Assembly: GCA_963837465.1 (NCBI GenBank)
Contig: CAWINB010000001.1
Location: forward strand, 437,646 to 501,645
Direction of reading: 5' to 3'
Length of the DNA: 64,000 nt
DNA from: Candidatus Doudnabacteria bacterium
GTDB lineage: Bacteria > Patescibacteriota > Doudnabacteria > UBA920
A program made the position numbers and the translations under genes. The notes below the pieces were generated by a model. The model had not been told where the DNA came from, ran no database searches, and worked only from the letters and a program-made list of their open reading frames with translations. Below, in pieces: positions 1 to 64,000 of this stretch. Within the stretch, counting starts at the first letter, position 1. Each line of letters opens with the position of its first letter.

Positions 1-14
1 GAGAAAAAACGCGT

Positions 15-479
15 ATGACGACGAAACGAGCAACCCTCCAGCTGCCAGTTTTGGCAGCCCTCTTGGTTGTAGCGATGATGGCCACCTGCGCTTTCGCGGC
101 TCCGACGATGGCGGCAACGAACGCAGCAATGGCGAACAACTCGGCGACTCTCACTCTCACTAACCCGGCGACCGGTACGGTCGCAACGAACCAAGTCGTT
201 TTCAAAGAAGCGAAGGCTGGATACACCGCGGACATTGTCGCAAACACCAACACCACCGCGGCCAAATCGAGCGTCAAACCTGGAACTTCCACTGCGATGA
301 CCGGCACGTCGCCTGAAATCGTGGGTCAAAACGGTGCACAGTTGAAAACACCCATCGTCGGCGCCGCCTCCACTAACGGCGCCAGCATTACGATGGTATC
401 AACCATCGCCGCCAACCTCACCGTCCGAACTCAACCGATGGACTATGGCGCGGCTCGCACCAATCTGAACGTTTGCTGA
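15..479 (+). CDS. Secreted pilin-type protein, spore-coat-protein-U/Csu-like (SCPU domain) with signal peptide
   Basis: ORF with N-terminal signal peptide (…AALLVVAMMATCAFA) and C-terminal …AARTNLNVC resembling CsuA/B/SCPU pilins; GC about 58%, far above the rest of the window. Confidence 0.4.
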   Translation: MTTKRATLQLPVLAALLVVAMMATCAFAAPTMAATNAAMANNSATLTLTNPATGTVATNQVVFKEAKAGYTADIVANTNTTAAKSSVKPGTSTAMTGTSPEIVGQNGAQLKTPIVGAASTNGASITMVSTIAANLTVRTQPMDYGAARTNLNVC

Positions 480-697
480 TTCGGTCCGGCACGCACAATT
501 AGGAATTCGGCCTTCCAAAAGTCGTTTTCCCAAGGGTGCGTGTCGGTACCCTTTTCTAAAATTTATTTTTTCGCCCTAGAGACGGTTTTTTTATTTCTTT
601 ATTTTTATATAGATTCAAATTAATAGGTAATTTTTAGCGCCGGGTTGGTGATTACCAGACCGGCGCTTTGTTTGTCGGAAATAATTTTGGGGCGGGA

Positions 698-847
698 TTA
701 GGGCGGGGTTTTTTGCTTTTTGGGGAAACGTAAAAGGTGAAAAAGATCCCATATGGGCTCAAGTACAAACTTCATAAAAACGCCCACGACCCACAGCAAC
801 GCATCCATCACCGCCGCAAAGACTACTTCAAAACTTACTTTTTTCAT
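698..847 (-). CDS. Small hydrophobic protein, 49 aa (MKKVSFEVVFAAVMDALLWVVGVFMKFVLEPIW…), not in the ORF track because it is under 60 aa
   Basis: ATG preceded by GGGGGAATAATT (Shine-Dalgarno-like), single hydrophobic helix, TAA stop. Confidence 0.25.
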   Translation of the reverse strand: MKKVSFEVVFAAVMDALLWVVGVFMKFVLEPIWDLFHLLRFPKKQKTPP

Positions 848-881
848 AATTATTCCCCCATTTTTTTTCCGATAAAAATCT

Positions 882-944
882 GTAGTTAGCCCGATTTTCT
901 GGGGCTGTCCAAATATTTTAACAGCTGATAAATCAGCTAACTAC
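882..944. repeat. Compound palindromic element, family A, copy 1 (GTAGTTAGCC-hairpin … hairpin-GGCTAACTAC), intergenic upstream of purL
   Basis: gtagttagcccgattttctggggctgtcc…aacagctgataaatcagctaactac; the arms are reverse complements and each half carries its own hairpin. Confidence 0.85.
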
Positions 945-1093
945 ATTATTACAAAAAATTGACCTAAGGGTATTTTCCTGTTAAACTGCGGGTGAGGAAA
1001 CCACGGATACACAGATTAAAAAATAGATAGTGCGGATACTCATTTAAGCCTCCCAAATCCAAAATTATTTTCAGGGAGTTTTTTGTTTTTAGG

Positions 1094-1121
1094 TTAATTG
1101 TTAATTGTTAATTGTTAATTG
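1094..1121. repeat. Heptanucleotide tandem repeat (TTAATTG)x4 immediately 5' of the purL start
   Basis: Four perfect copies read directly. Confidence 0.9.
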
Positions 1122-1126
1122 TTGTT

Positions 1127-4100
1127 ATGCTTAGGTTATACGTCCAATCAACTATCCCCGATGCCCGGGCCGAGGTTAAAAAAAAGCAGTTTAGCGCCTT
1201 GGGAATAAAAAGCAAAATAGGAATGGTGTGTCTGGCGGATTGTTATACTATTGATTGTGCTCTGAATAAAAAACAAACTGAAAAAGCAAAAATTCTGCTG
1301 GCCAATCCCCTGGCGCAGGAAGTTAGCTTGGATGCAGATGTAGTTAGCCGATTTATCGGCTGCCCTGATAAGATAACAGCCCATAAATGGGCTAACTACA
1401 AGGGCCAAGCACAATCGACCTTCTCATACGCTATAGAAATCGGCTTTCTGCCGGGAGTGACGGATAATATTGGGCACACGGCAAAAGAAACGCTGGCCGA
1501 TGGCGCCAAAATCAAATTTAAAGACGGGCAGAATGTTTATTCAAGCGCCGTCTTTTTTGTTTTGTTTAAACCGGAACGCAGCGGGCAAAATCCTCGATCG
1601 CCGATAAATCGGCACGCTACGGCGGATATCCAAAAAATCGCCAACTCGCTTTATAATCCGCTTATCCAAAAAGCTACAATAACATCGGCGGCTGATTTTA
1701 AGCGCCGGGGGGATTTGGATTTTTCCGTGCCTAAAGTTAAATTGTCCGCCAGCAGCAAAGTTAGCAGGGTTAATTTGAATGTTGGGGATGAGGAGCTAAT
1801 TAAGTTGGGAAAGTTGGGCATTCCCGATAGTGTCATTGCGAGGAGGAGTGCCTCCGACGACGAAGCAATCTTATTTAAATCCAGAAAAAAGATTGCCGCG
1901 TCGGCCAGACAAAGCCCCCAACTTCGCCAAGGCTTTGTCGGGCAGGCTGGCCTCCTGGCAATGACACTAAGGCGGGGACCGCTCGCGCTATCCCTGGAAG
2001 AACTTAAAGCCATCCGCGATTATTTTAAGCGCCGCAACAGGCGGCCCACGGACATAGAACTGGAAATGCTGGCCCAGACCTGGAGCGAACACTGCAAGCA
2101 CACTATTTTTAACGATCCCATAGACGAACTAAAAGACGGGCTTTATAAAACTTACATAAAAAAAGCCACGGAAGTTATCCGCAGGCAAAAAACACGCACA
2201 CAGCGGAACAAGGGGAATCCTAGTGCCGCGCTAGGATTCCCCTTGTTGGCAGGCGACTTCTGTGTTTCCGTGTTTACCGACAACGCCGGAGGGATTTCGT
2301 TTGACGAGGATAATATAATTGCCTACAAAGTGGAAACCCACAACACGCCTTCGGCGCTGGACCCGTTTGGCGGCAGCATCACAGGTCTTGTTGGCGTTAA
2401 CCGCGATGCTTTGGGTTTTGGCCTGGGCGCCAAACCAATTGCTAATTTTTACGGTTTTTGCCTGGCGGATCCGAATGATAAAGCAGAATTGTACAGGGAT
2501 AAAAATTTACGGCAGCCGATGCTGTCCAGCCGCCGCATTATGGACGGCGTTATTGCGGGCATTAATTCCGGCGGCAACCAAAGCGGCATCCCCACGCCTT
2601 TGGGTTTTTTATATTTTGATGACAGGTTCCGCGGCAAGCCGTTGGTATTTGCCGGCACCCTGGGCTTAATCCCAAAAAAAATCGGCAACAGGCTGGGCCA
2701 TGTAAAAAAGGCGCGGCCCGGGGACTTAATAGTTACAGTCGGCGGCCGCGTGGGAGCCGACGGCATCCACGGCGCAACTTTTTCTTCCGAAGGGTTGTCA
2801 GAACACAGCCCGGCCACGGCCGTACAGATTGGCGACCCGATTACCCAAAAAAAATTCAGCGATGCCATTTGCAAAGAAATACGGGATATGAACTTATACA
2901 ACAGCATTACCGACTGCGGCGCCGGCGGTTTGTCTTCGGCCGTGGGCGAAACGGCTGAACAGGCAGGCGGTTGCGAAGTGTATCTTGACAAAGTTCCTTT
3001 AAAATATCCCGGACTTGCCCCGTGGCAAATCTGGATTTCCGAAAGCCAGGAAAGGATGGTTTTGGCCGTGCCGCCCGCCAAGTGGAAAAAATTTGAAAAA
3101 CTGATGGAAGCGCGGGGCGTGGAGGCGGCTGCAATCGGAAAATTTACAGCCGGCGGAAACTGCGTTGTAAAATACGGCGGCAAAACTATTTTGGATATTA
3201 AAATGGATTTTCTGCGCAACGGCCGGCCGAAAAAACATCTAAAAACCGAAAAACCAACATCGACAAAAATCAATCATGTCCGAAAATTGGAAATTGGAAA
3301 TTGGAAATTGGAAATCCTGCGCCTTCTTGCTTCTGCCAACATCACCTCCTCCGAATTCGTTTCCACCCAATACGACCACGAAGTCCAGGGGGGCAGCGCG
3401 CTTAAACCTTTGCAGGGCGCGGGGCGGGTAAACGGCGAGGCTTCTGTAATCCGCCCACTTTTAAATTCCCAAAAAGGCGTGGTGCTTTCTTACGGTTTGG
3501 CGCCGGAGCTTTCGGAAGTCAACCCGTACGCTATGGCCGGAGCTTCCATAGACAGCGCCATCCGTGCCGCCGTGGCCGCCGGAGCCAATGTGGATTATCT
3601 GGCTTTACTGGATAATTTTTGCTGGTGCAGTCCGGACGACCGGCGGCGTTTATGGCAACTTAAGGAAGCCGCGCGCGCCTGTTATGATTTTGCCGTGGCT
3701 TTTGGCACTCCTTTTATTTCCGGCAAAGATAGTATGTATAACGATTTTAAAGGATTTTCGGCTGACGGACAGCCGCTGAAAATTTCCATCCCTCCCACTC
3801 TGCTGATTTCGGCCGTGGGCGTAATTCCCGACGTTACAAAAGCCATATCTTTAGACGCCAAGCTTCCCGGCGACCTGATTTATATTTTAGGAGATACGGA
3901 TGATGATTTAAAAAACGGCAATGTAGTGCAGGCCCGTGGCCTGGCTCCCGCCTATGTCAACGCCCAAAAAAACCTGTCCCTCTACCGCGCCTTTTATAAA
4001 GCCGCCCAAAAAAACTTAATTGCCTCGGCAATTTCCATAAACCGCGGCGGCATGGCTATTGCTTTAGCTAAAAACCTAATTGGCGGCAATTTAGGCGCGG

Positions 4101-4366
4101 AAATAGGTTTAAAAAAAATTCCCGGTAATTGGCAGGAAAATAGCCGCGCTTTATTTAGTGAAAGCCAGGGCCGGATATTAGCGGGCATTAATCCAAAAAA
4201 ATCGGCGGAATTTGAAAAAATAATGCGGGGGAATATTTTTGCCAAAATCGGCCACATAACAGCACGAACGAATTTAAACATTATCGATAAGTCCGGCAAA
4301 AAAGTCGTACAAATTAAAACTTCCGACATGACTCGGGCTTACAAATCTACTTTTAAGAACTATTGA
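1127..4366 (+). CDS. purL: Phosphoribosylformylglycinamidine (FGAM) synthase PurL, with a large-PurL-type N-terminal (PurS-like) domain but no fused glutaminase
   Basis: N-terminus aligns with E. coli PurL (SAFRINKLL / ADLNAPLNDDEHAQLERLL vs FSALGIKSKI / DCALNKKQTEKAKILL); WSEHCKH, VETHNTPSA and QYDHEVQGG motifs; the ORF track starts at TTG 1112, ATG 1127 is more likely; TGA stop. Confidence 0.9.
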   Translation: MLRLYVQSTIPDARAEVKKKQFSALGIKSKIGMVCLADCYTIDCALNKKQTEKAKILLANPLAQEVSLDADVVSRFIGCPDKITAHKWANYKGQAQSTFSYAIEIGFLPGVTDNIGHTAKETLADGAKIKFKDGQNVYSSAVFFVLFKPERSGQNPRSPINRHATADIQKIANSLYNPLIQKATITSAADFKRRGDLDFSVPKVKLSASSKVSRVNLNVGDEELIKLGKLGIPDSVIARRSASDDEAILFKSRKKIAASARQSPQLRQGFVGQAGLLAMTLRRGPLALSLEELKAIRDYFKRRNRRPTDIELEMLAQTWSEHCKHTIFNDPIDELKDGLYKTYIKKATEVIRRQKTRTQRNKGNPSAALGFPLLAGDFCVSVFTDNAGGISFDEDNIIAYKVETHNTPSALDPFGGSITGLVGVNRDALGFGLGAKPIANFYGFCLADPNDKAELYRDKNLRQPMLSSRRIMDGVIAGINSGGNQSGIPTPLGFLYFDDRFRGKPLVFAGTLGLIPKKIGNRLGHVKKARPGDLIVTVGGRVGADGIHGATFSSEGLSEHSPATAVQIGDPITQKKFSDAICKEIRDMNLYNSITDCGAGGLSSAVGETAEQAGGCEVYLDKVPLKYPGLAPWQIWISESQERMVLAVPPAKWKKFEKLMEARGVEAAAIGKFTAGGNCVVKYGGKTILDIKMDFLRNGRPKKHLKTEKPTSTKINHVRKLEIGNWKLEILRLLASANITSSEFVSTQYDHEVQGGSALKPLQGAGRVNGEASVIRPLLNSQKGVVLSYGLAPELSEVNPYAMAGASIDSAIRAAVAAGANVDYLALLDNFCWCSPDDRRRLWQLKEAARACYDFAVAFGTPFISGKDSMYNDFKGFSADGQPLKISIPPTLLISAVGVIPDVTKAISLDAKLPGDLIYILGDTDDDLKNGNVVQARGLAPAYVNAQKNLSLYRAFYKAAQKNLIASAISINRGGMAIALAKNLIGGNLGAEIGLKKIPGNWQENSRALFSESQGRILAGINPKKSAEFEKIMRGNIFAKIGHITARTNLNIIDKSGKKVVQIKTSDMTRAYKSTFKNY
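1340..1399. repeat. Family A palindromic element, copy 2, in-frame inside the purL N-domain (encodes VVSRFIGCPDKITAHKWANY)
   Basis: gtagttagccgatttatcggctg…aacagcccataaatgggctaactac, 60 nt, a multiple of 3; the homologous E. coli segment is shorter. Confidence 0.8.
2207..2247. repeat. 41-nt perfect hairpin palindrome in-frame inside purL (17-nt arms aacaaggggaatcctag / ctaggattccccttgtt, 7-nt loop)
   Basis: Read directly; encodes NKGNPSAALGFPLL in a region about 14 aa longer than the E. coli PurL equivalent. Confidence 0.8.
3284..3311. repeat. Heptanucleotide tandem repeat (AAATTGG)x4 inside the purL coding sequence (encodes KLEIGNWKLEI in an interdomain linker)
   Basis: Four perfect tandem heptamers read directly. 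Confidence 0.9.
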
Positions 4367-4372
4367 TAGCAT

Positions 4373-4431
4373 GTAGTTAGCCGATTTATCGGCTGTTATA
4401 AAAATTGACAGCCCATAAATGGGCTAACTAC
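4373..4431. repeat. Family A palindromic element, copy 3, filling the purL-purQ spacer
   Basis: gtagttagccgatttatcggctgtt ataaaaattg acagcccataaatgggctaactac. Confidence 0.85.
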
Positions 4432-4445
4432 GCTCAAATATTCTT

Positions 4446-5228
4446 ATGCTGAACCCCCCAAAAATCCTCATCCTCTCCGGCTACGGCCTCAACTGCGAAC
4501 AGGAAACCGCGTTGGCTTTTAATTTGTCCGGCGGGGCTTCGGATATTGTCCATATAAACGATCTAATTGCCGCGCCAAAAAAACTCGCGCGATACCAAAT
4601 CCTGGCAATTCCCGGAGGCTTTTCCTACGGCGATGATTTGGGATCAGGCCGCGCTTACGCCAATAAATTAAACAGCCATTTAAAACAACAGTTGGCGGAT
4701 TTTGCTTCCAAAGACAAACTGGTCATGGGCATTTGCAACGGCTTCCAAATTTTAACCAACCTCGGGCTGCTGCCCGGCGTCCTGACTTTTAACGACAACT
4801 ACCGCTACACCGACCGCTGGGTGGATGTGTCAAGGGTGACCCTTGACACTAGCCCCTGGCTGAAAGGCATTAAAACGCTTTCTTTGCCCATAGCCCACGG
4901 TGAAGGCAAATTCGCGGCCGACGCGAAAACCCTCAAATCCATCCAACAACAAAATATGATTGGTGCTGTATACTATAAGGGTGACGTTTGCGGCTACCAA
5001 AGCCTGCCTCCGAATCCCAACGGCTCTATGCTGGACATAGCTATGCTGACATCGGCAAACGGAAAAATCCTGGGCACTATGCCCCACCCCGAACGCGCCA
5101 TCTTTTTTACCCAAACCCCCGACTGGCCGCTGCAGAAGGAAAAATTAATAAGAGCGGGCAAACTGCTTCCCGAATATGGTCCCGGATTGCAGATTTTTAA
5201 AAATGCCGTGGAATATTTCACCAATTAA
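4446..5228 (+). CDS. purQ: FGAM synthase glutamine amidotransferase subunit PurQ
   Basis: GMCNGFQ catalytic Cys motif, PIAHGEG, MPHPER; TAA stop. Confidence 0.9.
   Translation: MLNPPKILILSGYGLNCEQETALAFNLSGGASDIVHINDLIAAPKKLARYQILAIPGGFSYGDDLGSGRAYANKLNSHLKQQLADFASKDKLVMGICNGFQILTNLGLLPGVLTFNDNYRYTDRWVDVSRVTLDTSPWLKGIKTLSLPIAHGEGKFAADAKTLKSIQQQNMIGAVYYKGDVCGYQSLPPNPNGSMLDIAMLTSANGKILGTMPHPERAIFFTQTPDWPLQKEKLIRAGKLLPEYGPGLQIFKNAVEYFTN
4827..4849. repeat. 23-nt perfect palindrome gtgtcaagggtgacccttgacac inside purQ (encodes DVSRVTLDTS); an identical copy lies at 28960-28982
   Basis: Exact 23/23 identity between two unrelated genes 24 kb apart. Confidence 0.85.
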
Positions 5229-5234
5229 GTATGA

Positions 5235-5396
5235 GAAGCTGTTTAAAAAGTCATTTGGGCCGCAATTCCAGAATGTTTGGCGCCTTGCCGGAAAAAATTT
5301 TTCCGCTTAGCTTTAGGCTAAACGTCAAAATTTGTTTCCGTCAATCCGCGCAAAATTCTGTAATTTCGCCTACAAAGCACTTTTTAAACATCTTCT
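5235..5396 (+). mobile_element. MITE family 1, copy R1 (162 bp; TIR GAAGCTGTTTAAAAAG / CTTTTTAAACATCTTC; flanking TGA/TGA duplication)
   Basis: Near-identical copies at 26685-26845 and 34507-34668 in opposite orientation; 16-nt terminal inverted repeats; 3-bp TNA direct repeats. Confidence 0.8.
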
Positions 5397-5629
5397 GAGA
5401 GAATCTGACCTTATTGAGCGATATGAAGAAAACATAATGCTAGGACTGTGCGATCAAGCCAGCCACACTGGTTTTATGGATGCCTGTACAAATTTTCCAA
5501 AAAACGACCAATACGCCCAATCAATAGTTACTAGAAAAATTAGTATAACAGAGAAAGATAGGCTCATATTGTCCCAGGCGTACCAAGATGGTTACGCAAG
5601 AGGATTAATTAAAAAAGCAAGAATCGACA

Positions 5630-5737
5630 ATGAACGACTTAAATGAAAAATGCGGAGTCTTTGGGATTTTTGGTAAGAACTTGGACGTCAGCCGTCTGAC
5701 TTTTTACGGTTTGTTCGCGCTGCAGCATCGGGGTTAG
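5630..5737 (+). pseudogene. purF: purF N-terminal segment (propeptide MNDLNEK, then Cys1 nucleophile CGVFGIFG…LQHRG) ending at an in-frame TAG (5735-5737) where homologues have Gln
   Basis: Same frame as the downstream purF ORF; aligns with B. subtilis PurF MLAEIKGLNEECGVFGIWG…LQHRGQEGAG. Confidence 0.7.
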
Positions 5738-5755
5738 GAGTCATCGGGAATTGCC

Positions 5756-7051
5756 GTGTCCGATGGCAACCATATGGATGCTTACAAAAATATGGGTTTG
5801 GTAACACAGGTTTACAAAGAAGAAACCATTCAAAACCTTAAAGGGCATATTGCCATTGGCCACAATCGATATTCTACATCCGAAGGCTCGCACATCAAAC
5901 ACGCCCAACCAATAGTCATAAACAACCAACTGGCCCTGGCGCACAACGGCAATTTGCCATCGGTAAAAGCTTTAAAAGAATTTTTGGAAGCCAAGGATAT
6001 CGCCACAAATGACTGCAGTGATTCCGAGCTGATGGCAAAAGCGCTGGGTTATTATTTGGAACATGGCAACTCCATTAAAGACGCGGTTATAAAAGCTTAT
6101 CCGCTTTTTACCGGCGCTTTTTGTTTGACAATTTTAACCAAAGATTGTTTGGTGGCCGTAAGGGATACTTATGGCGTGCGACCGCTTTCCCTTGGCAAAA
6201 TAAATGGCGACGCGACTGTTGTAGCTTCGGAAACCTGCGCTTTCCACACCGTGGGCGCGGAATTTACGCGCGAAGTCCAGCCGGGTGAAATGGTTATTGT
6301 CAGCGACAAGGGAATTGAATCGGTGCAGATAGAACCGTCCCAAACCAAACTGGATATTTTTGAATTTGTTTATTTCGCGCGGCCCGACAGCCAAATTCTG
6401 GGCAAATCCGTTTACCAGGTCCGGCGCGACTCCGGCATCCAGCTGGCCAGGGAATGCCCCATTGATGCCGACATAATCGTACCCGTGCCGGAAACCGCGC
6501 TGCCGGTTGCCACCGGCTACAGCAAGCAAAGCGGCATTCCCATGGAAATGGCTTTGGTAAAAAACCGCTACATCCACCGCACTTTCATCCAGCCCGAACA
6601 GCACAGCCGCGACCTGGGGGTAAAATTAAAGCTCACTCCCCTGCCCGAAATTTTATCCGGCAAAAAAATTGTGGTAATGGACGACTCTATTGTAAGGGGC
6701 ACCACCTCGCGTCAATTGGTAAAAATGTTGTTTGAGGCGGGATGCGAGGAAGTCCATATGCTCATAAGTTCGCCGCCGGTAAAATTTCCGGACTTTTACG
6801 GCATAGACACGCCCAAGCAAAAAGATTTAATCGCCGCGCGTAAAACCGTGGAAGAAATCAGGATGTATTTGGGCGCGACTTCGCTTTACTTTTTATCTTT
6901 AAAAGGCTTAATAGAAGCCACCGGACTTTCCGAAGATGTTTTTTGCACCTCCTGCTTCACCGGAAAATATCCCATAGATTTACTGGAACGCGAGACTGAA
7001 GTTCAGCAGCCGACATACGCGGAAATTAAATCTCCGGGCGCTTTATTTTAA
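5756..7051 (+). CDS. purF: Amidophosphoribosyltransferase PurF, the portion downstream of the in-frame TAG; the functional gene would be 5630..7051
   Basis: ESSGIAVSDG…IGHNRYSTSEG (Ntn glutaminase domain) and C-terminal PRTase domain (VVMDDSIVRGTT); the ORF track starts at a GTG directly after the TAG. Confidence 0.85.
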   Translation: MSDGNHMDAYKNMGLVTQVYKEETIQNLKGHIAIGHNRYSTSEGSHIKHAQPIVINNQLALAHNGNLPSVKALKEFLEAKDIATNDCSDSELMAKALGYYLEHGNSIKDAVIKAYPLFTGAFCLTILTKDCLVAVRDTYGVRPLSLGKINGDATVVASETCAFHTVGAEFTREVQPGEMVIVSDKGIESVQIEPSQTKLDIFEFVYFARPDSQILGKSVYQVRRDSGIQLARECPIDADIIVPVPETALPVATGYSKQSGIPMEMALVKNRYIHRTFIQPEQHSRDLGVKLKLTPLPEILSGKKIVVMDDSIVRGTTSRQLVKMLFEAGCEEVHMLISSPPVKFPDFYGIDTPKQKDLIAARKTVEEIRMYLGATSLYFLSLKGLIEATGLSEDVFCTSCFTGKYPIDLLERETEVQQPTYAEIKSPGALF

Positions 7052-7127
7052 CTTAAAAGCGCCATCCCGGAATTTTAAGGGCTGTTAAAATATCCAGGAT
7101 CCAGAACCATACAACATAGTTATAAAT

Positions 7128-7724
7128 ATGCAAATTGTAATCCTAATTTCCAACGCCGGAACCGGCACTAATTTGCAGGCTATCATTAACGGCATTGGGG
7201 CCGGCCAAATAAAAGCCCGAATCGCGGCGGTGATTTGCGACAAAGCCGGCGCGCCGGGACTGGAGCGCGCTGAAAAAAGTAATTTACCCGCAAAAATTTG
7301 CCCGAAAAAAGAGGAATTGCTGCCGCTGCTAAAAAAACTTAATCCCGATTACATTTGCCTGGCCGGCTGGAAACAAATAATTCTGGACGAAGTTATTTTG
7401 GCTTTTCCAAACAAAATTTTAAATCTGCATCCGGGCTTAATTCCCGACAGAGCCGATGGTAGCGTAAAAAATCCCGACGGCACAGAGGGGCTTTGGAACA
7501 AAGGCATGTTGACCACAAAAGCTATTCAAAATTTCTTGGACCAAAAGGCCACGTTCGCCGGCTCATCCATCCATTTTTTATCTCTGGAATTTGATTTTGG
7601 CCCGGTGCTGGGCAGGTGTTTTGAAAAAATTGCGGCTGGCGATACGGTTGATGATTTGTATAAAAGACTGAAGGAAAAAGAAAACCGGTTGTACGTGGAA
7701 GTTTTAACAAAGCTTAACGGGTGA
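7128..7724 (+). CDS. purN: Phosphoribosylglycinamide formyltransferase PurN (with an insertion of about 18 aa)
   Basis: N-terminal MQIVILISNAGTGTNLQAII and NLHPGLIP motifs; TGA stop. Confidence 0.8.
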   Translation: MQIVILISNAGTGTNLQAIINGIGAGQIKARIAAVICDKAGAPGLERAEKSNLPAKICPKKEELLPLLKKLNPDYICLAGWKQIILDEVILAFPNKILNLHPGLIPDRADGSVKNPDGTEGLWNKGMLTTKAIQNFLDQKATFAGSSIHFLSLEFDFGPVLGRCFEKIAAGDTVDDLYKRLKEKENRLYVEVLTKLNG

Positions 7725-7757
7725 TAATTTTGTCAATTTCTTAATTTTTGTTCAATT

Positions 7758-9164
7758 ATGGCAAATATTCTTGTCATCGGCTCGGGAGGGCGCGAACACG
7801 CTTTGGCGTGGAAGCTTAAGCAGTCGCCCAAGGTCGGCAAAATTTTTGCGGCGCCGGGGAACGGCGGCAGTTCTTTGCTGGCGGAAAATGTGGAGATTAA
7901 AGCTACAGACGTTTTGGCTTTGGCCGACTGGGCGGAAAACAATAAAATTGATTTTACGGTGGTCGGGCCGGATGACGCCCTGGCTTTGGGTATTGTGGAT
8001 GAATTCCAAAAAAGAGGCCTTAAAATTTGGGGGCCGGGCAAAGCCGCGGCTAAAATTGAATCCAGTAAGGCTTTTGCCAAAAAGCTGATGGAAGAAAATG
8101 ATATTCCGACGGCGGAGTTTAAGGTTTTTAATGATTACGGTCAAGCATTGTTATACGTTCAAAGCCATTTCCAAGGTAGCGTGCCCATCGCGTATCAAAG
8201 TATGGGACAAGCTTATGGGCGTCCTAGTTCGCCCATAAATGGGCACGCTACAAGACCCGTTGTCATCAAAGCCTCGGGCCTGGCCTTGGGCAAAGGCGTT
8301 GCCGTGTGCGAAACCTTGGACGAGGCCAAAAACTTTTTGCAAGACGTTATGGTCAATAAAATTTTCGGCGACTCCGGAAGTGAAGTCGTCATAGAAGAAT
8401 TTTTACAGGGCCGGGAATTTTCCGTCCACGCTTTTTGCGACGGCAAAAACTTTAAGCTTTTTCCGTCGGCGCAGGATCATAAAACCATTTACGACAATGA
8501 CCAAGGCCCCAACACCGGCGGTATGGGCGCCATTGCTCCGGTGCCGTGGGTTACAAATGACCTGATGAAACAAGTATCGTCGGAGATTGTAAAACCCGCG
8601 CTGGAAGGTTTAAAAAATCTGGGCTCGCCGTTTGTGGGGTTATTATATCCGGGATTGATGGCAATAACAGCCGATAAATCGGCTAACTACGCGGCTTTTG
8701 TAGTCAGCCCATTTATGGGCTCAATCAAAATTATAGAATTCAACGCCCGTTTCGGCGACCCCGAAACCCAAAGCTATATGCGCCTGCTGAAAACAGATCT
8801 TTACGATATTTTAGAAGCCTGCGTCAACGGCAGTTTGGACAAAATCAATATTGAGTGGTCAAAAAAGTCGGCCTGCTGCATAGTTTTAGCCAGCGGCGGC
8901 TACCCCGGCGAATACAAAAAAGGTTTGCCCATTACGGGAATTGCGGACGCGGAAAAAATGGATGATATCATAATTTTCCACGCCGGAACGGCAATCAAAG
9001 ATGGTCAATTAGTTACCAACGGTGGCCGCGTTTTAGGAGTCACGGCAATTGCAGATGATTTACAGACAGCGCTCAACAAAGCCTACACAGCCATCAAGCT
9101 AATCAATTTTAAAGGAATGCGATACAGAAGCGATATCGGGCAAAAAACTTTAACCTATGTTTGA
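7758..9164 (+). CDS. purD: Phosphoribosylamine-glycine ligase PurD carrying two in-frame palindromic insertions
   Basis: MANILVIGSGGREHALAWKL, VIKASGLALGKGV, GPNTGGMGA, EFNARFGDPETQ; TGA stop overlapping the next ATG (ATGTTTGA). Confidence 0.9.
   Translation: MANILVIGSGGREHALAWKLKQSPKVGKIFAAPGNGGSSLLAENVEIKATDVLALADWAENNKIDFTVVGPDDALALGIVDEFQKRGLKIWGPGKAAAKIESSKAFAKKLMEENDIPTAEFKVFNDYGQALLYVQSHFQGSVPIAYQSMGQAYGRPSSPINGHATRPVVIKASGLALGKGVAVCETLDEAKNFLQDVMVNKIFGDSGSEVVIEEFLQGREFSVHAFCDGKNFKLFPSAQDHKTIYDNDQGPNTGGMGAIAPVPWVTNDLMKQVSSEIVKPALEGLKNLGSPFVGLLYPGLMAITADKSANYAAFVVSPFMGSIKIIEFNARFGDPETQSYMRLLKTDLYDILEACVNGSLDKINIEWSKKSACCIVLASGGYPGEYKKGLPITGIADAEKMDDIIIFHAGTAIKDGQLVTNGGRVLGVTAIADDLQTALNKAYTAIKLINFKGMRYRSDIGQKTLTYV
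8176..8251. repeat. Divergent family A-like palindromic element in-frame inside purD (arms gtagcgtgcccat / atgggcacgctac; inner gcccataaatgggc)
   Basis: 13-nt perfect inverted arms; encodes about 25 extra residues relative to E. coli PurD just before the VIKADG motif. Confidence 0.7.
8667..8722. repeat. Family A palindromic element in-frame inside purD, in right-half then left-half order (aacagccgataaatcggctaactac … gtagtcagcccatttatgggct); encodes AITADKSANYAAFVVSPFMGS
   Basis: About 20-aa insertion between the conserved GLM and KVIEFN(C/A)RFGDPETQ motifs. Confidence 0.8.
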
Positions 9165-10008
9165 GCTTACCGAACAAATAAAAATTTGCAAAAAAACCCG
9201 GGAGCTGGCGTCTCAAACCGTGGCCGCGGTTTTATCTGAAAATAATTTGTCGGAAACGGGATTCTGCGCGAAATTAGCCCAAAGGCTTTATCAAAAACCC
9301 AATTGGGACCAAGGCTGGTACAGTCCGCCGCCAAAAGGCCTCGCGGCGCTGTTCGGTGTTGGGCGCGTGGCTTACGACAGCTTGCGCAAAGAAGAATTCT
9401 GGCCCAAAAACCGGTTTATTTTTTCCGGCGGTTCACTGGGTTACGTTTATGCCTCGCCAGTTAACAGGCTTAGCGGGATAATCGGCGATTTTGGCCTTAC
9501 AATTTATAAAGGCGCTGACCAAAAAATTATCAATCATATAAAAGTCTGTCTGGATATTACGGAAAAAACCGCCGAATACGCGCGGGCGGGTATGGAACTC
9601 CGGGAGGTTTACAATTACTGCCAGAAGCTGATGGCCGAAAAAGGCCTCAACAATAAAAGGATGCTGGCATATAATGACAAAACCAAAACTAACATAGGGC
9701 ATACTGTCCCCTGGAGTCATAAGCGGCCTTTGGATGAAGAATTTAAGATAATTGAAGATTCAAATTTTGAAAAACTTAAAGATCTCATCAGCTCAAAGCG
9801 GATAACATTAAACGCGCGAGAAACTTTTAAAATTCCCCCAACCATTGCTTTTACAATTGAACCTCGTATGGAAAACGACGAGAGTCCACTTGTCTCATTT
9901 CATATGATTGTGGCTTTTAAAGATGGCAAAAAAGAAATCCTGGCAAATTTCAAACCGGTTTTTCAGGCCTTAAATATGGATAAATTAATTGTCAGCAAGT
10001 ATGATTAA
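9157..10008 (+). CDS. Divergent M24-family (methionine aminopeptidase / pita-bread fold) protein of unknown role inside the pur operon
   Basis: Weak motif matches NIGHTVPW (HGIGH-like) and IAFTIEPRM (FTIEP); 283 aa; start overlaps the purD stop. Confidence 0.35.
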   Translation: MFELTEQIKICKKTRELASQTVAAVLSENNLSETGFCAKLAQRLYQKPNWDQGWYSPPPKGLAALFGVGRVAYDSLRKEEFWPKNRFIFSGGSLGYVYASPVNRLSGIIGDFGLTIYKGADQKIINHIKVCLDITEKTAEYARAGMELREVYNYCQKLMAEKGLNNKRMLAYNDKTKTNIGHTVPWSHKRPLDEEFKIIEDSNFEKLKDLISSKRITLNARETFKIPPTIAFTIEPRMENDESPLVSFHMIVAFKDGKKEILANFKPVFQALNMDKLIVSKYD

Positions 10009-10672
10009 ACTCATTGCTTTTGACTGGAATGGCACTTTGCTTTCGGATGCCGCCCTTACCGTTAAAGCCGAAAATAAGGCTTTAACAGCTGTAGGGGTAA
10101 AGCCAATAACCCTGACAGAATTTAGGGAAGCTTTTGACATACCTATAACAAAATATTGGAAAAATATCGGTTTCTCGGACAAATTCGCTAAAGCCAACCT
10201 CCGGACTCTTGAAGACGTGTTTCATTTAAACTATAAAAAAATGACGGCCAAGGCAGAAACACGCTCGGGGGTCAGGGAAATTTTAAAATGGTTGAAAAAA
10301 ATAAGAATTAAAACGGTTATTTACAGCAACCACGACATACCGGACATTAAAAGACATTTGTCCCGACTAAAATTAAGCGGACTCCTGGATGAGGTCTTAG
10401 CCAACAAAGCGGACGAGCGGCTGCAGGTTTTTATAAGGCATAAGGGTGAAAAGCTTCACCGTTACTGCCTGAAAAATAAAATTAAGCCTCACGAAATAAT
10501 TTCCGTTGGAGATATGGAAGAGGAAATAGACATTGCCAAAAAATACGGCTACCACAGTGTCGCGCTTACCGGAGGTTTTAATTCCACCGTCCAGCTAAAA
10601 AGTAAGCATCCTGACTTTTTAATCAACAACATGAGAGAACTTATAGGGATTATCAAAAAGCTTAATTCCTGA
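10001..10672 (+). CDS. HAD-superfamily hydrolase
   Basis: Motif I FDWNGTL and motif IV GDMEEEID; ATG 10001 overlaps the upstream stop (ATGATTAA); TGA stop. Confidence 0.65.
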   Translation: MIKLIAFDWNGTLLSDAALTVKAENKALTAVGVKPITLTEFREAFDIPITKYWKNIGFSDKFAKANLRTLEDVFHLNYKKMTAKAETRSGVREILKWLKKIRIKTVIYSNHDIPDIKRHLSRLKLSGLLDEVLANKADERLQVFIRHKGEKLHRYCLKNKIKPHEIISVGDMEEEIDIAKKYGYHSVALTGGFNSTVQLKSKHPDFLINNMRELIGIIKKLNS

Positions 10673-10716
10673 TAATATAAAGTTATAAATCTAATATTCT
10701 AAATCTTACATCTTAT

Positions 10717-11229
10717 ATGAATCCACTTGTAGGAATTCTAATGGGTAGTGACAGCGACCTTAATGTGATGCGGGAGGCGGCCAAGGTTTTGGAGGAATTT
10801 GGCGTGGGTTATGAAATAACCGTTTGTTCGGCCCATCGCACCCCGGAACGGGCGCATAAGTACGCGTCTACGGCAGTCGAAAGAGGCCTTAAAGTTATTG
10901 TTGCCAGCGCTGGCGGCGCGGCGCATTTAGCTGGAGTTATGGCGGCCAATACAACTCTGCCTGTTATTGGCGTGCCTATCAATTGGAAACTTAATGGCCT
11001 GGATTCCCTGCTATCCACCGCGCAAATGCCGCCGGGCGTTCCTGTGGCTACAGTAGGAATAGACGCCGGCAAAAACGCCGGACTGTTAGCCGTGCAAATT
11101 TTGGCAACGGCCGATGAAGCTTTAAGCAAAAAGCTTACCGACTACAAAACCAAAATGGCGGAACAAATAAACGCCAAAGCTAAAAAATTGGAAGAGATGG
11201 GGTATAAAAAATATTTGGAATCAAAGTAA
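10717..11229 (+). CDS. purE: AIR carboxylase / N5-CAIR mutase PurE
   Basis: GILMGSDSD…CSAHRTP…[18 protein letters not shown]. Confidence 0.9.
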
Positions 11230-11231
11230 AT

Positions 11232-11297
11232 GTAGTTAGCCCTATTTTCTGGGCTGTCCCCTACCATAAATTAACAGCCGATAAATCGGCTAACTAC
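11232..11297. repeat. Family A palindromic element, copy filling the purE-purM spacer
   Basis: gtagttagccctattttctgggctgtcc…aacagccgataaatcggctaactac. Confidence 0.85.
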
Positions 11298-11306
11298 AAA
11301 AACACG

Positions 11307-12440
11307 ATGACTAAATCAGAATACGCCAAATCCGGAGTGGACTATACTGTTATGGAGCCTTTTAAGATGGCTATGATCGCGGCCGGGAAGAAGACTTTAA
11401 AGTTCCCCAATAAGCGGAGGGTTTTTATTAACGAAGACGCGGCGCACGCCCACGGCGCCGTGTTTGAATACAGAGGCGCAAGTCCGCACATTTGGTGCCA
11501 GACCCAGGAAGATTTAGGGAACAAAAACTGGATAGCGGAATGGATGTATGAAAGGACGGGAAAAAGTTATTATGATTCCATAGCGATTGATACCGCGCTA
11601 ATTGTGGTCAACGATGTTATTGCCCAGGGCGCTATGCCCGTGGTTTTTACGGACCAACTGGAAGCATCGGAAAGTTCCTGGTATGCCGACGAAAAACGGG
11701 CTAAAGATTTCGCGGACGGATTTTTAAAAATCTGCGAGGAAGTCGGTATGGCTTTGCCGGCCGGCGAAAGCGCCAGTTGCACTTATTTGATTAACCCCAA
11801 GGCTCCGGTAAAACAAATTGCCACATTAAGCGGCTCGGTTACAGGAATTGTCGCGCCCAAACAAAATTTAATTACGGGACAAAAATTGCAGGCAGGAGAT
11901 CACATCATAGCGGTGTCATCATCTGGCCTGCACGCCAACGGAATTTCTTTGGTCATAAAAAAGGCCATGGAGTTGCCGGAGCAGTTTTTAACGAAAATTG
12001 ATACTGACGGCATGCCCCGGCATGCCGCTACGATCGGAGAACAAGCTTTAATCCCCACGCGATCTTACGTTAAGTTAATAGAAACGCTTTTGGAAAACCG
12101 GATTAAAATCCACGCCTTGCTCCCCGGCACCGGCGACGGCGTGGGCAAAATCGCCTTTGACCACCGCAGCTTTACTTACCGTATACATTCCTGGCTGCCT
12201 GTGCCGCCGCTTATGCGCTATTTTAAAGATGTGATAGGAATTAACATCCAGGACTGCCTAAAAACCTTTAACTGGGGTGTCGGCTACTATATTTTTACTC
12301 CGGCCGAGGAAGTTGATAGAATACTTAAGCTGGGTAAGCAGGCTGGTTACGAACTCGCGGATGTGGGAATTGTAGAAGCCGGAAAAAGACAAACAATTTT
12401 TGAACCTGAGAATATAACATTAAACCCTCCGGGGGAGTAA
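11307..12440 (+). CDS. purM: AIR synthase-related (PurM-like) protein
   Basis: YAKSGVDY and IAIDTALIVVNDVIAQGAMP align with PurM SYKDAGVDI / [20 protein letters not shown]; divergent, 377 aa. Confidence 0.65.
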   Translation: MTKSEYAKSGVDYTVMEPFKMAMIAAGKKTLKFPNKRRVFINEDAAHAHGAVFEYRGASPHIWCQTQEDLGNKNWIAEWMYERTGKSYYDSIAIDTALIVVNDVIAQGAMPVVFTDQLEASESSWYADEKRAKDFADGFLKICEEVGMALPAGESASCTYLINPKAPVKQIATLSGSVTGIVAPKQNLITGQKLQAGDHIIAVSSSGLHANGISLVIKKAMELPEQFLTKIDTDGMPRHAATIGEQALIPTRSYVKLIETLLENRIKIHALLPGTGDGVGKIAFDHRSFTYRIHSWLPVPPLMRYFKDVIGINIQDCLKTFNWGVGYYIFTPAEEVDRILKLGKQAGYELADVGIVEAGKRQTIFEPENITLNPPGE

Positions 12441-12448
12441 AAGTATCT

Positions 12449-12509
12449 GGTATTTTGTATAGTATTTAGCATGGAGACGCTTTGATACTAAATACTATAT
12501 ACAAAATAC
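12449..12509. repeat. AT-rich long hairpin (about 22-bp arms) in the purM-purC spacer
   Basis: ggtattttgtatagtatttagcat … atactaaatactatatacaaaatac; no U-tract follows. Confidence 0.6.
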
Positions 12510-12524
12510 TTAATACTACAAAAT

Positions 12525-13526
12525 ATGGACAAACAAACCATTGAAAAAAACTTAGACAGGGTGTTGGAAAAAACAGTTTTTTCCGCCAAAGGCGGATCCG
12601 CCTCCGGCGGAAAAAACCTTAACCTCGGCCAACGGCGGCAAGGGAAGGTGCGGGATATTTATACCCAAGCTGATAAGATTATTTTAGTATCAACCGATCG
12701 CTATAGCGCTTTTGACCGAAACCTGGCGCTTATTCCATTTAAGGGCCAAGTATTAACCCAGGTCAGCAAGTGGTGGTTTGAGCAGACCAAGGATATTATC
12801 CAGAACCATCTTATAGAAAGTCCGGACCCTAACGTGGTGGTGGTAAAAAAATGCTCGGTCATTCCAATAGAAATGGTGGTAAGGGGTTACATTACGGGCG
12901 TGACCGGCACATCTTTATGGACTTTGTACCAAAACGGCCAGCGGGATTTTGGCGACTTTACATTGCCGGACGGGATGAAAAAAAACCAAAAATTGGACAA
13001 GCCGGTGCTGACTCCCACGACCAAATCCGACGAGCACGACAAACCGCTGACGACCAAAGAAATAATTGAACAAAAAATCGTGCCCAAAGAACTGTGGAAA
13101 CAATTAGCAAGCACGGCGACCAAACTTTTTATCCGTGGTCAGGAGCTGGCTTTACAGCACGGGTTAATTTTAGTGGATACTAAGTATGAGTTTGGATTGG
13201 CTGATGATGGTAGGCTGATGTTAATAGACGAAATCCACACGCCGGATTCATCGCGCTACTGGCAGGCGGATTCCTACCAGGCCAGAATAGACGAAGGAAA
13301 AGAACCGCAGAATTTTGACAAAGAATTTTTAAGGTTGTGGTTTAAGGAAAATTCAAACCCCTACGAAGACAAAATTTTACCAAAAGCTCCCTCAGATATG
13401 ATAGCGGAACTTTCTTCCCGCTACATCCAGATTTTTGAACAAATTACCGGGGAAAAATTTGAGGCTGATTTGGACACGCCGATTGTGGAGAGGATAGAAA
13501 AGAATTTAAGACGTTTCGGAGTGTAG
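12525..13526 (+). CDS. purC: SAICAR synthetase PurC (long form)
   Basis: GKVRDIY, VVRGYITG, LILVDTKYEFG motifs; the TAG stop is supplied by the first bases of a family A element. Confidence 0.85.
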   Translation: MDKQTIEKNLDRVLEKTVFSAKGGSASGGKNLNLGQRRQGKVRDIYTQADKIILVSTDRYSAFDRNLALIPFKGQVLTQVSKWWFEQTKDIIQNHLIESPDPNVVVVKKCSVIPIEMVVRGYITGVTGTSLWTLYQNGQRDFGDFTLPDGMKKNQKLDKPVLTPTTKSDEHDKPLTTKEIIEQKIVPKELWKQLASTATKLFIRGQELALQHGLILVDTKYEFGLADDGRLMLIDEIHTPDSSRYWQADSYQARIDEGKEPQNFDKEFLRLWFKENSNPYEDKILPKAPSDMIAELSSRYIQIFEQITGEKFEADLDTPIVERIEKNLRRFGV

Positions 13527-13603
13527 TTAGCCCATTTATGGGCTGTTGAAATATTACTGTTGTTATTTAATAGTTTTGAACAGCCCATAAATGGGCTAAC
13601 TAC
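13523..13603. repeat. Family A palindromic element filling the purC-purB spacer (it overlaps the purC stop codon)
   Basis: gtagttagcccatttatgggctgtt…aacagcccataaatgggctaactac. Confidence 0.85.
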
Positions 13604-13607
13604 AACT

Positions 13608-14993
13608 ATGCTAAACTCCATCTCTCCTATCGACGGCCGCTACGGCAAAACCACCGAATCTTTAGCTAAATATTTCAGCGAAGCCGCGCTTATGAAATTC
13701 CGCCTTATTGTTGAAGGTGAATATTTAATCGCGCTGGCGGATTTAAAAGTCGCGCGGAAATTATCGGACAAAGAAAAGCAAACCATCCGCTCTTTGTATA
13801 ACTTGTCTGAAACCGATGCCCAAATAATTTCCGATATAGAAACCAGGGGCTACAAAAACATAAAAGCCACGGACCATGACGTTAAAGCCGTGGAGTATTT
13901 TATGAAGTATAAACTGGCAGAGACATCATTAAAAGATATTTTGGAATATCTGCATTTTGCGCTGACTTCCTATGATACCAATACTGTTGCTCGTGGATTA
14001 ATGCTAAGCGACGGCTTGGGGAACATCTTGCTGCCAAAAATTGATGAAATCATCAAAGCTTTAAACACTCTGGCAAAAAAATATGTTAGGCTGGCAATTT
14101 TAGCCCGCACTCACGGCCAGCCCGCTTCTCCAACGACTTTTGGCAAGGAATTTAAAGTCTTTGCGTTTCGTCTGGAAAAACAAATTCGATTACTTAAAAA
14201 TTTAAAAGTTTCGGTCAAATTCAGCGGCGCCAGCGGCAACTACAATGCCCATATGGCAGCTTATCCTAAAATTAATTGGTTAAAATTTTCGCAAAAATTC
14301 GTGGGGGGGTTTAATAAAAATCGAGCGGTTAAAATCGAGCTGAACGAAATTGCCACCCAAATTGACCCTCACGACCGCGAAGCGGAAATTTTTGACTGCC
14401 TGCGCCGCATTAATACTATCCTCATAGATTTTAACCAGGACATCTGGCGCTATATTTCCGATGATTGGATTGTTCAAAAACCAGTTGAGGGCGCCGTCGG
14501 CAGCAGCACAATGCCGCACAAAGTTAATCCGATTAAATTTGAGAACAGCGAAGGCAACCTGGGGCTGGCCAACGCGCTGTTTGAATTTTTCGCCCGCAAA
14601 CTGCCTGTTAGCCGGCTGCAAAGGGACTTGTCGGATTCCACGGTTGAGAGAAATTTCGGGACCGCTTTGGCGCACTGCTTAATCGCCTACGAATATCTGC
14701 TCAAAGGATTGTCGCGAATAACCATTAACGAACAAAAAGTCCGCGCCGACTTAAACAGCCATCCGGAAATTTTGGCCGAAGCCATGCAAACCGTCCTGCG
14801 GCGCGAAGGCCTTAAAATGCCTTATGAACAACTAAAGGAATTAACCCGCGGCAGACAAATCACTCTGGCTGACCTTCATAAATTTATTGGCGAGCTGAAC
14901 ATTAGCGATAAAGTAAAAAAAGAGCTCAAAACGTTTACTCCGGAAAATTATATTGGCCTGGCAAGCAAATTATCATCGGATAAATTTAAATAA
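13608..14993 (+). CDS. purB: Adenylosuccinate lyase PurB
   Basis: MLNSISPIDGRYG aligns with the E. coli PurB N-terminus (SPVDGRYG); HDVKAVEYF, SSTMPHKVNP; start is ATG 13608, the ORF track start at 13560 lies inside the repeat. Confidence 0.9.
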   Translation: MLNSISPIDGRYGKTTESLAKYFSEAALMKFRLIVEGEYLIALADLKVARKLSDKEKQTIRSLYNLSETDAQIISDIETRGYKNIKATDHDVKAVEYFMKYKLAETSLKDILEYLHFALTSYDTNTVARGLMLSDGLGNILLPKIDEIIKALNTLAKKYVRLAILARTHGQPASPTTFGKEFKVFAFRLEKQIRLLKNLKVSVKFSGASGNYNAHMAAYPKINWLKFSQKFVGGFNKNRAVKIELNEIATQIDPHDREAEIFDCLRRINTILIDFNQDIWRYISDDWIVQKPVEGAVGSSTMPHKVNPIKFENSEGNLGLANALFEFFARKLPVSRLQRDLSDSTVERNFGTALAHCLIAYEYLLKGLSRITINEQKVRADLNSHPEILAEAMQTVLRREGLKMPYEQLKELTRGRQITLADLHKFIGELNISDKVKKELKTFTPENYIGLASKLSSDKFK

Positions 14994-15224
14994 AGGTTCC
15001 CCGCGGCAGAGCTGACGAGGTATTAACGCGGGAGCGGCTATCTTTTCGGAGCGGAGCTCCGCGGTATTGAACCTGTATTAAGACTCCTTCGACCCGGAAA
15101 TTAAACAGCAAGCTATTTAATTTCTCCCGCTCTTACGCCCGCGAATAAAGACACGGCCATTCATCTGGATCCCGGATATTTTTTACAGCCCTAAAAAATT
15201 CCGGGATGGACACATCTAAAAAAC

Positions 15225-15258
15225 AGCCCGGGATGTAAATTCGGGGCTGTTTTTATTT
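15225..15258 (+). terminator. Probable bidirectional intrinsic terminator between convergent purB and the YibE/F gene
   Basis: Hairpin cagcccggg…cggggctg followed by TTTTTATTT, with an A-run upstream. Confidence 0.5.
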
Positions 15259-15260
15259 CC

Positions 15261-16448
15261 CTATTTCCCTATTTCCCCGCTAAAATAGTAAGCTGCCAAC
15301 GCCGTGGTTATGGGCACTGCCAAAATCAGCGCGGTACTGCCCACCAGCGCCCGGGCAATTTCCTCGGCCAAAGATTCGCTGTTTATTATTGCCCAAAGCT
15401 GTCCCTGGCCTGTGGTCAAAATAACCAGCAAAAACAAAGGCAGGGAGGCCCCGACATAAGTAAGCACCAAACTGTTGATTAAAGAAGCAATATGCTCTCG
15501 CCCGATTGAACTGCCTTTTTTATAGAGCTGACTGAAAGTTAAGTTATTATCGGCATAAAAAATTTCTTCCACTGCCGCGGATTGCGCCGTGGTAATGTCG
15601 TTTAGGACTCCGAGCGCGCCAATGATAACGCCGCCCAAAAGCAGGCCCTGCAAATTAATGTTGCCCAAAAAACCCTGCTGTAAATAAAAAGCCTCCTGCG
15701 AGCCGTTGCCGATTAACTTCGCGCCGATGATGACAAAATAAGCCGCGGCCTCGGCCAAAGCCAGAGTTACCAAAGTCCCGATAACGGCAATTAGCGTGCG
15801 CTGTTTAAAGCCGTGTGCCAAAAACATTGAGATTAGCGCGATGCTTCCGGCGCCGACCACAGTAACAACGGTGGGGTTTTTTCCGGCAATAATATTGGGC
15901 GCGATAAAAAAAATTAAAATTCCGATGCTCACGCAAAGGCCGATTACGGAAGTCAGTCCCCTTAAACGGCCAATTGCCACGGCCAAAAGCAAAAACGCCG
16001 CGGCCAGCCATTCAAGCGCGGGCAGGCGGTAACGGTCCACCAGCACATAACTGACCGCGTCCGTGCCGCTTCCAAAAATGTCCGCCGATTCCGGTTGCTC
16101 AATTTTTCCCACCACAATCACATCGCCGACCTTAATCTGCTGCAGGCGCAGGCTGGTTAGCTGCTCATCCTGCTGGACTTGCTCCTGCTGCCCTTTTTGG
16201 GAACCGCTTAACAAAGTAACGTTTAAATCTGCCGTAATTCTGGAATAACGCTTGCCCTGTTCCGCAATCTGCCCAGAAACACTGTCCACCCTGGCCTTAT
16301 CCAGTTCGCCGTAAGACAACTGGCTACTATCCGCTGCCTGCACCGCAAACTGCTGGTTATTAACCTTGGGTTCTTTTTCAACCTTGTACCAACCAAAAGC
16401 CAAAATAATTGCGCAAACAACAACAAAGCCGACTAAATATTTCTTCAT
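15261..16448 (-). CDS. YibE/F-family integral membrane protein
   Basis: Multi-pass membrane protein with an N-terminal extracytoplasmic Gln-rich domain; family assignment from memory of YibE/F topology. Confidence 0.5.
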   Translation of the reverse strand: MKKYLVGFVVVCAIILAFGWYKVEKEPKVNNQQFAVQAADSSQLSYGELDKARVDSVSGQIAEQGKRYSRITADLNVTLLSGSQKGQQEQVQQDEQLTSLRLQQIKVGDVIVVGKIEQPESADIFGSGTDAVSYVLVDRYRLPALEWLAAAFLLLAVAIGRLRGLTSVIGLCVSIGILIFFIAPNIIAGKNPTVVTVVGAGSIALISMFLAHGFKQRTLIAVIGTLVTLALAEAAAYFVIIGAKLIGNGSQEAFYLQQGFLGNINLQGLLLGGVIIGALGVLNDITTAQSAAVEEIFYADNNLTFSQLYKKGSSIGREHIASLINSLVLTYVGASLPLFLLVILTTGQGQLWAIINSESLAEEIARALVGSTALILAVPITTALAAYYFSGEIGK

Positions 16449-16551
16449 ACAAATATTTTAGCATAAATATGGCTTGTCACTACGCGGGATGTTAAAGGTA
16501 CGATAAATATAAGGATAGGAAGGATACATTTGCTAAACGCACCGCCTTTGT

Positions 16552-17085
16552 TTAAGCCTTATTAATTTGCATTAGATATTCCGGTTCGGTTTCATCAGGC
16601 AACCGCACGGTTTTTAAATATCTAAAACCGGCTTTTTCGTAAGCTTTTATGGCTCCAATATTTTTAGGCTCTGGTCCGACTACGCAACTAACAATTTCTG
16701 GTTTGGTGAATACAATGTCTGCTAAAAAGTTTTTTATAATCTCCGCGCCCAACCCCTTATGGATGTAGTTAATGTCGCCGATAAACAGATCAAGCCCAGC
16801 GGCTTCTTCGTTTAATTCCAGATGCCTGCTATATTCAGGATAATCTTTGATTAGATAAGTTTGAATGTAGCCAATTGGCATGTCGTAATAGAAAATAATA
16901 TAACTTTGAGTGGATTCATTTTCTTTAAGAATTGAATTATATTTTTCAGCAACTGCTTGAAAATCAGATAGATCCTTATTTTTATCGTACCATTGTTTAA
17001 CGTGAGGCTGATTGTGTCAAAGGTGCAATAACATCAAGTCTTTTTCTTGTATAGGCCTAAAACCAAATTGGCTATTTACGATCAT
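16552..17085 (-). pseudogene. AAC(6')-Ib-like GNAT N-acetyltransferase with an in-frame TGA at 17017-17019 in the Trp position of the YEWLN motif
   Basis: Both halves align with AAC(6')-Ib (LMLLHL*HNQPHVKQWYD vs LAMLYEWLNRSHIVEWWG; PIGYIQTY; KGLGAEII; AIKAYEKAGF); the ORF track only calls the 109-aa part after the stop. Confidence 0.6.
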
Positions 17086-17147
17086 ATTTTAATTATATCA
17101 AAAATTGGTTTCACCATCCCATCTTGCCTATGCTATAGCGACATCCC

Positions 17148-17984
17148 CTACCTGGCGCCTACCACAAACCTCGTCGCTACGTATGCCAAAAAGGTAATGG
17201 TGGTGATAAAAAAGCTTACCGGGTATGGGAGATAGAAAGAAAGAAATAAGCTGATCCACGTAGCGGCCAAAGCTAGGGCTACGGATATGGCTATGCCCTG
17301 GGCGGGACGCCGGGCCAGTTGCTGGGCTACGGCCGCTGGGGTAACCATCAGCGCGAATATCAAAAGAACGCCGACTACCTGCACCGCTATGGAAGTAGCG
17401 ACGGCGACCAGCAGCATAAAGGCCGCGCCTATCCAAAAAATTGATATGCCCCTGGCCTCGGCGACATCTTCATCCAAAGATGTAAACAGCAAAGGACGAT
17501 ACATAACGGCAACCGCGATCATAAGCAGCAGCCCGGCTATGGCTGTCACCACTACATCGCCGCGGCTTATGCCCAGTATTTCCCCAAACAACAGCGAGTA
17601 AGCTTCGGTGGCATAACCGGAATAGAGGCTTATAAACAGCACGCCTATGCCGAGCATAAAAGCCAGCACGGTGCCGATTTGAACGTCTCGCGTGGCCGCT
17701 TTACGCCCAAGTATGGCGATGGCAAAACCGCCGCCGCAGGTAAAAACCAAAAGTCCCACAAGCGGATTTAAACCAAACAGCACGGCGCCGGCCGCTCCGG
17801 CAAACCCGATATGGGACAGCGCGTGCGCCGCGAATGACGACCGCCGCAGGACTATAAAATAGCCGATGACTCCGGCCACAACAGCGACAACCGTTCCCGC
17901 TTCAAAAGCGTGGCGCATAAAATCATACTGCCACATTGAAGCCAGGTCGCCGATGATATTAAAACTAAAATTAATGCTGTTCAT
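17148..17984 (-). CDS. znuB: Metal (Zn/Mn) ABC transporter permease, ABC-3 (ZnuB/MntB-like)
   Basis: ABC-3 family hydrophobic profile; TAG stop; start overlaps the znuC stop. Confidence 0.75.
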   Translation of the reverse strand: MNSINFSFNIIGDLASMWQYDFMRHAFEAGTVVAVVAGVIGYFIVLRRSSFAAHALSHIGFAGAAGAVLFGLNPLVGLLVFTCGGGFAIAILGRKAATRDVQIGTVLAFMLGIGVLFISLYSGYATEAYSLLFGEILGISRGDVVVTAIAGLLLMIAVAVMYRPLLFTSLDEDVAEARGISIFWIGAAFMLLVAVATSIAVQVVGVLLIFALMVTPAAVAQQLARRPAQGIAISVALALAATWISLFLSFYLPYPVSFFITTITFLAYVATRFVVGAR

Positions 17985-18765
17985 GGTGGTGGGGCGTTTC
18001 ATCTATGCCGATTATGGCAATTCTTCCGCGGGAATCTTTTAATACTTCCACCGGGATGTCGTAAAGTTTTGTCAGCGCCTCCGAAGTTAAAACCTCGGAC
18101 GGCTTTCCGTTGGTTAAGCGGCCATTGGCCACATAAATGACCCGGTCCAGCACCGACAGGAGCGGATTAATGTTATGGGCTATCAACAAAACCGTAACGC
18201 CCCTTAAGCGCACAACATCATTAATCAGCTGGACGAAATCAGACTCCCTGCGGATATCCAAATTGGCCAAAGGCTCGTCCAAAAGCAGAAGTTCCGGCTC
18301 CCCGACCAAGCTTTCGGCCAAAAATACTCTCTGCAGCTCCCCGCCTGACAGCGCGCCCAAACGGCGGTGCGCCAGATTTTCCGCGCCCACAATTTTAAGC
18401 ACATCCATGGCTTTATCGGTGGCATCTTTCCCCATGCTTATTCCAAAACGATTTCCATTAAGTCCCAACCGTACAATTTCCAGGGCTTCTATTCCTGTTT
18501 CAGCGTCTATGGGATGCCTTTGGGGAATATAGCCGATCCTGTGGTCGCCGCGGCTGGGACTCTTGCCAAAAACAGACAAAGATCCCGTTAGCGGCCGGGT
18601 CAAGCCCAGCAAAAGCCGGAACAGAGTTGTCTTTCCGGCTCCGTTGGGGCCAAGCACCGCCACAAATTCGCCCTTTTCTATGGAGAAACGGGCGTCCTGC
18701 CAAACCATTTTATCCTTATAGCCGGCCGACAGATTATTGGCCGCGATGACAATGTCTTTGTTCAT
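17971..18765 (-). CDS. znuC: Metal ABC transporter ATP-binding protein (ZnuC-like)
   Basis: Walker A GPNGAGKTT, signature LSGGELQR, Walker B LLLLDEP. Confidence 0.8.
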   Translation of the reverse strand: MNKDIVIAANNLSAGYKDKMVWQDARFSIEKGEFVAVLGPNGAGKTTLFRLLLGLTRPLTGSLSVFGKSPSRGDHRIGYIPQRHPIDAETGIEALEIVRLGLNGNRFGISMGKDATDKAMDVLKIVGAENLAHRRLGALSGGELQRVFLAESLVGEPELLLLDEPLANLDIRRESDFVQLINDVVRLRGVTVLLIAHNINPLLSVLDRVIYVANGRLTNGKPSEVLTSEALTKLYDIPVEVLKDSRGRIAIIGIDETPHHHEQH

Positions 18766-18775
18766 TTATTATTGC

Positions 18776-19723
18776 TTATTGTCCCAGCGCTTGGGCGTTA
18801 AGCGCGTTTTGGAGGCTTATCAGTTCGGCGTTCATCCATTCCTGGAAACTTGCGTCCGGCGGCTGGATGGTTTCGGTTACGCCGATGACCGGAATCTGCT
18901 CATTTGCCGCCAGAGCTTTCATGCTCTGAGTCAGGGGCGTCACTGTTTGTTCATTATAGACCAAAACCCTTATCTTGCCACTCTTTAACTGGTTCTCAAA
19001 TTCCACCACGCTGGCCGCGGGCGGATCGTTACCCTCGGCCACGGCATCTATAAAAGCGGGCGGGGAAACAAGGTCAAGCCCCGCGGCATCTGCCAGATAG
19101 GCGAAAATAGATTCGGTGGAGGCAACTTCCACGCCGCTGTATTGTTGTTTAATGGCGGCAACGCGGCCTTGGTATCCAGCCAAGCTGGATTGCAGCGTCT
19201 TGTATCGCGCCTGGTAATAGGCGGTGTCCGCCGGATCAATGGAAATAAGATTCTGTTCCATTTGCGCTATAACTGTATTAACGTACGTGGGGCTGTACCA
19301 CATATGCGGATTGTCCCCTTCTTTTTTACCAAGCAAGTCTGCCACGTTCAGAACTTTCTGGTTTGGATTGTTGGAAGCGCTAAGCAGTTTGTCCATCCAG
19401 CTATCGTATCCAGCGCCGTTTTCTATAACATAATCGGCGCTGGAAACGGCGCGGGCGTCGCCGGCGTTGCTTTCGTATTCATGCGGATCGGCATTGGGAT
19501 CGGAAACAATGCTTAAAACCCGCGCGTGAGAACCTCCGATTTGGGAGACGAGACTTCCCCAAAAATTCTCCGCGGCCACCACTTGCAGGACTTTTCCGGA
19601 CGCAGTATCTGCGGGTGCGGGAGCGCTTGCCGTCTGGTTCTGATTGCCGCGCGACAGCAATAAACTCACTCCCACGATCACGACTACAATCGCTAAAACT
19701 GCTATCCAAATTCTTTTATTCAT
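18776..19723 (-). CDS. znuA: Metal ABC transporter substrate-binding protein (ZnuA/TroA family)
   Basis: Signal/anchor N-terminus, cluster-9 SBP-like sequence. Confidence 0.7.
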   Translation of the reverse strand: MNKRIWIAVLAIVVVIVGVSLLLSRGNQNQTASAPAPADTASGKVLQVVAAENFWGSLVSQIGGSHARVLSIVSDPNADPHEYESNAGDARAVSSADYVIENGAGYDSWMDKLLSASNNPNQKVLNVADLLGKKEGDNPHMWYSPTYVNTVIAQMEQNLISIDPADTAYYQARYKTLQSSLAGYQGRVAAIKQQYSGVEVASTESIFAYLADAAGLDLVSPPAFIDAVAEGNDPPAASVVEFENQLKSGKIRVLVYNEQTVTPLTQSMKALAANEQIPVIGVTETIQPPDASFQEWMNAELISLQNALNAQALGQ

Positions 19724-19784
19724 AAAATTCTTAAATTAATTACTTTGGAACCCGTTTTAAAAATAATTTCTTTATCAAATCATA

Positions 19785-19810
19785 AACGCAAATAATTTGC
19801 GTGTCAAATA
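19785..19810. promoter_or_regulatory. Putative Fur-family (Zur) box 1, AACGCAAATAATTTGCGTGTCAAATA, about 60 nt upstream of znuA
   Basis: 7-1-7 palindrome ACGCAAAT-A-ATTTGCGT; two related copies at 21733 and 22371. Confidence 0.55.
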
Positions 19811-19811
19811 A

Positions 19812-21071
19812 CTAATCATCCGGCGTAGAGGTGGCATTGCTTGTGCCCGTAGCGTTATTAGTTGTGGAACTCGCTGCGTCATCAGAAGTTGGTTCAGTTG
19901 TGGACGCTGGTTGGGAAGATAAATCCCGCGGCAAAACATCAACAGCACTGCTGGCCGAAGAACTGGCATCGCTGGCATTTAAAGAGCCCGGCATAGATGA
20001 GGCCGCTGGTGGGCTACCCAAGTTGGCAGAAGGCGCGGCTTGGGACACCACGGAATTAACTGTGGCGCACTTACCGGCTGCTTCCCGCAGCATATTATTG
20101 GCCGAAAACACACAGACCGGTTGGCCGGTAACGGTGTCATAAATTGTAATACCCTCGGGGTCGCCTGGCGAGCCGACTTCCAGGCGCTTGGTCCGGATAA
20201 AATCCGCAGCCAGGGTTTCGACCTTTATGATGTCCTGCTGTATGGAAATTCCCAATTGATTTAAGGCCTGCAAAACCCAGGATACATCCAATAAACTGTT
20301 AATTTTTTGGTCCAGTCCCTGAATGCCGGCCAAAGCTACCCCGGCCGGATCAATGGTGGAAATGGAACTGCTGCTGTCGCCCAGGCCAAAATCGGCGTAA
20401 AAGTCTTCGGCCACCGGCCCCATATGCACTACGTTGGAATTTTCTGTTTTATAGTTCCAGGTATAAACCGGCAGACTGTCGATTTTTGTTAAAATATCGG
20501 CCGGGCTGACTGTGGCGAAATTTTCCTTTAACTCACGGCCGGAGGCATTAGTCCAGTCGTAGCCGTCAAAATTGGCAGTTGAAGCCGGCGATTCTATGGT
20601 CGCGACATTTAAATCGTTGTCCGTAATGCCGGAAGTAAAATTAGCCGGGCCGTCCACTTCCATAGGCGCTCCCGAGTTTACATTCAGGCTGGTTTGGGCG
20701 GTAACATCTCCTCCGGAAAGCTCCGTAAAGCCAGCTATGTTGCCGGGGAGATTATTGTTATAGCTTATGGGAACAGGACCGCCTATTTCGGCGGCCGCGT
20801 CCTGGCCGGGGTCGCCTTTGTCGCCTTGTTGCCCCTTAAGCAGACCCTGTGCCACCAGCGCGTTGACTTCATCAATAACCAGACTGGTTATATAAGCACC
20901 GGTAGGATCCTCTATGACGGAAGTCGCGGGTTTTTTATTTTGCCTGGGAGCAGGAGTATTTTTTTGGGAAATTGGTTTTGGCCTTTGATTTTTGTTTTGG
21001 GCGACAACCGGTGTTAAGGGCAAAAGCAAAGTCAGCGCGGACAAGCTTACGCCCAAAAATATTCTTTTCAT
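19812..21071 (-). CDS. Secreted collagen-like / Peptidase_S74 (intramolecular chaperone, tail-fibre-type) domain protein
   Basis: Signal peptide, GDKGDPGQ collagen-like triplets, S74-like C-terminal region, Ser/Thr-rich tail. Confidence 0.5.
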   Translation of the reverse strand: MKRIFLGVSLSALTLLLPLTPVVAQNKNQRPKPISQKNTPAPRQNKKPATSVIEDPTGAYITSLVIDEVNALVAQGLLKGQQGDKGDPGQDAAAEIGGPVPISYNNNLPGNIAGFTELSGGDVTAQTSLNVNSGAPMEVDGPANFTSGITDNDLNVATIESPASTANFDGYDWTNASGRELKENFATVSPADILTKIDSLPVYTWNYKTENSNVVHMGPVAEDFYADFGLGDSSSSISTIDPAGVALAGIQGLDQKINSLLDVSWVLQALNQLGISIQQDIIKVETLAADFIRTKRLEVGSPGDPEGITIYDTVTGQPVCVFSANNMLREAAGKCATVNSVVSQAAPSANLGSPPAASSMPGSLNASDASSSASSAVDVLPRDLSSQPASTTEPTSDDAASSTTNNATGTSNATSTPDD

Positions 21072-21094
21072 AGTAAGAAAATTAATTATAAAAG

Positions 21095-21715
21095 TTATTT
21101 TTTAAATGACAAGATTCTAATTTCGGAAAACCAGCCCATCTTTTTAAGGCCAACCGGCTTAAGTCCTGCCTGTGCGGCTAAAGCCTCCACTTCTTTTTTG
21201 GTGTAATATTTTTCAAAATGATACGGTTCCGGGCAGCGGTCCCAGTTATAAAGCCTTTGTTGCCAGCGGTATTTGGGCATAATGTCCGCCACATAAAAAA
21301 TGCCGCCGACAGAAAGCACCCGCGCCGCCTGCCGGAAAACTTCCACGGGCTTTTTGTAATGGTGCAGCGACATGCACGACAAAGCCACTGCAAACCTGCC
21401 GTCCGGATATGGCAGGTGTTCGGCCAAACCGGCGGAAAAAATTCCCCAGGGGTGTTTTCTGGATGCCTGCTCAACGACCGCATCGGACATGTCAATCCCG
21501 TAAAAATCCAAAGCCGGCGAGTGGCCGTAAAACAACTCCAGCATATCGCCCTGGCCGCAGGAAATATCTATAATCGAGCCTTGTTTGGGCAATTCAAACA
21601 AAGACAAAAGTCTTTGCCGCTTACGGCGGGGAAAATATTCCCGGCAGGCCCTGACCGCGGTTAAAAGCTTGCTGATAATTTCATGTTCGGTATTTTGAAA
21701 GGCGATTTTTTCCAT
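21095..21715 (-). CDS. Class I SAM-dependent methyltransferase
   Basis: DISCGQG motif I; LPYPDGRFAVALSCMSLHH. Confidence 0.7.
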   Translation of the reverse strand: MEKIAFQNTEHEIISKLLTAVRACREYFPRRKRQRLLSLFELPKQGSIIDISCGQGDMLELFYGHSPALDFYGIDMSDAVVEQASRKHPWGIFSAGLAEHLPYPDGRFAVALSCMSLHHYKKPVEVFRQAARVLSVGGIFYVADIMPKYRWQQRLYNWDRCPEPYHFEKYYTKKEVEALAAQAGLKPVGLKKMGWFSEIRILSFKK

Positions 21716-21732
21716 TGGCGACCGATTAATGT

Positions 21733-21760
21733 CTTAATAATAATGCAACTTATTTGCGTT
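21733..21760. promoter_or_regulatory. Putative Zur box 2, AATGCAACTTATTTGCGTTTGTCAAATC, just upstream of the methyltransferase start
   Basis: Shares ATTTGCGT-TGTCAAAT with box 1. Confidence 0.45.
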
Positions 21761-21816
21761 TGTCAAATCCGCGAACTTCGCGGTTCATTTTAAAATAGGG
21801 ACGAAATTCGTCCCCG

Positions 21817-22359
21817 TTAGTGCCCGAACAGCATAAAAAATGCGTGCCAGGCGCCGTCCTCTGTACCCTTTAAAACGGGTATTATCCTCCTTTTAAACCA
21901 GCTTTTCCGATGCAGTCTGCCCACTTCATCCCATTGGCTTTCACGTCCATAGGACGTTTTAAGAGGCGTAAACACGACACCGCGTTCGTCAACGGCCAAG
22001 ACAAGGTTTGTTACCGGAAGTTCTTTGTAGTAATCCTTCCACTTCCAGTTAAAGCTAACTTCCTCATCTTTCAGCAGAACGTTCCGCCACCCTCCCTCGG
22101 CTTGCTTGAGCATGCGTTCAGCAGGAACCGAAAAGTGACGTTGGTAGAGGAAAATGATGTCGTAACCCTGCTCGGCGCAGAGAGCATCCCAGTCGTACTC
22201 TTCCTCTTTTTTTGGACGTCTTTTTAATTTGTCCGACGATGATTGATCGTCAAACTTACTCCATCCGCCGCGGTCAACAGGCGGCTGATAAACCGTCTGT
22301 GGTTGGGCCAAAAGCCCGGGCACAGACACCGACAACAACAACCTGTACAGTAACGTCAT
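21817..22359 (-). CDS. Secreted hypothetical protein (signal peptide)
   Basis: N-terminal signal sequence; start 12 nt downstream of Zur box 3; two hairpins downstream of the stop (ccgcgaacttcgcgg, gggacgaaattcgtccc). Confidence 0.5.
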   Translation of the reverse strand: MTLLYRLLLSVSVPGLLAQPQTVYQPPVDRGGWSKFDDQSSSDKLKRRPKKEEEYDWDALCAEQGYDIIFLYQRHFSVPAERMLKQAEGGWRNVLLKDEEVSFNWKWKDYYKELPVTNLVLAVDERGVVFTPLKTSYGRESQWDEVGRLHRKSWFKRRIIPVLKGTEDGAWHAFFMLFGH

Positions 22360-22370
22360 AGCAATATCTT

Positions 22371-22396
22371 AATGCAAATGATTTGCATTTATCAAG
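22371..22396. promoter_or_regulatory. Putative Zur box 3, AATGCAAATGATTTGCATTTATCAAG (perfect 9-1-9 palindrome), in the divergent promoter region
   Basis: aatgcaaat g atttgcatt is a perfect inverted repeat. Confidence 0.55.
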
Positions 22397-22427
22397 AGGC
22401 TGGAGTATAGTCAAATCAGGAGGATTA

Positions 22428-22598
22428 ATGAAGCTCAAAGATGTTTTTCTTTTGCCGATTCTGCTGGGAACAATTTTAGGGCAACCCGGAAGTCATAATT
22501 GCGGGGGGACGTGCGGCATATGCAATCCCCCAAAGAGGGAAATAAAATCCGAAGGACAAGAAGATCAGCAAAACCAAGACTATGAGGGCGGCGGCTAA
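22428..22598 (+). CDS. Small secreted Cys-rich peptide, 56 aa (…HNCGGTCGICNPP…, acidic tail)
   Basis: Strong SD AGGAGG 5-10 nt before the ATG; hydrophobic N-terminus; lies directly downstream of Zur box 3 and upstream of zur. Confidence 0.45.
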   Translation: MKLKDVFLLPILLGTILGQPGSHNCGGTCGICNPPKREIKSEGQEDQQNQDYEGGG

Positions 22599-22653
22599 GC
22601 CACGGCCGCCCTATCTTCACCCACTTGGTAATTTATGGTAGTATTTAAAAGCT

Positions 22654-23082
22654 ATGGAAAAAAACTGCAAACAGCATACATCCGAATCAAAACAACAGTT
22701 AAAAACCGGCGGCCTTAAAATAACGTCCGCCCGCCTGGGGCTTTTGGATATTCTCAAGCACGCCAAAAAGCCTCTGTCCATAAAAGACATCGCCAAAAAA
22801 ATGGCCCGGAGCAATGTGGATTTGGTCACGCTTTACAGGAATGTGGATTCGTTAAAAAATTTAGGCGCTATTAAACAAATAAATTTAAAAGACAAGCAGT
22901 CCTACTACGAGCTTGCGGGCGGCATCCACCATCACCACCTTGTCTGCACCAATTGCGGAAAAATGGCCGATGTGGAACTGCCGGAAACATCTTTAAACAA
23001 AACCGCGCTAAAAAAACACGGCTTCGCCAAAATTACGGACCACAGTTTGGAGTTTTTTGGAATTTGTTCTAAATGCAATTAA
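22654..23082 (+). CDS. zur: Fur-family transcriptional regulator (probably Zur)
   Basis: HHHH … CTNCGK … ICSKC (two CxxC pairs), Fur-family length. Confidence 0.75.
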   Translation: MEKNCKQHTSESKQQLKTGGLKITSARLGLLDILKHAKKPLSIKDIAKKMARSNVDLVTLYRNVDSLKNLGAIKQINLKDKQSYYELAGGIHHHHLVCTNCGKMADVELPETSLNKTALKKHGFAKITDHSLEFFGICSKCN

Positions 23083-23235
23083 GAAGCTGTTTTAAAAACA
23101 AATGGACAGTTTTTTGGAAACGGATAACACTGATAATTACGCATTCTATCCGTGTTATCTGTTTTAAATCCGTGTCATCTGTGTTTATGTTCTGTACAAA
23201 CCTGTCCCAAAATAAGTTCACAATTATTTTATATG

Positions 23236-23685
23236 GACAAGCTAAAAAAATTTGACTTTGCGGTTTTAAATTTTGTTAAGCGGCACGATATTTTATTCGC
23301 GCGGATGGCAATTTTTATTGTCTATTTTTGGTTTGGGGCCTTAAAACTCTTTGGGGTAAGCCCGGCGGACCCGCTGGTGGAAAACTTGCTAAAACACACT
23401 TTGCCGTTCATCAGCTTCCAGCATTTTATAATTTTGTTCGCCCTGTTTGAAATGCTCATTGGCATTCTGTTTTTAATCCCCGGCCTGGAACGCCTGGCCG
23501 CCGCTTTGCTGGTCATCCACCTTATTACAACTTTTTTGCCGCTCATACTTTTGCCCTCCGAAACCTGGCAGGCATTTTTAGTGCCGACTCTTGAAGGGCA
23601 GTATATTATTAAAAACGTTTTAATTATCGCCCTGGCTTTGGTTATAACCGCCAGGATTGATTTTATGGCCGCTAAAAAATCCTGA
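23236..23685 (+). CDS. Small integral membrane protein (4 predicted helices)
   Basis: Hydrophobic profile; ATG at 23236 within the ORF-track ORF 23152..23685. Confidence 0.45.
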   Translation, partial: DKLKKFDFAVLNFVKRHDILFARMAIFIVYFWFGALKLFGVSPADPLVENLLKHTLPFISFQHFIILFALFEMLIGILFLIPGLERLAAALLVIHLITTFLPLILLPSETWQAFLVPTLEGQYIIKNVLIIALALVITARIDFMAAKKS

Positions 23686-23688
23686 CAA

Positions 23689-24582
23689 ATGCAAAGTACT
23701 TTAAATCAAAAAGTGTCCCTTGCTAATATCCTGGGCAAAGCCCTGGGGATTTTATGGCTGATTGACGGGCTGCTGCAGCTGCAGCCAAAAATGTTCGGCG
23801 CGGATTTCATTAACAATGTGCTGGCGCCAAACCTAAGCGGCCAACCCGGGTTTATGCGCGCGTTAATTGATTTTGGCATACGCGTATTTAGTTTCAACAT
23901 CGCGACTGCCAACTGGATTGCGGCGTTGCTACAAATAGCCATTGGGGTTTTATTATTGTTTCCCATTGCGGGCAAAAAATTTAAAGCGGGTTTGTATTTA
24001 TCCATTGTCTGGGGATTAATAGTCTGGATATTTGGCGAGGGCCTGGGCAATCTTCTCACGGGTTCCGCCAGCTTTTACACCGGAGCGCCGGGTTCGGCTT
24101 TGGTTTACGCGCTCATCGCGACATTCCTTTTGATGCCGGAAAAGATTGACCGCAAATTTTTTGCCAAAATCGCGGCGGCAATATTATTTATGGGCGCGGC
24201 TTTACAGCTCCAGCTGATGTTTTGGAATTCTGATGGAACACAAACGATGTTTCAACTCTCCGCTTCCGATCCCGTACACGCGATAAACTCTTTGCCCGCT
24301 ATTATTTCCAATTCCCTATCCGCTCATCCAATTGAGTTTAACTGGCTCTTGATTATTCTGCCTCTGTTGTTAGCAATCGCGCTATGGCTCAAACCCAATA
24401 AAACAACAGCCGCCACAACCATCATCTTCCTGTTTTTTGTCTGGTGGCTGGGCCAGGATTTCGGCGGCCTCTCAACAATTTGGCTTGGAACCGCCACCGA
24501 CCCAAACACCGCCCCGCTTATAATGCTGCTTGTGCTACCTTTGTTCCTGCGGAATGATGACACTCCCCGTAAACAAGACTAA
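23689..24582 (+). CDS. Integral membrane protein of unknown function
   Basis: Multiple hydrophobic helices. Confidence 0.45.
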   Translation: MQSTLNQKVSLANILGKALGILWLIDGLLQLQPKMFGADFINNVLAPNLSGQPGFMRALIDFGIRVFSFNIATANWIAALLQIAIGVLLLFPIAGKKFKAGLYLSIVWGLIVWIFGEGLGNLLTGSASFYTGAPGSALVYALIATFLLMPEKIDRKFFAKIAAAILFMGAALQLQLMFWNSDGTQTMFQLSASDPVHAINSLPAIISNSLSAHPIEFNWLLIILPLLLAIALWLKPNKTTAATTIIFLFFVWWLGQDFGGLSTIWLGTATDPNTAPLIMLLVLPLFLRNDDTPRKQD

Positions 24583-24656
24583 AATTAGTAAAATTTACCA
24601 ATGAGTAAAATTAGGCAAGGCTTAAAATAATTTTTTCAATAATCAACTTTTCATTT

Positions 24657-24947
24657 ATGGCGTTCCAAGAAAATAAACCACAGCCCCCGCAAAGTGAACA
24701 TGGAGAAATACAAAAACAAGCTCCCGAATCGCAAGAGCAGCGGAAAGAAAGTTTAGGGGACAAAATTAAACGCTTCGCCGGACGAATAAGCGAGCGTTTC
24801 GGTCAATTTGGGCAAAGAAAGCAATCTGCTGAATCTAATTTGGGCGCTGTTGTTGAATGGGCGCGTGAAAACAACGGGTTAATTTACAAAGAGGACGGGC
24901 ATACAAAACTTGCCGGACAAACTATCAAAGAACTGTTAGGCGAATAG
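24657..24947 (+). CDS. Hypothetical hydrophilic protein
   Basis: ORF with TAG stop. Confidence 0.4.
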   Translation: MAFQENKPQPPQSEHGEIQKQAPESQEQRKESLGDKIKRFAGRISERFGQFGQRKQSAESNLGAVVEWARENNGLIYKEDGHTKLAGQTIKELLGE

Positions 24948-24976
24948 CCCAACTTTATTAACTAACAAACTTTTTT

Positions 24977-25420
24977 ATGTCAAAAAAACGATTTGCCGAA
25001 GCCGCTTTTATGGTCGGTAGTTTATTGGCTGGGGAAGCCGCTGGCCAAAATAAGCAAGCCGAAACTAAAGCACCCCAAAAAACCGAACAAACAAAAAAGG
25101 GAGAAACAGCAGTAGACCCCGAAATTAAAGCAGCCCTTGAGGAGCAGGCAATAAGATTAAAAAATCCGGAAAATGCAAAAGACCCGGGACTGGTTAAATT
25201 TATTGAGCAATCGGCTTATAAGAAAATTGCGAAAATCGTTGTTGAAAGATTGGGCAAATATAACAAACCTGGACTTTTAACAGACCAGCTACAAGCAGAC
25301 CTAAAAGTTGAAGCAAAAAAATTAGGCTTGACTTATGATATGCTCGGCAAATGTATTGAAGCAGCCGATAGCGATAAAGCTTTTTTATACTCTCTTGCTA
25401 AATTAATTCCGATTATATAA
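24977..25420 (+). CDS. Hypothetical protein whose last about 11 codons are supplied by the IS630 terminal repeat
   Basis: The ORF runs into the IS TIR (…YSLAKLIPII*). Confidence 0.4.
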   Translation: MSKKRFAEAAFMVGSLLAGEAAGQNKQAETKAPQKTEQTKKGETAVDPEIKAALEEQAIRLKNPENAKDPGLVKFIEQSAYKKIAKIVVERLGKYNKPGLLTDQLQADLKVEAKKLGLTYDMLGKCIEAADSDKAFLYSLAKLIPII

Positions 25421-25988
25421 TTTCAAAATTAAGAGTTAATAGTGTTTTAAGCTCCGCTTTGTACTGAGATATGTTTTTAAAGAAATCATGTATGGCGATT
25501 GTAAACTCCTGAAAGGTTTTGTAGTACTTGTTGGCTTTAACTTTCTTTTTCATGAATTTCCAGAGGCGTTCAATCAAGTTTAAGTTGGGAGAATACGGCG
25601 GCAGGAACAACAGCTCAATGCCCAGATGTTTCGCTTCCTCGTTGGCCTGCTTGCTATGGTTGTACTTGGCGTTATCCAGGAAAATGTATATGGTTTTAGC
25701 TTTAGGATAATCTTTTCTGACTTCCCCTAAGAATATTGTCATCATTTGCCCGTCACAGTTATCTTCGGTCGTCAAAATAGTGGGTTTAAAAGCTACGGGG
25801 TTGATAGCGCCAATAACAGTTAATCTTTCCCGGCCGCTGTTTGAAGGAACCTTTTTAGTTTCACTTTTACCTTTAAGTTGCCAGCAGTAGCTATTGTCAG
25901 CATTATGGACCAGGTGAGCGGGGTCTAAAAACAGCACGATGCCTTTGTCTTTATCAGCTTTCTTTATGGTTTTAAAGATTAATTTCAC
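25413..25988 (-). CDS. IS630-family transposase, DDE catalytic part (orfB), in a different frame from orfA
   Basis: DDE-domain-like sequence (…LFLDNAKYNHS…LPPYSPNLNLIE…). Confidence 0.7.
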   Translation of the reverse strand: MKLIFKTIKKADKDKGIVLFLDPAHLVHNADNSYCWQLKGKSETKKVPSNSGRERLTVIGAINPVAFKPTILTTEDNCDGQMMTIFLGEVRKDYPKAKTIYIFLDNAKYNHSKQANEEAKHLGIELLFLPPYSPNLNLIERLWKFMKKKVKANKYYKTFQEFTIAIHDFFKNISQYKAELKTLLTLNFEII

Positions 25989-26029
25989 AAAATCTTCCTG
26001 GGTCTCTCTGTCAGGCGCGCCGCTGGGAA

Positions 26030-26449
26030 CTATATGGGTTTTTTTGTAAGATAAATTGAGTTTTTTTTACAGCAGCGAAACAGCCAGCTTTGTTCCATCT
26101 CAATTGAATATTTTTCCTTAATCCAGGCCTGCATTTCAGCTAAAGTCGTAATAGTGTTGTCTTTTACATCTTGTTTGATTTGGTCTACATAATCATTAAT
26201 TTTTGACTTCCGTTTATCTTTAAATTGTAGCTTGCGTAGTCCCTGTAGTTTCTCGGATTGATAGATTTTTATCCAGTCTGTAATCGTATCCACGCAGACA
26301 TTAAACGCTTCCGCGATCTCCTGATGGTTTTGCCCCTGGTTCAGTAACTTTATGGCCTCCAGACGGCGCAGAACTCTGACATTTTTTTCCTGTTCCTGAA
26401 GTTGTTTAATCTTTTTAAGCTCACTGACGGACAGTTTTATTTGGTACAT
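26030..26449 (-). CDS. IS630-family transposase, N-terminal HTH part (orfA)
   Basis: HTH-rich N-terminus typical of IS630 transposases; a T8/A8 run (26046-26054) near the frame junction. Confidence 0.7.
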   Translation of the reverse strand: MYQIKLSVSELKKIKQLQEQEKNVRVLRRLEAIKLLNQGQNHQEIAEAFNVCVDTITDWIKIYQSEKLQGLRKLQFKDKRKSKINDYVDQIKQDVKDNTITTLAEMQAWIKEKYSIEMEQSWLFRCCKKNSIYLTKKPI

Positions 26450-26684
26450 TTTGTTAGGGTTAAGGCTCTTGGCCTTATTCTAACATTTCGGAATTAATTT
26501 AGCAAGAGAGTATACACAGAGTTCAACTTGATTTAGGGGTTTCGGTAGATGACATAAAAGGGCCACCCAACATTTTCAAAAAAGAATAATCAAACTTTTA
26601 CTAAAAACTTATCCAACTGTTTTACCGCATACCCGTAACTTCCAGCGATTTGCACCCAATCCATAGTTCTATAATCGTCCCTAA

Positions 26685-26845
26685 GAAGATGTTTAAAAAG
26701 TGCTTTGTAGGCGAAATTACAGAATTTTGCGCGGATTGACGGAAACAAATTTTGACGTTTAGCCTAAAGCTAAGCGGAAAAATTTTTTCCGGCAAGGCGC
26801 CAAACATTCCGGAATTGCGGCCCAAATGACTTTTTAAACAGCTTC
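26685..26845 (-). mobile_element. MITE family 1, copy R2 (TAA/TAA duplication)
   Basis: Reverse complement of R1 with terminal GAAGATGTTTAAAAAG / CTTTTTAAACAGCTTC. Confidence 0.8.
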
Positions 26846-27036
26846 TAAGACCGCTCCACAAAAAACATCATCTTTCGTATGATGTTTTTTGTTTGCGCTT
26901 AAAGGCAATTATGACTCTGAGCTTAAAATTATATGGGAGAGCTGTAGTAGGGAATAAATATCGCCTGATTGACTAAAACCGCCAAAAACTATACAATACA
27001 TCCATAAATCCTACCCCGCAGCCGGGGTATATTTTT

Positions 27037-28500
27037 ATGAACGACAGTGTAATTTTGCGCTTCTCCGGCGTTAGTTATGAATATTCCCACAACAAGCCTA
27101 TTTTAACCGAGGCCGGTTTTAGCGTGCGTAACGGAAGCCGCATAACTTTAATGGGGCAAAACGGCGCGGGCAAAAGCACTTTGTTTAAAATGATAACCGG
27201 GGAAATTAAGCCGCCGGAAGGCAGTATTAGCTTTACACCCAAAGATGTTTCCATAGCAATCGCGCGGCAGGTAATGCCCAAGGAATTTTTGGATTTAAGC
27301 TTAAGGGATTATTTTGCCACGGCGTTTACTGAAACTAAATATAATCTGGATAAATTAATCCGCGAAGTTTTTGAAGTGGTTAACGTTAATCTGCCGCTGG
27401 ACAAAAAGATTAAAGAGTTTTCCGGCGGACAGCAGGCCAGGTTGCTTTTGGCTTACGCGCTCATCCAAAACCCCGACATTTTACTGCTTGACGAGCCAAC
27501 CAATAATTTGGACGCCCAGGGCATTGAACATCTTACCGGATTTTTAATGATGTACGAAAAAACCGTGCTGGTTATTTCCCACGACGCGGATTTTTTAAAC
27601 GCCTTTTCCGACGGCGTGCTTTATTTGGATGTCTTTACCCACAAAATTGAACAGTACAGCGGCAATTATTACGATGTAGTGGAAGAAATAAAAAACCGCA
27701 TTGAGCGGGAAAATTTGCAGAACGCGCGCATGCAGACGGAAATTAAGGAAAAGCGCCAGCAGTCCGAAGTCTTTGCCCACAAAGGCGGCAAACTGCGCGC
27801 CGTGGCCAAACGGATGCGCGAGGCAGCGGAAGAAGCGGAAGAAAGCATGGTGGAAGTGCGGCAGGAAGACAAAACTATCCGCGAATTTGAAATTCCGGTT
27901 CAGGAATTCGACCCGTTTTTTGACGGAAAAATTCTGGAATTCAGCTCCATCTCCGCCATTAAAAACGGCGAAGTAACCAGCAAAGACTTTGCTTTTACAT
28001 TACGCAAAAATACCCATGTTATAATTTCCGGCCCCAACGGCATTGGCAAATCCACTCTGCTGGAAAAGATATCGTCGGGAAAAGGAACCGGATTTACCAT
28101 CGGCAAAGACATCAGGCTGGGCTACTACAAACAGGATTTTTCCAATTTTAATTTCGAGCAAAAAGCCATTGACGCGCTAAAGGAAGTTATGGAAAAATTC
28201 GACGAGCATGCTTTGCGTTCTACCGCAGCGGGTTTCTTGCTGGACGGCAAATTACTGGATCAACCAATCGCCGCCCTGTCCGAAGGACAAAAAGGCCTGC
28301 TGTCCTTTTGTCGCCTTGTACTTATGAAACCGGGGCTACTGATTTTGGACGAACCCACCAACCACATCAACTTCCGCCATCTCCCCATAATCGCCCAAGC
28401 CTTAACCTCCTACAAAGGCGCAATGCTTATGGTTTCCCATATCCCCGATTTTGTTTCGCAGATTCGAACAGATGAAGCAATAGACTTAAGCTCTGTGTAA
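27037..28500 (+). CDS. ABC-F family ATPase (two ABC cassettes, no transmembrane domain)
   Basis: Two Walker A sites (GQNGAGKST; GPNGIGKST) and two signature motifs; charged interdomain linker. Confidence 0.8.
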   Translation: MNDSVILRFSGVSYEYSHNKPILTEAGFSVRNGSRITLMGQNGAGKSTLFKMITGEIKPPEGSISFTPKDVSIAIARQVMPKEFLDLSLRDYFATAFTETKYNLDKLIREVFEVVNVNLPLDKKIKEFSGGQQARLLLAYALIQNPDILLLDEPTNNLDAQGIEHLTGFLMMYEKTVLVISHDADFLNAFSDGVLYLDVFTHKIEQYSGNYYDVVEEIKNRIERENLQNARMQTEIKEKRQQSEVFAHKGGKLRAVAKRMREAAEEAEESMVEVRQEDKTIREFEIPVQEFDPFFDGKILEFSSISAIKNGEVTSKDFAFTLRKNTHVIISGPNGIGKSTLLEKISSGKGTGFTIGKDIRLGYYKQDFSNFNFEQKAIDALKEVMEKFDEHALRSTAAGFLLDGKLLDQPIAALSEGQKGLLSFCRLVLMKPGLLILDEPTNHINFRHLPIIAQALTSYKGAMLMVSHIPDFVSQIRTDEAIDLSSV

Positions 28501-28579
28501 ATAAACAAAACTGCCCCAAAAGGGGCAGTTTTTTCTAAGCCCTCACCAAATTTTTAAAAATCTACTGTATATAAGACAA

Positions 28580-29677
28580 CTATTTATCTTTTCTAATCCT
28601 CATCCGTACACGATTCCACCACATAATAACTTTTTGGAAATAAATATGGGACCCGGGAACGTAGCGCCAAAGAGCCCAACCTAAAATTACCAGGAAGGCC
28701 GTCCAGGCAATACCTTCCAAAAAACCATCTTCATGGTGATGGTAGCGGCTATTACCGTCATAGCGATAAGCAAAGCGCGTGGCTTTTAGCGGTGACATAA
28801 CAAGAGCATAAACACAAAGCCAGCCTAAAATGGCTATCCAAAGCGGGATGGCCGCGGGAATTACCAGAGTGTAAATTACTCCTTTGCTGACTAAAGTCAC
28901 AAGACCAATAACCCAAAATACCGAGACAAGGCCGATAAGCAAAGCCAAAAATGGGGAGAGTGTCAAGGGTGACCCTTGACACTGGGACCTGGTTTGCGCA
29001 CGGTATTCCTGTTTCATTTCGCGTTTTTCTTCCCGCGTGTGTTGTTTCCACTGTTGTTTCCATTGTTTTACCTGGCCGCTGCCTTTGAATTTTTGGTATT
29101 CGCTTCGGGCGCGGTTAATAAATTCCTGGGCCGTAAAAGGAGCGCCGAAGGCCGCGGCTTTTTCAGCCGAAGTGTTGGCGTGAGGAATAACCAGAAGCAT
29201 AATAAAATAAATCAACGCCCCGAAGCCGTGAGTCAACACCGTGAGCGCCACAAAAATTATTCTGACTAAAGTAACGTCCGCGTCAAAATAAGCGGCCAGT
29301 CCGGTACAAACGCCAAACAGCATAGCGCCTTCACGGACCCGGTAAAGTCGTTTTGCGCCCGAATCCTGCGGGCGTTGGCCGGCGGAAGCATTTTCATCAC
29401 CAGCAGTCCCCTCTTGTTTTTCGTCAGCCTGCACGGGACCCATTTCCTTGATAACCTCCTCGGCCCGCGCCTGGCTGACTACCGTTTTGCGCGGTCCCAC
29501 AAACCTGTCCAACTTTTCCCCCAAAGCTTGCTCCAAATCTGCCATAACCTCGGACTTGTCCGGATCATTTTGTAATTTTTTTTCGGCCGAACTTAAATAA
29601 TCCCGCAACGCGTTAAAGCCCCCTTCTTCCACCTGGAAAGCACGACCGTTTAAATTTACTGTTATAACTTTGTTCAT
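28580..29677 (-). CDS. PspC-domain membrane protein
   Basis: LYRVREGAMLFGVCTGLAAYFDADVTLVRIIFV PspC motif; contains the 23-nt palindrome at 28960-28982. Confidence 0.7.
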   Translation of the reverse strand: MNKVITVNLNGRAFQVEEGGFNALRDYLSSAEKKLQNDPDKSEVMADLEQALGEKLDRFVGPRKTVVSQARAEEVIKEMGPVQADEKQEGTAGDENASAGQRPQDSGAKRLYRVREGAMLFGVCTGLAAYFDADVTLVRIIFVALTVLTHGFGALIYFIMLLVIPHANTSAEKAAAFGAPFTAQEFINRARSEYQKFKGSGQVKQWKQQWKQHTREEKREMKQEYRAQTRSQCQGSPLTLSPFLALLIGLVSVFWVIGLVTLVSKGVIYTLVIPAAIPLWIAILGWLCVYALVMSPLKATRFAYRYDGNSRYHHHEDGFLEGIAWTAFLVILGWALWRYVPGSHIYFQKVIMWWNRVRMRIRKDK

Positions 29678-29746
29678 AGTGGTTGGCGTAAATTAGCGGT
29701 TGGCGTTTGGTGAGTAGCGTTTAGCCGGACACTTAACGACTAAATA

Positions 29747-30094
29747 CTATACGCCATTCCCCAATTCTTTAATTGTCTGATTAATTTTTTCCCAATAATC
29801 CTGCAGAATTTTAAGCTGCAGCCGCCCCTTATCCGTCAGCCGATAATATTTCCGCGGCGGCCCGGCTTCGCTTTCCACCCATTCATAGTCCACCAAACCT
29901 TTACGTCGCATCCTGCTAAGCAACGGATAAAGCGTGCCCTCCTGGGTCGCGAATTCGGTTTGCGAAAGTTTGCCCAAAATATCCGCGGCATAAACTTTCT
30001 TTACGGAAATAATCTTAAGCACCGTTAACTCAAGCAGGCCCTTGCGGATAGGGCTAAACTTGTCGTTTATATCCGGATTACTGACATTTGCCAT
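29747..30094 (-). CDS. PadR-family transcriptional regulator
   Basis: Winged-helix …YPLLSRMRRKGLV…. Confidence 0.7.
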   Translation of the reverse strand: MANVSNPDINDKFSPIRKGLLELTVLKIISVKKVYAADILGKLSQTEFATQEGTLYPLLSRMRRKGLVDYEWVESEAGPPRKYYRLTDKGRLQLKILQDYWEKINQTIKELGNGV

Positions 30095-30484
30095 AAGATA
30101 TAAAAAGAATTATTTTAAAAGCTACCTTTTTATACAAAGGTAGCATATAATAACAATAACGTCAACTCAATTTAAATAGTCGCTAATTTGAGGCTTTTTT
30201 TATGGATAAAAAGGCGCCCTTCCCTTTTTAGAGGAGGGCACCTTTTTATCCAATGGTTGGCTTATGGTTGGCTTAGCTCAACTTTATTAATTAATTGGTT
30301 GGTTAACGGTTGGTGAGTTAAAAAATAAACTCATCAAATCATCAAAATAACTCATCTCATCTCACATCTCAATTCAATCAAATAAACTTCAGATCAAAGA
30401 TCAAATCAAAATAAAAATTAATTTCAAATCTACTCTAGTCTAGCAAATAAACCTGAAAAAATTATTAAAAAATATAACTTTATC

Positions 30485-30772
30485 TCAGGGCCGGGAATCC
30501 AAACGGTTCAGCATCCCGGACATTACTTTTATTTCACGGTTGATGTTATTAATGGCTTTCAATACAGCCGGACTTATGGTTTTACTACCAATCCCAAAAT
30601 ACATCAAATCCAAATTACCTTTAATTACAGTTAAAGGTGTTCTCAATTTGTGCGCCAAATCATCCAAATCAGCCGGCCGTGGACTTGGGCTTAACGGACT
30701 TTTAATCCGGCCAAAGCTCTTTACTTTATTTTTGACGCTCCCGGAACGTTTTTTAATGCTTGAAGAATACAT
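30485..30772 (-). pseudogene. Truncated histidine kinase (HisKA H-box only; no sensor and no HATPase domain)
   Basis: LAHKLRTPLTVIKGNLDLM H-box; 95 aa; the downstream sequence is low-complexity non-coding. Confidence 0.5.
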
Positions 30773-30799
30773 AAATTTTAAGCCGCGGCAAAATTACTT

Positions 30800-31501
30800 T
30801 TAAGGCAGGCTCTGAACCTTTTGCGGCACAGGTTCAATTTTTCTTATTTTGTAACCGGTGCCGTGCACGGTAACTATCAGCGGATCCGGCGAACTGCCGT
30901 CTATTTTGGAGCGCAGGCGGCTTAAATAAACATCTATAATATTGCTTTTAACGTAATTAAAACCCCAAACGTGCTCGTTAATCATGGTGCGGCTGCAGAC
31001 CAAACCGGGATTGCGCAACAAGTATTCCAAAATCCGGTACTCCTTGCTGGTTAATGCTATGGCAGCCCCGTTGCGAGTAACTTCGTGGCTGCCGGGATCC
31101 AAAACCAAATCACCGGTGGTGAGCAGGGTGGGGGTTAATTGATTGGTGCGGCGGGTTAAAGCGCGGATGCGCGCGACCAGCTCATTTAATTCAAAGGGCT
31201 TAATCATATAGTCGTCCGCGCCCAGGTTCAGCCCCGAAACTTTATCCTGGGACATATCCCTGGCTGTTAACATCAGCACGGGAACTTTCAAGCCCAGTTT
31301 GCGGATTTGCCGGCAAACCTCAAACCCGTCTTTGCCCGGCAACATAACATCCAAAATAATTAAGTCGTAATCGTAAATCTCGGCGCGCTTAATCCCCTCC
31401 TCGCCGCTGCCCGCAACCTCCACCGTAAACTGCTCATGTTCCAGGGCTTTTTTTATAAAAGTCGCGATTTTTGGCTCATCTTCCACCAATAAAATAACCA
31501 T
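30800..31501 (-). CDS. OmpR-family response regulator
   Basis: Receiver domain (LVEDEP…DVMLPGKDG) plus winged-helix C-terminus. Confidence 0.85.
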   Translation of the reverse strand: MVILLVEDEPKIATFIKKALEHEQFTVEVAGSGEEGIKRAEIYDYDLIILDVMLPGKDGFEVCRQIRKLGLKVPVLMLTARDMSQDKVSGLNLGADDYMIKPFELNELVARIRALTRRTNQLTPTLLTTGDLVLDPGSHEVTRNGAAIALTSKEYRILEYLLRNPGLVCSRTMINEHVWGFNYVKSNIIDVYLSRLRSKIDGSSPDPLIVTVHGTGYKIRKIEPVPQKVQSLP

Positions 31502-31685
31502 AATTTTGATTTTAATGATAAAAATGATATCAGGCTATTTTTCACCCTTAATTATATTATATATTAAAAAACATTAAAAATTCATTAAATTTTATCCGTA
31601 AAAATCCATAAAAAAGCTGACAAAATAAAAAGATTTAATTATAATTTATGTACGCCAGTTAGACAAATCCAATCGGGAGTCAAAA

Positions 31686-32513
31686 ATGATTTTCGGAGGA
31701 ACGAAGATACGTTTAGAGGCGACCCCTTCAACTCAATTACGGAGAGATCCGCAAGGGTGGAACCGAAGGCTAAGTCGAAAATTTGCTTTGGCACCAACTG
31801 ATCTCGTAAAACGAGGCAAAGTAAACGAAAAAAATTACGAGACGGAGTGTCGACGCGTCGGCGAGCTTGGAAGCAGAGCCATTATCAATCAGCTTGGCGG
31901 CCGACTGGTAATGGTCTTAGGGATAGGATTATGCCGCGACTGGGGCTTCGTCGAGGAGGCCAACAGACAAGAAGTCAGCGTAGCGGCATGCGACTGGAGC
32001 AAAGTCGCGCAAAAAAATGGAGAAGAATTTTTTGAAAAGCTTCCAAGGGGTTCAAGGGTTTGGAACCGGGTGCGCAGGGTAGATGTGGAAGTATTGCTTG
32101 AAAACCTGTTTACGCCGGTGCCGCATAAAAAGAAGACCTATGCCCAAAGGGACTTGGAAGAAGCCGACTTAGTATACGGCGGTCAGTTCATCCAAGTTCT
32201 TGACAATGTCGGCAAAGGCATCGTCATGAGAGGGCTAGGAAAATGGCTCGTTTCCCGGCCCGGCCGGAAGGTGGTCTTAGTTCACCCTTTCCCGGAAGAC
32301 AATAAAGATAGGGAGTGGGGATATACGACCCCCTATTCCCTGGAGGAATTGATAAGGCCCGCAAACGCGGGCGCAGGTAGGGAACTTAACATTCTCAACC
32401 TGGACAACAAAGGGGGGTTTCTATCATCACGTTTATACCGGTCTCACTATGGCGTGATGTGGCCAAGTAACCAAAGGGGACCCTCCTCCCCTATTTTTCT
32501 TAAGATTATATAA
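31686..32513 (+). CDS. Hypothetical protein with atypical codon usage (AGA/AGG/CGA-rich)
   Basis: 275-aa ORF, GGGAG RBS, no recognisable domain. Confidence 0.4.
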   Translation: MIFGGTKIRLEATPSTQLRRDPQGWNRRLSRKFALAPTDLVKRGKVNEKNYETECRRVGELGSRAIINQLGGRLVMVLGIGLCRDWGFVEEANRQEVSVAACDWSKVAQKNGEEFFEKLPRGSRVWNRVRRVDVEVLLENLFTPVPHKKKTYAQRDLEEADLVYGGQFIQVLDNVGKGIVMRGLGKWLVSRPGRKVVLVHPFPEDNKDREWGYTTPYSLEELIRPANAGAGRELNILNLDNKGGFLSSRLYRSHYGVMWPSNQRGPSSPIFLKII

Positions 32514-32544
32514 TATATTCCAAATCTCAAAGCTGCATCTATTT

Positions 32545-34116
32545 ATGATACACAAAAAAATAGCTTTACTTAACCAAACCACTTTGGAATCGCTGAAACT
32601 GAACGACAGGGATATTATTTTAAAAAAGTTTATGCAAACCGGCATAAAAATTTTAAGAGCCGATTTTGGCTGGGCGTGGTGGAAAATTGACAAAAAATAT
32701 TCATTGGCTTATAAAAGCTCAAAAACCCCTTACAATCCTAACTATCCGCGCAGGCGAGGGGGAAATTACGTGGCCCAAAAAACAAAAAAACCTCTTTTTG
32801 TCGGTGACGTTAATAAGAAACCTGTGGTAATAAAACACCAAGTAGGGCCTTACATGAAGGCTTACGTAATAATTCCGATTTTTTCAAAAAAAAATAGCTA
32901 TGGCAACATGGTTTTTTGCTTTAAAAAAGCACATTTGTTCTCTCCTGAGGAGCAAGCCTTGTGCGCCGCTTTAAGCAGTGCAGCCGCCCAGGCAATCACT
33001 ATTCACCGCCTAGTAACCAGCGAACGCAAAGCTCGTACAGAAGCCGAACAGCATTCCAGCAGATTCAGGGCGCTGATTGAGAACAGCCACGATACTATTA
33101 TTTTAATCAGCGGTAAAGGAAAAATTTTATATGTCAGCCCTTCGGTAAAAAGAAATTCCGGCTACGGGCCTGAAGAATTAGTCGGCCATGACCAGACTGA
33201 TTTTATTTATCCCGGTGATATTGCCAAGGTAGCAACGGAGATGGGCAAAATTTTACAAAACCCCCAGGCTACAACGACTATCGAGTTCCGCTACCGGCAT
33301 AAAAACGGCGCGTGGCGCTGGCTGGAATCCACGGCTATGAATATGCTCCACAACCAGCATGTACGCTGTATTGTCATAAACGCGCGCGATGTTACCGAGC
33401 GGCGGCGGCTGGACGAAGACGCAAAAAACCTGATGAAGCAGAAAGACGAATTTTTCAGCGTGGCCAGCCACGAACTTAAAACTCCGGTTACCACCATAAA
33501 AGGCTTTAGCCAGCTGCTGTCACAAAGACTGGAAAAAAAGGACAAAAAATCCAGGCAATTTTTAGCGACCATCAATTCGCACGCCGACAAGCTCAACCAT
33601 TTAATCAACGATTTCCTGGATGTTTCGCGTATCAGCACCGGAAAGCTAAAATTCCGCTACGGAACTTTTAACCTGACGGTTCTGGCCAAAAAAACAATCG
33701 CCGACCTGAAGGTTATAATTCATTCCCACAATATAACTTTTAAAAACAGCGAAGATTTTTGGATCGCGGGAGACCAGGAACGCGTCGGCGAGGTGATTAC
33801 CAACCTGCTTACCAACGCCGCCAAGTACTCCCCCGCCGGATCCAAAATTATTTTAAGCATCACCGGGGAAAAACAGCGGGTTAAAGTCTCGGTGGAAGAT
33901 TTCGGCATCGGCATTCCCAAAAAATTACGCCACAAAATTTTCACCCGTTTCTTCCAGGCTAAAACCCATTCCGCCCAGGCTTTTCCGGGGTTGGGCCTGG
34001 GTTTGTATATCTCTTCGGTTATAATTAAGGAACATAAAGGAAGTCTGGACTTCGTAAGTAAAAATAAGGGCAGCATTTTTTATTTTATCCTTCCTGTAAA
34101 AAATTCCCGTGAATAA
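32545..34116 (+). CDS. Cytoplasmic sensor histidine kinase (GAF-like, PAS, HisKA, HATPase)
   Basis: SHELKTPVTTIKG H-box, N/G boxes (NLLTNAAKYS, DFGIGI, GLGLGL). Confidence 0.8.
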   Translation: MIHKKIALLNQTTLESLKLNDRDIILKKFMQTGIKILRADFGWAWWKIDKKYSLAYKSSKTPYNPNYPRRRGGNYVAQKTKKPLFVGDVNKKPVVIKHQVGPYMKAYVIIPIFSKKNSYGNMVFCFKKAHLFSPEEQALCAALSSAAAQAITIHRLVTSERKARTEAEQHSSRFRALIENSHDTIILISGKGKILYVSPSVKRNSGYGPEELVGHDQTDFIYPGDIAKVATEMGKILQNPQATTTIEFRYRHKNGAWRWLESTAMNMLHNQHVRCIVINARDVTERRRLDEDAKNLMKQKDEFFSVASHELKTPVTTIKGFSQLLSQRLEKKDKKSRQFLATINSHADKLNHLINDFLDVSRISTGKLKFRYGTFNLTVLAKKTIADLKVIIHSHNITFKNSEDFWIAGDQERVGEVITNLLTNAAKYSPAGSKIILSITGEKQRVKVSVEDFGIGIPKKLRHKIFTRFFQAKTHSAQAFPGLGLGLYISSVIIKEHKGSLDFVSKNKGSIFYFILPVKNSRE

Positions 34117-34495
34117 GAACCCGGCTAAAAAAATCCTGGTGGCGGAGGACGACCCGGGCATAACCGAGCTTATGAAAATAGCCTTAACCGGCCGGGGCTA
34201 TAAAATTTTAACGTGCGCCGACGGCTACAGGGTTCCGGGCGCGGTGGCCAAATTCGGGCCCGACCTGATTATTATGGATTTATGGCTGCCCGGAATTGAC
34301 GGGCAAAAACTGACAAAAAGGCTGAAAACCCAACCCGAAACCAAGGACATACCGATTGTCATAGTTTCGGCGCAAAGAAGACTTTCGGAAGTTGTAAAAA
34401 AATTTAAAGCGGACGGACATGTTTCCAAACCTTTTGATGTTAATAACTTGCTGAATTACGTTGAAAAATTTCTTTACCCGGATAGACAATTTTAA
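34109..34495 (+). CDS. Single-domain (CheY-like) response regulator
   Basis: ILVAEDDP…IIMDLWLPGIDG…SKPF. Confidence 0.8.
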   Translation: MNKNPAKKILVAEDDPGITELMKIALTGRGYKILTCADGYRVPGAVAKFGPDLIIMDLWLPGIDGQKLTKRLKTQPETKDIPIVIVSAQRRLSEVVKKFKADGHVSKPFDVNNLLNYVEKFLYPDRQF

Positions 34496-34506
34496 ACAGG
34501 CTCTTA

Positions 34507-34668
34507 GAAGATGTTTAAAAAGTGCTTTGTAGGCGAAATTACAGAATTTTGCGCGGATTGACGGAAACAAATTTTGACGTTTAGCCTAAAGCTAAGCGGA
34601 TAAATTTTTTCCGGCAAGGCGCCAAACATTCTGGAATCGCGGCCCAAATGACTTTTTAAACAGCTTCT
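34507..34668 (-). mobile_element. MITE family 1, copy R3 (TTA/TTA duplication)
   Basis: Same TIRs; interior about 95% identical to R2. Confidence 0.8.
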
Positions 34669-34671
34669 TAG

Positions 34672-34741
34672 AGGCTGTCGGAAAGTGGCTTTCGCCGGAA
34701 AATTCTGAAATCGCGGCAGAAATGGATCTTTTCAGACAGCC
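34672..34741. mobile_element. MITE family 2 (70 bp; TIR GAGGCTGTCGGAAAG / CTTTTCAGACAGCCTC) inserted immediately beside R3 and sharing its TTA
   Basis: A homologous copy lies at 51077-51147. Confidence 0.6.
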
Positions 34742-34751
34742 TCTTAACGCT

Positions 34752-35234
34752 CTATGGTTCCACGTTTAAGCTTACCCTGTTGGTACCGTCGCAATAAACA
34801 GGGCCCTGTCCCAATAAATCGGCTGTGACAATAGCGTAACCGTAACCGCCTATTGTAAGCGTTTGGTTCTCAAACTTAAAAGTATGCGGCGCCGGGTCGC
34901 GGTTATCCAGCATAAATTTGTCGCCTTTGCGTATGGCCAGACTGCCGATGGCGCCGGGGAAACTTACCGTAGCCTCGCACTGGTCAAATTGGATGCGGTA
35001 GGGATATTCAGCCAGAGCCTCGGTGTAAGCCGAGTTGCCGGATGCCGCGGCTGGCGGAACAGCAACCGCGGTGGAAGAAGCGGTGCTTGTGGCCGACGAC
35101 TGGCTTACCGAAGTTTGGACGGAGCCGGAATTTATGGCTACGGGAGCATTTTTGTCGCTTTCATGGTAAATTATCGCCCCCACTACGACTATAACCACGA
35201 TCGCGCCCGCAAGATAATAATAAGGCTTTTTCAT
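34752..35234 (-). CDS. Membrane-anchored protein with a conserved C-terminal QFDQC…LDNRDPA…GYGY…CDG domain; paralogue of 37830..38291
   Basis: N-terminal TM helix, Ser/Ala linker, conserved C-terminal domain shared with the paralogue. Confidence 0.5.
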   Translation of the reverse strand: MKKPYYYLAGAIVVIVVVGAIIYHESDKNAPVAINSGSVQTSVSQSSATSTASSTAVAVPPAAASGNSAYTEALAEYPYRIQFDQCEATVSFPGAIGSLAIRKGDKFMLDNRDPAPHTFKFENQTLTIGGYGYAIVTADLLGQGPVYCDGTNRVSLNVEP

Positions 35235-35299
35235 AAAGTTGTTTCCTTTCAGCAGAATTTTAACATACAAAAAATTAAAGAAACATTAACTTTATGGAT

Positions 35300-36850
35300 T
35301 TATTCTTGATTTGAAGCATAGGCATAGCCGGCTATTTCTTTGTCGCTTAAAATAATCAGCTTGTTTAAATTCAGTCCCAAACTATCAAGCACGCTTATGG
35401 ACGGAATGCCGCTTTTTTGGCCGCCTACTACCAGATAAACCGTAGGGTTATCCGGGGATTTAATCAGACTGCCATCGGGAACGGTAACCGGGTCAGGAGC
35501 CACGTCCCGCGAATTAAACAAGACAGAGGGAACGGTCTGGACCGAAACCCAATTGTAGCCGCGCGCCATAAAAACCTGGGCGCCGCTAAAAGGAACCAGC
35601 CAGCCGTTTTGAACCAGATAAACGGTGGGGTTGCCGCTGAACATCACCAGTTCGCCCTGGGAAAAATTGGGCAACGGAGCCGGAGGATTGGCGGCAGCGG
35701 TGCTTAAAGCTGGGGAAGTTGCTGTTAAATTAAAGGGCAAGGAATTACTGGTACCATTGCTGTTGATTACGGAAACGCCGTAGGCTCCGGGAGTAATTAA
35801 TGACGGGAATGAATTACAAGCGTTGCCGGCGGCGGGCGCGCAACCTTGGATTTGCCCGGGGACAGCGAATTGCAAAGTCATGCCATCGGGAGAGCTTAGG
35901 TTATTGATATAAGTATTCGGTCCGAACTGGACGGCATTACCGCTTTGCGTAAAACCCAAACCGCTTATAGTCAGCATCATGCCTATGAATCCGGAACTGG
36001 CGCTTAATTGGGTAATAACCGGCGTTGTGGCGGAAGCTACGGCTGAACCCGAAACAGGCAAGCTGGGCGAAGCCGTTAAATTAAACAGGCCAGCGCTGCT
36101 GCCTATCAGGCTGTTGCCATCCGGATTTACCACGCTGAGCAAATATTGCCCCGGCGGAATAATATTGCCCGCCGTGTCGGTATTAATATTCCAAGAGTAA
36201 GAGCCGGTATTGGGGATATTGGAGGCGATGGTATAAACGGTAGTTGTTGAAATACCGGAAGCAGAACAGGACGCGCTGTCGCAAGCCGGTACCAATAAAA
36301 GATTTACCGCGGGTGCCGCGGGCGCGGTGGATGAAGCCGTGGGCCAGCTTATGATTTTAGCGCTGCCTATGACCCAGGACTCTCCACCGTTAGGCGAAAT
36401 TATAGGCGAAGAACTCAGATAAGGGTTGGACGGAATAATATTAAATTGGCCGCTTGTGCCCTCGGCGCTGCTGTCGGCAAGGCCGACTTCCACGGTTACG
36501 GGGCCAGGATAAATTTCAGGCAAGGTAACCGGTACCGTCCACTCGTAACTGCCGGTGTTGGGAATGTTCTCGGCAATCACATAAGGCACCAAAGCGCCGG
36601 CGCCGCAACTGCTTGAACTGGCGCATGAGGAAACCGGGTTTAAAGTAATAAAAACTTTAGCCGGTTGCTGGTTTATGTAAACCGGAGAAGACAATGAACC
36701 GGAGGTCCAGGTAATATTTTGCGTACTGCCGGCTGTCCACAGCTGCCCCGAAGCAGGAGAATCCACCAGCAAGCTGGCTGCCTGGGCGCTGGAAGCAGCC
36801 CACAGGCTGCATCCGGAAAAAAGCAGGACGAGAAAAGTTTTGAGTTTCAT
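35300..36850 (-). CDS. Large secreted Ser/Thr/Gly-rich surface protein with a C-terminal NPTVYLV…SGIPS…SLGLNL domain; paralogue of 42343..43549
   Basis: Signal peptide; repeated IPNTGSY(E/S)W modules; shared C-terminal domain. Confidence 0.55.
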   Translation of the reverse strand: MKLKTFLVLLFSGCSLWAASSAQAASLLVDSPASGQLWTAGSTQNITWTSGSLSSPVYINQQPAKVFITLNPVSSCASSSSCGAGALVPYVIAENIPNTGSYEWTVPVTLPEIYPGPVTVEVGLADSSAEGTSGQFNIIPSNPYLSSSPIISPNGGESWVIGSAKIISWPTASSTAPAAPAVNLLLVPACDSASCSASGISTTTVYTIASNIPNTGSYSWNINTDTAGNIIPPGQYLLSVVNPDGNSLIGSSAGLFNLTASPSLPVSGSAVASATTPVITQLSASSGFIGMMLTISGLGFTQSGNAVQFGPNTYINNLSSPDGMTLQFAVPGQIQGCAPAAGNACNSFPSLITPGAYGVSVINSNGTSNSLPFNLTATSPALSTAAANPPAPLPNFSQGELVMFSGNPTVYLVQNGWLVPFSGAQVFMARGYNWVSVQTVPSVLFNSRDVAPDPVTVPDGSLIKSPDNPTVYLVVGGQKSGIPSISVLDSLGLNLNKLIILSDKEIAGYAYASNQE

Positions 36851-37123
36851 AAAATCAAATTTCCATCAGAACCTGTTTGAAAAATAATTTTTAAAACAGG
36901 TTTTAAGTTATTAAAGTTGTCTGTTATTATACGGGTATTTTCAATAAATGCGTTGCTCCTATTTATTATACGTACCTAAGACCATTTTACGTGCCTGGAA
37001 TTAATAACTCATTAAAATATTTTCATAAAATCGCAAGGTTTTAAAACTAGTGTTTGTTCACACGACAGCTAAAAAGACGCCTTCGCAGTGGCGTCTTTTT
37101 TACCGGAACCTATTTACTTGAAC

Positions 37124-37681
37124 CTACTTTACCGTTTCATAATAAAGCAAAACATTGCCGCTTTTAAACTGCTTTGAGTTTGACAGTTTCAGCTTTTGCC
37201 GCTGCCGCCAATCTTTAAACATCGGCTTGCCTTGGCCCAGGATAACAGGATTGACCATTAGCCGATATTCATCTATCAATCGCAGACCGGATAATTCGCC
37301 CACAATATTGCCGCTGCCGAATATAAACAAATCCTTACCGGGCTCCTGTTTCAATTTCTCAATATCCAATTTCCCAATACCTTGTGTTATTTTTGTGTTA
37401 TTCCATTCGGCTTTTCGCAGTGTTTTTGAAAAAACAATTTTGGGCGTATTGTTCATAAGTCCCGCCACAATCGGGTCGTTCTTAACAGCCCGCGCGCCCG
37501 ACCAATAACTTGCCATCAATTCATAAGTTACGCGGCCAAACATTAACGCGCCCACCTCTCCCAACTGCGCTATGGCGAAATCATTAAACTCCCCGTCCAC
37601 ATTATGCCAGCTTATGTCTCCATCCGCTCCGGCAAAAAATCCATCCACACTTATCATATTAAAGACAATTATTTTTCTCAT
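37124..37681 (-). CDS. RibD C-terminal / dihydrofolate-reductase-family protein
   Basis: MRKIIVFNMISVDGFF…GRVTYE…LFIFGSG; start taken at MRKII within the longer ORF-track ORF. Confidence 0.65.
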   Translation of the reverse strand: MRKIIVFNMISVDGFFAGADGDISWHNVDGEFNDFAIAQLGEVGALMFGRVTYELMASYWSGARAVKNDPIVAGLMNNTPKIVFSKTLRKAEWNNTKITQGIGKLDIEKLKQEPGKDLFIFGSGNIVGELSGLRLIDEYRLMVNPVILGQGKPMFKDWRQRQKLKLSNSKQFKSGNVLLYYETVK

Positions 37682-37829
37682 ATACGTTATCCCTAAAGCG
37701 TCATTTTTAAGATAGATTCTCTGACAAGTTATAATATAACACTGATCAACAGGGATTTCAAACAAAACAAAAACCATCCAGGGGTTTATCCACAGGATGG
37801 CTTTGTTTTTGTCATTTTGACAGAACCTG

Positions 37830-38291
37830 CTATTTTTCCACGTTCAGCGTCACCCGGGGCTTGCCGTCACAGCTGACAGTCAAGTTGCCCAGGACTTCTG
37901 GATAAAACACATCGTAGCCATAACCGGCTATGTCATAAGTCCGGGTATCGGCTTTAAAAACATGAGCGGCAGGGTCGCGGTTATCCAGCATTACGGGCGT
38001 GCCTTTTCTTACAGCGATGGTGGCAGGAGTACCCTGGCACTGGTCAAACTGGAAACGTTCGGGATAGGCTTTTAGGGCCGCTTCATAGGAAAGTTTTTGC
38101 GCGGGAACCGCGGCGCTGGCTGGAGTGGAAGTTGGGGTTGTTGTGGCGACAGCGGCGCCACCGGAGCTGCCCGATTGCGCAGCTTGCTGGGCGTTATTCT
38201 GGCTGTTTTTATCGCTCAGAGCATAAATACCCCAAATGATAAGGGCCAGCGCTGCTACGCCAACGGCGGCGTAAGTGTATTTTTTATTCAT
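37830..38291 (-). CDS. Membrane-anchored QFDQC-domain protein (paralogue of 34752..35234)
   Basis: Shares YPERFQFDQC…MLDNRDPAAH…GYGY…CDG…RVTLNVE with its paralogue. Confidence 0.5.
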   Translation of the reverse strand: MNKKYTYAAVGVAALALIIWGIYALSDKNSQNNAQQAAQSGSSGGAAVATTTPTSTPASAAVPAQKLSYEAALKAYPERFQFDQCQGTPATIAVRKGTPVMLDNRDPAAHVFKADTRTYDIAGYGYDVFYPEVLGNLTVSCDGKPRVTLNVEK

Positions 38292-38545
38292 AAAATCAAA
38301 ATTAGTTTAGAAGCTGTTTAATTAAGTCTTTCTTTCTCAAAATATCTGACCCGGCAAAAAAACCGCTATTCGGCATTTTTGCGATTCTTTCCCTGTCGTA
38401 CCATCGATAAACCTCCCCGAAGAAAAGTAATACCTATACCCGCGGCACGCAGCATTAACTTATTAATGGCTTCTACTGGATAAGAAAGCCAATATTTTAA
38501 GTCTACAGCAGTTGGCGACTAAAGACCAGCGCGGATCCATATTAA

Positions 38546-38575
38546 TTAAGCCACCCATATAAATGGGTGGCTTAA
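38546..38575. terminator. Perfect 12-13-bp stem hairpin ttaagccaccca-tataaa-tgggtggcttaa, downstream of the lipoprotein gene on the minus strand
   Basis: Read directly; core cccatataaatggg resembles the family A hairpin core. Confidence 0.4.
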
Positions 38576-38628
38576 TTGGCTTTGATTTTAAATAAGGCCT
38601 GCTTCTGAATTTTTTTTAGTATCATGCT

Positions 38629-39153
38629 TTATTGGCCGCTTGGCGGCATATTTGGACCTCCGCGATTATATGTACCGCCAGAACCACGACCGCCGGTAAA
38701 GGTCGGGTTAATTTGCATGCTGGTAACGGTAATACTGCCATCGCTGTTTACAGTTCCGGCTCCGGCCACGCGGGTGCCGCTAACCAAAGCAATCTGGGAG
38801 CCGCCTGTAAACTGGGTGCTGCCGGTAACATTAAGAACGGTGGAAACTGTAGTGCTGCTGTTGCGGCTGTGGCCGCTAATGGTAATCTGGGAACCCGAAA
38901 CCGAAGTAATAGCGCCAAAAAAAGCCTTGGAGCCTGGCGGCAGGTTTCTCATGCCAAAACTTCCGCGGGTGGACGAAGCGGTGCTGCTGGCTGACATCCC
39001 GGGCATATTGGCCATATTCTGGGAAGGTTGAGTTTGGGTTACCGCGGGTGTTTGGGCGCTGCTTTGGCTGCTTGCCTGCTGGCTGCCGCATCCGGCGGCC
39101 AACAAAGCAATTGAGGACACGAGAACCAAACCTTTGATATTTTTTGTCATCAT
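38629..39153 (-). CDS. Lipoprotein (LAAGC lipobox), Ser/Thr/Gly-rich
   Basis: Signal peptide with lipobox. Confidence 0.55.
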   Translation of the reverse strand: MMTKNIKGLVLVSSIALLAAGCGSQQASSQSSAQTPAVTQTQPSQNMANMPGMSASSTASSTRGSFGMRNLPPGSKAFFGAITSVSGSQITISGHSRNSSTTVSTVLNVTGSTQFTGGSQIALVSGTRVAGAGTVNSDGSITVTSMQINPTFTGGRGSGGTYNRGGPNMPPSGQ

Positions 39154-39402
39154 GAAATTGATTTTTTAAGAACCTATTTTAATTTAAAAATACTTCGGGC
39201 TGCGATTTATTTTTCAAATAGGTTTAAATAATTATAAAAAAATCCGCGTCCGCATATATTAAAATACGATGAATATTTTATTTTGGGTGCATTGCCTCCG
39301 TTATTGTCAGGACTTACGCTTTTGACAATATTACCCTGGGTATTGTCCAATCAGCTTTTAAAAAAGCCGTAATTTAGACCCCGAAAGCGTAAGTCCTGAT
39401 TA

Positions 39403-41112
39403 TTATGCGGATGCTTTATTGGCCGCAGATTTAGCTTCTGTATCCTGATCCTGGCCCGAAGGCAGCTGGGTTGAAACCAAAAGACCCAACAGGATAAAAA
39501 TAATTCCGTACTCCAGCGCTGTTTTGTTGCCATCCACGGTCGCCTGATAGCTGATAATCGTAACTTCATTGGCTACAGACTGCGGTACCTGGCTGCCAAA
39601 GTTGGCACCTTCGCCAAACTCAATGTTTGAGGATTGGGCGGCGGCGGCCCGGGTGACGGAAGGTTTAAGCGCGACCGGTATGGTTGGGCTGTTTTGAATG
39701 CCTGAGCTGATGTTGGTGGCCAGCGAAGACAGCAAAATAGCCCCAAGCACTGCCGAACCAAGCGTTTGGCCCAGCGATCTTACGGTATTGGTTACGCCGG
39801 AAGCTTCTCCGGACTGTTCAACGGAAACCGCCGATAAAGTCAGGTTGCTGGCCTGGGCAAACATAAAGCCCAAACCCAGGCCGAACAGAGCAAACCCCGG
39901 AGCCATAGCCCACTGGCTGGCGCCCACGCGCAAACTTTGCCTCAGCAAAATAAAACCAACCGCGTCTAAAATAATACCTATCTGGATAATATGTTTTGGC
40001 GATACGTACTTGCTCAACCAGGCGGAAAAAGGCGCGCCGATTAAAATCACAGCCGTCATGGGTATCATGGCGACTCCTGTCTGGATTGGATTTAATTTCA
40101 ACACGGACTGCAAATATACCGGAATGGAAAAACTCAGGCCCGCCTGGCCCATGGCCAAAATTGACGAAACGCCGGTGCCCGTAATAAAAGTTTTGTTCCT
40201 AAAAAGTCTGGTTGATACCAGCGGGGTCTTGCCGGTTTTTTCCACGTGGCTCTCCCAGACAAAAAATATCCCTAAAATTATCGCGCCCAACACAATAAAC
40301 AAAGGCGTGGCGGATATGCCGCCGAGGCTAACGGCGTGGTTAAAAATAGTTAACGGGGCCGCGGGGCGCCACCAGCCGTAGACCGACGCCTGGATAAAGC
40401 CAAAAACCATGGACAGCATTCCCAAGGCTGAAAGGATTATGCCGACAAAATCTATGGTCGGATTTTCTTCCTTGTCCCGGTATTCCTTGATGAATACCGA
40501 GGCGACAACCAATACCGCGGCCACAAAGACATTAACCCGAAAAGCCCAGCGCCAGCTGTAGTTGGTGGTAAACCAACCGCCAATAACCGGACCCAACGCC
40601 GCGGCACCGGCCACGATGCCGCCCCAAATGCCAAACGCCACCTGCATATCGCGCCCTTTGTAATTTGAACGCAACAGCGATAATGTGGCCGGCAACATCA
40701 AACAAGCGCCTATGCCTTCTACAATAGCTTCCCCTAAAATCATAAAACCCACGCCGCGGGCTATGGATGTCATAAAAGACCCTACGGCAAAAATAATGGC
40801 GCCCAGAATGAACATTTTTTTGCGCCCGAACAAATCGCCCAGGCGGCCGCCGGTAATGGTAAAAGCGGCAAGCATAAGCGAGTAGGCGGTTATAACCCAC
40901 TGAATTTTCTGCAGCGTCGTGTGAAGATCCACTATTATGGTCCGCAAAGTCACGTTTAAAATAGTCGTATCCAGAATAATAATCATTAAAGCCAGGCTCA
41001 TGGCCAAAAGCGGCAGCCACTTCATAAAACCCCTGGCTTCCGGCTCACTACTGCCTTCCGCTTGCGCTTTAGACGCTGGTTCGGCTTTAAGTATGTTGCT
41101 ATCAATGTTCAT
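39403..41112 (-). CDS. MFS transporter, DHA2 (EmrB/QacA-type 14-TMS drug:H+ antiporter) family
   Basis: MFS motif A GRLGDLFGRK, 14 predicted helices. Confidence 0.8.
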   Translation of the reverse strand: MNIDSNILKAEPASKAQAEGSSEPEARGFMKWLPLLAMSLALMIIILDTTILNVTLRTIIVDLHTTLQKIQWVITAYSLMLAAFTITGGRLGDLFGRKKMFILGAIIFAVGSFMTSIARGVGFMILGEAIVEGIGACLMLPATLSLLRSNYKGRDMQVAFGIWGGIVAGAAALGPVIGGWFTTNYSWRWAFRVNVFVAAVLVVASVFIKEYRDKEENPTIDFVGIILSALGMLSMVFGFIQASVYGWWRPAAPLTIFNHAVSLGGISATPLFIVLGAIILGIFFVWESHVEKTGKTPLVSTRLFRNKTFITGTGVSSILAMGQAGLSFSIPVYLQSVLKLNPIQTGVAMIPMTAVILIGAPFSAWLSKYVSPKHIIQIGIILDAVGFILLRQSLRVGASQWAMAPGFALFGLGLGFMFAQASNLTLSAVSVEQSGEASGVTNTVRSLGQTLGSAVLGAILLSSLATNISSGIQNSPTIPVALKPSVTRAAAAQSSNIEFGEGANFGSQVPQSVANEVTIISYQATVDGNKTALEYGIIFILLGLLVSTQLPSGQDQDTEAKSAANKASA

Positions 41113-41121
41113 AAAGGATTT

Positions 41122-41562
41122 TTACAATGGATTCTCGGGGAAATTATTGTTTAGTTCCCGCAGTAAACTTAGCAACCGTGTTTGCTTCACCGGTCCCAGC
41201 TTTTTAAAGGCTTTGTTTAACGCGTCATTTTTATCATCAAATGGAATTGTTTTTAGCAGCTGCCGGCCTTTGTTTGTAATAATCAATTGGATTTTCCTGC
41301 GATCCAGCCTGTCCGCCCCGCGTTTTAACAGGCCTCCGGTTTCCAGTACGTCTACGGCCGGAACCAGCGAAGGCGCTTTAAAGTTAAAGCGGCGCGCGAT
41401 GTCATTTATGGTAAGAGGATTGCTTTTGGTCATGGCCAAAACGCCGTACTGAAGCGGCGTGATGCCGATTTTGGCCCTGGTAAACCTCCTGTCCAAATCC
41501 GCCTTGGAGAGTTTTATAAGGTTATAGAGCAGTTTTTTCAGTGGATTGTCTTCAAATTGCAT
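41122..41562 (-). CDS. MarR-family transcriptional regulator
   Basis: Winged HTH …DRLDRRKIQL…. Confidence 0.75.
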   Translation of the reverse strand: MQFEDNPLKKLLYNLIKLSKADLDRRFTRAKIGITPLQYGVLAMTKSNPLTINDIARRFNFKAPSLVPAVDVLETGGLLKRGADRLDRRKIQLIITNKGRQLLKTIPFDDKNDALNKAFKKLGPVKQTRLLSLLRELNNNFPENPL

Positions 41563-41933
41563 AATAAAATATAGTTAGTTACCTAATAATAAGGCAACTA
41601 AATATATTTGTCAATAGCTTATTATGACGCCTTTAATTTACGGGTGAATAAAAATCGCCGCCGGCCCCGGCGACTTTTGGCAAGTAACCGCGACGATAAA
41701 AATTCAGCCGGCAAATCACCCTGAACAAACCAAGCTGAAAAAAAGATTAAAAATTTCTTTAAGATTATTTTCAGCTTCGGCATGATAAAATTTAATACCT
41801 ACGCAAAAATAAAGTTGTCGGTTATAAATAAGCCATTGCTGTTAACCTTTCCGAAGTTCCGAAGCCGAAAAAAAAAGAGCCGAAGTTTTTAGAGAACCGC
41901 GATAAAAATTAATCAAGGAAGAAGGTGATTAAT

Positions 41934-42179
41934 ATGAGTAAACTAGGTTTATTTTTAAACTCTTTATTTTATTCCAATAATCTTGCTTCATTTCCGGAAA
42001 AAAATATAAACCCGCTCCTCTACAAACAGCTCTATGTGGCAGGCATAAAAGGGCTGGGCGGAATCGGCAAGTATGAGTTTCCGCGTGGTTTGGGCATGGC
42101 CCTGAAGGGAAAACAGAACCAGATGGCGCGGCGCGGGAAGCCGTCACGCAAACTCTTCAGAATTACCGCTTTTGTTTAG
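41934..42179 (+). CDS. Small basic hypothetical protein (81 aa) whose stop lies in the MITE R4 target duplication
   Basis: ATG with AAGGAAGAAGGTGA RBS; TAG stop at the MITE junction. Confidence 0.35.
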   Translation: MSKLGLFLNSLFYSNNLASFPEKNINPLLYKQLYVAGIKGLGGIGKYEFPRGLGMALKGKQNQMARRGKPSRKLFRITAFV

Positions 42180-42251
42180 AGCCTGTTTAAAAATTCATTT
42201 TGGCCGCAATTTCAGGAATCCGCCCGCAAAAGCAATTTATTAAACAGGCTC
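42179..42251. mobile_element. MITE family 1, internally deleted copy R4 (73 bp; TIR GAGCCTGTTTAAAAA; TTA/TTA duplication)
   Basis: The ends and part of the interior match R1-R3. Confidence 0.65.
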
Positions 42252-42342
42252 TTAGAATCTATGATCAATAATTAAACCAAGGGTCCGGGATTTTCTTCCA
42301 AACTGTGTGGATAAAATTTCCAAAACCCGGAAACAATAACCA

Positions 42343-43549
42343 TATGAAAATAAAACAAATTTTGCTGGCGGCTTCGATCATGCTTGTGACATTGACGATT
42401 AAAGCCCAGGCCAGCTCCACTTCATTAACGGTAACCACGCCCACAGCGGGGGTCGGCCAAACCTGGACCGCCGGCAGCAGCCAAAATATTGAATGGACAA
42501 CTCCCTATACGGGCAGCGGCTCCACCGCGACCATCTCACTGATCCCCTATTCCACTTCCTACTGCTCAACCTCCGGCGACACCACAACTTGTTCCGACTC
42601 GTCCCCTTACATTATTGCTTCCAATGTACCGAACAACGGGTATTACACCAGCAACATTGCCGACGATATTTACGGCAACCCCATCCCCGCCGGCCAATAC
42701 CTGGTAAATGTTTATGACAATAATAATCTTGGCATCCCTACTGCCGGCAACAGCTCGGAAATTATTACTATTCCGCCAACCAGTTCAACCCCGGGTAATT
42801 TTCAGCTAACCCCAAACTCCGGACCGCCGGGAACAATTGTCACAATCACCGGCAGCGGCTTTGCTTCCACCATCAATCCCAGCATACAATTTGGAAACGG
42901 CTCTTATATAATGACTACCGGCAGCCCAAGCGGCGGCTATTTGCAGTTTACGGTTCCGGCTTATAGCCAGCCCTGTTCTTCCGTTTCCTATCCCGCGACA
43001 GGCACGGATACGGCTACGACAACCACCGCATTGGGTACATGCGATATTGTCTCCGCCAGCTTAACCCCCGGAACTTACAACGTGACCGTGGCCGGCACCA
43101 ACGGCGGCAGCTACGTTTTGCCTTTCACCATAACATCCGGCTCACCCGCTTCGCCCAGCGGGCTGCAATACGTATCCCCTGGTTTTTCCAACGGCAGCCT
43201 GATCCAGGTCAGCGGCAGTCCGACAGTCTATTTGGTCAGCAACGGCGAATTTGTGCCGTTTACTTCGGCCTCGGAGTTCCTCGGCCAGGGTTATCAATGG
43301 TCGCAAATCCAAACAGTCCCGCAAAACCAGTTTAATCCGGAACTGTTAAGCGCCACGCCGGTTGGGGCCAATAACGGAGCAATAATAAAAACCGCGGATA
43401 ATCCCACCATCTACTTAATTACAAACGGCGAAAAAAGCGGCATACCGTCTATGGCAATCTTTAACAGTCTGGGGTTAAACCTGGCCAACTTAATGATAGT
43501 CAGCGACCAGGAACTGCAAAACTACCCCAGCGCTCCAAACCAAATGTAA
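42343..43549 (+). CDS. Secreted Ser/Thr-rich surface protein (paralogue of 35300..36850)
   Basis: Signal peptide MKIKQILLAASIMLV; shared C-terminal domain …DNPTIYLITNGEKSGIPSMAIFNSLGLNL…. Confidence 0.55.
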
Positions 43550-43657
43550 TAATCGGAGCTGCCAGAACCCGTTTGAAAAACAGGGGACAAATTTACGGAA
43601 ACGGGTAAACAGTGGCAAAACCAGCCAACCCTTGCCGTGCTTTGCGCTCTTTAAAAA

Positions 43658-43888
43658 TTATTCTAAAAAATAAGTCCTTAAATGTTTTCTGAAAAATGGC
43701 CTCAGCCAATCCAAAACCAGCAGCAGATGAACTCCCGCCAAAACGTAAGCGGCGACAGTAAAAAATTTGGCCGGTAAATTTATACGCGGCCAAAGCTTAA
43801 GATAATAGGAAATAAAACCGACAGCCAATATCGCGACAAATCCCGCGTGAAGGGCGATAATACCGCCGATGAGCCATAAATAGACCAT
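43658..43888 (-). CDS. Small two-helix membrane protein
   Basis: Hydrophobic profile. Confidence 0.35.
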   Translation of the reverse strand: MVYLWLIGGIIALHAGFVAILAVGFISYYLKLWPRINLPAKFFTVAAYVLAGVHLLLVLDWLRPFFRKHLRTYFLE

Positions 43889-43900
43889 AACGAAAACCTG

Positions 43901-44626
43901 TCAAAAATTTTTTGCCCCGCTTAACTGTTGGTATCGGTAAAACTTTGGCACTATCTCAAAAGTTAAGATGAAAGCAAAAATTACCGCGAACCCGCACATA
44001 ACAGAGGCCACGGCCACCCGCGCGGGAGCGTACAGGGTGTAGACGATTACGAGCGGCAACATAAAAGAAAGATAGCCGATAACTACCCATTTGAGGATAT
44101 TTTGGAACATTTTGCCGGGAGTTTTATGCTGGGCCGATAAAGCTTGCCAGATGCTCAAAATCAGAAAGCCGAAATAGTAGGCGCCAAAAAATTCATAAAG
44201 AGCGGAGGGTCCGGTAAAAATCACATAATTGCCTCCGCAGAATGAACTTACGTCATTGCGTGGCGCGAAAATAAAATAAAGCGCGAAAATTACGGCCAGG
44301 GCCGACCCGAGCGGCAAAAAATGTTTTTGTTTGGTGATAAGGCTTATAAGCCTAAAGCCCAGCACCGGCAAAAGAGTGATGGCCACCAAACCGAACCTGG
44401 ACCAGCTTTGCGCGCTGTGGTTGCCGCAAACCTGGTATTCGGAAATCTGGAAAGCCGCCAAAAGCAGCAAAATGCCAACGGCGATTTTTCCGAACTCATT
44501 CTTGCGGTAGCGCAGCAGCGTCCAAAACGCCAGAGCCGATTCAATAATAACCGTGGCCAGCATTACCGGCGGCGAAAAACAAAACAGCACGGTGCCGGTT
44601 TTTCTCTGTTTTGGCAAAAAATTCAT
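43901..44626 (-). CDS. Integral membrane protein of unknown function
   Basis: About 7 predicted helices; start taken at MNFLPKQ. Confidence 0.45.
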   Translation of the reverse strand: MNFLPKQRKTGTVLFCFSPPVMLATVIIESALAFWTLLRYRKNEFGKIAVGILLLLAAFQISEYQVCGNHSAQSWSRFGLVAITLLPVLGFRLISLITKQKHFLPLGSALAVIFALYFIFAPRNDVSSFCGGNYVIFTGPSALYEFFGAYYFGFLILSIWQALSAQHKTPGKMFQNILKWVVIGYLSFMLPLVIVYTLYAPARVAVASVMCGFAVIFAFILTFEIVPKFYRYQQLSGAKNF

Positions 44627-44700
44627 ATTAATATTGTAACATTTTCGCATAACGCGCGGTAGCTAAAACCCGGAGTATTTGTTATTATCATCTCATTAAG

Positions 44701-45123
44701 ATGATAATAACAGCAAGTATGGGCAACAATCAAACAAAACCGCGGCCGGTAAACTGGGCCCATGCGGTTATAGGCTTATTGGCTGCGGCGCTTTTGGTTG
44801 TGGTAGTTTGGTTTGGTTTGGATATTCACAGCCTCTACAGACAAGGGGTTATTAGCCACGCGGAGTCACGCGTACACAGAAGGCCCGGCGGCATCCAGCC
44901 GCTGACTCCGGGAGATATCCGCGGCTGGATGACTTTCCGCTATATAGAGTTCGCTTTCCGGTTACCGCCAAACTACCTCGCGACCAAACTGAATATTTCG
45001 ACTTCCAATTACCTGGATATAACACTTAACGCCTACGCCGGCGCGCGCAAGCTGAACGCAGCGGCTTTTACGCTGTCAGTCACGCGAGCGGTGGTAAATT
45101 ACCAGGACGGGAACAACCCATGA
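44701..45123 (+). CDS. Membrane-anchored hypothetical protein
   Basis: Single N-terminal TM helix. Confidence 0.4.
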   Translation: MIITASMGNNQTKPRPVNWAHAVIGLLAAALLVVVVWFGLDIHSLYRQGVISHAESRVHRRPGGIQPLTPGDIRGWMTFRYIEFAFRLPPNYLATKLNISTSNYLDITLNAYAGARKLNAAAFTLSVTRAVVNYQDGNNP

Positions 45124-45725
45124 GCGCGGTACTCCAGGCAATTGTCAGCTACATCCTGGTTTACCGCTACCTTGCTTTGTTTGTGGTTTCCTTTCTCTCA
45201 AGCCTGGGCATACCTTTACCGGCCGCGGCCAGCGCCGTGGCAGCTTCGGCTTTTGCCAGCCAGGGATATTTGAGCCTGTTTTGGCTGGTACTTTTTGGCG
45301 CGCTTGGGAACATTTTGGGAGATCTGACTATGTATTGGCTCATGCGCCGCTACGGAATAAAGTTATTGTTGCGGCTCCATTTGCGCAAACTGGCCGAATC
45401 CCCGCTTTCGCAAAACGTGGAAGCAACGGTGGAAAAGTATAAGGCGTCGGTCCTTATCAGCAGCCGCTTCCAGGACCAGGCCACTACTTTAGTCAATATC
45501 ATTTCGGGTTTGGGCAAAATGGACCTTAAACGCTTTGCTGTATATGTCTCCATTGGAGATTTTGCCCAGATTATATTTTATGTCGCTGTTGGATTTTTGT
45601 TCGCGGACGACTGGCAGTCGGTGTACGGGGCTGTCGGAAAATTCGGCTGGATTGTGGCCCTGGTTCTGGCCATAGCCGTTATAACCATTTCAACCCAAAC
45701 CATTAAAAAAGTGTTTAAAAAATAA
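45120..45725 (+). CDS. DedA / VTT-domain membrane protein
   Basis: …LGNILGDLTMYWLMRRYG… typical DedA core; start overlaps the upstream stop. Confidence 0.6.
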   Translation: MSAVLQAIVSYILVYRYLALFVVSFLSSLGIPLPAAASAVAASAFASQGYLSLFWLVLFGALGNILGDLTMYWLMRRYGIKLLLRLHLRKLAESPLSQNVEATVEKYKASVLISSRFQDQATTLVNIISGLGKMDLKRFAVYVSIGDFAQIIFYVAVGFLFADDWQSVYGAVGKFGWIVALVLAIAVITISTQTIKKVFKK

Positions 45726-45807
45726 TTTGGAATAAACCCGAATTCTATTTATAATATATACGGATTCTATAAAATCAACATCAATACCGCGGATAAAATA
45801 AAAATTT

Positions 45808-46230
45808 ATGGTCGTGATCCCAACTCCAACAATATCGCCTCAAATTCCGACGCCGCCTGTGGCAGCTGCCACAGGCGCCATTTGCCCCTTTTGCCACCAG
45901 CCGGTTCTGGCCCAGTACTATTTTTGCCCCAACTGCGGCAAGAAGCTGGAGGACGGGCCGCTGTCCACATCCTTCTGGTCGCGACTTTGGCTTTACACTT
46001 TTAGCCTGATTATCATGCCCCTGACCTGCTATCTTGTTTACGCCCGCTGGCAGGGAATAAAATATTTTAAATCCAAAGACCCCAAGGCCCACCGCATGGG
46101 GCTTGTGGCTATTGCCCTGCTTATAATTTCAATAGTTTTTCTGGTTTGGTCAACCTGGCAGGGAACGATATGGCTGGAACAGTATGCCCAAACCCAGGTA
46201 AACAGCGCGGCCAGCCTGGGAGGGTTATAA
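45808..46230 (+). CDS. Zinc-ribbon (CPFC…CPNC) plus transmembrane protein
   Basis: CxxC…CxxC followed by two hydrophobic helices. Confidence 0.45.
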   Translation: MVVIPTPTISPQIPTPPVAAATGAICPFCHQPVLAQYYFCPNCGKKLEDGPLSTSFWSRLWLYTFSLIIMPLTCYLVYARWQGIKYFKSKDPKAHRMGLVAIALLIISIVFLVWSTWQGTIWLEQYAQTQVNSAASLGGL

Positions 46231-46234
46231 TTTT

Positions 46235-47449
46235 CTAGGAGCTTATTACTACATTTGTGATGCTGTATATTTCCCCCAAATTGTAAAAGGCGGCAAAATT
46301 AATATCTTTGCCGCTGGGGACATAGGGATCGCGCATTATGTAATTGCCGCCGCTGCCGCTGACGAGCACCACAAAGTGCGTGCCGCCATAAACATTCATG
46401 CCAATAACCACCGGATTCCCGGTTGCGAGCGTCGCGTCAATTGCCGCGGTTTTGCGCGTAGCGGTTACGCCGTCAACATTAATGCTGTTTAAAAGATAGG
46501 ACGGATAATAGACGGCAAAATTTGTGGGATTGGAGTTGATGGTGGCCGGAGTCACATCCCGATAACCATAATGGGTCATAACCATGGCCATGGCCGTAAC
46601 CAGACAACCATCGCCGGCCATGGTGTAAGCGGTGCCGTCCAAAGCATCGCCTCCCCAGGCCGAGTCGCGCTGATTGTAGTAACAGCCCCAGGCATCGCAA
46701 ACAGTCTGGTTTCCCAACAGCTGGTCGCCGCCGGCATGCTGGGTAAACTTGGAAAAACTTTCAACCTGCGCTTCGGCCTGCGCGAGAAGTTTTTGGTAAG
46801 TTGATTCTTTGTTCTTGGTCTCGGCCAAAAGCTGATTCTTTGATTGTACGGTCGCGTTAAGCGACTGCCGCTGCGAGACCAAGGATTTATTTTGCGCCGA
46901 AAGAGTCTGCTCTTTCCGCTGCACCGCGCTTTGCGTGTCAGCCAATAAAGTCTCCGCCGCCTGCAGCTGCTGGGTTTTTTGTCTGACCGCGTCCTGAACC
47001 TGGGTAGCCTCGTCAACATTTTGCCAAAAACCGGACAAGCTGCCGGCCGAAAATAACTGAAAAATCGCCGGCTGGCCGTCGGATTGCTGGATCTCTTCCA
47101 GATCCTTTGAAAGCGAACTCTGATACTGGACTATGGTTTGTTTTGTGTCCTGAATCTGGCCGTCTAACTGCTGGACCTGAAGCTGGGTTGAATTAATCTG
47201 GCTTTGGGTGGCGGCAACCTGGGTTTCCACCTCTTCCCGCTTTAAATCAAGGGTCTTAAGCGCTGTCTGAAGGGTTTTTTTGTCCGAGCCCGCTTGTTTA
47301 AGCTCGGCCTGGTACTGGGCGATTTGCTTGTTAAGCGCCGCAATCTGCTGGTTGTCGGCGCTTATCTGGTTTTGCAGGTTGCTTGAAGCCGCGGGGACGT
47401 CTACGGTCGTCGGAGCGACATAAGACAGGGCAAATACCGGAAACGCCAT
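46235..47449 (-). CDS. Secreted coiled-coil protein with a C-terminal papain-like (C39/CHAP-type) peptidase domain, PcsB-like putative cell-wall hydrolase
   Basis: Signal peptide MAFPVFALSYV; long Gln-rich coiled coil; C-terminal Cys/His domain (…CDAWGCYY…GGTHFVVLV…); the ORF-track N-extension runs through a MITE and is rejected. Confidence 0.5.
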   Translation of the reverse strand: MAFPVFALSYVAPTTVDVPAASSNLQNQISADNQQIAALNKQIAQYQAELKQAGSDKKTLQTALKTLDLKREEVETQVAATQSQINSTQLQVQQLDGQIQDTKQTIVQYQSSLSKDLEEIQQSDGQPAIFQLFSAGSLSGFWQNVDEATQVQDAVRQKTQQLQAAETLLADTQSAVQRKEQTLSAQNKSLVSQRQSLNATVQSKNQLLAETKNKESTYQKLLAQAEAQVESFSKFTQHAGGDQLLGNQTVCDAWGCYYNQRDSAWGGDALDGTAYTMAGDGCLVTAMAMVMTHYGYRDVTPATINSNPTNFAVYYPSYLLNSINVDGVTATRKTAAIDATLATGNPVVIGMNVYGGTHFVVLVSGSGGNYIMRDPYVPSGKDINFAAFYNLGEIYSITNVVISS

Positions 47450-47484
47450 TAACTCTCCCGCGACCCGCGCCAAAATAAATATAG

Positions 47485-47645
47485 AAGCTATCTTAAAAAT
47501 AGTTCGCAGGCGAAATTGCGGTAATTTCCGGCAGATTGACCCAAATAAATTTTGACGTTCAGCCAAAGCTGAGCGGAAAAATTTTTTGGGGCAAAATGAC
47601 GAAATTCCGCGATTGCAGCCCAAAAGATTTTTAAGATGGGTTCCG
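47485..47645 (-). mobile_element. MITE family 1, degenerate copy R5
   Basis: Interior aligns with R2; TIR partly eroded; a solo TIR fragment gaagctatcttaaaaaaat also occurs at 61617-61635. Confidence 0.55.
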
Positions 47646-47874
47646 GCTAAAAATCGGGTAAATTTAAAAAAAAACTTATTCATAAGCGCCTGTGGAAATT
47701 TGAAAAAACAACTTTTATTTTACATTAGCATTATATCACGATACCCGATTGCGGATTAACAAAGCCGTTTTTTACTGAAAACCTGTTCGAAAAATAATTT
47801 TTCCCAATCAAAAAATCCGCCCATATCTGCAGGAGGATTTTTTATCTTTACTTTGCGGAAGGGGTCTAAAATTT

Positions 47875-48429
47875 TTACAACGCGTTTATCCAGTCCACCG
47901 CGGTCGTCACCGCGGCTTGTCTGGGAAAAACTTTGTTTATGAGCATGGAGTGGACCTCGGGGTCAAAATCAGCGCACAGGTCTGAAAGCACGGTCAGCTG
48001 ATAATCTTTATCCGCGGCCTGGCGGACGGTTGACAGCACAACTCCGCTGGTGGCAATTCCCGCCAGCGCCAGATGACGAATATTCTTGGCGCGTAAAACT
48101 ACTTCCAGGTCGCTGCCCGAAAACGCGCTGACGCGGCGCTTTGTCACTACGACATCGTCACCCTTAGGCATTATAGCCGGTTGCGGATTTATCATGGCCG
48201 CCGCGGCTTCTTTGGGAATGTTGCCGAAAGATTTGTTGCGGGGACTGGCCTCGGGCATGCCCGGACGAAAACCCACCACCACATACACCACGGGTATCCG
48301 TTTTGTGTGGGCCGCGTCCACAGCCGCCATAACTTTAGCCAAATACTCATCCTTGTTTTCCAGCCTGTTGAGGATGCCGGGCTGGACATCCATAACCAAC
48401 AAGGCTATTTTTTCATTTTCGTTTGTCAT
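47875..48429 (-). CDS. Isochorismatase-family cysteine hydrolase
   Basis: ALLVMDVQ…, catalytic Cys region …LAGIATSGVV…. Confidence 0.65.
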   Translation of the reverse strand: MTNENEKIALLVMDVQPGILNRLENKDEYLAKVMAAVDAAHTKRIPVVYVVVGFRPGMPEASPRNKSFGNIPKEAAAAMINPQPAIMPKGDDVVVTKRRVSAFSGSDLEVVLRAKNIRHLALAGIATSGVVLSTVRQAADKDYQLTVLSDLCADFDPEVHSMLINKVFPRQAAVTTAVDWINAL

Positions 48430-48691
48430 AATTCTATTATATACTACAAAAGTTGCCCGGGGCAAAATTTATATTATAAACTGTCAGTAACCAAATGTCG
48501 GCAACTGCCAACTCAAGGAGAAGCATATAAATAGCGACACCCAAAATACTGCTCCCAAAAACGCGCCGAGCGGATTTGGAGGTACAATAAAGAAAACTTT
48601 TATTTCCCTCAGGAACCGCAACTACCGGTTATTTTTTATTGGCCAGACAATCTCAAATACCGGCAACTGGCTTACCAATGTTGCGCTGACT

Positions 48692-49780
48692 TTGCTGGTG
48701 CTAAAAATTACCGGCAGCGGCTTTGCCGTTGGCCTGGTGGCTGCCTTTCAGTATGGGCCCATACTTTTTTTGTCGGCCTGGGCCGGGGCCATTGCCGACC
48801 GTTCCAACAAACGGCTTATGTTGCTGTTGACCCAGTGCCTGGAAATGGCGCAGTCCATAGGCCTCGCGATTTTGGCTTTTATACCGCATCCGCCTTTGGT
48901 AGGGCTGTATATTCTTGCCGTTGTCGGCGGCATTGTGCTTTCGTTTGATAACCCGCTCAGGCGTTCTTTTGTGACGGAAATGGTCAGGCCGGATGATATT
49001 CCAAATGCCGTGGTTCTGTACAGTACCATTGTAAACGTCTCGCGCGTATTCGGTCCCGCCCTGGCGGGGCTGCTGGTTATAACTTTAGGTTACGGCTGGT
49101 GCTTTTCGCTGGACGCGGCTTCGTATGTGGCAGTTATAATTTGCATAATTATGATGCGGCACAGCGAGCTCTATCTCCAGCCAATTAAACCTAAAAGCAA
49201 AGGCGAGGTGCGCGAAGGCCTGCGCTATATAATGTCCCAGCCACTGCTTTGGGTAAGCTTTATTATGCTGGCGGCTATTGGCACGCTGGCCTACAATTTT
49301 TCCGTAACCCTGCCGCTGTTTGTCATCCATTCCCTGCGCGGCACCGTTGGCGCGTTTACCGTCCTATATTCCATTTACAGTTTTGGCGCGGTTGTTACCG
49401 CTATGGTTATAGCCCGCAGGGGTTTGGTAAAAATTCAACATATTATAACCGGCGCCGCGGCTTTGGGACTTACAATGATCATGCTTGCCCTGGTTCCAAA
49501 TGTCATAACTGCCGTGCCGGTAATCTTTTTGGTGGGCGTGGCAAGTATCTTATATATGACTTCAACAACCACAATTGTCCAGACCGAAGGCAAGCGCGAA
49601 ATGCACGGGCGCTTGTTGGCGATACAAAGCGTTTTGCTAATCGGCACAAGCGTAATCGGCGGCCCTCTCTCCGGCTGGATTGCCGATGCCTTGGGCGCCC
49701 GCTCGCCAATATTCCTCGGCGGCATGGTATGTTTGACAGCGGCAGTGTTCGGCTACGTTGCTACCGGGAGAGCCGGGTAA
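48692..49780 (+). CDS. MFS transporter; the ORF as called lacks TM1, and the N-terminal region continues in-frame upstream to 48491 without a canonical start
   Basis: The upstream in-frame translation …FISLRNRNYRLFFIGQTISNTGNWL… is a typical MFS N-terminus; an ATG at 48495 is in another frame. Confidence 0.6.
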   Translation: MLVLKITGSGFAVGLVAAFQYGPILFLSAWAGAIADRSNKRLMLLLTQCLEMAQSIGLAILAFIPHPPLVGLYILAVVGGIVLSFDNPLRRSFVTEMVRPDDIPNAVVLYSTIVNVSRVFGPALAGLLVITLGYGWCFSLDAASYVAVIICIIMMRHSELYLQPIKPKSKGEVREGLRYIMSQPLLWVSFIMLAAIGTLAYNFSVTLPLFVIHSLRGTVGAFTVLYSIYSFGAVVTAMVIARRGLVKIQHIITGAAALGLTMIMLALVPNVITAVPVIFLVGVASILYMTSTTTIVQTEGKREMHGRLLAIQSVLLIGTSVIGGPLSGWIADALGARSPIFLGGMVCLTAAVFGYVATGRAG

Positions 49781-49824
49781 GCAACATCGTAATTGGCGGG
49801 AAGTATTTTTTGGACAGGTTCCGC

Positions 49825-50310
49825 TTATTTTTTAGCGGCCAGGAAAATATTGAGCTTTTCTAATTGCTGGGTAAAACCCATTTGCATTCCTTCGGCGGCC
49901 ATTTTGGCTTTGGGCCCAAGTTTGTAAATAGACGCTTTGACTTTTACTTTAGTTTTTCCGTCCTCTTGGGTAAACGTTACTTCTGTGGTTTGGTCTATAA
50001 GAGTTTCATCATTTTGCTGTTCCCCGACCCACGCTTTTGCGGCATAAAAAAGTTTCGCGTTTGGCTCAATTAAAGTAAATTCGGCCAGCATTGGCCACAG
50101 CGTGCCTTTATACGGGCCCATTGCTTCCCCAGCTTCCATAACAATGTAAAATTTGCCGCCGACCCGGAGATCGACTTCACATTCAGGAATGATAACGTTG
50201 TCCGGACCCCACCATTGTTTTAACAGCTCCGGTTTTGTCCAGGCCTGCCAAACCGTTTCGGGAGAGGCATCATAGATTCTTTCCAAAATTACTTCTTTGA
50301 TTGGCTGCAT
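49825..50310 (-). CDS. SRPBCC / AHSA1-domain protein
   Basis: …WQAWTKPELLKQWWGP… typical Aha1-like start. Confidence 0.65.
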   Translation of the reverse strand: MQPIKEVILERIYDASPETVWQAWTKPELLKQWWGPDNVIIPECEVDLRVGGKFYIVMEAGEAMGPYKGTLWPMLAEFTLIEPNAKLFYAAKAWVGEQQNDETLIDQTTEVTFTQEDGKTKVKVKASIYKLGPKAKMAAEGMQMGFTQQLEKLNIFLAAKK

Positions 50311-50398
50311 ATTTTTTTCTTTCTTGCCTGGCCGGGGTTCCGGGCGAAGCCCGGAGATAAAGGCAGGTCTTAGTTGATTAAACCAACATTCCGCTGCT

Positions 50399-50647
50399 TC
50401 ACCTATGCGGGCAACCGGCCCAACAGCAAGGCCTGCGCGTGCCGCTTTTTAGTTTCGACAGCGCTTTATGTATTCTTATATCCCTTGTCTCCAGCTTCTT
50501 TCCCGAGGTAACCCAGCAAACCCACTCATTGCGCGCCAGCGGCGTAATGTCCTCCCAGACGGCTTCGGCCGCCGGAGCGGACACAATGGCCTTTTTTAAG
50601 TCTGCCGGCAGTTTATGCGCCGCTACTTTGATAATTTTTTTGCTCAT
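50399..50647 (-). CDS. YdeI/OmpD-associated-family small protein
   Basis: …ITPLARNEWVCWVTSGKK…RRPCCWAGCPHR; a paralogue lies at 59615..59866. Confidence 0.55.
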   Translation of the reverse strand: MSKKIIKVAAHKLPADLKKAIVSAPAAEAVWEDITPLARNEWVCWVTSGKKLETRDIRIHKALSKLKSGTRRPCCWAGCPHR

Positions 50648-50651
50648 ATGT

Positions 50652-50978
50652 TTACTTTGCTGATTTTAAATATTTATCCAATGAATCCAGTCGGTTTTCC
50701 CAAAGCTGTTGAAAATTTTCAAGATACTTACTCGCCACAGCCAGGGTGCCGGGGGTAATACTGACAATTTGCTCTTTGCCGCGCCGGGCTTTGCTTATAA
50801 GTTTAGCGCGATGAAGAACATCCAGATGTTTGGCAACAGCGGCAAAACTTAGCTTATAGCGCCTTGCTATATCCCCCACGCTCAGACTCTTTTTGCCAAC
50901 CCTTTTTAAAATATCCCGCCTGGTCGGATTGCTTAATGACCCAAAAACCGAACTAAGTTCTTTTACTTGTTCAACCAT
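50652..50978 (-). CDS. ArsR/SmtB-family transcriptional regulator
   Basis: HTH …LSNPTRRDILKRV…SVGDIARRY…. Confidence 0.7.
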   Translation of the reverse strand: MVEQVKELSSVFGSLSNPTRRDILKRVGKKSLSVGDIARRYKLSFAAVAKHLDVLHRAKLISKARRGKEQIVSITPGTLAVASKYLENFQQLWENRLDSLDKYLKSAK

Positions 50979-51076
50979 ATGGTTTAATGATACATCGGGA
51001 GGGAAACATGTGTCAAGAGGAGCGGAAGCAATTGCGGTACTTTGATAAACCAGACCCAAGTCGCTGCTTTTCCTTA

Positions 51077-51147
51077 AAGGCCCGTCTGAAAAGATCCATT
51101 CCTGCCGCGATTTCAGAATTTCGCGACGAAAGCGGCATTCCCGACCG
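51077..51147. mobile_element. MITE family 2, second copy
   Basis: ggcccgtctgaaaagatccattcctgccgcgatttcagaattt… aligns with the reverse complement of 34672-34741. Confidence 0.5.
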
Positions 51148-51768
51148 CCTATAAGTTACCACCCCTGAAGGCGCTGGAACCCACCGCTCCAAATGGAGGC
51201 CTTAGAGCAGTTAAATTTCCCTTTGATAACGGCGATTTAGTTCGCTTGCCAAGAGTTATCCATAGGCCACAATTATACAAATTAAGCAGTATTTTCGTAA
51301 ATGTGGTATAATTATGTCGAATGAAAAATTAAGCTATTAGAATCTATTTAAAAATACTTCGGGCTGTAAATTATTTTTCAAACAGGTTTTGGGAACAAAC
51401 GCGCGGAAAATCCAAACGAAGCCGCTGCCGGATAAAATGGCAAACTGCGCCACACTATTTTGCTCATTTTCGCCTGGCAAGTATGTTAAGTTCCCTCTAA
51501 AAATCAATCGAACAAACAAATGATTAAATTTATTCACAAAAAACACATAAATAAAAACTCCAATCTTAAGTCATTTGTCATCTATTACAGTATTTCTGAT
51601 ATTGTTTTGGGTTTCCTGCTCACGGTTTTAGTGGCTTTTTTTATTTACAACTACGTTAAGTTATCGTTCCAAAAGCTGAATATAGTTTATTACAGGACTG
51701 CGAGCAGCAGCTTTAAACCCGGGGTTTACCGAAAGGGGTAGCGCCTGAACGTAAACTTCAAGCGGGAG

Positions 51769-51840
51769 GATTTTACTTTAATTGAATTACTGGCAGCAGT
51801 ATCGGTTATTGGTCTTTTGGCCAGCGTATTTTTAGCCTGA
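51769..51840 (+). pseudogene. Remnant of a type IV pilin N-terminus (…EDFTLIELLAAVSVIGLLASVFLA*) with no start codon
   Basis: Degenerate prepilin motif and hydrophobic helix, 180 nt upstream of an intact pilin gene. Confidence 0.35.
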
Positions 51841-52023
51841 GGAACAGCCGCAATTGGGTATTATTTTTTTGTTTAGATTTTTAACAAGCAAACACTCCCC
51901 GGCTCAAATAAGCTGCAACGAATAAAGATTTGCGAAAAATCGCCCAATTTTTGCCATTTGCCATACAAACAGCTTGGCTGTATCGCGTTATCAAAAAATA
52001 ACAGATAATCATAGCGTCCAATT

Positions 52024-52590
52024 ATGAAGAAAGAGATAGTCCAGTCGAAAAGTTTGGCGGGATTTACTTTAGTGGAACTTCTCGTTGTTATTTCCATTAT
52101 CGGATTATTGGCCAGCATGCTTTTAGTAAGCGTTTCCAATATACGGGTTAAGGCGCGGGATTCTAAGCGCATTCAGGAAATCAGCGCTGTCCGTGACGCC
52201 GTGGAAATGTATAACATTGATAACGGGAGTTATCCCAGTGGGTTTTTTTCCGACCCGCCTACTCAAAACTACAACGATTGGAACACCGGGCTGACTCCAC
52301 AGCTTGCCTCGTATTTGAACTATACCCCAAATCCTTCCCCAATCCAGACCGCGGGTTTACCCATGAACTATTTTTATGTCGGCATTACCGCCACTACCGG
52401 TGCGAGTGACGATTTTGACGGTACGTTTCACTGCGTACAACTTAATCCTGGCAGCTATTGGATTGGAGCTTTCCTGGAAAATCCCAATGACGCGCCGAGC
52501 GGATATCAGCCGCTTGTCGCCCTGGGCGAATACGATATATTCGGCGGGAACTACAAGGTTCTTCCACCCCATCCCTGTCCTCCTACATAA
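52024..52590 (+). CDS. Type IV pilin / pseudopilin with a prepilin-peptidase cleavage motif
   Basis: MKKEIVQSKSLAGFTLVELLVVISIIGLLA. Confidence 0.8.
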   Translation: MKKEIVQSKSLAGFTLVELLVVISIIGLLASMLLVSVSNIRVKARDSKRIQEISAVRDAVEMYNIDNGSYPSGFFSDPPTQNYNDWNTGLTPQLASYLNYTPNPSPIQTAGLPMNYFYVGITATTGASDDFDGTFHCVQLNPGSYWIGAFLENPNDAPSGYQPLVALGEYDIFGGNYKVLPPHPCPPT

Positions 52591-52688
52591 AACTAAGGCG
52601 ATTTTGGAGTTATCACTATTCCCCGACGGGTAAACATAACCCGAATTTTTTTCGATGTTAAATTAAAGCGTAGATATACTATGCTTAA

Positions 52689-53216
52689 TCATGGGGTGGC
52701 TGTGCTGTCGTCAGCAGTTGCGGGCGGCGGTGTTTGCGGATCAGACGCCGGAGGAGTTATGGTATCGGTAGTAGCTGGCGGCGTGGATGCCGGATCCGAG
52801 AGACTGGTTGATGTTGGCGCGGCGGCCGGAGGAGACGCAGGCGGATCCGATACTATGGCGGTCGTGCTGTCGGGAGTTGTTGTAGAAACCGGCGGCTGGG
52901 TTTCATCGGGCGTGGAGGTGGAAGCATCCGGAATCGGAGTTTGATCCCCTAAAACTTGCGGGGCTGGAGTGGAGCCGGAAGAGGGATTGGTAACCGCAGA
53001 TGAGCTGACAGTTTCATTGGCAACATTAGACACAATTAACACAATGGCTGAGGCGCTGTTGTCGCTCACGGCTAACTGCGCCGCAGCCGAGGCAAAGCTG
53101 TGCCAATCAAAAGTTACATCCTGCGACTGGGGCGTTTGGACTTCAATGCTAAAGCCCAAGGCGTCCACAGAAGTTATCTTATAAGCGCCGCTGACAAAAT
53201 CCAGCGGTGTGGCCAC
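52689..53216 (-). CDS. Pro/Thr/Ser-rich low-complexity (mucin-like) protein; reading frame uncertain
   Basis: Long ORF in a locally GC-rich repetitive segment with no signal peptide seen; an alternative ORF exists on the + strand. Confidence 0.25.
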   Translation of the reverse strand: MATPLDFVSGAYKITSVDALGFSIEVQTPQSQDVTFDWHSFASAAAQLAVSDNSASAIVLIVSNVANETVSSSAVTNPSSGSTPAPQVLGDQTPIPDASTSTPDETQPPVSTTTPDSTTAIVSDPPASPPAAAPTSTSLSDPASTPPATTDTITPPASDPQTPPPATADDSTATP

Positions 53217-53270
53217 CGAGTATGTTTATATTCCAGACCTTAGCGCACAGGGGCGGATTTAGTTTGGTTA

Positions 53271-54062
53271 CTAATCATCTATGGTAAAAATATCATAGCC
53301 ATTTTCTTGCCCGGTTCTCTCTTGCTCAATACCCTTTAAATCGGAAGCGAGCAAATCTCTCGCTGAAGGCGCTTTTAAGTTACCAGGTTTTATAGCTAAC
53401 AGTATGGAGTTTGCGAAATAGGATTTGTCTCTTTCATTTTCCACTGCTACAAAATTATGGTCTTGAAAAGCTACGTCATACCCTCGTACAGAAAAAAATT
53501 CAATAAATTTCTCCGGCCCTTTAAACACAGAGTCTCTATATCTTTTCACCCCGCCAAAAGTGTGGAAGGTGGCCTTTGCCGCTCCTCCCGGGACCAAGAC
53601 CTCATCCATCCTTTTTACGGCTATTTTCGGATAGGCGGCATAAGCGATGGAGTTAACTCCTAAAATCCCGGCTAAAGATTGGTTCTCTATGCCTCTTAAA
53701 GTCTCGACTCCAGTTATATGAATTTTGTCTTTAGGAAAATATTGGGCTAGTTCCGGATTACTGCGAAGGACTGAAATATGGTAGTCGATATCCGCTGACA
53801 TTGGCATATGGCTAATTACGCTGCTTGCATTACCGCTACCCCCCCCAATATCCAAAACCCGATTTGACTTTAATTGCTTGAGATATTCAAAATAATGTTC
53901 CAGACCGCCTATTCTATACAAACACTCTTTTCCACTCCTGTGGGTTTTATAAGTTTCAGTTGCATCTTTTTCCTTTTCTTTTTCCTGTTTTCTAGCTTTG
54001 CTTATTTGGTCTGCAATTTGTGACCTTTCGAAATATTGGCTAGCTTTTTCTCTGCTGTCCAT
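53271..54062 (-). CDS. Class I SAM-dependent methyltransferase
   Basis: VLDIGGGSGN motif I. Confidence 0.65.
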   Translation of the reverse strand: MDSREKASQYFERSQIADQISKARKQEKEKEKDATETYKTHRSGKECLYRIGGLEHYFEYLKQLKSNRVLDIGGGSGNASSVISHMPMSADIDYHISVLRSNPELAQYFPKDKIHITGVETLRGIENQSLAGILGVNSIAYAAYPKIAVKRMDEVLVPGGAAKATFHTFGGVKRYRDSVFKGPEKFIEFFSVRGYDVAFQDHNFVAVENERDKSYFANSILLAIKPGNLKAPSARDLLASDLKGIEQERTGQENGYDIFTIDD

Positions 54063-54204
54063 ATAAGTTTAACTTAAAAAATATTTAACTTTATTATACA
54101 CTATTTTTCAGTTCGGGCATCCCAATTGGGTACGTAAAAATTCCTGCTTATTTACGCATGGCACGGGGTCAAGTCTTGACATTTGACGTCTTAGCCATCA
54201 AAAC

Positions 54205-54236
54205 AAATAATCATCAACTTAAGTTGATGATTATTT
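54205..54236. repeat. 32-nt perfect palindrome AAATAATCATCAACTT|AAGTTGATGATTATTT in a 400-nt structured intergenic region
   Basis: Read directly; followed by nested inverted repeats (aaatgagaca…tgtctcattt; caaataagacac…gtgtcttatttg). Confidence 0.8.
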
Positions 54237-54469
54237 ATGGCTCAGCGGGTGGGTCGTTGCTGACTCTTTCAAGGGGTTTTGGGGTCTTTCGCGGGCCATT
54301 TTGCGGCACGTGGGTTAGGGCTTATCAGCAAGGTAAATGAGACAAATAAGACACTGTAAGGGGGGTATTTGGACGTGTCTTATTTGCTCACGTTTAGCCT
54401 ATAAACATTGGGCTTTAGCATTATCTACCTGTCTCATTTGCCATTTGGGAAGTTCTATGGCGTTGTATC

Positions 54470-54823
54470 TTAAATTTTCTTTGATTCGTTATGTTTTATC
54501 CGCGCTTTAACCAATTTTTTTATAAGCGTTATCGGCAATTTTGTGAGCGGTAAGTGTATCGCGGACTTGGTGGTTACGTATGCCTTTAATTCCTTAGTAT
54601 GACCGGCAATGATAGGCGGAGGAATATAGAGCCCGATGTATTTTTTCATCGCAGCGAAATAAACTAAGCGTCCTTTGTAATCATAAAATGGCATGCCATA
54701 ACTTATGCGTTCTTCGGCAGTCGGTGCAAGATTTTTTATTAACGCTCGGAGATCTTTTAGTTTATTCCTTACTTCCTTTGGAGCTTTTGCAATGTATTGG
54801 TTTACGCTCTCTATTTTGTTCAT
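54470..54823 (-). CDS. DUF1801 (YdhG-like) domain protein
   Basis: …YIAKAPKEVRNKLKDLRALI…GMPFYDYKGRLVYFAA…. Confidence 0.55.
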   Translation of the reverse strand: MNKIESVNQYIAKAPKEVRNKLKDLRALIKNLAPTAEERISYGMPFYDYKGRLVYFAAMKKYIGLYIPPPIIAGHTKELKAYVTTKSAIHLPLTKLPITLIKKLVKARIKHNESKKI

Positions 54824-54834
54824 AGTGGAAATTA

Positions 54835-55233
54835 CTACTTTGGCTGCCATTCGGTGGCCTGGAGCAAACCAAAAACATTGCCTTCGGTGTCCATCGCGCG
54901 GGAAAACCAACCGAGGCCTTTCATTTCCCACTTCTCTTTGCCTTCCCAGGGTGTGATCTTCCCACCGTTGGCCTTGATGGCCGCGATGACTTTATCAATG
55001 TCATCCACTAGAACCGTGCAATCGAAGCTGTTGAGTTTGCCCATGGCATCCTTGCGGTTAAAAAGCCCTCCATCAATTCCCGGCCCTTCGCCGGTTTTTA
55101 CCATCCAATAGTCCATGCCCACGCCTGGCATATTAGATTTTTCTATTTGCCAGCCCAAAGCTTTTTCATAAAATTCTTTTGCCCTGGCCGCGTCATCGGC
55201 CTGAACCTCAAAATGTATTGGTCGATTGCTCAT
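54835..55233 (-). CDS. VOC-family (glyoxalase/bleomycin-resistance fold) protein
   Basis: IHFEVQADDAARAKEFYEKALGW…. Confidence 0.65.
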   Translation of the reverse strand: MSNRPIHFEVQADDAARAKEFYEKALGWQIEKSNMPGVGMDYWMVKTGEGPGIDGGLFNRKDAMGKLNSFDCTVLVDDIDKVIAAIKANGGKITPWEGKEKWEMKGLGWFSRAMDTEGNVFGLLQATEWQPK

Positions 55234-55314
55234 ATATGTTATGGTTAATTATTTTATTAAAATTAAAATTATTATAAAGCAAAATTATCGCGCAAACAAC
55301 TTTTAATAATAATC

Positions 55315-55764
55315 TTACTTATTAAACGCGTCAGGCTGATTTTTGCCGCTCGTTATCAGTTGTTGTAAATTCCCATTTATGAGCGAGCCCCAGGCGTTTG
55401 AGCATTTGTCGTAGCATTCAAATTGCGGGACTAGTCCGACATGGGTAAAACGGACTTCGGTTTTGTCATCTTTTTGGGAAATATCAAACATAATGTCCGT
55501 GCCTTTCCACTCAGCCTTGTCATTGGTAAAACTAAGATTAGCATCCAGCACGTTCCAAACAACTCTTTTATCGGGCACTAATTCGGTTACCTTTTGTTTG
55601 GAATAATGAATGTCTTTATAACGGTAAGTCCATTCTTCTCCGAGTTTGTTGGTATTGCCTTCAATTGTTCCCGTCCACCAGCCGCGAACATTATTAATAG
55701 CGGCAAAAACTTCCGTCGGAGTTTGGTCTACCAAAATGGTAACGGTGTAATTTTGATTATCCAT
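55315..55764 (-). CDS. SRPBCC-family protein
   Basis: Aha1/polyketide-cyclase-like fold sequence. Confidence 0.55.
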   Translation of the reverse strand: MDNQNYTVTILVDQTPTEVFAAINNVRGWWTGTIEGNTNKLGEEWTYRYKDIHYSKQKVTELVPDKRVVWNVLDANLSFTNDKAEWKGTDIMFDISQKDDKTEVRFTHVGLVPQFECYDKCSNAWGSLINGNLQQLITSGKNQPDAFNK

Positions 55765-55862
55765 ATTTTTGTCTATTAATTTTTTCTTATTTAAATGTTA
55801 CCTTAAAATTGCTTCATTTGGAAGCGGCATATATATATGGATTGTAGTTGTCATAAATTTAT

Positions 55863-56495
55863 TTACTTTATGAGCAGGTGCAGAGCCACAAGCGCGAGCC
55901 ATATCCAGCCGATTGCGATGGTGAGGCGTTGAAGCAGTCCAGCTATGGATCCAATCTTGTCAATTTTAGCGAAGCCGCGTGCAAAAAGAACAAATCCTAT
56001 AGCAAACAGAGTACCGGAGGCTGCGGAATAAATGAACCAGCCAACAGCTCCCGATATAGCAAACAGATGAGAAAATACAAAAAAAGCCGCAATTAGAGGT
56101 ATAAAGACGAATACTGAACACAAGTCGTGTAGAAGGCCGGGAGTATTGCGTTTTGGCGGCGTAGGCAAATTACTCGGCAGTCCGGTTGTGTCGGTAACAA
56201 AAATGCCGGCTCCAATAAGGCCTACCGCGTATATCCCAATAAGAAACGGTCCCCAAAATGAACCGCCGTAAGAAACAAGCGCGAGGCGAAGACCAAATGC
56301 GCATAAAAGCATGAGTATGCCGGTAACAATAAAGTTGATTTGCTGTATCCATCCGCGTTCGCCAATTGCAAGTGAGCTAACTGGCTGGCGCAATGAACTA
56401 TAACCTGACCGCAGTCCACCTTCAATCAGAAAGACAATTACAAACAACGGCCCGGCGATTACTCCGCACAGAAGCAATAGTTGTTGAATTTCCAT
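55863..56495 (-). CDS. Integral membrane protein (DUF998-like)
   Basis: Hydrophobic profile, 6 helices. Confidence 0.4.
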   Translation of the reverse strand: MEIQQLLLLCGVIAGPLFVIVFLIEGGLRSGYSSLRQPVSSLAIGERGWIQQINFIVTGILMLLCAFGLRLALVSYGGSFWGPFLIGIYAVGLIGAGIFVTDTTGLPSNLPTPPKRNTPGLLHDLCSVFVFIPLIAAFFVFSHLFAISGAVGWFIYSAASGTLFAIGFVLFARGFAKIDKIGSIAGLLQRLTIAIGWIWLALVALHLLIK

Positions 56496-56503
56496 AAGAG
56501 TGT

Positions 56504-56935
56504 TTACCTAAATAATTTCCATTTAAACGCTATGTAGAATGCAAAAATAATGGCGATAGCCGTACCGGCAATTATGGAAAATGTTTGCAAGAAAGAGTTT
56601 ACGGGGTATAAGCCAGCCGTAACCAAAGCGATGCGCCCAAGAACAACAACGGCAACGCTTATTTCGGCAAACGTTGCCGCCCATTTTTTCATGGTGAAAA
56701 GAAATACTCCACCCAGAGCGTACAGAATACCAATTATCGCTGCTCCATAAGTTGAGGCTTTTGCACCGGCGGTGGAGATAAGACCCAAGAAGTTATGGGT
56801 AAAACCCGTTGCCACTTCAGCAACGCCGAAAACAATCATGAGAATGGCAACAACGGTAATGCCCAAAGGATGAGGCGCTTGACTCATAGCCTTGTTGGCT
56901 TCCCTTAGGGATTGCAAATTTTCTGGATTAGTCAT
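56504..56935 (-). CDS. Small integral membrane protein
   Basis: 4 helices. Confidence 0.4.
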   Translation of the reverse strand: MTNPENLQSLREANKAMSQAPHPLGITVVAILMIVFGVAEVATGFTHNFLGLISTAGAKASTYGAAIIGILYALGGVFLFTMKKWAATFAEISVAVVVLGRIALVTAGLYPVNSFLQTFSIIAGTAIAIIFAFYIAFKWKLFR

Positions 56936-56969
56936 TTGGATTTATTGTTTATGAAATAGTCTTCGCAGG

Positions 56970-57416
56970 CTATATAATTTTTACAACCCAGGCCAGCAAG
57001 ATAAAAGCATAGGCGTTGATAAGCAAGGTTCTAATCCAGTGGGTGGCTAAAATTTTCTGTAAGTACAAACTGTTCGGACCGAGCGGATCTTGGGACAACT
57101 TGGCCTGCCACTGCCCCCAAAAGATAGCGGTCAAAATTAAAGAGATAGCTTGGCACAGCAACGATCCAAGGTATCCCCAAGCTGGCGAGTTGGCCGGGTG
57201 ATACCAAACCAGCACTATGCCGCCTAAAAGGCCCAAGCCCACCGGAGTGAAAATCCAGTAAGGAAGTTTTCGCCAGTGAACTTCTTGGACTTTGTGAAAA
57301 TCGCCACCAACCAATTTCCAAGAACGGAAGATGTCTACTTCCATGGCCCAGATGGTACCGACGTTATAAAAAGCCAGGGCAAGATTTAACAATAAAAAAG
57401 TTTTTGTCATATGCAT
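56970..57416 (-). CDS. Small integral membrane protein
   Basis: 4 helices. Confidence 0.4.
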   Translation of the reverse strand: MHMTKTFLLLNLALAFYNVGTIWAMEVDIFRSWKLVGGDFHKVQEVHWRKLPYWIFTPVGLGLLGGIVLVWYHPANSPAWGYLGSLLCQAISLILTAIFWGQWQAKLSQDPLGPNSLYLQKILATHWIRTLLINAYAFILLAWVVKII

Positions 57417-57448
57417 TAGCTAATGTAGCGAATTTGGTATTTATTTTT

Positions 57449-58672
57449 TTAATTCCGTAACAACTCTTTCAGCCCGACACGCCGTCCGTATTCCATCGAG
57501 CCGTAACGGAAGGCACGGACGGCAAACCAAACGGCTATGACTGCGCTTAAAATTAGGACTGCGAGGGCCCCAAACGACTCCGGGATGGAAAGGCTGCCGA
57601 GCGCATTGCGCAAGAGAATTGTTGTAGGGGCGGTTAGCGGAAAATAGGTAAAGATGGTTACAACTAAAGCATGCGGCGAACTAATAAGGCTCGTTAGTGC
57701 GTAAATGGGGACAAAGTTCCAAATTATGGCAAGACCCATAAATCTGCTGGCATCATTACCGCCAGGAAACAACGCGCCTAATCCGACCACAAATCCAATG
57801 TACATAATAAGCCCAACAATAAAGAATAGCGCGGCGAACGTAACGGCAACCGGGTTTACAGGGATACTACTAAGCGCTATGCCGCCGGACAGGCCGAGGC
57901 GGCTGGGAAAAAAGACATAGGCAATAACAAATGGGATAGTGAGAACCGCAATCTGAATCAACCCTAAAATAATTAGTGAGATAATTTTCCCTAAAATAAG
58001 CGTCCTCGCCTTAATTGAGGTGAGCAGTATTTCTGCCGTTTTATTTGCTTTTTCTTCGGCCGTGCTGGAAATCATGGTGTAAGACAGCAGGATTACAACT
58101 AAGAAGAAAATTGCGGCGAATATTCCGGGAGCAATGGCGTTGGCGAGATCGTTAAATTCAGCGCCATTTTTGTAGGTAATTGCGGTAACAGCCGGACTTT
58201 TCTCCAAAATCTGGACGGCTTCTGAATTTCCCGTTACCGCGCTTACGGCTTTAGCCACGCTCTGTTGTAGCAAGCTCGTGGCGACATCGTTGTATGGTTG
58301 TGAAATACTTAGCCCCTGGTCTTGGGCGTAAACTTGGATGCCGCTAGTTTCCGGATTCTGCGGATAGTAAAAAAACGCTGCAAGTTCATCGCTTTTTACG
58401 GCCGCAATTCCGGCTTGTTTGTTTGGCTCAAGGCCAATGTGCTGGGCGGCTAGCAGATGGGTGTCGATTAATCCGGAATTATCTAACACTGAAATTTTTG
58501 CGCTTTGCGTAAAATTTTGGTCCTGTATTGCGGCATTATTTTGCGCGTTCTGAATTGAAAGCTTTTCAATTCCTAAAACGGCCAGAATAATGAGCACCGG
58601 AGCAATGGAGGCATACCAAAAACTCTTTTTCTTAAGGGCCCGGAAAACTTCAAAATTTATTATATTCCACAT
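57449..58672 (-). CDS. ABC-2-type transporter permease
   Basis: N-terminal helix, large extracytoplasmic loop, 5 C-terminal helices; adjacent ATPase. Confidence 0.7.
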   Translation of the reverse strand: MWNIINFEVFRALKKKSFWYASIAPVLIILAVLGIEKLSIQNAQNNAAIQDQNFTQSAKISVLDNSGLIDTHLLAAQHIGLEPNKQAGIAAVKSDELAAFFYYPQNPETSGIQVYAQDQGLSISQPYNDVATSLLQQSVAKAVSAVTGNSEAVQILEKSPAVTAITYKNGAEFNDLANAIAPGIFAAIFFLVVILLSYTMISSTAEEKANKTAEILLTSIKARTLILGKIISLIILGLIQIAVLTIPFVIAYVFFPSRLGLSGGIALSSIPVNPVAVTFAALFFIVGLIMYIGFVVGLGALFPGGNDASRFMGLAIIWNFVPIYALTSLISSPHALVVTIFTYFPLTAPTTILLRNALGSLSIPESFGALAVLILSAVIAVWFAVRAFRYGSMEYGRRVGLKELLRN

Positions 58673-58676
58673 AGTA

Positions 58677-59573
58677 TTATTTATAGAGGGTTAGGAAAAT
58701 TTCATTAAGGGTCGGGCGGCGGACATCGAATGTGGTAACATGCAGCCCATCGCTATTGGCCAGGAACCTGAATATTTCGTCGACTGTGGCGTCTTTCTGC
58801 CATGTCAGTTCCGCGTAGTGCGGCAATTGTTTGGTAATTTGGTAAAGCTTTTCATTTATAGGTAATTGCCCGCTGTAAGCGAGCGAAATAACCGTAGCGC
58901 CAAATTGGTTTTTTACTTCATCCACCGTGCCGTACAGGGCCCGAGCGCCGTCCTTGAGCAAAACGATGCGGTCGCACAACTGCTCAACTTCTTCCATACG
59001 GTGCGTGACAAGCATGACCGTGGCGCCCTTATCACGCCGCTCGTTGATAATGTTCATTAACAGCGAACGGTTAACGGGATCCAGGGCTTCCGTCGGCTCG
59101 TCTAAAATCATAAGTGACGGCTCGTGGATAATAGTTGCACCAAGCTGGACTTTTTGTTGTTGACCGTTAGACAGGCTCGACAACCGCTCATGTGCCTTGT
59201 CGCCAATTCCTACACGCTCAAGATAAGCCAAGGATCGTTTTTTTGCTTCGTCCCTGCTTAAACCGTGCATAACGGCTAGGTAAACCATGGTATCCAGCAC
59301 CGGCTCATTGCGATACAGACCGCGCTGTTCCGGCAAATAGCCAACCGCAGCCGCCATTGTGGGACTATAGCGTTTGCCGTTTATTAAAAGCGTGCCGCTA
59401 GTTGGCTCCAAGAGCGACAGCAGTGTGCGGATGGTAGTCGTCTTCCCTGCGCCGTTCGCACCTAGCAAACCAAAGACTTCTCCTTGATTTACATTAAAAG
59501 ACAGGTCTTTAATGACCTCTATGGGGCCGAAACTCATGGCAAATGAATGTATATCTACTACAGGTAAATTCAT
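58677..59573 (-). CDS. ABC transporter ATP-binding protein
   Basis: GANGAGKTT Walker A, LSNGQQQK signature, ILDEPT Walker B. Confidence 0.85.
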   Translation of the reverse strand: MNLPVVDIHSFAMSFGPIEVIKDLSFNVNQGEVFGLLGANGAGKTTTIRTLLSLLEPTSGTLLINGKRYSPTMAAAVGYLPEQRGLYRNEPVLDTMVYLAVMHGLSRDEAKKRSLAYLERVGIGDKAHERLSSLSNGQQQKVQLGATIIHEPSLMILDEPTEALDPVNRSLLMNIINERRDKGATVMLVTHRMEEVEQLCDRIVLLKDGARALYGTVDEVKNQFGATVISLAYSGQLPINEKLYQITKQLPHYAELTWQKDATVDEIFRFLANSDGLHVTTFDVRRPTLNEIFLTLYK

Positions 59574-59614
59574 ATAGTTAAAAAATTCCTGCGTGTGCGC
59601 CCATTCCGATTATT

Positions 59615-59866
59615 TTATCGATGAGGGCAGCCGGCCCAACAACAAGGCCGGTGCATTCCGCCTCCAAGCTTAGAGAGCGCCTTCTTGATGCGGATACTGC
59701 GCGTCTCTACTTTTTTGCCAGACGTAACCCAGCATATCCACTCATTGCGTGCAAGTGGTGTAATATCTTCCCATACTGCTCGCGCCGCAGGGGTAGAAGT
59801 AAGGGCCTTTCGTAAATCCTCCGGCACTTTATGTACCACACCAGTGGGAAACTCTTTTTTGGCCAT
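59615..59866 (-). CDS. YdeI/OmpD-associated-family small protein (paralogue of 50399..50647)
   Basis: …ITPLARNEWICWVTSGKK…HRPCCWAGCPHR. Confidence 0.55.
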   Translation of the reverse strand: MAKKEFPTGVVHKVPEDLRKALTSTPAARAVWEDITPLARNEWICWVTSGKKVETRSIRIKKALSKLGGGMHRPCCWAGCPHR

Positions 59867-60185
59867 AAGATTATTTTTTGTAAATAAATTTGCTCAGACC
59901 CCAAAAAAATACACCTACACCTGCCATCCAAATCCCTACGCCTACTGGAGATGCCCAAGAAAATATTGCTTGTAAATTCATAGATTAGCTTTATGCTTAA
60001 TTTTTCTTTAAGAGCTTTTCAAGTTTTTTAAACCTCTTTTGCAAGTCTTCAACTATATCAATATCCAACACCTCTGCTTCAATAAGGAGAAGCTCCAGTT
60101 CATCTATTGATGAATGAATGCCTGTAAGTAGTATAGATTGTTTTTTCATGTTAGGCCATTAAAATTAGTATCTGCCATTTGTAGT

Positions 60186-60722
60186 TTATGCAGCTGTTTT
60201 TTTCTTCAACAAGTTTTGGCTAATTAACTTAAAAATAATCGTCAGGGCAACAGAAATACCGATTAAAATAGAAAAGGCCTCGTAAACATTGTGCACGTAT
60301 GTATTTATGCCGAGAATTATTACCCACTGGGAAATATACCATAATAAATTGCCGATAAAAAGAAAAATAAATATTTCCCAGAAAGATACATCTAGCCATG
60401 CGGACAAGAAGGAGTCCATAAAATTAAAATCTATTATGGATAAAAATACTAACGACAACCGGATACCATTCTTGCCCATAAATCCTTCAATCCTTTTGGC
60501 TTTCTTTTTGATATATGAGACAACCTTATTGTGATGAAAGGTTCTCTGCACCCACTGCCCCAGCCAGTAGCCAACCACTATCCCTATTCCCGTGCCTAAC
60601 AAAAATATTCCATGGATAATCCAGATATTATAATGTTCCTGAAAAGCCTCTAACAAAATTGCATTGGTAGAAACAAGCTCCTGGAACAATAAAGTTATAA
60701 CAATCCATATCCATAATTTCAT
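60186..60722 (-). CDS. Integral membrane protein
   Basis: 4-5 helices. Confidence 0.4.
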   Translation of the reverse strand: MKLWIWIVITLLFQELVSTNAILLEAFQEHYNIWIIHGIFLLGTGIGIVVGYWLGQWVQRTFHHNKVVSYIKKKAKRIEGFMGKNGIRLSLVFLSIIDFNFMDSFLSAWLDVSFWEIFIFLFIGNLLWYISQWVIILGINTYVHNVYEAFSILIGISVALTIIFKLISQNLLKKKTAA

Positions 60723-60925
60723 AAAAGCCCTTTGTCATAAAATTTCGTATTAGGGTTAGGATTTGCCGAGATAATTCAAGTCAAAGACTCAAGTACGCAT
60801 TAACAATAATGAAGCGCAAAGGCTGGGGCTGGACAATCAGTCGCAGCTCCCAACCCCCGCGCTCCAGGATTACCGTGTTGGCTCCAAATCAACAAGCCAA
60901 CTAAGGCAATCATATAAAAATTTTA

Positions 60926-61114
60926 CTATTTCTTCTCCATTGGCATTTTTTCAATCATGCGTTTCATCTTGCCGACAAACTCTAATTTTGCCTGTAAGAT
61001 TTTTTCTTTCTTTTCCAGCATAGCCAGCTTAAACTCTCTTTTCATAGGGCCATGCATTTGATGGCATTCGCAATCGCAAGACTTGGTATCCTGCTCTTCA
61101 TTTTCTTCGTTCAT
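60926..61114 (-). CDS. Small Cys/His-rich protein (CDCECHQMH), probably metal-binding
   Basis: 62-aa ORF. Confidence 0.35.
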   Translation of the reverse strand: MNEENEEQDTKSCDCECHQMHGPMKREFKLAMLEKKEKILQAKLEFVGKMKRMIEKMPMEKK

Positions 61115-61160
61115 ATAATTATTCCTTTCGTTTAATTATTTTTCGACCTTTTATGTTTTA

Positions 61161-61607
61161 TTACTTCGTACTATTATTCGGAGCAAACAATTTTGCATCT
61201 ATGCCAACCTGCCGAATCCAACCGGCGGTATCCCAATAATTCCGTTGCTCCACGATCAATCCCTCGGCGTTCACGCGGAAGAAAACGGAGAAAGGTAACT
61301 TGTAGGATCTGTTTGTCGGCGCTATCGCTCCCGTAGGCCAGTCCAAGGCACCAGTGAAAGTGGCGGTCTCTACGACTTCGCAAACCACCTTGTCGCCTTC
61401 CACCACCATACTCATGACTTCCTCCTTCAAATCCGGGAAAGATTTCTCGAACAGTTTTAGTCCTCCAGCAACCATATCTTTGGTAGCCACGCCCCCGCTC
61501 AAGGGACTTTGCAAAGTATAGTCGGGTGCGAGCAATGAAAGTATGGCCTCCTGATCGTGCTTGGTGTACGCCTGCCAGTATTTAGTTATGGTTTCTTTTG
61601 GGGTCAT
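61161..61607 (-). CDS. SnoaL-like / NTF2-fold protein
   Basis: …ITKYWQAYTKHDQEAILSLLAPDY…. Confidence 0.55.
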   Translation of the reverse strand: MTPKETITKYWQAYTKHDQEAILSLLAPDYTLQSPLSGGVATKDMVAGGLKLFEKSFPDLKEEVMSMVVEGDKVVCEVVETATFTGALDWPTGAIAPTNRSYKLPFSVFFRVNAEGLIVEQRNYWDTAGWIRQVGIDAKLFAPNNSTK

Positions 61608-61648
61608 TTTTAGTTAGAAGCTATCTTAAAAAAATATTTAATTCCAGA

Positions 61649-61858
61649 TTATTTCCGGCGCTGCAAAACATTCTCATAGAACATTTCCTGCTTTTTAGCC
61701 TTTGGGCCCAGCTTTCCGGATTTTGCCAAGGAATGCTTGGCTGGTGAAATCTTTTTTGACAAAGAAGTGCCGGTAGAGGCATGCAGGCCGCCTTCATGAA
61801 AAGATATTTTGTGTTGCCCTTTTTTTGCAGGCAGCATCGTTTTTTTGGAGGGAGACAT
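61649..61858 (-). CDS. Small basic Lys-rich protein
   Basis: 69-aa ORF nested in a longer ORF-track ORF. Confidence 0.3.
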   Translation of the reverse strand: MSPSKKTMLPAKKGQHKISFHEGGLHASTGTSLSKKISPAKHSLAKSGKLGPKAKKQEMFYENVLQRRK

Positions 61859-61888
61859 ATATAAAGAGGGTTAATTAAATGGTGGGTT

Positions 61889-62338
61889 TTAGGAATAGAG
61901 CTTACGATGGACACCCGGCTCAGTGGCGGTTGTCAGATCGAAATACTCTCTGATCTTGGTCAGCTTGCCTTGGCTAATTTCGCAGATTAAAACTATTGGG
62001 ATTTCTACCTTAGAGCCTGGAGCTGGCCTGTCCTTGGACGCCGGCCATTGGTCGGTAACTACAGCCTTATGTACATATTCCCAGCAAAGCCTTGTGCCGT
62101 CGGTATTAGTAAATACGTTAAATGGCAGGAGTCCTTCTCCTGATCCGTGCGTACGTGCGGCTACCGATCGTGTCGCCAGTTGCCTTATCTGGTCTGGCCC
62201 CTTGAATGTTTCGCCTGTGGCCATTATTACCCATTCGCCATCCGGAGCCCAGAGCTTCATCATGGCTTCTATGCCCTCATGAGTCATGGCCTCAGTAAAG
62301 TCCTTAACGAGATTAGTGTTATTTTGATTGGAATCCAT
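61889..62338 (-). CDS. NTF2/SnoaL-like protein
   Basis: …FTEAMTHEGIEAMMKLWAPDGEW…. Confidence 0.5.
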   Translation of the reverse strand: MDSNQNNTNLVKDFTEAMTHEGIEAMMKLWAPDGEWVIMATGETFKGPDQIRQLATRSVAARTHGSGEGLLPFNVFTNTDGTRLCWEYVHKAVVTDQWPASKDRPAPGSKVEIPIVLICEISQGKLTKIREYFDLTTATEPGVHRKLYS

Positions 62339-62391
62339 ATGATTTATTTTAATTGTTAATTTTGTAGACTGTCTTTATAGCAATGCTCATA

Positions 62392-63063
62392 TTACTCCCT
62401 GCCAAGAATGACCAGAAATTCTATTACGTCATTATTATGAATCCCAAATGGGCTTTTAATGCTCCAATCGGAAGCCAAAATAGGAGCCGATCCGGTCGCT
62501 TCAAGTACAGACCCGTTATAGCTGGCGGTGAAAGTAAAGGTAACTGGATGCGTAATGCCATCTATCGTAAGCGAACCGTTTGCTTCTGACGAAATGGTTT
62601 GACCGTTGGTAGGGATATTACTAAGCATGACAGGGCTTGTTAGGCTAAGGGTTGCCCTTGGGTAGGTACTTGTATTCAGCAGCTTCAAGAAGCTGGCGTT
62701 CTGTTTACCGCCCATTGTCAGCTGGCTTAGGTCAGCTTGAAAGGATCCCGAGGAGACCTGATTGTTTAAAATAACCAACGAGCCGGTAACCGCGCTTGTC
62801 CGCCCTACAATCACACCGCTTTGCGTTAAGAACGATTCATTTACCCGAAAACCTGCAACAGAGCCGCTGCCAGCTACCCAAGTACCGTCGGGCGAAGTTG
62901 TGCTTGCGCTTGTTATAGTGCTAAGTTGCGGCAGCTGCAATGGAGCCGCAGTGGGACCTGCTAGCAATCCGGGAGCCAATAATAATGTGGCGACTAAGAT
63001 TACAACAATTGCCACAATGACTATGATAACCCATTTAACTATTATCTTTGTTGTCATATACAT
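62392..63063 (-). CDS. YceI-like domain protein with an N-terminal membrane anchor
   Basis: …GSLTIDGITHPVTFTF… YceI-like beta-barrel sequence. Confidence 0.5.
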   Translation of the reverse strand: MYMTTKIIVKWVIIVIVAIVVILVATLLLAPGLLAGPTAAPLQLPQLSTITSASTTSPDGTWVAGSGSVAGFRVNESFLTQSGVIVGRTSAVTGSLVILNNQVSSGSFQADLSQLTMGGKQNASFLKLLNTSTYPRATLSLTSPVMLSNIPTNGQTISSEANGSLTIDGITHPVTFTFTASYNGSVLEATGSAPILASDWSIKSPFGIHNNDVIEFLVILGRE

Positions 63064-63119
63064 AGCCTCCTATATTTTTTAGTTTTTTCTTTTGACCTAA
63101 AATTCCTTATTAAATTTTT

Positions 63120-63425
63120 TTAAATAACCCCTTCGGCAATAGATCGGGCAATCCTATTATCGGCTCTTAGTTTATAAAAAACTTTTTTACCGATTTTTTC
63201 TCTTTGCAAAATTTTGGCCTGTTCTAAAATTTTAAGCTGCTGCGATGCCAAAGGTATGGAGACTTTTAGAATCCTGGCAATGTCGCTGACAGCAATTTGC
63301 TGCCGCTTGCCCAGCATTTCAAAAATGCGATAACGGTTGGTGTCGCCGAGTATCTTAAAAATTATTCTTTGGTCCGTGCCGTTAAATGCTTTTTGAATTT
63401 TTGCTACTTGTTTGTCTGTGAGCAT
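63120..63425 (-). CDS. ArsR/SmtB-family transcriptional regulator
   Basis: HTH …DQRIIFKILGDTNRYRIFEML…VSDIARIL. Confidence 0.7.
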   Translation of the reverse strand: MLTDKQVAKIQKAFNGTDQRIIFKILGDTNRYRIFEMLGKRQQIAVSDIARILKVSIPLASQQLKILEQAKILQREKIGKKVFYKLRADNRIARSIAEGVI

Positions 63426-63835
63426 ATTTTTTTTCGTTTAGAAATTTTTTATCAATTCAACCAGAGCCTTAAGCGTACTCTCTATTTCAGATAATAGATA
63501 TAGACGCAAGGTTAATCATGGACTTATTTTTAACCTTTTGCCAGTTTTATTGGTAAAATCTTAACTTAAACAGCTTATTAAGTGTTTAACTGTAGTGTTA
63601 AGTTTTTCTTAAGGCTTATCTTAGGCTGTAATGTTGTAATACATGTTTTGCCGTATACAGAAGTGGTAATAGAGCATATGCTTAAGGAGCCAAGGAGAAA
63701 AAACTTTATGAAAATTAAAAAATGGCTGCTCGATTTAAAATCATTCCTGATACGGCTGAGCGGCTACAAAAAACTTGAGCCGATAAAAGTAAAGGTCGGA
63801 AACAGAAATTACATTAACGGAAAATAATTATTTTA

Positions 63836-64000
63836 TGAATACTAAAAATACAAAAGGCGGAACCTCCCCTGCCGAAAAAAACATCCTTCAAACAGCTTTG
63901 GAAGCGGAAACATTTAAAACATTACTCGCGGCAGTCAAAGCCGCTGGACTGGAAGACACCTTAAACAGCCATGGGCCTTTTACTTTTTTTGCTCCAAACG
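63836..64000 (+). CDS. Fasciclin (FAS1) domain protein, 5' partial at the window edge
   Basis: …[14 protein letters not shown] matches the conserved FAS1 H1 motif. Confidence 0.6.

Follow-up and report, generated by a model that had tools for sequence, protein, structure and literature searches.

What kind of repeat occupies the gaps between pur genes of a Candidatus Doudnabacteria bacterium, lies in frame inside some of these genes as well, and how could it have arrived there? The original prediction, made for the 64,000-nt stretch of DNA analysed here (the window), described nine copies of a compound palindrome confined to the pur operon, and likened them to the Rickettsia palindromic elements (RPEs), which were reportedly described by Ogata et al. 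in 2000. We arrive at another reading, to which as a whole we assign a probability of roughly 0.85, namely that the elements are GTAG-tagged REPs, arranged in REPIN/BIME-type dimers and spread by a RAYT transposase.

The repeat family is real and lies above chance. We found 15 GTAG-headed hairpin units at eight sites, all within 882-13603 (Table 1); the remaining 50 kb of the window contain no such unit. A generic detector searching for GTAG tags with a perfect stem of 5 bp or more also returned 15 units, all in 944-13603, and none in 15-64 kb. Matches to GTAGTTAGCC with at most one mismatch numbered 16 in the 64-kb window compared to 2.4 expected; 12 of them lie inside 882-13603, and the other four are one-mismatch matches without a hairpin. 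The hairpin GCCSATTTATSGGC was found at 11 sites in 924-13596, where 3.2 were expected. The copies in the window are clustered, not dispersed.

The nine predicted copies resolve into eight sites with 15 units, and the repeating entity is not the compound palindrome but a REP unit of approximately 24 nt, which almost always forms an inverted heterodimer with a second unit. Such a unit consists of GTAG, a 3-nt linker and a 6-7 bp stem around an ATT(T/C)AT centre; GTAG, a linker of 2-3 nt and a 6-7 bp stem are common to the 15 window units and the 253 units in all DNA examined. Two sub-families occur in the window, the abundant and intact sub-family A (GTAGTTAGCC) and sub-family B (GTAGCGTGCC) with three units, one of them disrupted. 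The typical dimer is a head-out heterodimer of 50-80 nt, in which a GCCCAT-stem unit is joined to a GCCGAT- or GCTGAT-stem unit. Among all dimers counted, 42 face outward, five face inward and three are tandem; heterodimers make up 41 of the 42 outward-facing ones, and the sole homodimer, situated between purC and purB, has the longest spacer. Spacers between paired units measure 2-33 nt (median 10) and differ in sequence and length among most dimers, which is weaker than expected if dimers had recently been copied as units; dimer copies with the same spacer were seen in L018 and in L040/L048, and L018 also holds a tandem dimer array in its purQ/purF gap. The dimers are predicted to fold into one long hairpin, with minimum-energy z values of -4.9 to -11.6 as DNA and very stable RNA folds (z = -4 to -12); the dimer at 882..944 reaches -4.9 and -4.3, respectively. 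The dimers are flanked by T...A, and there is no target-site duplication.

Table 1. Repeat elements and host operon in the window (positions counted from its first nucleotide).
Position	Strand	Feature	Location	Details
882..944	.	Outward-facing REP heterodimer	Intergenic	Left unit long-loop (GTAGTTAGCCCGATTTTCTGGGGCTGT), right unit GCTGAT stem
1340..1399	.	Outward-facing A-type heterodimer, 60 nt	In frame, purL	GCCGAT + GCCCAT units; encodes VVSRFIGCPDKITAHKWANY
1597..1620	-	Single B-type unit (GTAGCGTGCCGATTTATCGGCG on minus strand)	In frame, purL	Encodes (P)RSPINRHAT
4373..4431	.	Outward-facing A-type heterodimer	purL/purQ gap	6 nt past purL stop, 14 nt before purQ ATG
8176..8251	.	Outward-facing (divergent) B-type dimer, head GTAGCGTGCC	purD site 1, in frame	Right unit intact (SPINGHAT); left unit hairpin split by ~24 nt
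8667..8722	.	Inward-facing pair, GTAG heads inside	purD site 2, in frame	A unit (TADKSANY) + A' unit GTAGTCAGCC..GGCTCA (VVSPFMGS)
11232..11297	.	Outward-facing A-type heterodimer	purE/purM gap	Long-loop + GCCGAT units; 2 nt past purE stop, 9 nt before purM ATG
12006..12031	-	GTAG-tagged palindrome, other REP family (GTAGCGGCATGCCGGGGCATGCC)	In frame, purM	Encodes DGMPRHAAT
13523..13603	.	Outward-facing A-type homodimer, 33-nt spacer, 81 nt	purC/purB gap	Overlaps purC stop; ends 4 nt before purB ATG
1127..14993	+	Host operon		purL-purQ-purF (in-frame TAG)-purN-purD-M24-like-HAD-purE-purM-purC-purB; from Pfam scans and ORF list

For the covariation test, units were picked by their GTAG head and loop only, so that the five stem pairs themselves were left out of the selection. 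These five stem pairs are paired in 94.0% compared to 60.8% in shuffles, none of 500 shuffles reached the observed value, and both sides are altered in 203 cells, whereas shuffles give 54; in slid controls pairing was at most 45%. Double-sided change was seen at all five tested stem pairs, more than 20 stem variants exist, and pairing inside each half is kept also in dimers whose halves do not match one another. Stem complementarity is strongly preserved while the stem sequence varies, and the predicted maintenance of local hairpins by compensatory stem changes is confirmed.

The predicted in-frame copies in purL and purD also stand, and alignments with orthologues, in which empty sites occur, show them to be genuine in-frame insertions. 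The approximately 23 residues encoded by the first purL copy (1340..1399) are absent from 10 of 10 aligned PurL homologues, and the site of the second (1597..1620) is indel-variable in Doudnabacteria PurL and empty in more distant homologues. The first purD site (8176..8251) carries a clean B dimer in L036 and other GTAG REP families in L056 and L021, and is empty in L018. At the second (8667..8722), L036 and L018 have no element and L056 holds an unrelated palindrome, while the 24-nt A unit there is identical in L021 at 24 of 24 positions, compared to 69.5% for purD overall. The same PurD loops are occupied by different REP families in different lineages. Between genes, the fit is less tight than claimed: the intergenic copies do not fill their gaps exactly from stop to start (Table 1), and the dimer at 882..944, said to fill the purL leader, stops 182 nt short of the purL ATG. 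The claim that an element supplies the purC stop is correct, the TAG at 13524-13526 being part of the GTAG head of the 81-nt dimer. An orthologous dimer is present at the purL/purQ junction of L036, and a different sequence in L139, where purE and purM overlap without an element.

Confinement to the pur operon applies within the 64-kb window and not beyond it. One exact 21-base pattern marks 58 loci, which belong to at least 10 Patescibacteria/Doudnabacteria MAGs; 13 separate ones come from a single MAG, and in-frame copies were detected in LeuRS, SecA, GatB and PurH of relatives. The search in related genomes revealed apparently dispersed copies with a roughly 8-fold enrichment in pur genes, and the presence in many non-pur genes means that the family is not pur-specific. 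About a quarter of the units (31/126) lie in long ORFs, which departs from the extragenic location of REPs; however, intragenic members are already part of the published GTAG superfamily (PMC3733652), so that this departure does not exclude membership. The A unit contains TAG in two of three frames when read forward and TAA in one when read backward, hence genic copies survive in open frames only, as seen in all 46 genic readings among 180 units. Recurring peptides of genic copies are VVSxFxG(C/S), TA(D/H)K(S/W)ANY and SPINxHAT; genic copies are restricted to loops tolerating 6-26 extra residues, and copies at gene ends give stop codons, e.g. in purC.

A candidate for the responsible enzyme is encoded in related Candidatus Doudnabacteria MAGs, where we found a 137-aa RAYT (tblastn matches in L021 and L030). 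It matches Pfam Y1_Tnp (PF01797, E = 3.8e-8) and scores 67-77 bits with the NCBIfam model NF047646 REP_Tyr_transpos, slightly under the equivalog cut-off of 80 bits, versus 18-26 bits with the IS200 model. Its sole solved relative is E. coli TnpA-REP (PDB 4ER8, E = 1.4e-11), to which it is approximately 26% identical over the aligned part. The HUH histidines H65 and H67 and the tyrosine Y120 are invariant in 14 RAYT sequences, and the family comprises 322 clusters, some of them named RayT by JGI. Judged by these similarities, the protein is predicted to adopt a Y1 HUH fold and stands nearer to RAYTs than to IS200/IS605 TnpA. Inverted GTAG REPs flank all RAYT loci whose flanks were inspected (about 25), and the stems of these REPs differ between RAYT relatives. 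The order purC-RAYT-purB is found in four related records (L021, L030, L139/L140 and L144), of which L021 and L030 are close relatives of the window; TatD-RAYT-LeuRS occurs in two genomes, and close RAYTs also lie at pyrC/carA and elsewhere. An IS200/IS605 insertion sequence was rejected, given that the RAYT gene sits at fixed syntenic sites inside operons without tnpB and that the repeated entity is a 24-nt hairpin, not a gene.

A RAYT gene was looked for in the 64-kb window and none was found. The junctions of its purC/purB dimer (cggagt|GTAG and CTAC|aactATG) match those of L030 and L139; as the window keeps these junctions but holds the 81-nt dimer only, its lineage appears to have lost the purC/purB RAYT gene and kept a dimer in its place. 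B-type units are the type tightly flanking the 137-aa RAYT in related Doudnabacteria, and those in the window now have the look of relics in decay. For the A units, the enzyme is probably a second RAYT encoded outside the window, a suggestion based on A-flanked RAYTs in two metagenome loci (L059 and L060). The majority of units in the window are A-type, which is not the type flanking the pur-operon RAYT, and we counted this against the REP/RAYT reading. We did the same with the lack of a RAYT in the window, the spacer differences, the NCBIfam score below the cut-off and the approximately one quarter of genic units.

Following the literature on E. coli TnpA-REP and the Pseudomonas REPINs, the RAYT would bind the folded single-stranded hairpin together with its GTAG tag, cut and rejoin it, and in this way would place copies of dimers at new sites, with no duplication of the target; selection would afterwards retain harmless copies only. 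GTAG-dependent binding and cleavage of single-stranded REP DNA is known for the E. coli enzyme only (PMC3333891). The GTAG REP is a known kind of element, of which we found no published report for this lineage of tiny uncultured Patescibacteria. The E. coli REP/BIME and TnpA-REP 'REPtron' (Ton-Hoang 2012, PMC3333891) shares with it GTAG on the 5' side of a short palindrome that may be perfect or imperfect, heterodimers in inverse orientation (y/z there, GCCCAT/GCCGAT here), the occurrence of tandem arrays and a small HUH/Y1 transposase gene between inverted REPs (4ER8). In contrast, the units described here measure 24 nt rather than 30-40 nt, their stems are perfect and ATTTAT is conserved at the centre, their host has a roughly 1-Mb-class Patescibacteria genome, about a quarter of them are intragenic, and the RAYT sits within a biosynthetic operon. 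Similarly, the REPIN-RAYT systems of Pseudomonas (Bertels and Rainey, 2011, PMC3116915; Bertels, 2017, PMC5581495) combine two inverted REPs and a short spacer in one hairpin, have a cognate RAYT flanked by REPs whose neighbours are constant across several related genomes (here purC/purB and TatD/LeuRS), and include several REP families, each of which may have its own RAYT. However, here the spacers are poorly conserved, many copies are translated, and copies appear to number tens as opposed to hundreds. Genic copies have already been described among the GTAG REPs of Opitutus terrae and others (Di Nocera, 2013, PMC3733652): their GTAG termini give TAG stops, known proteins contain single units and dimers in frame, sometimes two in one gene, and dimers encode 20-30 residues. 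They differ in phylum and unit sequence, whereas in our case one protein loop was colonised independently by different REP families and the insertions cluster in nucleotide-biosynthesis genes.

Among the alternatives, one concerns the concentration in pur genes only, which could be due to a purine pathway in decay that, under relaxed selection, tolerates insertions, rather than to proximity to the RAYT; we consider this possible but rather doubtful. The in-frame TAG of purF at a conserved Gln codon fits such decay, as do the apparently split or frameshifted purL of several relatives, several unrelated palindromic inserts that also lie in pur genes, and the invasion of purH on another contig than the RAYT. 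However, between species the Pur proteins share 60-85% identity and their domains are intact, the apparent frameshifts may be assembly errors, the invaded genes include the essential ones for LeuRS, SecA and GatB, and the RAYT lies inside the pur operon of four related records, close relatives included.

The elements could also be a pur-specific cis-regulatory device, whose hairpins would adjust the relative expression of the pur genes as attenuators, RNase-processing sites or operator palindromes, with mobility secondary or absent. All 15 window units belong to the pur operon, three intergenic copies lie at most 6 nt from a stop codon, pur genes of several relatives carry copies too, including purH elsewhere in the genome, and the stability of the RNA folds is very high. 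REPs partly terminate transcription and stabilise mRNA, and in E. coli they are able to tune operon expression (bioRxiv 10.64898/2026.03.23.713779). Nevertheless, we regard such a device as very unlikely, as most copies of relatives lie outside pur genes (LeuRS, SecA, GatB and intergenic sites on many contigs), operon positions vary between species, with none in L139 except at the RAYT flanks, units occur in both orientations, and no Rfam family matches the elements. Under the REP/RAYT reading, the predicted RNA hairpins in the operon would probably still partly terminate transcription or stabilise upstream mRNA.

Equally improbable is an RPE- or MITE-like family, in which the 60-80 nt compound palindrome itself would be the element, moved by e.g. 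a DDE transposase via terminal inverted repeats with TGTAGTTAGCC ends, the RAYT link being incidental: the long terminal inverted repeats with their strong single hairpin, the in-frame insertions akin to Rickettsia RPEs, the window without RAYT and the 41 of 42 heterodimers, which suggest the dimer as copied unit, are outweighed by the T...A flanks without target-site duplication, the single units and inward-facing pairs, the pairing kept within mismatching halves, the REP units around every inspected RAYT homologue with stems varying between RAYT relatives, and the CGTC instead of GTAG tag of REP-like RPEs (PMC3733652). An IS-derived MITE was rejected on account of the same flanks and because no IS with such ends is present in the window. 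Likeness to Rickettsia RPEs consists in in-frame palindromic repeats in housekeeping genes of a reduced genome, which add short peptides at permissive sites. The RPE sequence classes were rejected, since our units are GTAG-tagged and RAYT-linked with dimers of 50-81 nt, whereas RPE-1 measures 100-150 bp, and the short REP-like RPE-4 and RPE-6 are CGTC-tagged, no transposase gene being tied to the CGTC superfamily (PMC3733652). Hence, the nearest relatives are not RPEs but the GTAG-tagged REPs with their REPIN/BIME dimers, in keeping with the RAYT between purC and purB of sister genomes.

The palindrome of another REP family in purM (12006..12031) is a six-residue insert relative to the PurM of L056, and its peptide DGMPRHAAT is also inserted in the PurL of P0121 and P0122.

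The repeats in the pur region are built of REP units, short GTAG-headed hairpins of approximately 24 nt in which GTAG is followed by three linker bases and a stem of 6-7 bp around an invariant ATT(T/C)AT centre. The original prediction took a compound palindrome of 60-80 nt as the element, but it is each half of it that repeats, and where nine copies had been claimed we count 8 sites with 15 units. The family as such is real. Allowing at most one mismatch, GTAGTTAGCC has 16 matches in the window versus 2.4 expected; 12 of these lie within 882-13603, and the other four all carry one mismatch and have no adjoining hairpin. The hairpin GCCSATTTATSGGC was detected at 11 sites within 924-13596 (3.2 matches expected), and a generic detector, which demands GTAG and within 2-4 nt a perfect stem of 5 bp or more, returned 15 units, all of them in 944-13603. 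The intergenic copies had been described as filling their gaps exactly, but they are 2-14 nt away from the adjacent stop and start codons, and the copy assigned to the purL leader ends 182 nt upstream of the purL ATG. A palindrome in purQ (~4845) was rejected as an insertion, because all orthologues share it as conserved coding sequence.

Features of the pur region of the window and of related DNA records (L-numbers), with their positions
Feature	Position	Remarks
Host operon, genes confirmed by Pfam	purL 1127-4366; purD 7758-9164; purC 12525-13526; purB 13608-14993	Order purL, purQ, purF, purN, purD, M24-like, HAD, purE, purM, purC, purB
Sub-family A		GTAGTTAGCC(C/G)ATTTAT(G/C)GGCTGT; 12 units in window, including two long-loop variants and one A'
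A' variant		GTAGTCAGCC...GGCTCA; one of the 12 A units
Sub-family B	1620(-); 8251(-); left unit at 8176	GTAGCGTGCC...GGCG; 3 units, the left one split by ~24 nt
PurD site 1, REP	window 8176-8251; L056 ~7427-7455; L021 ~1811	After YVQSHF
PurD site 2, REP	window 8667-8722	Between GLM and KVIEFN
PurM unit	12006-12031	Another GTAG family (GTAGCGGCATGCCGGGGCATGCC); encodes DGMPRHAAT
purF start and in-frame TAG	ATG 5630; TAG 5735-5737	Longest ORF starts only at GTG 5756
PurH of relatives	L014 1536-2538; L047 3961-4110	Identified by GVKHGNPCGAA motif
Close RAYT homologues	L149 3001-3414; L142 and L145 6001-6414	REP-flanked
MITE-like family	5234-5396; 26681-26849; 34481-34693; 42178-42252	Three nearly identical full copies and one short relative
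purC palindromic insert	12576-12617	In frame, not GTAG/ATTTAT
purL palindromic inserts	1828-1969; 2207-2247	In frame, not GTAG/ATTTAT
TTAATTG x4	1095-1125	Tandem heptamers upstream of purL
GAAATTG x4	3285-3320	Tandem heptamers in frame inside purL; encode KLEIGNWKLEI
AT-rich inverted repeat	L139 ~1400-1485	purL-purQ gap; CTAACTAC ... GTAGTTAG

Most units are arranged in inverted pairs, and these dimers follow a clear rule. In the window and 58 related loci, GTAG lies outside in 42 dimers and inside in 5, and 3 further dimers are tandem. Heterodimers that combine one GCCCAT stem with one GCCGAT or GCTGAT stem account for 41 of the 42 outward-facing dimers. Their spacers are 2-33 nt long (median 10), start with TGT, end with ACA and otherwise differ, and nearly all dimers are flanked by T at -1 and A at +1, without target duplication. 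When single-stranded, the dimers each form a single long hairpin (z = -4.9 to -11.6 for DNA and -4.3 to -11.8 for RNA), which in heterodimers contains two mismatches, the own stem of each unit being perfect. For the analysis of covariation, units were chosen by the GTAG head and the loop alone in order to avoid circularity (253 units, 126 distinct), and scoring was done on five stem pairs unused in this selection. Here, 94.0% of the stem cells are paired versus 60.8% in shuffles, a value reached by 0 of 500 shuffles, and 203 cells are changed on both sides compared to 54 in the shuffles. Double changes occur in each of the five pairs, and pairing falls to 21-45% when the partner is slid by 1-3 columns. 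Hence, the assumption that the local hairpin is conserved rather than the primary sequence was correct. A known RNA family or riboswitch was considered and rejected, since Rfam gave only sub-threshold matches to microRNA precursors, as any long hairpin attracts.

REP/BIME sequences and their REP-associated tyrosine transposases (RAYTs) are recognised by GTAG next to a short palindrome, arranged in inverted pairs, and we assign the elements to the GTAG REP/REPIN-RAYT family with a probability of about 0.85. A tblastn search with an E. coli RayT sequence, used as a probe only, matched two related loci, and in both of them the gene between purC and purB codes for a protein of 137 aa. This protein matches Pfam Y1_Tnp and reaches 67-77 bits on the NCBIfam model 'REP-associated tyrosine transposase', slightly short of the equivalog cut-off (80 bits), versus 18-26 bits on IS200; its sole solved relative is TnpA-REP (4ER8). 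The HUH histidines and the C-terminal Tyr are invariant in the RAYT alignment, and the family comprises 322 clusters in public data, several of them named RayT by JGI. Inverted GTAG units lie close on both sides of the RAYT gene in every copy examined. These are B-type units in the pur-operon relatives, units with the related heads TGT, TCT, TTC and CGC around closer RAYT relatives, A-type units around two metagenomic RAYTs of 59-66% identity, and GTAGTT-GCCC/GCTC-type units around RAYTs of 45-51% identity, so that the unit type tracks the transposase relative. A metagenome scan with the RAYT profile, informative for this co-variation and uninformative on pur synteny, returned mostly distant RAYTs (33-66% identity) without nearby pur genes. 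A phage origin was rejected, because neither unit type had an exact match in viral contigs.

The confinement to the pur operon holds within the window, whose other 50 kb contain no unit, but not beyond it. An exact 21-base pattern was found in 58 loci from MAGs labelled Candidatus Doudnabacteria, Patescibacteria or 'Saccharibacteria', and approximately one quarter of the units are situated inside long ORFs. Judged by conserved motifs alone, the putative genic hosts are LeuRS, SecA, GatB, a RarA-like ATPase, aminopeptidase N and PurH, and thus the family is not specific for pur genes. By our own count, ~8 of ~66 exact matches lie in pur genes or their gaps, which suggests an approximately 8-fold enrichment when the pur genes are taken as ~1.5% of a 1-Mb genome; this is a rough value, as genome sizes were assumed and the loci were chosen by the pattern itself. 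Such a concentration could result from relaxed constraint on a decaying purine pathway, as suggested by the in-frame TAG in purF, by purL genes that are apparently split in relatives and by several unrelated palindromic inserts in pur genes, or else from preferential action of the transposase near its own gene. The purF TAG stands in place of CAG (Gln) of the conserved HRGQES motif in related locus L018 and is located downstream of the catalytic N-terminal Cys; purF could be a pseudogene, a case of read-through or the product of a sequencing error.

In the 64-kb window itself, neither tblastn (queries: the RayT of E. coli and the RAYT of Doudnabacteria) nor Pfam showed a RAYT gene; a weak tblastn match at 34217-34444 was rejected, since Pfam identifies it as a response regulator. 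The order purC-RAYT-purB is conserved in the related loci L021, L030, L139/L140 and L144. In the window, the left junction of the purC-purB gap (cggagt followed by GTAG) equals that of L030 and the right junction (CTAC followed by aactATG of purB) equals that of L139, and the space between these shared junctions holds no more than an 81-nt dimer, which has the longest spacer and is the one homodimer of the 42 outward-facing dimers. From this comparison we infer that the RAYT gene has been lost from the gap. The remaining dimer is A-type and not B-type, so that a replacement or conversion would also be needed. L056 has lost the RAYT from purC-purB as well, with a ...CACGCTA remnant left. Other B-flanked RAYTs (72-77% identity) are found at pyrC-carA and beside clpB, and more distant ones at TatD-LeuRS (two genomes), GlyRS-M24 and patatin-murC; the pur location is therefore true of one group of relatives and not universal. 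The close homologues in L149, L142 and L145 are embedded in other housekeeping operons, with dihydroorotase and carA (pyrimidine synthesis) or TatD and LeuRS (conserved in two genomes) as the genes on either side, and are always co-oriented with these neighbours. If the RAYT was indeed lost at purC-purB, the window with its relic B units offers a case study of a REP population after loss of its transposase.

The proposed in-frame insertion into purL and purD was borne out by orthologous sites that are empty in some relatives and filled in others, and PurD and PurL orthologues with the same residues in the absence of palindromic DNA were not found. The 60-nt dimer in purL encodes VVSRFIGCPDKITAHKWANY, and the ~23 residues at this site are missing from all 10 aligned homologues, including four with 60-67% identity. 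The stretch around the B unit of PurL (PRSPINRHAT) varies by indels among Doudnabacteria, and more distant homologues lack it. At PurD site 1, a B dimer is present in the window and L036, a second GTAG family in L056 and a third in L021, and the site is empty in L018. PurD site 2 carries an A unit in the window and L021, identical in 24 of 24 positions with whole purD being 69.5% identical, an unrelated G-rich palindrome in L056 and no insertion in L036 and L018. Aligned to solved PurD chains, the first site shows as a segment of 29 residues that stays unaligned and the second as an insertion of 16 residues. The PurM unit is absent from L056 PurM, and its family peptide DGMP(R/G)HAAT is also inserted in the PurL proteins of relatives (P0121 and P0122), i.e. 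in different genes in different genomes. PurH of relatives, encoded on a contig separate from the pur operon, contains up to four in-frame REP units. A census of REP-encoded peptides with a 40-aa synthetic query gave no candidates, and a search with a PurL segment of 30 aa among 1.84 billion representatives matched only eukaryotic SRCR repeats, which were dismissed as chance matches. The same PurD loops, empty or filled by different REP families in sister genomes, represent a natural experiment that maps permissive sites in conserved enzymes. Such insertions turn up as 'mystery insertions' when proteins are aligned, and they change where genes end in the annotation of MAGs.

The reading frame limits which insertions persist. 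By its sequence alone, an A unit read forwards contains TAG in frames 2 and 3 (G-TAG and GT-AGT-TAG), and read backwards it contains TAA in one frame; the genic readings, 46 among 180 units, are all in open frames and yield recurring peptides such as VVSPFMGS, TADKSANY, SPINGHAT and others. Hence, stop codons inside the element filter the surviving insertions, as shown by the comparison of the PurD loops. The TAG carried by the GTAG heads also explains the stop codon donated to purC, as had been predicted. Such frame behaviour, the donation of TAG stops and dimers that encode 20-30 residues have already been described for GTAG REPs (PMC3733652), i.e. the kind of element and its odd habits are known. 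In the RAYT homologue P0115, the stop codon is lost and the protein reads into the downstream REP, ending in ...ADKSANYKNL.

By analogy with what has been published on E. coli and Pseudomonas, the RAYT would bind the single-stranded hairpin together with GTAG and copy dimers, and intergenic copies may act as RNA hairpins in partial transcription termination or in the protection of upstream mRNA. The A units probably rely on a second RAYT, located outside the window. In the literature searched, we found no paper linking REP, REPIN or RAYT with Patescibacteria/Candidate Phyla Radiation or with Doudnabacteria, and no report of RAYTs embedded in nucleotide-biosynthesis operons, of a high genic fraction of units or of different REP families settling repeatedly in the same enzyme loops. 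The present data extend REP/REPIN-RAYT systems to the Candidate Phyla Radiation. One could speculate further that in ultra-small genomes of Patescibacteria that leave hardly any room between genes the system shifted largely into genes, with several REP families repeatedly colonising the same surface loops of housekeeping enzymes, that the RAYT inside nucleotide-biosynthesis operons (purC-purB, pyrC-carA) creates a local insertion hot-spot or uses the nucleotide status of the host for its own expression, and that the peptide cassettes (VVSPFMGS...TADKSANY) or RNA hairpins form a selected regulatory layer and are not neutral passengers; as a joint reading, this appears improbable to us.

Several other repeats were noticed. 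A second, unrelated MITE-like family of ~165 bp has terminal inverted repeats of 24-27 nt (AGAAGCTGTTTAAAAAGTCATTTG...), and one copy is located between purQ and purF. The palindromic insert in purC adds 12 residues that are absent from L021, L030 and L139, and more distant homologues have gaps at the two purL inserts. A run similar to the heptamers upstream of purL is found in the purC-purB gap of L056. Coordinate arithmetic places the ends of L141, a short-read contig of 6.8 kb from the same organism, at ~5783 and ~12606 of the window, the downstream end inside the purC palindrome and the upstream end ~390 nt downstream of the MITE-like copy at 5234-5396; repeats may thus fragment short-read assemblies of these genomes. 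Finally, the inverted repeat in the purL-purQ gap of L139, which in the window is occupied by an A dimer, has inward REP heads without hairpins and could be either a remnant or some related structure.

Follow-up and report, generated by a model that had tools for sequence, protein, structure and literature searches.

The 23-nt palindrome GTGTCAAGGGTGACCCTTGACAC, present twice in the 64-kb stretch of DNA analysed here (the window), is most probably, with a probability that we put at about 0.82, a REP element belonging to a "REPtron" (REP/RAYT system) whose host is a Doudnabacteria-like bacterium of the candidate phyla radiation (CPR, Patescibacteria). The palindrome, which we name REP-A, belongs to a dispersed family, is associated with genes for RAYT (REP-associated HUH/Y1 tyrosine transposase), lies in frame inside genes and is conserved at the nucleotide level. 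A second palindrome of the window, in purL, is an in-frame copy of another, sequence-distinct REP-like family which behaves likewise. The features concerned are listed in Table 1.

Table 1. Palindromic repeats of the window and the genes that contain them.
Feature	Position	Strand	Description
purL ORF	1112-4366	+	Pfam domains AIRS, AIRS_C and FGAR-AT_linker; host of the family-B insertion
Family-B insertion in purL	2200-2253	+	54 nt, 18 codons, in frame; encodes QRNKGNPSAALGFPLLAG
41-nt perfect palindrome	2207-2247		inside the 54-nt purL insertion; 17-nt stems, 7-nt loop
purQ (FGAM synthase glutaminase subunit)	4446-5228	+	Pfam GATase_5, E = 6.7e-71; host of REP-A copy 1
REP-A copy 1	4827-4849		GTGTCAAGGGTGACCCTTGACAC; 10-bp stems, loop TGA; in frame in purQ, VSRVTLDT = residues 128-135
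PspC-domain membrane protein gene	28580-29677	-	Pfam PspC, E = 3.3e-20; host of REP-A copy 2
REP-A copy 2	28960-28982		GTGTCAAGGGTGACCCTTGACAC; pairing extends one base further out (28959-28983); in frame in the minus-strand PspC-domain gene

Two identical palindromes in unrelated genes

A sequence-only reading of this DNA had drawn attention to 23 identical nucleotides lying in frame in two unrelated genes, an identity held to be beyond chance. Both copies were re-found, Pfam supports both host genes, and GTGTCAAGGGTGACCCTTGACAC had no match in 100 dinucleotide-preserving shuffles of the window. With up to three mismatches allowed, no third site was found in the 64 kb. Both copies have the central G on the plus strand. 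As single-stranded DNA, copy 1 is predicted to form a hairpin of -10.5 kcal/mol (z = -4.9), and the predicted hairpin of copy 2 has -11.3 kcal/mol.

The reading frame of the palindrome differs between the two genes, which gives WVD VSRVTLDT SPW in PurQ and RSQ CQGSPLTL SPF in the PspC-domain protein. In the AlphaFold model of PurQ, VSRVTLDT spans the end of a strand (124-130) and the loop that follows (131-143), while the orthologue alignment of the PspC-domain protein places copy 2 in a variable-length linker directly before a transmembrane helix; CQGSPLTL occurs in none of the 58 aligned orthologues.

To coincidence, a shared protein motif or an assembly artefact we attach next to no probability. 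The VSRVTLDT peptide is conserved in some PurQ orthologues, as a shared motif would have it, but the use of different frames in the two window genes, the presence of the same DNA outside coding sequence as well as in 10 or more unrelated genes, and the result of the shuffles all speak against this. An artefact is countered by L043, which Logan assembled independently from run ERR10755945 and whose purQ DNA is identical here, and by three other MAGs (L005, L006, L023), whose purQ orthologues hold the palindrome at the corresponding place. Other purQ orthologues lack it (alleles L041 and L042). The palindrome is therefore neither unique to the two sites of the window nor tied to a peptide kept by all orthologues, since more copies and palindrome-free orthologues were both found.

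The REP-A family and its flanks

The shared 10-bp stem was found in 45 copies at 39 loci, almost all of them in CPR genomes, and is common to several CPR classes rather than to one species. Copies with the exact stem number 7-8 in each of three related genomes, and four are known in the source organism, two in the window and two at the RAYT gene described below; classical REPs reach tens to hundreds of copies. The loops are genome-specific (TGA/TCA, CGA/TCG or TTC/GAA), and in MAG_CO250 the purQ copy shares its TCG/CGA loop with the copies flanking the RAYT gene of that genome.

REP-A occurs at non-coding positions, and about 20 of 47 copies (~40%) lie deep inside long ORFs. When ORFs with such deep copies were tested as real genes all ten proved to be so, these being ligA, an ABC transporter gene, recJ, dnaE, cysS (twice), tgt, miaA, a GATase gene and truB. 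The cysS copy of L030 is a clean 30-nt insertion between 7-nt direct repeats.

Some 35-40 of 48 cases have TA flanks; the consensus is TA for the Doudnabacteria type and AAA for other lineages (AAA...TTT). No GT(A/G)G head, CGTC tag or other conserved tetranucleotide was found outside the REP-A flanks. The flanks bear on whether the palindrome could be the remnant of a TA-targeting DDE transposon of the IS630/Tc1 type, that is a solo terminal repeat GTGTCAAGGG... or a MITE-like footprint, with TA as the target-site duplication. We consider this very improbable. Most copies of the Doudnabacteria type do stand between two TAs, and an exact 2-nt repeat flanks 14 copies, but TA...TA can equally be read as an extension of the palindrome, and AAA...TTT extends it in a way that is impossible for a duplication. 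Together with a 2-nt duplication, a 23-nt repeat would put a gene out of frame, but copies inside genes are frequent. Moreover, no parent IS was seen and no DDE transposase was seen beside any copy, whereas a Y1 transposase adjoins copies at at least six loci.

The RAYT gene and its flanking palindromes

The REP reading gains its partner in a 207-aa RAYT (P0134), which is encoded in L040, outside the window; within the 64-kb window itself no RAYT gene was found. At 35 nt upstream of the P0134 ORF and again at 3 nt downstream of it lies GTGTCAAGGGTCACCCTTGACAC, which matches the reverse complement of the window 23-mer exactly. The L040 RAYT is very probably encoded in the same genome as the window: P0134, the window PurQ (P0001) and the PspC-domain protein (P0241) are each recorded on a 699,532-bp contig from the same sources, and both L040 and the purQ locus L043 come from the same Logan run, ERR10755945. 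A RAYT ORF bracketed by the palindrome recurs among other CPR genomes: like L040, L001, L011 and L034 have copies on both sides, at distances of 3-35 nt, and L018 and L004 have one on one side only. In L001 and L040 purA or IMP dehydrogenase genes abut the RAYT ORF.

The protein scores 34.6 bits against Pfam Y1_Tnp (cut-off 23), and REP_Tyr_transpos is its sole NCBIfam match, at a score of 35.9 which is below the equivalog cut-off of 80. The HUH histidines H80 and H82 and the motif Y140-I-H-x-N-P are invariant across 66 homologues. A profile search of the PDB returned the E. coli TnpA_REP structure 4ER8 as top match, with Y-I-H-x-N-P aligned to its YIYINP, and Foldseek with the AlphaFold model (pLDDT 89.5) likewise placed 4ER8_A, a RAYT bound to a REP hairpin, first (E = 6.7e-7), above the ISDra2 and IS608 transposases. 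Two signatures of RAYTs are a conserved N-terminal threonine and NP(L/V)(R/K)xG after the tyrosine (Nunvar 2010, PMC2817692). In the CPR RAYT the N-terminal threonine is absent, the motif there being YFHAYNRG, and so is the full NP(L/V)(R/K)xG, with LQPF after N-P instead of (R/K)xG.

A single open frame, and conservation in purQ

The canonical unit of TA + 23 nt + TA makes 27 nt, or nine codons. One of its frames holds TGA (from CCTTGACAC) and another TAG (the TA flank plus G), so that these stops leave the VSRVxLDT frame as the sole open one, and since the palindrome is symmetric this holds for both orientations. With two of three frames carrying stop codons, the copies that survive are in frame, and about 19 of 20 deep intragenic copies do read as VSRVxLDT. 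Copy 2 of the window stays open in an otherwise closed frame because it has, read along the gene strand, CAG as its 5' flank instead of the usual TAG.

In four purQ orthologues the third codon positions are identical at 7 of 8 sites within the REP, compared with 69 of 245 in the rest of the gene. There is thus a constraint on the REP DNA itself in purQ, which exceeds what the protein requires. The idea that copies had been inserted in frame needs a distinction here. The purL repeat is indeed a clean 54-nt insertion, but in purQ and the PspC gene the net gain over repeat-free alleles is only 6-12 nt and not 23, so that codons of the native loop have been lost or substituted and plain insertion fails to explain the present sequences; the order in which insertions and deletions took place is inferred. 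The purQ loop is moreover a hotspot, with several unrelated insert families across lineages, four of which were shown to be palindromic DNA.

Conservation of this kind could also be expected of a host signal which spread by its usefulness, such as a bidirectional terminator, an RNA-stability hairpin or a site for a dimeric regulator, with the RAYT adjacency incidental. Its stem is conserved over deep CPR lineages as well as in purQ, the palindrome holds TTGACA on both strands, and in Zambryskibacteria and Saccharibacteria the hairpin lies between A-runs and T-runs in the manner of an intrinsic terminator. Nevertheless we judge this account quite improbable: about two-fifths of the copies occupy housekeeping genes, in which a terminator would do harm, a RAYT ORF flanked on both sides in at least four genomes is unlikely to be incidental, the half-sites are not enriched in the window, and Rfam gave no match. 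An intrinsic terminator as such, i.e., a G+C-rich hairpin with a T-run downstream of a gene, was rejected for the window copies, both of which lie inside ORFs and lack a T-run, although some copies of other lineages do fit. A DNA uptake sequence was also rejected, about one copy per kb being expected and only two, again with no enrichment of half-sites, being present in 64 kb. It should be noted that the host-signal and REP readings are compatible, as classical REPs have also been co-opted for host functions; physiological roles of REPs have been reviewed (PMC3733652).

A second repeat family in purL

The in-frame 41-nt palindrome of purL, which the sequence-only reading had described as perfect and different from the 23-mer, was re-found and does differ in sequence; it is not a one-off, however, and belongs to a separate repeat family (family B). 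Alignment of purL with L005, L006 and L028 shows a clean 54-nt gap opposite the insertion, and the hairpin is predicted at -20.9 kcal/mol (z = -8.1). Metagenome contigs hold 13 relatives of the form ACAAGGGGAATCC-N13-GGATTCCCCTTGT, with a compensatory stem change. One copy lies 12 nt from a RAYT gene (L158, a single short contig), and CTAC...GTAG flanks are found in L158 and some other copies; a RAYT-like gene in L154 has no family-B palindrome flanking it. Also present in the purL ORF are a repeat with a GTAG head, in three copies, and a long insert, "ARRSASDDEAI...LLAMT".

Proposed mechanism and implications

The first reading of this DNA had suggested that the palindrome is a very short element, mobile or spread by gene conversion, which genes tolerate in frame, and the multi-copy family, the RAYT flanking, the frequency of intragenic copies and the conservation of purQ DNA support this. 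By analogy with E. coli TnpA_REP and IS200/IS605, we infer that RAYT would catalyse the mobilisation or homogenisation of copies: it would bind the hairpin formed by the palindrome in ssDNA, then cut and rejoin it, and copies would in this way be spread or homogenised genome-wide. As CPR genomes are small and densely coding, many copies would land inside genes, and selection would retain only those in frame at permissive surface loops or linkers, such as, in PurQ, the loop that follows a beta-strand and, in the PspC-domain protein, the linker ahead of the transmembrane helix.

A more speculative extension, which we regard as rather unlikely, is that REPs in CPR are more than passengers. Unrelated hairpin families would recolonise the same loops of essential proteins, seemingly PurQ between RWVD and SPW and the inter-domain linker of CysRS, as could arise if an existing hairpin attracts the next insertion, and RAYT-driven concerted evolution would keep intragenic stems the same as the RAYT-flanking copies. 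If so, REP/RAYT would be a continuing generator of protein-loop variation across the whole radiation, and possibly also a source of in-gene DNA or RNA signals.

The REP reading explains odd peptide segments in CPR proteins, among them VSRVTLDT, CQGSPLTL and NKGNPSAALGFPLL, and annotation, alignment and phylogeny can be misled by such REP-derived segments. With this reading the range of REP/RAYT systems comes to include CPR, where repeats lie in essential genes about as often as in intergenic positions, and their survival follows a simple rule of sequence, namely a 27-nt unit in which one frame alone is open. That the PurQ loop has been occupied recurrently offers a natural test of whether sites are targeted by hairpin repeats or selection filters random insertions to permissive loops.

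Comparison with known systems

With IS200/IS605 elements (IS608, ISDra2) the system shares the HUH/Y1 fold (Foldseek matches 2-19), hairpin ends and a likely ssDNA substrate. It differs in that the repeats move or persist without the gene, no tnpB was noted beside the RAYT ORF at the three closest loci, and the flanking hairpins are identical perfect palindromes instead of distinct left and right ends. RPE-1 elements of Rickettsia are roughly 100-150 bp long and are not known to have an associated transposase. Like REP-A, these Rickettsia palindromic elements are in-frame palindromes in apparently functional genes of small genomes (PMC3733652), whereas a RAYT partner can be identified for the element described here, which measures 23-27 nt.

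Similar in behavior are the intragenic GTAG- or CGTC-tagged REPs of Opitutus terrae, Thioalkalivibrio and Rickettsia conorii (RPE-4 and RPE-6), which are likewise short in-frame inserts, found in genes with a known function and adding few amino acids, many of them in replication and repair genes (Di Nocera et al. 2013, PMC3733652), as in dnaE, ligA and recJ here. REP-A is of another sequence family, a symmetric 27-mer with a single open frame and no GTAG/CGTC tag, and one protein loop is repeatedly occupied by several unrelated palindrome families.

The nearest likeness is to the REPtrons themselves, i.e., E. coli TnpA_REP and the perfect-palindrome group of Stenotrophomonas and Marinomonas (Nunvar 2010, PMC2817692; Bertels and Rainey 2011, PMC3116915; Messing 2012, PMC3479197; Corneloup 2021, PMC8266576). 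The differences are the CPR/Patescibacteria host, for which no paper on REP/RAYT was found in the literature searched, the very low copy number, the lack of a GT(A/G)G head, a RAYT of ~207 aa below the NCBIfam equivalog cut-off and without some RAYT motifs, ~40% intragenic copies as against extragenic REPs, and a 10-bp stem spanning several CPR classes as against species-specific ones. In both, a small HUH/Y1 gene stands between two copies of a dispersed 20-40-nt palindrome, the REP sequence varies by genome and tracks its own RAYT-flanking copies, and 4ER8 is the best profile and fold match of the CPR RAYT. As intragenic REPs and, in the REP/RAYT literature, a group with perfect palindromes have already been described, REP-A adds a new member to a known kind of element; it is not a new kind.

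Two identical palindromes in unrelated genes

The sequence-only reading had described a 23-nt palindrome shared identically by two unrelated genes, and this was borne out: the 23-mer GTGTCAAGGGTGACCCTTGACAC lies exactly at both coordinates, in purQ and in a PspC-domain gene, and did not occur once in 100 dinucleotide-preserving shuffles. The purQ product matches Pfam GATase_5 (E = 6.7e-71), and the reading frame of the 23-mer differs between the two genes. No further match with up to three mismatches was found in the whole window; a candidate third copy at 53560-53592 shares only 67% identity and was taken as chance. The 23-mer forms a hairpin of 10 + 3 + 10 nt in which two loop bases, T and A, can also pair, giving a perfect palindrome of 11 + 1 + 11. 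Predicted single-stranded DNA hairpins had free energies of -10.5 and -11.3 kcal/mol for copies 1 and 2 and of -20.9 kcal/mol for a 41-nt palindrome in purL, with z-scores from -4.9 to -8.1 for the three. An account in terms of motif density, such as an uptake sequence or regulator site, was rejected because GTGTCAAGGG half-sites are not enriched in the window apart from the two copies themselves. The entire window (G+C 45.9%) gave no Rfam match at gathering thresholds. Two other perfect palindromes apparently lie within ORFs, namely cggcatgccCCggcatgccg at 12008-12027 in a purM-like gene (11307-12440) and the 24-nt cgcctgtggcagctgccacaggcg at 45854-45877.

The purL-purQ-purF DNA of the window is 75-79% identical to that of Candidatus Doudnabacteria MAGs and of MAG MFD03726.bin.1.241. 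The purQ DNA, palindrome included, is reproduced exactly in a Logan assembly made independently from run ERR10755945 (contig L043), so that misassembly at purQ, which had been raised as a possible source of the repeat, is excluded.

Palindromes, repeats and the RAYT gene, with their coordinates (window positions unless a contig is named)
Feature	Position	Host or context	Remarks
REP-A copy 1	4827-4849	purQ, 4446-5228, +	in frame, encodes VSRVTLDT
REP-A copy 2	28960-28982	PspC-domain gene, 28580-29677, -	in frame, encodes CQGSPLTL
41-nt palindrome	2207-2247	purL ORF	17-nt stems, 7-nt loop
GTAG-headed copies	923, 1340, 1378, 1599, 4373, 4410, 8230, 8669, 8700, 11276, 13523, 13582		
~170-nt repeat, three copies	5229-5402, 26678-26851, 34501-34668	intergenic, both orientations	97-98% identical
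~170-nt repeat, diverged partial copies	42176-42215, 47483-47594		
RAYT ORF P0134	L040 1608-2231		flanking palindromes 1551-1573 and 2231-2253
CysRS copy, Zambryskibacteria MAG	L036 2023-2045	CysRS	
CysRS copy, Saccharibacteria MAG	L030 1681-1703	CysRS	30-nt insertion

A dispersed family and an associated transposase

The palindrome is not confined to these two genes. When 185,579 species-representative genomes were scanned for GTGTCAAGGGNNNCCCTTGACAC, 45 copies were found in 39 loci, against a roughly estimated chance expectation of about one match, the window genome itself being outside the GTDB representative set; a scan of viral contigs for the same family gave no match. The hosts of this family, here called REP-A, are almost all members of the candidate phyla radiation (CPR, Patescibacteria), namely Doudnabacteria, Zambryskibacteria, Vogelbacteria, Saccharibacteria, Paceibacterota and Minisyncoccia. 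The stem in the two non-CPR outliers, L004 (an Azotimanducaceae MAG, where it lies about 90 nt from a transposase homologue) and L007 (a Prevotellaceae MAG), could be due to horizontal transfer or to a binning error. Single genomes carry up to 7-8 copies, and each genome has a loop characteristic of it: TGA/TCA in all seven copies of MFD03726, CGA/TCG in six of the eight copies of Doudnabacteria MAG_CO250, and TTC/GAA in 7/7 copies of Zambryskibacteria SZUA-15 and 4/4 of one Saccharibacteria MAG. Doudnabacteria-type copies are flanked by TA...TA (T at -2 in 35 and A at -1 in 40 of 48 flanks) and the other type by AAA...TTT, so the conserved unit is a perfect palindrome of 27-29 nt. Around the copies no target-site duplication was seen other than TA and a single 7-nt case. 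In three loci (L019 5567-5620, L014 717-760 and L038 7640-7675) a partial, tandemly re-duplicated arm (CCCTTGACAC or CTTGACAC) abuts a full copy.

In loci L001 and L011 two REP-A copies about 675 nt apart enclose an ORF of 207-209 aa, whose protein matches Pfam Y1_Tnp with 34.6 bits (gathering score 23) and is here termed RAYT, for REP-associated tyrosine transposase. Its sole NCBIfam match was REP_Tyr_transpos, at 35.9 below the cut-off of 80. Homologues were detected by tblastn in eight of the 39 REP-A loci and none in the window; the RAYT ORF has a REP-A copy at each end, 3-35 nt away, in L001, L011 and L034, and at one end in L018 and L004. Across 66 homologues H80 and H82 (the HUH motif) and Y140-I-H-x-N144-P145 are invariant. 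A phmmer search of RAYT against PDB gave no match, and the best PDB match of the family profile, 4ER8 (E. coli TnpA_REP), was weak (E = 0.052), with YIHLNP aligned to YIYINP. The AlphaFold model (pLDDT 89.5, pTM 0.87) had as its top Foldseek match 4ER8_A (E = 6.7e-7), entitled 'REP associated tyrosine transposase bound to a REP hairpin', followed by the ISDra2, IS608 and IS200 transposases. From the flanking positions and the protein family it follows that the 23-mer is the cognate REP of this RAYT.

One such RAYT, the 207-aa protein P0134 (77% identical to that of L011), very probably belongs to the window's own genome: it is recorded on a 699,532-bp contig, as are the window PurQ and PspC proteins from the same sources, and the Logan contig that carries it, L040, comes from the same run, ERR10755945, as the purQ contig. 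Both palindromes flanking it in L040 read GTGTCAAGGGTCACCCTTGACAC, identical to the window 23-mer on the opposite strand. The internal TGA of the upstream copy serves as the stop of the neighbouring adenylosuccinate synthase gene (...VKGHP*), and in the downstream copy the TA flank and first G form RAYT's own TAG stop. An adenylosuccinate-synthase-like gene adjoins RAYT in L001 too, which suggests a conserved, vertically inherited position.

Intragenic copies and the single open frame

Taking the 45 copies of the scan with the two of the window, about 20 of 47 lie deep within long ORFs. All ten of the ORFs tested are recognisable housekeeping genes: NAD-dependent DNA ligase, ABC transporter, RecJ, DNA polymerase III alpha, CysRS (twice), Tgt, MiaA, class-I glutamine amidotransferase and TruB. 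This intragenic share of 40% far exceeds the usual level for 'extragenic' palindromes; CPR genomes are densely coding, and the share is therefore still depleted relative to random insertion.

Some 19 of the 20 deep copies encode VSR[VAG][TAP]LDT. Whichever way the palindrome is oriented, CC-TTGACA-C puts a TGA in one of its frames, and a second frame opens with TAG if the canonical TA flank is present; the VSR[VAG][TAP]LDT reading is nearly universal because only one frame is open and, by palindromic symmetry, it is the same in both orientations. With its flanks the element (TA + 23 + TA) measures 27 nt, or nine codons. The PspC copy is read in the second frame and has CAG, not TAG, as its upstream flank on the gene strand, an exception that fits the frame rule. 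Its peptide CQGSPLTL is absent from all 58 aligned PspC-protein orthologues. The peptide falls in a linker that varies in length and sequence and directly precedes a transmembrane helix; there the window protein is only two residues longer than its nearest relatives (58-60% identity), and this copy looks lineage-specific and younger than that of purQ.

VSRVPLDT is found in both CysRS enzymes, which are 41% identical, and in each it occupies the inter-domain linker that follows the catalytic domain. In the Saccharibacteria MAG the copy is a clean insertion between 7-nt direct repeats (AGCATCT), suggesting that it arose independently and fairly recently.

The purQ loop as an insertion hotspot

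Comparison with orthologues showed that purQ alleles lacking the palindrome exist (GAT TTA AAA ATC AAA AGC AAT TCT CCT TGG in L041 and L042), to be set beside repeat-bearing alleles such as that of L006 (GAT GTA GTG TCA AGG GTG ACC CTT GAC ACT AGC CCA TGG). The baseline sequence in a set of 120 PurQ homologues is RWVD-LKIKSN-SPWL, with protein lengths of 255-257 aa; about 14 of the set have VSRVTLDT-like segments. We infer the history of events at this site from the lengths of the alleles: relative to repeat-free alleles, net length has increased by just 6 nt in the window and by up to 12 nt (in L023 and L005), so that the palindrome either replaced part of the native loop or had its flanks trimmed by later indels, and repeat-bearing alleles differ by 3-nt indels immediately beside an unchanged core. 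A pure addition of 23, 25 or 27 nt was rejected, since it would require an ancestor shorter than any repeat-free allele. In four purQ orthologues of about 76% DNA identity, seven of the eight third-codon positions within the REP are identical (binomial probability about 8e-4), compared with 69 of 245 elsewhere, and in MAG_CO250 the purQ loop has changed from TCA to TCG (Thr to Ala), the loop also present in the copies that flank RAYT in this genome. Both observations point to the DNA, and not the protein, as the level at which constraint or homogenisation operates. The REP contributes residues 128-135 of PurQ, which in the structural model (pLDDT 91) span the end of a strand (124-130) and the start of a loop (131-143).

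The same RWVD/SPW loop has received at least six different insert families among CPR lineages (proteins P0001-P0120; loci L028, L164 and L165), the other types being RIPPLTKGGRGGV, PSLEGRGQGRV, ARSASDEAI...LAMT, SRDPE...WIPD...SGMT and VSKVLFAK...PLTL. Three of these other inserts were checked at the DNA level, and with the 23-mer all four are palindromic: L028 carries CCCCTCCTTTCAAAGGAGGGG, with no copy in the other loci compared or in the window, L164 a 123-nt insert of the ARSASDEAI...LAMT type folding at -37.9 kcal/mol, and L165 two G/C-rich hairpins folding at -25.0 kcal/mol. On a rough neighbour-joining tree of PurQ the insert types are intermixed with insert-free alleles, which implies that inserts have repeatedly been gained, lost or replaced in this one loop. 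The CysRS linker shows the same pattern; such hotspots may reflect targeting or merely survival in permissive loops.

The proposal of a short palindromic mobile or gene-conversion element tolerated in-frame is thereby supported in a sharper form, as elements of a REP/RAYT system that selection has confined to a single open frame and to permissive protein loops. We infer that their mobilisation or homogenisation is driven by RAYT.

Other palindromic families in the window

The perfect 41-nt hairpin reported in-frame in purL was likewise found at its position. Exactly 54 nt (window 2200-2253) are missing from three purL orthologues, which makes it a clean in-frame insertion of 18 codons. A strict metagenome scan with the 41-nt stem gave no match, and in a relaxed one the matches were mainly to unrelated hairpins and to a single recurrent locus from the human gut; no more than 13 loci had the pattern ACAAGGGGAATCC-N13-GGATTCCCCTTGT, with the outer stem and 13-nt interior size of the window copy and a compensatory change in the inner stem (TAG...CTA in the window versus TTG...CAA in the relatives). 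One metagenome has several copies per contig. Intergenic positions predominate. Long ORFs hold two further copies, one of which shares the frame of the window copy (HKGNPCAAQGFPLW versus NKGNPSAALGFPLL). We conclude that the purL palindrome represents a second REP-like family (family B). Its tie to a RAYT comes from a single contig, L158, where a 203-aa RAYT homologue (MPNHFHFL, AYIHNNP) is preceded, at a distance of 12 nt, by a copy flanked by CTAC...GTAG. The RAYT-like gene of L154 was discarded as a partner, its flanking palindrome being a different one. Two metagenome hairpins, in L080 (1047-1087) and L147, have the outer stem of family B (AAGGGGAATCC) around an inner stem TTGACAC...GTGTCAA, the outer-stem motif of REP-A in the opposite arrangement; this may be chance or a modular relation between the two families.

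A GTAG-headed REP-like family, GTAGTTAGCC[C/G]ATTTAT[C/G]GGCT, has 12 copies between 923 and 13603, many as inverted doublets resembling REPINs (paired REPs). Three are in the purL ORF, three in purD and five intergenic, and that at 13582 overlaps the putative start of the listed purB ORF. All are limited to the purine operon, the remaining 50 kb of the window having none, and relatives occur in the Doudnabacteria loci L005, L024, L029 and L037. The N-terminal region of purL (about 1830-1970, ORF residues ~240-290) contains the segment 'VIARRSASDDEAILFKSRKKIAASARQSPQLRQGFVGQAGLLAMT', of the same ARSASDEAI...LAMT peptide type as the L164 purQ hairpin insert, and is probably another palindromic in-frame insert. 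The ~170-nt intergenic repeat looks MITE-like.

Comparison with known REP/RAYT systems

REP-flanked RAYT genes and the co-evolution of REPs with RAYTs are established (PMC2817692, PMC3116915, PMC5581495), and the structure 4ER8 shows E. coli TnpA_REP in complex with a REP hairpin (PMC3479197). A group of perfectly palindromic REPs has already been described (PMC8266576), as have REPs within genes whose function is known, many of them in replication and repair, in Opitutus terrae, Thioalkalivibrio and Rickettsia (PMC3733652). In the literature searched we found no paper linking REP/RAYT systems to CPR genomes. Compared with the described systems, the CPR case differs in its host lineage, its very low copy number and its divergent RAYT subfamily, while REP-A differs from described REPs in lacking a GT(A/G)G head, in its high intragenic share, in a stem common to several CPR classes and in its hotspot behaviour. 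These differences in lineage, copy number, head, RAYT, intragenic share, stem and hotspots leave REP-A within the known REP/RAYT kind.

Follow-up and report, generated by a model that had tools for sequence, protein, structure and literature searches.

A recently active family of foldback MITEs in a Candidatus Doudnabacteria genome, probably mobilised in trans

In a metagenome-assembled genome from the Patescibacteria, whose PurQ is 77% identical to a Candidatus Doudnabacteria protein, a 64-kb stretch of one contig (the whole of the DNA analysed here, hereafter the window) carries a family of short dispersed repeats. It is probably a foldback MITE that was active recently and was mobilised in trans by a transposase encoded elsewhere, putatively a DDE enzyme of IS5/PIF-Harbinger type. 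Its members, themselves non-coding and non-autonomous, are best read as derived from a cut-and-paste DDE transposon, and they occupy ~1.5% of the window. An earlier sequence-only reading had listed six of these features as a MITE family; all six exist, at positions within 1-2 nt of those given, and its interpretation held in every part open to testing, namely the terminal inverted repeats (TIRs), the target-site duplications (TSDs), the dispersed near-identical copies, the lack of coding and the presence of short derivatives.

The long element, represented by three young full copies, measures 161 bp without the duplication. Copy 1 (5235-5395, plus strand) is identical to the three-copy consensus and is flanked by TGA (5232-5234 and 5396-5398). 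Copy 2 (26685-26845, minus strand) carries one substitution and copy 3 (34507-34667, minus strand) two, their duplications being, in the orientation of the element, TTA (26682-26684 and 26846-26848) and TAA (34504-34506 and 34668-34670). The three are 98.8-99.4% identical over their full length and lie at intergenic sites with unrelated flanks; within the 64-kb window, no extended homology was seen in the flanks of the copies. This near-identity at unrelated sites argues for a recent burst. The termini are GAAGCTGTTTAAAAAG and GAAGATGTTTAAAAAG, with 16-nt inverted repeats (GAAGMTGTTTAAAAAG) whose arms agree at 15 of 16 positions and are still 85% similar when extended to 27 nt. When as many as 2 mismatches are allowed, the TIR pattern matches the 64-kb window 7 times, against 0.13 expected by chance, and a looser terminus pattern 14 times, again against 0.13. 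The terminus pattern is conserved across subfamilies.

Matching 3-nt flanks border five elements: the three young copies and two short forms, at 42179-42251 (TTA) and 34671-34743 (TAA). The TGA, TAA, TTA and TTA repeats reported previously are borne out by the flanks as read here. In all five the duplication is TNA and the next base is G, so that the observed insertion context is (a/c/t)TNA followed by G. The middle base varies between elements yet agrees on both sides of each of the five, for which the chance probability, with T and A taken as fixed, is ~1e-3. TIR and TSD consistency was assessed on these 64 kb of the host genome. Under the preferred reading, a transposase encoded elsewhere would bind both 16-nt TIRs and excise the element, which would enter its new site through staggered cleavage of a TNA trinucleotide; repair of the stagger would leave the 3-bp duplication.

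Elements are either 161 bp or 73-75 bp long and contain no transposase or other gene. The open reading frames within them are short (20-55 aa) and occupy several frames on both strands; the spurious conserved ORFs ascribed to the copies were confirmed. Judged from its sequence, the element is without coding capacity.

Besides the young copies, the window contains older subfamilies, short derivatives and nested or abutting insertions. An old full-length member of a diverged subfamily (47484-47643, minus strand), previously described as a degenerate copy, is 77% identical (nhmmer E = 2.6e-45) and ends in GAACCCATCTTAAAAAT and GAAGCTATCTTAAAAAT. It has no intact TSD; its flanks do not match, the duplication having been lost. 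The 73-bp short form at 42179-42251 (plus strand; termini GAGCCTGTTTAA; TSD TTA/TTA) derives from a related subfamily by internal deletion, since one of its arms corresponds to the left-type arm of the long form and the other to the right-type arm. A second 73-bp form, at 34671-34743 (minus strand; termini GAGGCTGTC(T/G)GAAA; TSD TAA/TAA), abuts copy 3, and one TAA is common to both. A third, of ~75 bp (~51077-51151, plus strand), has flanks T(T/A)A and TAA, its boundaries being ambiguous by 1 nt, and read by eye is roughly 80% like the second. The short forms retain the differences between the left and right arms of the long form. Smaller still are two ~55-bp micro-palindromes, at 39170-39226 (family-like termini GAACCTATTT and AAATAGGTTT) and 51340-51392, which are 91% identical over 44 nt, and a 35-bp palindrome at 36869-36903 in which two family-like termini stand back to back (GAACCTGTTTGAAAAATAATTTTTAAAACAGGTTT). 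These micro-palindromes of 35-55 bp have the same termini as the family, the membership of the 35-bp palindrome being uncertain. The original inventory was thus right in the members it listed and incomplete in missing the short forms at 34671-34743 and ~51077-51151, the 55-bp pair, the 35-bp palindrome and further solo termini.

Solo termini number ~7 in the 64-kb window. The one already noticed, at 61617-61635 (plus strand; TTA then GAAGCTATCTTAAAAA), precedes the start of a SnoaL-like gene by 10 nt and was verified through TAGAAGCTATCTTAAAAA, which it shares with one end of the degenerate copy; neither a partner terminus nor a transposase was found beside it. Others occur at 23083-23098 (plus strand; TAA then GAAGCTGTTTTAAAAA, the TAA being the stop codon of a Fur-family gene), at 34488-34503 (minus strand; TAA then GAGCCTGTTTAAAATT), where the terminus overlaps a CheY-like gene and supplies its stop codon (34493-34495), and at 38310-38324 (plus strand; TTA then GAAGCTGTTTAAT), 18 nt upstream of where gene 37830-38291 starts. 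A terminus-like sequence at 30788-30814 (minus strand; TCA then GAGCCTGCCTTAAAAG) provides the response-regulator gene 30800-31501 with its final codons and its stop. The insertion site of copy 3 is the TAA between the older short element and a solo terminus.

The genes around the copies are those named in the sequence-only reading. Copy 1 sits inside the pur operon, in the order purQ stop (5228), element, small ORF (5438-5646) and purF (ATG 5630). Copy 2 is separated by 170 bp from the right end of an IS630 and precedes an ABC-F ATPase gene, copy 3 lies between convergent genes, after a CheY-like receiver gene, and the old copy precedes the likely start of a coiled-coil/C39-like peptidase gene by 10-34 nt. 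At 42179-42251 the TSD and the first TIR base form the TAG stop of ORF 41913-42176, as had been proposed for a small ORF. Effects on the host would be local: a long hairpin is added within the pur operon transcript, other copies are located in 5' leaders and between convergent genes, and the AT-rich ends (TTTAAA) give stop codons to neighbouring ORFs.

The long element as a whole is an imperfect palindrome. The 16-nt ends had been recognised, but the inverted repeat in fact extends over the entire element, which forms a full-length foldback with 65 stem pairs (minimum free energy as RNA -58.9 kcal/mol, z = -6.4; as DNA, z = -7.3). Between the young and the old subfamily both sides have changed in 10 of the 65 stem pairs, and pairing is kept in all 10, which is why we regard the foldback as conserved; one-sided changes number 6 (Fisher p = 3e-7). 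Divergence is 47% at unpaired columns versus 20% at paired ones. Such coordinated changes of the arms suggest that a hairpin or cruciform, as DNA or RNA, probably matters for the spread or tolerance of the element. A simple DDE model does not demand a conserved foldback.

Why, then, is the pairing maintained? An unlikely answer is that the foldback itself is the functional unit, spreading or persisting only with the ~65-bp stem intact. Transposition would then act on an extruded hairpin or cruciform while still giving a 3-bp duplication, or, in a streamlined CPR genome, the element would be an RNA hairpin beneficial to the host, stabilising or attenuating from within an operon. Less likely still, the copies could be genes for structured non-coding RNAs, or hairpins that regulate in cis (as terminator, attenuator or mRNA stabiliser), with sequence and fold under host selection and their mobility incidental or absent. 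The 10 pair-keeping changes, the faster divergence of unpaired positions and the location of copies in transcribed places (pur operon, 5' leaders, 3' ends) are what such hairpins would show, and the MITE-like bcr1 is itself transcribed, with compensatory changes (PMC3184786). However, the window has no Rfam match at the gathering threshold, only sub-threshold miRNA-hairpin noise, and no convincing promoter or intrinsic terminator was found within the element. The mismatches of the old copy favour neither strand, C·A mismatches being about as many as G·U pairs. Moreover, copies that are 99% identical in unrelated contexts and have TSDs require transposition, and the relatives' loci that were examined lack the family. 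A conserved RNA had been named as the alternative that could refute a MITE; its compensatory conservation is present, but it coexists with clean TIR/TSD structure, as in bcr1. Exaptation in addition to mobility is possible.

The nearest relatives have PurQ proteins only 77-78% identical and yielded no copies, and neither did the public collections that were scanned. Inside the syntenic pur operon of close relatives is a gene with a weak Y1_Tnp match, and the window itself holds a separate REP-like family of 34-nt hairpins, unrelated in sequence to the MITE. Both observations, like the compensatory pairing of the full-length hairpin, would fit a REPIN- or PATE-like element whose hairpin is the substrate of an HUH/Y1 transposase (RAYT or IS200/IS605 TnpA) and spreads as folded single-stranded DNA, to which we nevertheless give very little credence. 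HUH elements make no target duplication, whereas in five members here the 3-nt flanks match, their middle base being variable; the terminal inverted repeats are true ones, conserved across subfamilies; the REP-like sequence is unrelated; and neither Pfam scans nor translations read by eye revealed a Y1 transposase-like gene in the window. REPINs, mobilised by RAYT/Y1 proteins, resemble the element in being long extragenic hairpins with conserved pairing and differ from it in that they are not known to have a TIR-plus-TSD architecture.

That a repeat was misplaced or collapsed during assembly is scarcely credible: the source is a MAG contig and repeats do confuse short-read assemblers, but every copy has unique flanks on both sides, its own TSD and its own substitutions, and the one other assembly of the organism (Logan, ERR10755945) independently joins unique flanks to the element's first 26-29 nt, with one junction for each of copies 1-3 at the same three sites. 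The Logan assembly breaks exactly within these copies, as expected of a dispersed repeat.

For the preferred reading, a MITE moved in trans, the partner would have to be sought elsewhere. The absence of a cognate transposase had been claimed before, and Pfam scans of 50 ORFs found only an IS630 (DDE_3; 25388-26512); the translations of the other first-half ORFs (pur genes, ABC transporters), read by eye, contain no transposase. This resident IS630 was rejected as partner, its TIR (TACTCTCTTGCTAAATTAATTCCGA) being unrelated and its duplication TA rather than TNA. No autonomous element with matching ends occurs in the 64-kb window, a 23-nt terminus pattern gave only chance matches or nothing in genome, metagenome and viral collections, and BLAST of the element against plasmids gave no match. 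An unlikely possibility is that the transposase comes from outside this tiny genome, supplied by a host, a co-resident organism or a phage. We infer that the transposase belongs to the IS5/PIF-Harbinger (PHIS) superfamily from just two features: the elements duplicate TNA, and their ends weakly resemble those of IS5. Compared by eye, the terminus and the E. coli IS5 ends (GGAAGGTGCGAAYAAG) share GAAGnTG...AAGT, at roughly 12-13 of 17 positions with one indel. IS5 itself duplicates 4 bp. A 3-bp TNA duplication is the habit of the IS1031 group. For the PHIS superfamily, 3-bp duplications including TNA are documented (PMC4482050).

MITEs of the IS5 family and PHIS (IS1031/IS427/ISL2-type groups; eukaryotic Tourist/mPIF and NuwaII) are likewise short and non-coding, with TIRs whose ends also start GA(A/G). 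NuwaII, which inserts between C and G, shows the same order of a 3-bp TNA duplication and then G (PMC4482050). A full-length conserved foldback, present here, is not a defining feature of these groups. Correia (Neisseria), RUP (pneumococcus) and ERIC elements duplicate TA, with IS630/Tc1-like or unknown partners, in contrast to the TNA found here, and the ends of the resident IS630 are unrelated. They otherwise resemble the family: they measure 100-160 bp, have TIRs, lie between genes, give transcripts that form hairpins, and cluster or nest (PMC10969869, PMC3184786). The element bcr1 of the Bacillus cereus group shares a length of ~155 bp, dispersal, short direct-repeat flanks, a long fold and compensatory base-pair changes that maintain it (PMC3184786), but has 5-bp direct repeats, a different sequence with no similarity seen, and a Firmicute host. 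Chunjie of Geobacter uraniireducens is also recently active, present in an operon without gene disruption and accompanied by size variants and partial copies (PMC10969869), but is 178-235 bp long, its TIRs measuring 21 bp and its direct repeats 9 bp (PMC3184786). Bacterial MITEs are on record as clustering in intergenic regions, nesting and inserting within operons (PMC10969869).

Apart from its conserved foldback, the family is a standard MITE. A literature search found no description of MITEs in Patescibacteria (CPR), so this is an element of a common type in a lineage from which none seems to have been reported. An expanding repeat family would be notable there because CPR genomes are small and streamlined; with ~1.5% of the window occupied and copies 99% identical, such a genome can evidently still host active non-autonomous transposons. 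In practice, the element breaks short-read assemblies, makes spurious conserved ORFs and alters gene ends. The conserved foldback offers a small system in which selection on a selfish element's secondary structure can be tested.

The MITE family centres on a 161-bp non-coding element (length without the target duplication) present in three young full-length copies: copy 1 at 5235-5395 on the forward strand, flanked by TGA on both sides, and copies 2 (26685-26845) and 3 (34507-34667) on the reverse strand, flanked in element orientation by TTA/TTA and TAA/TAA, respectively. Over their whole length, the other two young copies are 99.4% and 98.8% identical to copy 1 (BLASTN), confirming the three full copies proposed in the sequence-only reading. 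The termini of the young elements are GAAGCTGTTTAAAAAG and GAAGATGTTTAAAAAG. With up to two mismatches, the terminal inverted repeat (TIR) pattern proposed earlier occurs seven times in the window against 0.13 expected from shuffles. A looser pattern, TNAGARSCTRTYTTAAAAA, gives 14 matches at the same tolerance (0.13 expected), a 10-nt terminus core gives 22 (4 expected), and a 40-nt arm profile finds 12 arms at E < 1e-4 and some further, weaker ones. The degenerate copy that had been described is present, but it is full length (47484-47643), 77% identical (nhmmer E = 2.6e-45) and its flanks do not match. In an independently made Logan assembly of this organism (99.95% identical), contigs end 26-29 nt into each of copies 1, 2 and 3, and a single contig covers precisely the stretch between copies 2 and 3; these breakpoints support both the element junctions and the reading of the copies as repeats.

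The middle base of the 3-nt flanks is variable between elements yet matched on both sides in 5/5 cases, which points to a staggered DDE cut. G follows the target in all five elements, and copy 3 went into a palindromic target, CTCTAAGAG. Mobilisation by an HUH/Y1 enzyme, as for REPINs or PATEs, makes no duplication, and the matched flanks with their variable middle base argue against it in every one of the five elements. In the ISfinder scheme, the IS1031 group of IS5 has 3-bp duplications and GAG ends. Escherichia coli IS5 (GGAAGGTGCGAAYAAGT) has GAAGnTG...AAGT in common with the MITE terminus, a likeness that serves as a lead only. The PIF/Harbinger (PHIS) superfamily, which is related to IS5, characteristically makes 3-bp duplications, C|TNA|G among them (PMC4482050). 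The TIRs, the matched TNA flanks and the near-identical copies support both the original observation and its interpretation, and the element is very probably a MITE; an IS5/PHIS-type parent is the most likely source, with the chances about evenly balanced.

The family extends well beyond these copies. Short forms of 73 bp lie at 42179-42251 (termini GAGCCTGTTTAA, flanks TTA/TTA) and at 34671-34743 (flanks TAA/TAA), the latter abutting copy 3 with one TAA common to both; a further short form at ~51077-51151 is roughly 80% identical to that at 34671-34743, as read by eye. In each short element one arm aligns to the left-type arm of the long form and the other to its right-type arm, so that these elements are internal-deletion derivatives. 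The sequence-only reading was thus right about the origin of the short form, but the short elements belong to sister subfamilies with GAGCC/GAGGC ends and not to the young GAAGC type. There are also a 55-bp pair (39170-39226 and 51340-51392), a 35-bp double-terminus palindrome (36869-36903) and solo termini at 61617, which has TAGAAGCTATCTTAAAAA in common with one end of the old copy, and at 23083, 34503 (-), 38310, 30814 (-), 43565 and 19748. Between 34488 and 34746 a short element, TAA, copy 3, TAA and a solo terminus follow one another; therefore, young copy 3 inserted into a TAA beside older family ends. Clustering and nesting of this kind have a precedent in pneumococcal repeats (PMC10969869).

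From end to end, the element and its own reverse complement match at ~76%, and the element folds as a single long hairpin, with an RNA minimum free energy of -58.9 kcal/mol (z = -6.4; DNA z = -7.3). When the old copy is compared with the young consensus, 10 stem pairs have changed on both sides, all 10 keeping Watson-Crick pairing, and only six on one side, five of which break the pair. In this comparison of effectively two lineages, changes in partner bases co-occur across the 65 stem pairs (Fisher p = 3e-7), whereas sliding the partner by 1-3 columns leaves 0-2 double changes. Divergence is 20% in paired columns and 47% in unpaired ones. The arms keep shared left/right asymmetries, so the paired changes are not explained by one arm simply having been rebuilt from the other. 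The foldback has been conserved across old and young subfamilies, as in bcr1, a MITE-like repeat whose structure is maintained by compensatory changes (PMC3184786). The stem mismatches show no strand bias, so that the comparison does not tell apart DNA and RNA as the folded species.

Every member is intergenic or overlaps genes by no more than their last codons. Within the pur operon the order is purQ, copy 1, a small ORF and purF. This ORF (5438-5646, 69 aa) overlaps the start of purF, and two relatives have a purQ-purF spacer ORF of 76-83 aa that is alike by position (10811-11041 in L008, one of the compared loci). The purF gene itself (5630-7051, ATG at 5630; full-length identity of 82% to the PurF of one relative and 81% to that of a second) contains an in-frame TAG at 5735-5737 (...HRG*ESSG), which is CAG (Gln36) in the two relatives compared at the DNA level. 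The TAG could reflect a nonsense mutation or a pseudogene, a sequencing error or a site of read-through; the remaining genes of the window read normally in table 11. Copy 2 is 170 bp from an IS630 and is immediately adjoined by an AT-rich hairpin with a perfect 14-bp stem (26858-26892, ACAAAAAACATCAT...ATGATGTTTTTTGT), a possible bidirectional terminator where the copy inserted. Copy 3 is flanked by convergent genes, and the probable start of a coiled-coil/C39-like peptidase gene lies 10-34 nt downstream of the old copy (TTG, or ATG after GGGAGAG).

Some genes carry terminus-like sequences at their edges. Two response-regulator genes, CheY-like (34109-34495, stop 34493-34495) and OmpR-type (30800-31501, stop 30800-30802), have their stop and final codons within the MITE-terminus-like GAGCCTGTTTAAAA and GAGCCTGCCTTAAAAG, and these 3' ends may have been remodelled by old insertions. 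Genes 35300-36850 and 37830-38291, alike in their first bases and 5' leaders (36846-36878 and 38287-38319), also each have a MITE-like terminus 18 nt before the start codon. Gene 37830-38291 forms a paralogous pair of small secreted/membrane proteins with 34752-35270 (DNA repeats D6 and D9). A 220-nt direct repeat of 71% identity (50398-50617 and 59614-59833) lies close to genes of the ArsR-type regulator and AHSA1-like kinds and has no relation to the MITE.

ORFs inside the element are 20-55 aa long, in several frames on both strands, and those extending into flanking DNA reach at most 104 aa. An exact-match query with the internal 47-aa ORF had no result, and a search of concatenated six-frame element peptides against 5.8 billion proteins, seeking copies through miscalled ORFs, found none. 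Rfam returned nothing at its gathering thresholds, and with permissive ones all that appeared was sub-threshold miRNA-hairpin noise; promoter and terminator consensus scans inside the element found nothing over background.

An autonomous partner would be bounded by family ends, GAAGMTGTTTAAAAAG or GAGCCTGTTTAA. The earlier statement that the window holds no cognate transposase stands: Pfam scans of 50 ORFs and a visual reading of the other translations from the first half found just the unrelated IS630 (HTH and DDE_3). This element (25388-26512) is ruled out as the partner by its unrelated ends, perfect 25-nt TIRs TACTCTCTTGCTAAATTAATTCCGA, and its TA duplication. Two separate ORFs, HTH (26030-26449) and DDE_3 (25413-25988), make up its transposase, which is thus frameshifted or inactivated. 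Beside the solo terminus at 61617, an ORF pair sized like a frameshifted IS5-type pair encodes SnoaL-like proteins and was rejected. A separate REP-like hairpin repeat of 34 nt (AACAGCCCATAAATGGGCTAACTAC) occurs mostly in or around intergenic spacers of the pur operon (913-946, 1368-1401, 4400-4433, 8659-8692, 11266-11299 and 13572-13605). Between purC and purB in locus L010 of a relative lies a gene (14244-14657) with a weak Y1_Tnp (PF01797) match, a finding that suggests a REP/RAYT-type system in the lineage.

Among named relatives, the best for PurQ is a 77% identical protein of Candidatus Doudnabacteria, and many Patescibacteria come next, identifying the host as a CPR bacterium. In the nearest relatives the pur operon is syntenic (PurQ 77-78% identical), the purQ-purF spacer being only 0-35 bp in two of them, and nhmmer found no family member in ~48 kb of unique DNA from the syntenic loci. 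At this PurQ identity the spacers are unalignable; the relatives were thus rejected as precise empty sites and show absence of the family only. Scans of genome and metagenome contig collections with the 23-nt terminus GAAGMTGTTTAAAAAGTSMTTTG returned one and three loci, all chance: one Bacteroidales locus met three times and one AT-rich contig, each with the terminus only and without the family interior. Viral contigs contained neither paired TIRs at the right spacing nor the extended terminus, and BLASTN of the element against plasmids gave only chance matches of 20-26 nt.

Correia, RUP, ERIC, Chunjie and bcr1 are bacterial foldback MITEs of the same well-known kind, and precedents exist for in-operon insertion, nesting, size variants and structural conservation. 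Full-text literature searches found no description of MITEs in Patescibacteria or the Candidate Phyla Radiation. To the sequence-only reading this analysis adds a larger membership, a full-length conserved foldback, a nested insertion and the identity of the host; what is new here is the sequence family and its host.

Follow-up and report, generated by a model that had tools for sequence, protein, structure and literature searches.

The purine operon and its interrupted purF gene

The window (the whole stretch of DNA that was analysed, 64,000 nucleotides from a Candidatus Doudnabacteria bacterium) carries a purine operon on the forward strand (1112-14993), whose genes were identified by Pfam matches. 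The operon comprises purL (1112-4366; start codon uncertain), purQ (4446-5228), purF (5630-7051), purN (7128-7724), purD (7758-9164), an M24-like gene (9157-10008), an HAD gene (9989-10672), purE (10717-11229), purM (11307-12440), purC (12525-13526), and purB (13608-14993). All of these genes are intact except purF, which is interrupted by an in-frame TAG. The other purine genes (given as nine) are full length, with numbers of private changes that are within the span seen in their relatives.

The amber codon is codon 36 of purF (5735-5737, forward strand; context GGT TAG GAG) and is preceded in frame by 35 codons that begin with the ATG at 5630-5632. In translation and in the alignment with the enzyme of Bacillus subtilis, this 5' segment (5630-5734, forward strand) consists of a 7-residue leader, MNDLNEK, followed by the catalytic Cys8 (TGC, 5651-5653) and the sequence up to Gly35. 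Beyond the TAG, the frame continues with ESSGIAVSDGNH... for 437 codons to a TAA at 7049-7051; according to its family matches, this 3' segment (5738-7051, forward strand) encodes the remainder of the glutaminase domain and the phosphoribosyltransferase domain. An uninterrupted frame that joins the two domains is absent from purF as written. For this genome, the public protein collection contains only a shortened PurF call, the 425-aa protein P0001 (MDAYKNMG...) from a single 699,532-bp contig present in NCBI and ENA, which corresponds to the downstream open reading frame (5774-7051, forward strand; 100% identity, 90% coverage), starts at ATG 5774, and does not include the Cys nucleophile. By its sequence, the locus is a purF gene, yet one that would be non-functional as written.

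With Gln restored at the TAG, the 473-aa product matches the purF family model TIGR01134 with 468.9 bits (cutoff 350) and does so end to end (residues 8-448 on profile positions 1-432 of 432). Its best alignment is with the PurF of B. subtilis (1AO0, at an E value of 7.6e-124; also aligned to 1GPH); the assignment is a true gene-family match and not a chance pattern. Cys8 falls on Cys1 of the mature B. subtilis enzyme, and the TAG occupies the place of Gln28 (counted from the alignment) in the motif LQHRGQE. Its nearest PurF homologues carry the labels Doudnabacteria or Patescibacteria. The codon in question specifies Gln in all 24 close homologues in the protein alignment and in all 80 loci from related genomes of Patescibacteria (47 CAG, 33 CAA), and is a stop in none of them.

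These results bear out the original prediction, which had described an interruption of purF by an in-frame TAG at a conserved Gln, a Cys nucleophile in the upstream segment of the same frame, an alignment with B. subtilis PurF that extends into the leader, and a downstream reading frame that on its own lacks the nucleophile. The distance from CAG is, as it had stated, a single C-to-T transition, and the comparison with related genomes that it had recommended returned a Gln codon throughout.

A separate peculiarity of this PurF concerns the iron-sulfur cluster, whose ligands in the B. subtilis enzyme are Cys236, Cys382, Cys437, and Cys440. By alignment, the corresponding codons of the window gene are 242, 388, 439, and 442 (at about 6353-6355, 6791-6793, 6944-6946, and 6953-6955). 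The first two positions are occupied by Asp (D242 and D388), which is invariant in the 25-sequence alignment, and the C-x-x-C pair at codons 439 and 442 is retained. The cluster may be absent from PurF in this clade or may be held by unusual ligands.

Conservation on both sides of the amber codon

Apart from the stop itself, PurF carries no private substitution at any of the columns that are invariant in the other 23 homologues. When the gene is compared with those of seven relatives, synonymous and amino-acid differences number 13-19 and 2-7, respectively, in its first 35 codons and 137-167 and 78-95 in the remainder. Because synonymous differences far exceed amino-acid differences in both parts, both were maintained as one coding gene. 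A long-standing, decaying pseudogene was therefore rejected: purF has a single lesion, its invariant columns are free of private changes, and the neighbouring genes are intact. The intactness of the remainder of purF and of the operon suggests that the change to TAG is very young, and the intact purine genes with their ordinary numbers of private changes argue against an error-rich assembly as well as against long-standing decay.

TAG as a terminator in the window

Among the 66 non-overlapping open reading frames of at least 100 aa in the window, 43 end in TAA, 13 in TAG, and 10 in TGA. The original prediction had named four genes that are clearly terminated by TAG and had considered a global reassignment of this codon unlikely. 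All four are indeed terminated in this way, namely purC (12525-13526), the gene of an ABC-3/ZnuB-type permease (17148-18002), the Peptidase_S74 gene (19812-21071), and ORF 24657-24947. Conceptual readthrough of the TAG-terminated frames yields only short tails that do not look like coding sequence, with the exception of purC, whose TAG is in frame with purB (13524-13607), so that efficient amber suppression would produce a PurC-PurB fusion. In 21 related loci, PurC terminates no more than a few residues away from the TAG of the window, and in one of them exactly there.

An interruption scan of the 64-kb window, in which every stop with an open frame on both sides was considered and the flanks were scored by codon usage, identified purF as the sole interrupted gene with homology support among about 85 genes. 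The stops at 23683 and 43901 also have coding-like flanks on both sides, yet were rejected as further split genes for want of Pfam support. Together with stop usage, the readthrough tails, and the terminus of PurC, the scan excludes a global reassignment of TAG to Gln within the window. The amber-recoded phages of the human gut (code 15) likewise carry TAG where their homologues have Gln, but there the TAGs are found in many genes and do not terminate any, whereas here a single gene of about 85 is affected and TAG ends about 20% of the genes.

One further frame next to a TAG deserves mention. A stretch resembling the N-terminus of a type IV pilin (KREDFTLIELLAAVSVIGLLASVFLA; 51742-51840) directly follows the TAG of ORF 51520-51741 in the same frame and is closed by a stop 32 codons later. 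A pilin gene fragment or a mis-called start may account for it.

Decoding of the stop and restart downstream

The TAG lies exactly at a position that requires Gln, and the gene shows no decay, as would be allowed if the codon were decoded as Gln, either by a supE-like tRNA-Gln(CUA) encoded elsewhere on the chromosome or by a near-cognate tRNA-Gln, with the stop serving as a translational throttle. Near-cognate tRNAs of Escherichia coli are known to insert Gln, among other residues, at UAG (PMC4333366), and a readthrough product could thus be wild type. If this were true, PurF would be made at a throttled level, and this lineage of the candidate phyla radiation would have entered an early phase of TAG reassignment in which decoding is ambiguous. 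This is the only reading of the locus that would be of wider interest, but we consider it very improbable. The stop is not conserved in any of the 80 related genomes, and TAG is a genuine terminator for about a fifth of the genes, all of which would be extended by a strong suppressor, with PurC fused to PurB.

Elements that could promote decoding are also missing from the surroundings. The tRNA scan that had been proposed to detect a suppressor was run within the 64-kb window with ARAGORN and returned no tRNA gene and hence no tRNA with a CUA anticodon; the window also yielded no Rfam match. The RNA fold of positions 5700-5830 is unexceptional (z = -1.53; 15 of 200 shuffled sequences fold at least as well), and neither a stimulatory structure nor a leaky context was found at the TAG of purF. 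The base that follows the stop is a G, and UAG-G is a good termination context for RF1 rather than a leaky one. Suppression by supE (glnV) is similar in that insertion of Gln would restore wild-type PurF, but differs in that the window encodes no suppressor tRNA, the stop is absent from every relative, and its context is not leaky. Programmed readthrough was rejected on the same grounds, since neither the 80 related genomes nor the 24 homologous proteins have a stop, the context is UAG-G, and the fold is unremarkable.

Alternatively, translation might be reinitiated behind the TAG, giving rise to an N-terminally truncated PurF that is partly functional and forms phosphoribosylamine from free ammonia, which would be compatible with a real mutation. 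An AGGAG at 5736-5740 precedes an in-frame GTG (5756) and ATG (5774), and the phosphoribosyltransferase domain is complete in the downstream segment. The Cys nucleophile is not needed for such a reaction, as Cys1 mutants of E. coli PurF retain ammonia-dependent activity. Nevertheless, a functional restart product appears extremely improbable. The AGGAG is poorly spaced (15 nt to the GTG, 33 nt to the ATG), and truncation would remove not the nucleophile alone but 42-48 residues from the core of the glutaminase domain, which makes misfolding likely. No homologue among the full-length relatives starts at this point, and the short database entries that were checked are artefacts, such as the one caused by a run of N in locus L083.

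This locus (496-1918; scaffold_13393 of GROS21-1 in ENA) contains the purF of a relative, which is 85% identical and includes a gap of 10 N that results in separate calls of 63 aa and 374 aa. Its entry, P0071, was rejected as a second case of a split purF, since the split is an artefact of the scaffold gap and the codon at the site in question is CAG. It illustrates that shortened PurF entries in databases can be artefacts.

Independent assemblies and the possibility of a base-call error

The region was partly recovered in an independent assembly, namely the Logan contigs of run ERR10755945. Contig L001 corresponds to positions 5783-12606 of the window without a single mismatch in 6,824 bases, and contig L002 ends at about position 5263. 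The intervening stretch (5264-5782; about 520 bases), which includes the TAG, is covered by neither of these two contigs, which were retrieved by exact-protein look-up; the 35-aa peptide and two versions of ORF 5332-5646, looked up in the same exact manner, did not lead to a bridging contig. When the first 70 residues were used as a query, no partial PurF with Gln from the same species was recovered (best match 84% identical), the representative genomes of GTDB do not include a sister genome of the same species (best match 83% identical), and an exact scan of JGI metagenomes for the 26 nt around the site, with either C or T, gave no match.

The end of L002 is probably explained by an intergenic repeat element of about 170 nt, which is located in the 400-nt spacer between purQ and purF (5240-5400, forward strand) and recurs at 26681-26850 and 34503-34672 (both reverse strand) and, in part, at 47523-47587; the two full copies that were compared are 97% identical. 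The copy in front of purF is context and no part of the lesion. A frameshifted gene between purQ and purF was considered and rejected, as the space is taken by an unrelated gene in the relative L003 and by the repeat element in the window. Likewise, the breaks between the Logan contigs do not support a polymorphism at 5735: the left break is within the repeat element, and the right break (5783) is at the start of the conserved YKNMGLV stretch, more than 31 nt from the site. The window also contains a pair of direct repeats of 220 nt (50398-50617 and 59614-59833; 71% identical and 9.2 kb apart) among small open reading frames on the reverse strand.

That the T at 5735 is an artefact of base calling or assembly, and that the organism has CAG and an intact purF, is an appreciable possibility that falls somewhat short of an even chance. 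Such an error might have arisen in a Nanopore-only assembly, if a methylated motif overlapping or close to the site left the pyrimidine ambiguous, or from an assembler that followed an incorrect or low-frequency path. The site differs by just one C/T transition, and neither purF nor the operon has any further defect. In R10.4.1 assemblies, methylation-induced ambiguities mainly concern choices between C and T or A and G in the minimal context 'TY/RA' (PMC11610573), and the T that precedes the site (GGT-[T/C]-AGG) fits this context, although about a quarter of all pyrimidines do so, which renders the criterion weak and of low specificity. The length of the source contig (699,532 bp, compared with 2-7 kb for the Logan contigs) is compatible with a long-read source, as is the origin of several relatives from Nanopore-only, Medaka-polished soil genomes (PMC12313526). 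By contrast, the 64 kb do not show any frameshift or other broken gene, which indicates a high consensus quality, and L001 is identical to the window over 6.8 kb. The similarity to the ambiguities described for R10.4.1 data (PMC11610573) thus consists in an isolated C/T choice after a T in a long contig of high quality; the difference is that the purine genes of the window contain no second suspicious transition.

Single-base stops at this position are also encountered elsewhere, probably as assembly noise. A scan of JGI metagenomes with the pattern A-L-Q-H-R-G-TAG-E-x-x-G-I retrieved three unrelated purF contigs, only 42-44% identical to the purF of the window, with TAG at the same Gln codon (L084, 2130-2164, reverse strand; L085, 72-106, forward strand; L086, 192-226, forward strand). 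Their purF genes have no further in-frame stop, the neighbouring genes on L084 are free of in-frame TAG, and L086 has a coverage of 0.88x; only in L085 is the TAG in a CCAGG context. At a rough estimate, the collection holds about 10^5 comparable copies of purF, which would place the rate per site at about 10^-5 to 10^-4. On the simplest reading, the three cases are sporadic and within the noise of assembly and mutation; the alternative would be a hotspot at this codon.

A young nonsense allele as the best explanation

The interruption most likely stems from a recent knockout or a sequencing error rather than from a novel way of reading the genetic code. The best explanation, to which we assign about an even chance, is a genuine and very recent null allele, created by one isolated C-to-T change. 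This transition would have converted the CAG of the invariant Gln36 (Gln28 of the mature enzyme) to an amber codon in an otherwise intact purF. Ribosomes, for which TAG is the normal terminator, would release a peptide of 35 residues, and a restart at GTG 5756 or ATG 5774 would yield a product without the Cys nucleophile and without the initial strands of the glutaminase fold. Given such a peptide and such defective restarts, the allele would be null, or at most very leaky, for glutamine-dependent synthesis of phosphoribosylamine. The knockout would have arisen recently, might still be polymorphic in the assembled population, and may represent the first step in the loss of de novo purine synthesis by a symbiont able to salvage purines. 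The sequence, its homology, the use of TAG as a stop, and the lack of further lesions are observed directly, whereas it is inferred that the T is truly part of the DNA, that function is lost, and that the change has this evolutionary meaning.

Two observations count against the young null allele. No internal stop was found among about 200 copies of purine genes in the related loci, which suggests that, within the group, genuine nonsense alleles seldom occur in this pathway, and a lone transition in a flawless region also resembles a systematic base-call error. From the list of causes in the original prediction, both a nonsense mutation or population variant and a sequencing error are retained, whereas programmed readthrough found no support.

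In kind, the feature is already known: it is either a commonplace nonsense codon due to one base or an artefact of the same appearance. It resembles the classical amber mutations of the lacI collection, in that a single C-to-T change makes TAG out of a Gln codon, that the gene is otherwise intact, and that no compensating feature is present. It differs from them in its context, GGT-CAG-GAG, which is not a CCWGG (Dcm) hotspot, and in that it is known solely from the assembly of an uncultured organism.

If the T is real, the locus shows a pathway at the very beginning of its loss from a reduced symbiont, with all of its other genes still intact, which would be a neat example of a well-known process but nothing new. 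In either case, purF should be annotated as interrupted by an internal stop, rather than called as a 425-aa protein, and de novo purine synthesis should not be scored as complete in metabolic reconstructions before the reads at 5735 have been checked.

A palindromic motif confined to the purine operon

A palindromic motif of 21 nt, ACAGCYSATAAATSRGCTAAC, is present in nine copies, all of them within the purine operon and none elsewhere in the 64 kb; the number expected by chance is 0. The copies are located at 921-941, 1343-1363 (reverse strand), 1376-1396, 4376-4396 (reverse strand), 4408-4428, 8667-8687, 11274-11294, 13526-13546 (reverse strand), and 13580-13600; in the spacers that precede purQ, purM, and purB, they are often arranged as convergent pairs. 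Two of the copies are inside the reading frames of purL and purD, and none is directly in front of purF. Downstream of the pair that precedes purB, the ATG at 13608 is likely to be the true start of this gene, as opposed to the TTG at 13560 given by the ORF finder. The motif also occurs near purF in four related genomes (L006, L008, L010, and L011) and could be an operator of a purine regulon or an RNA hairpin.
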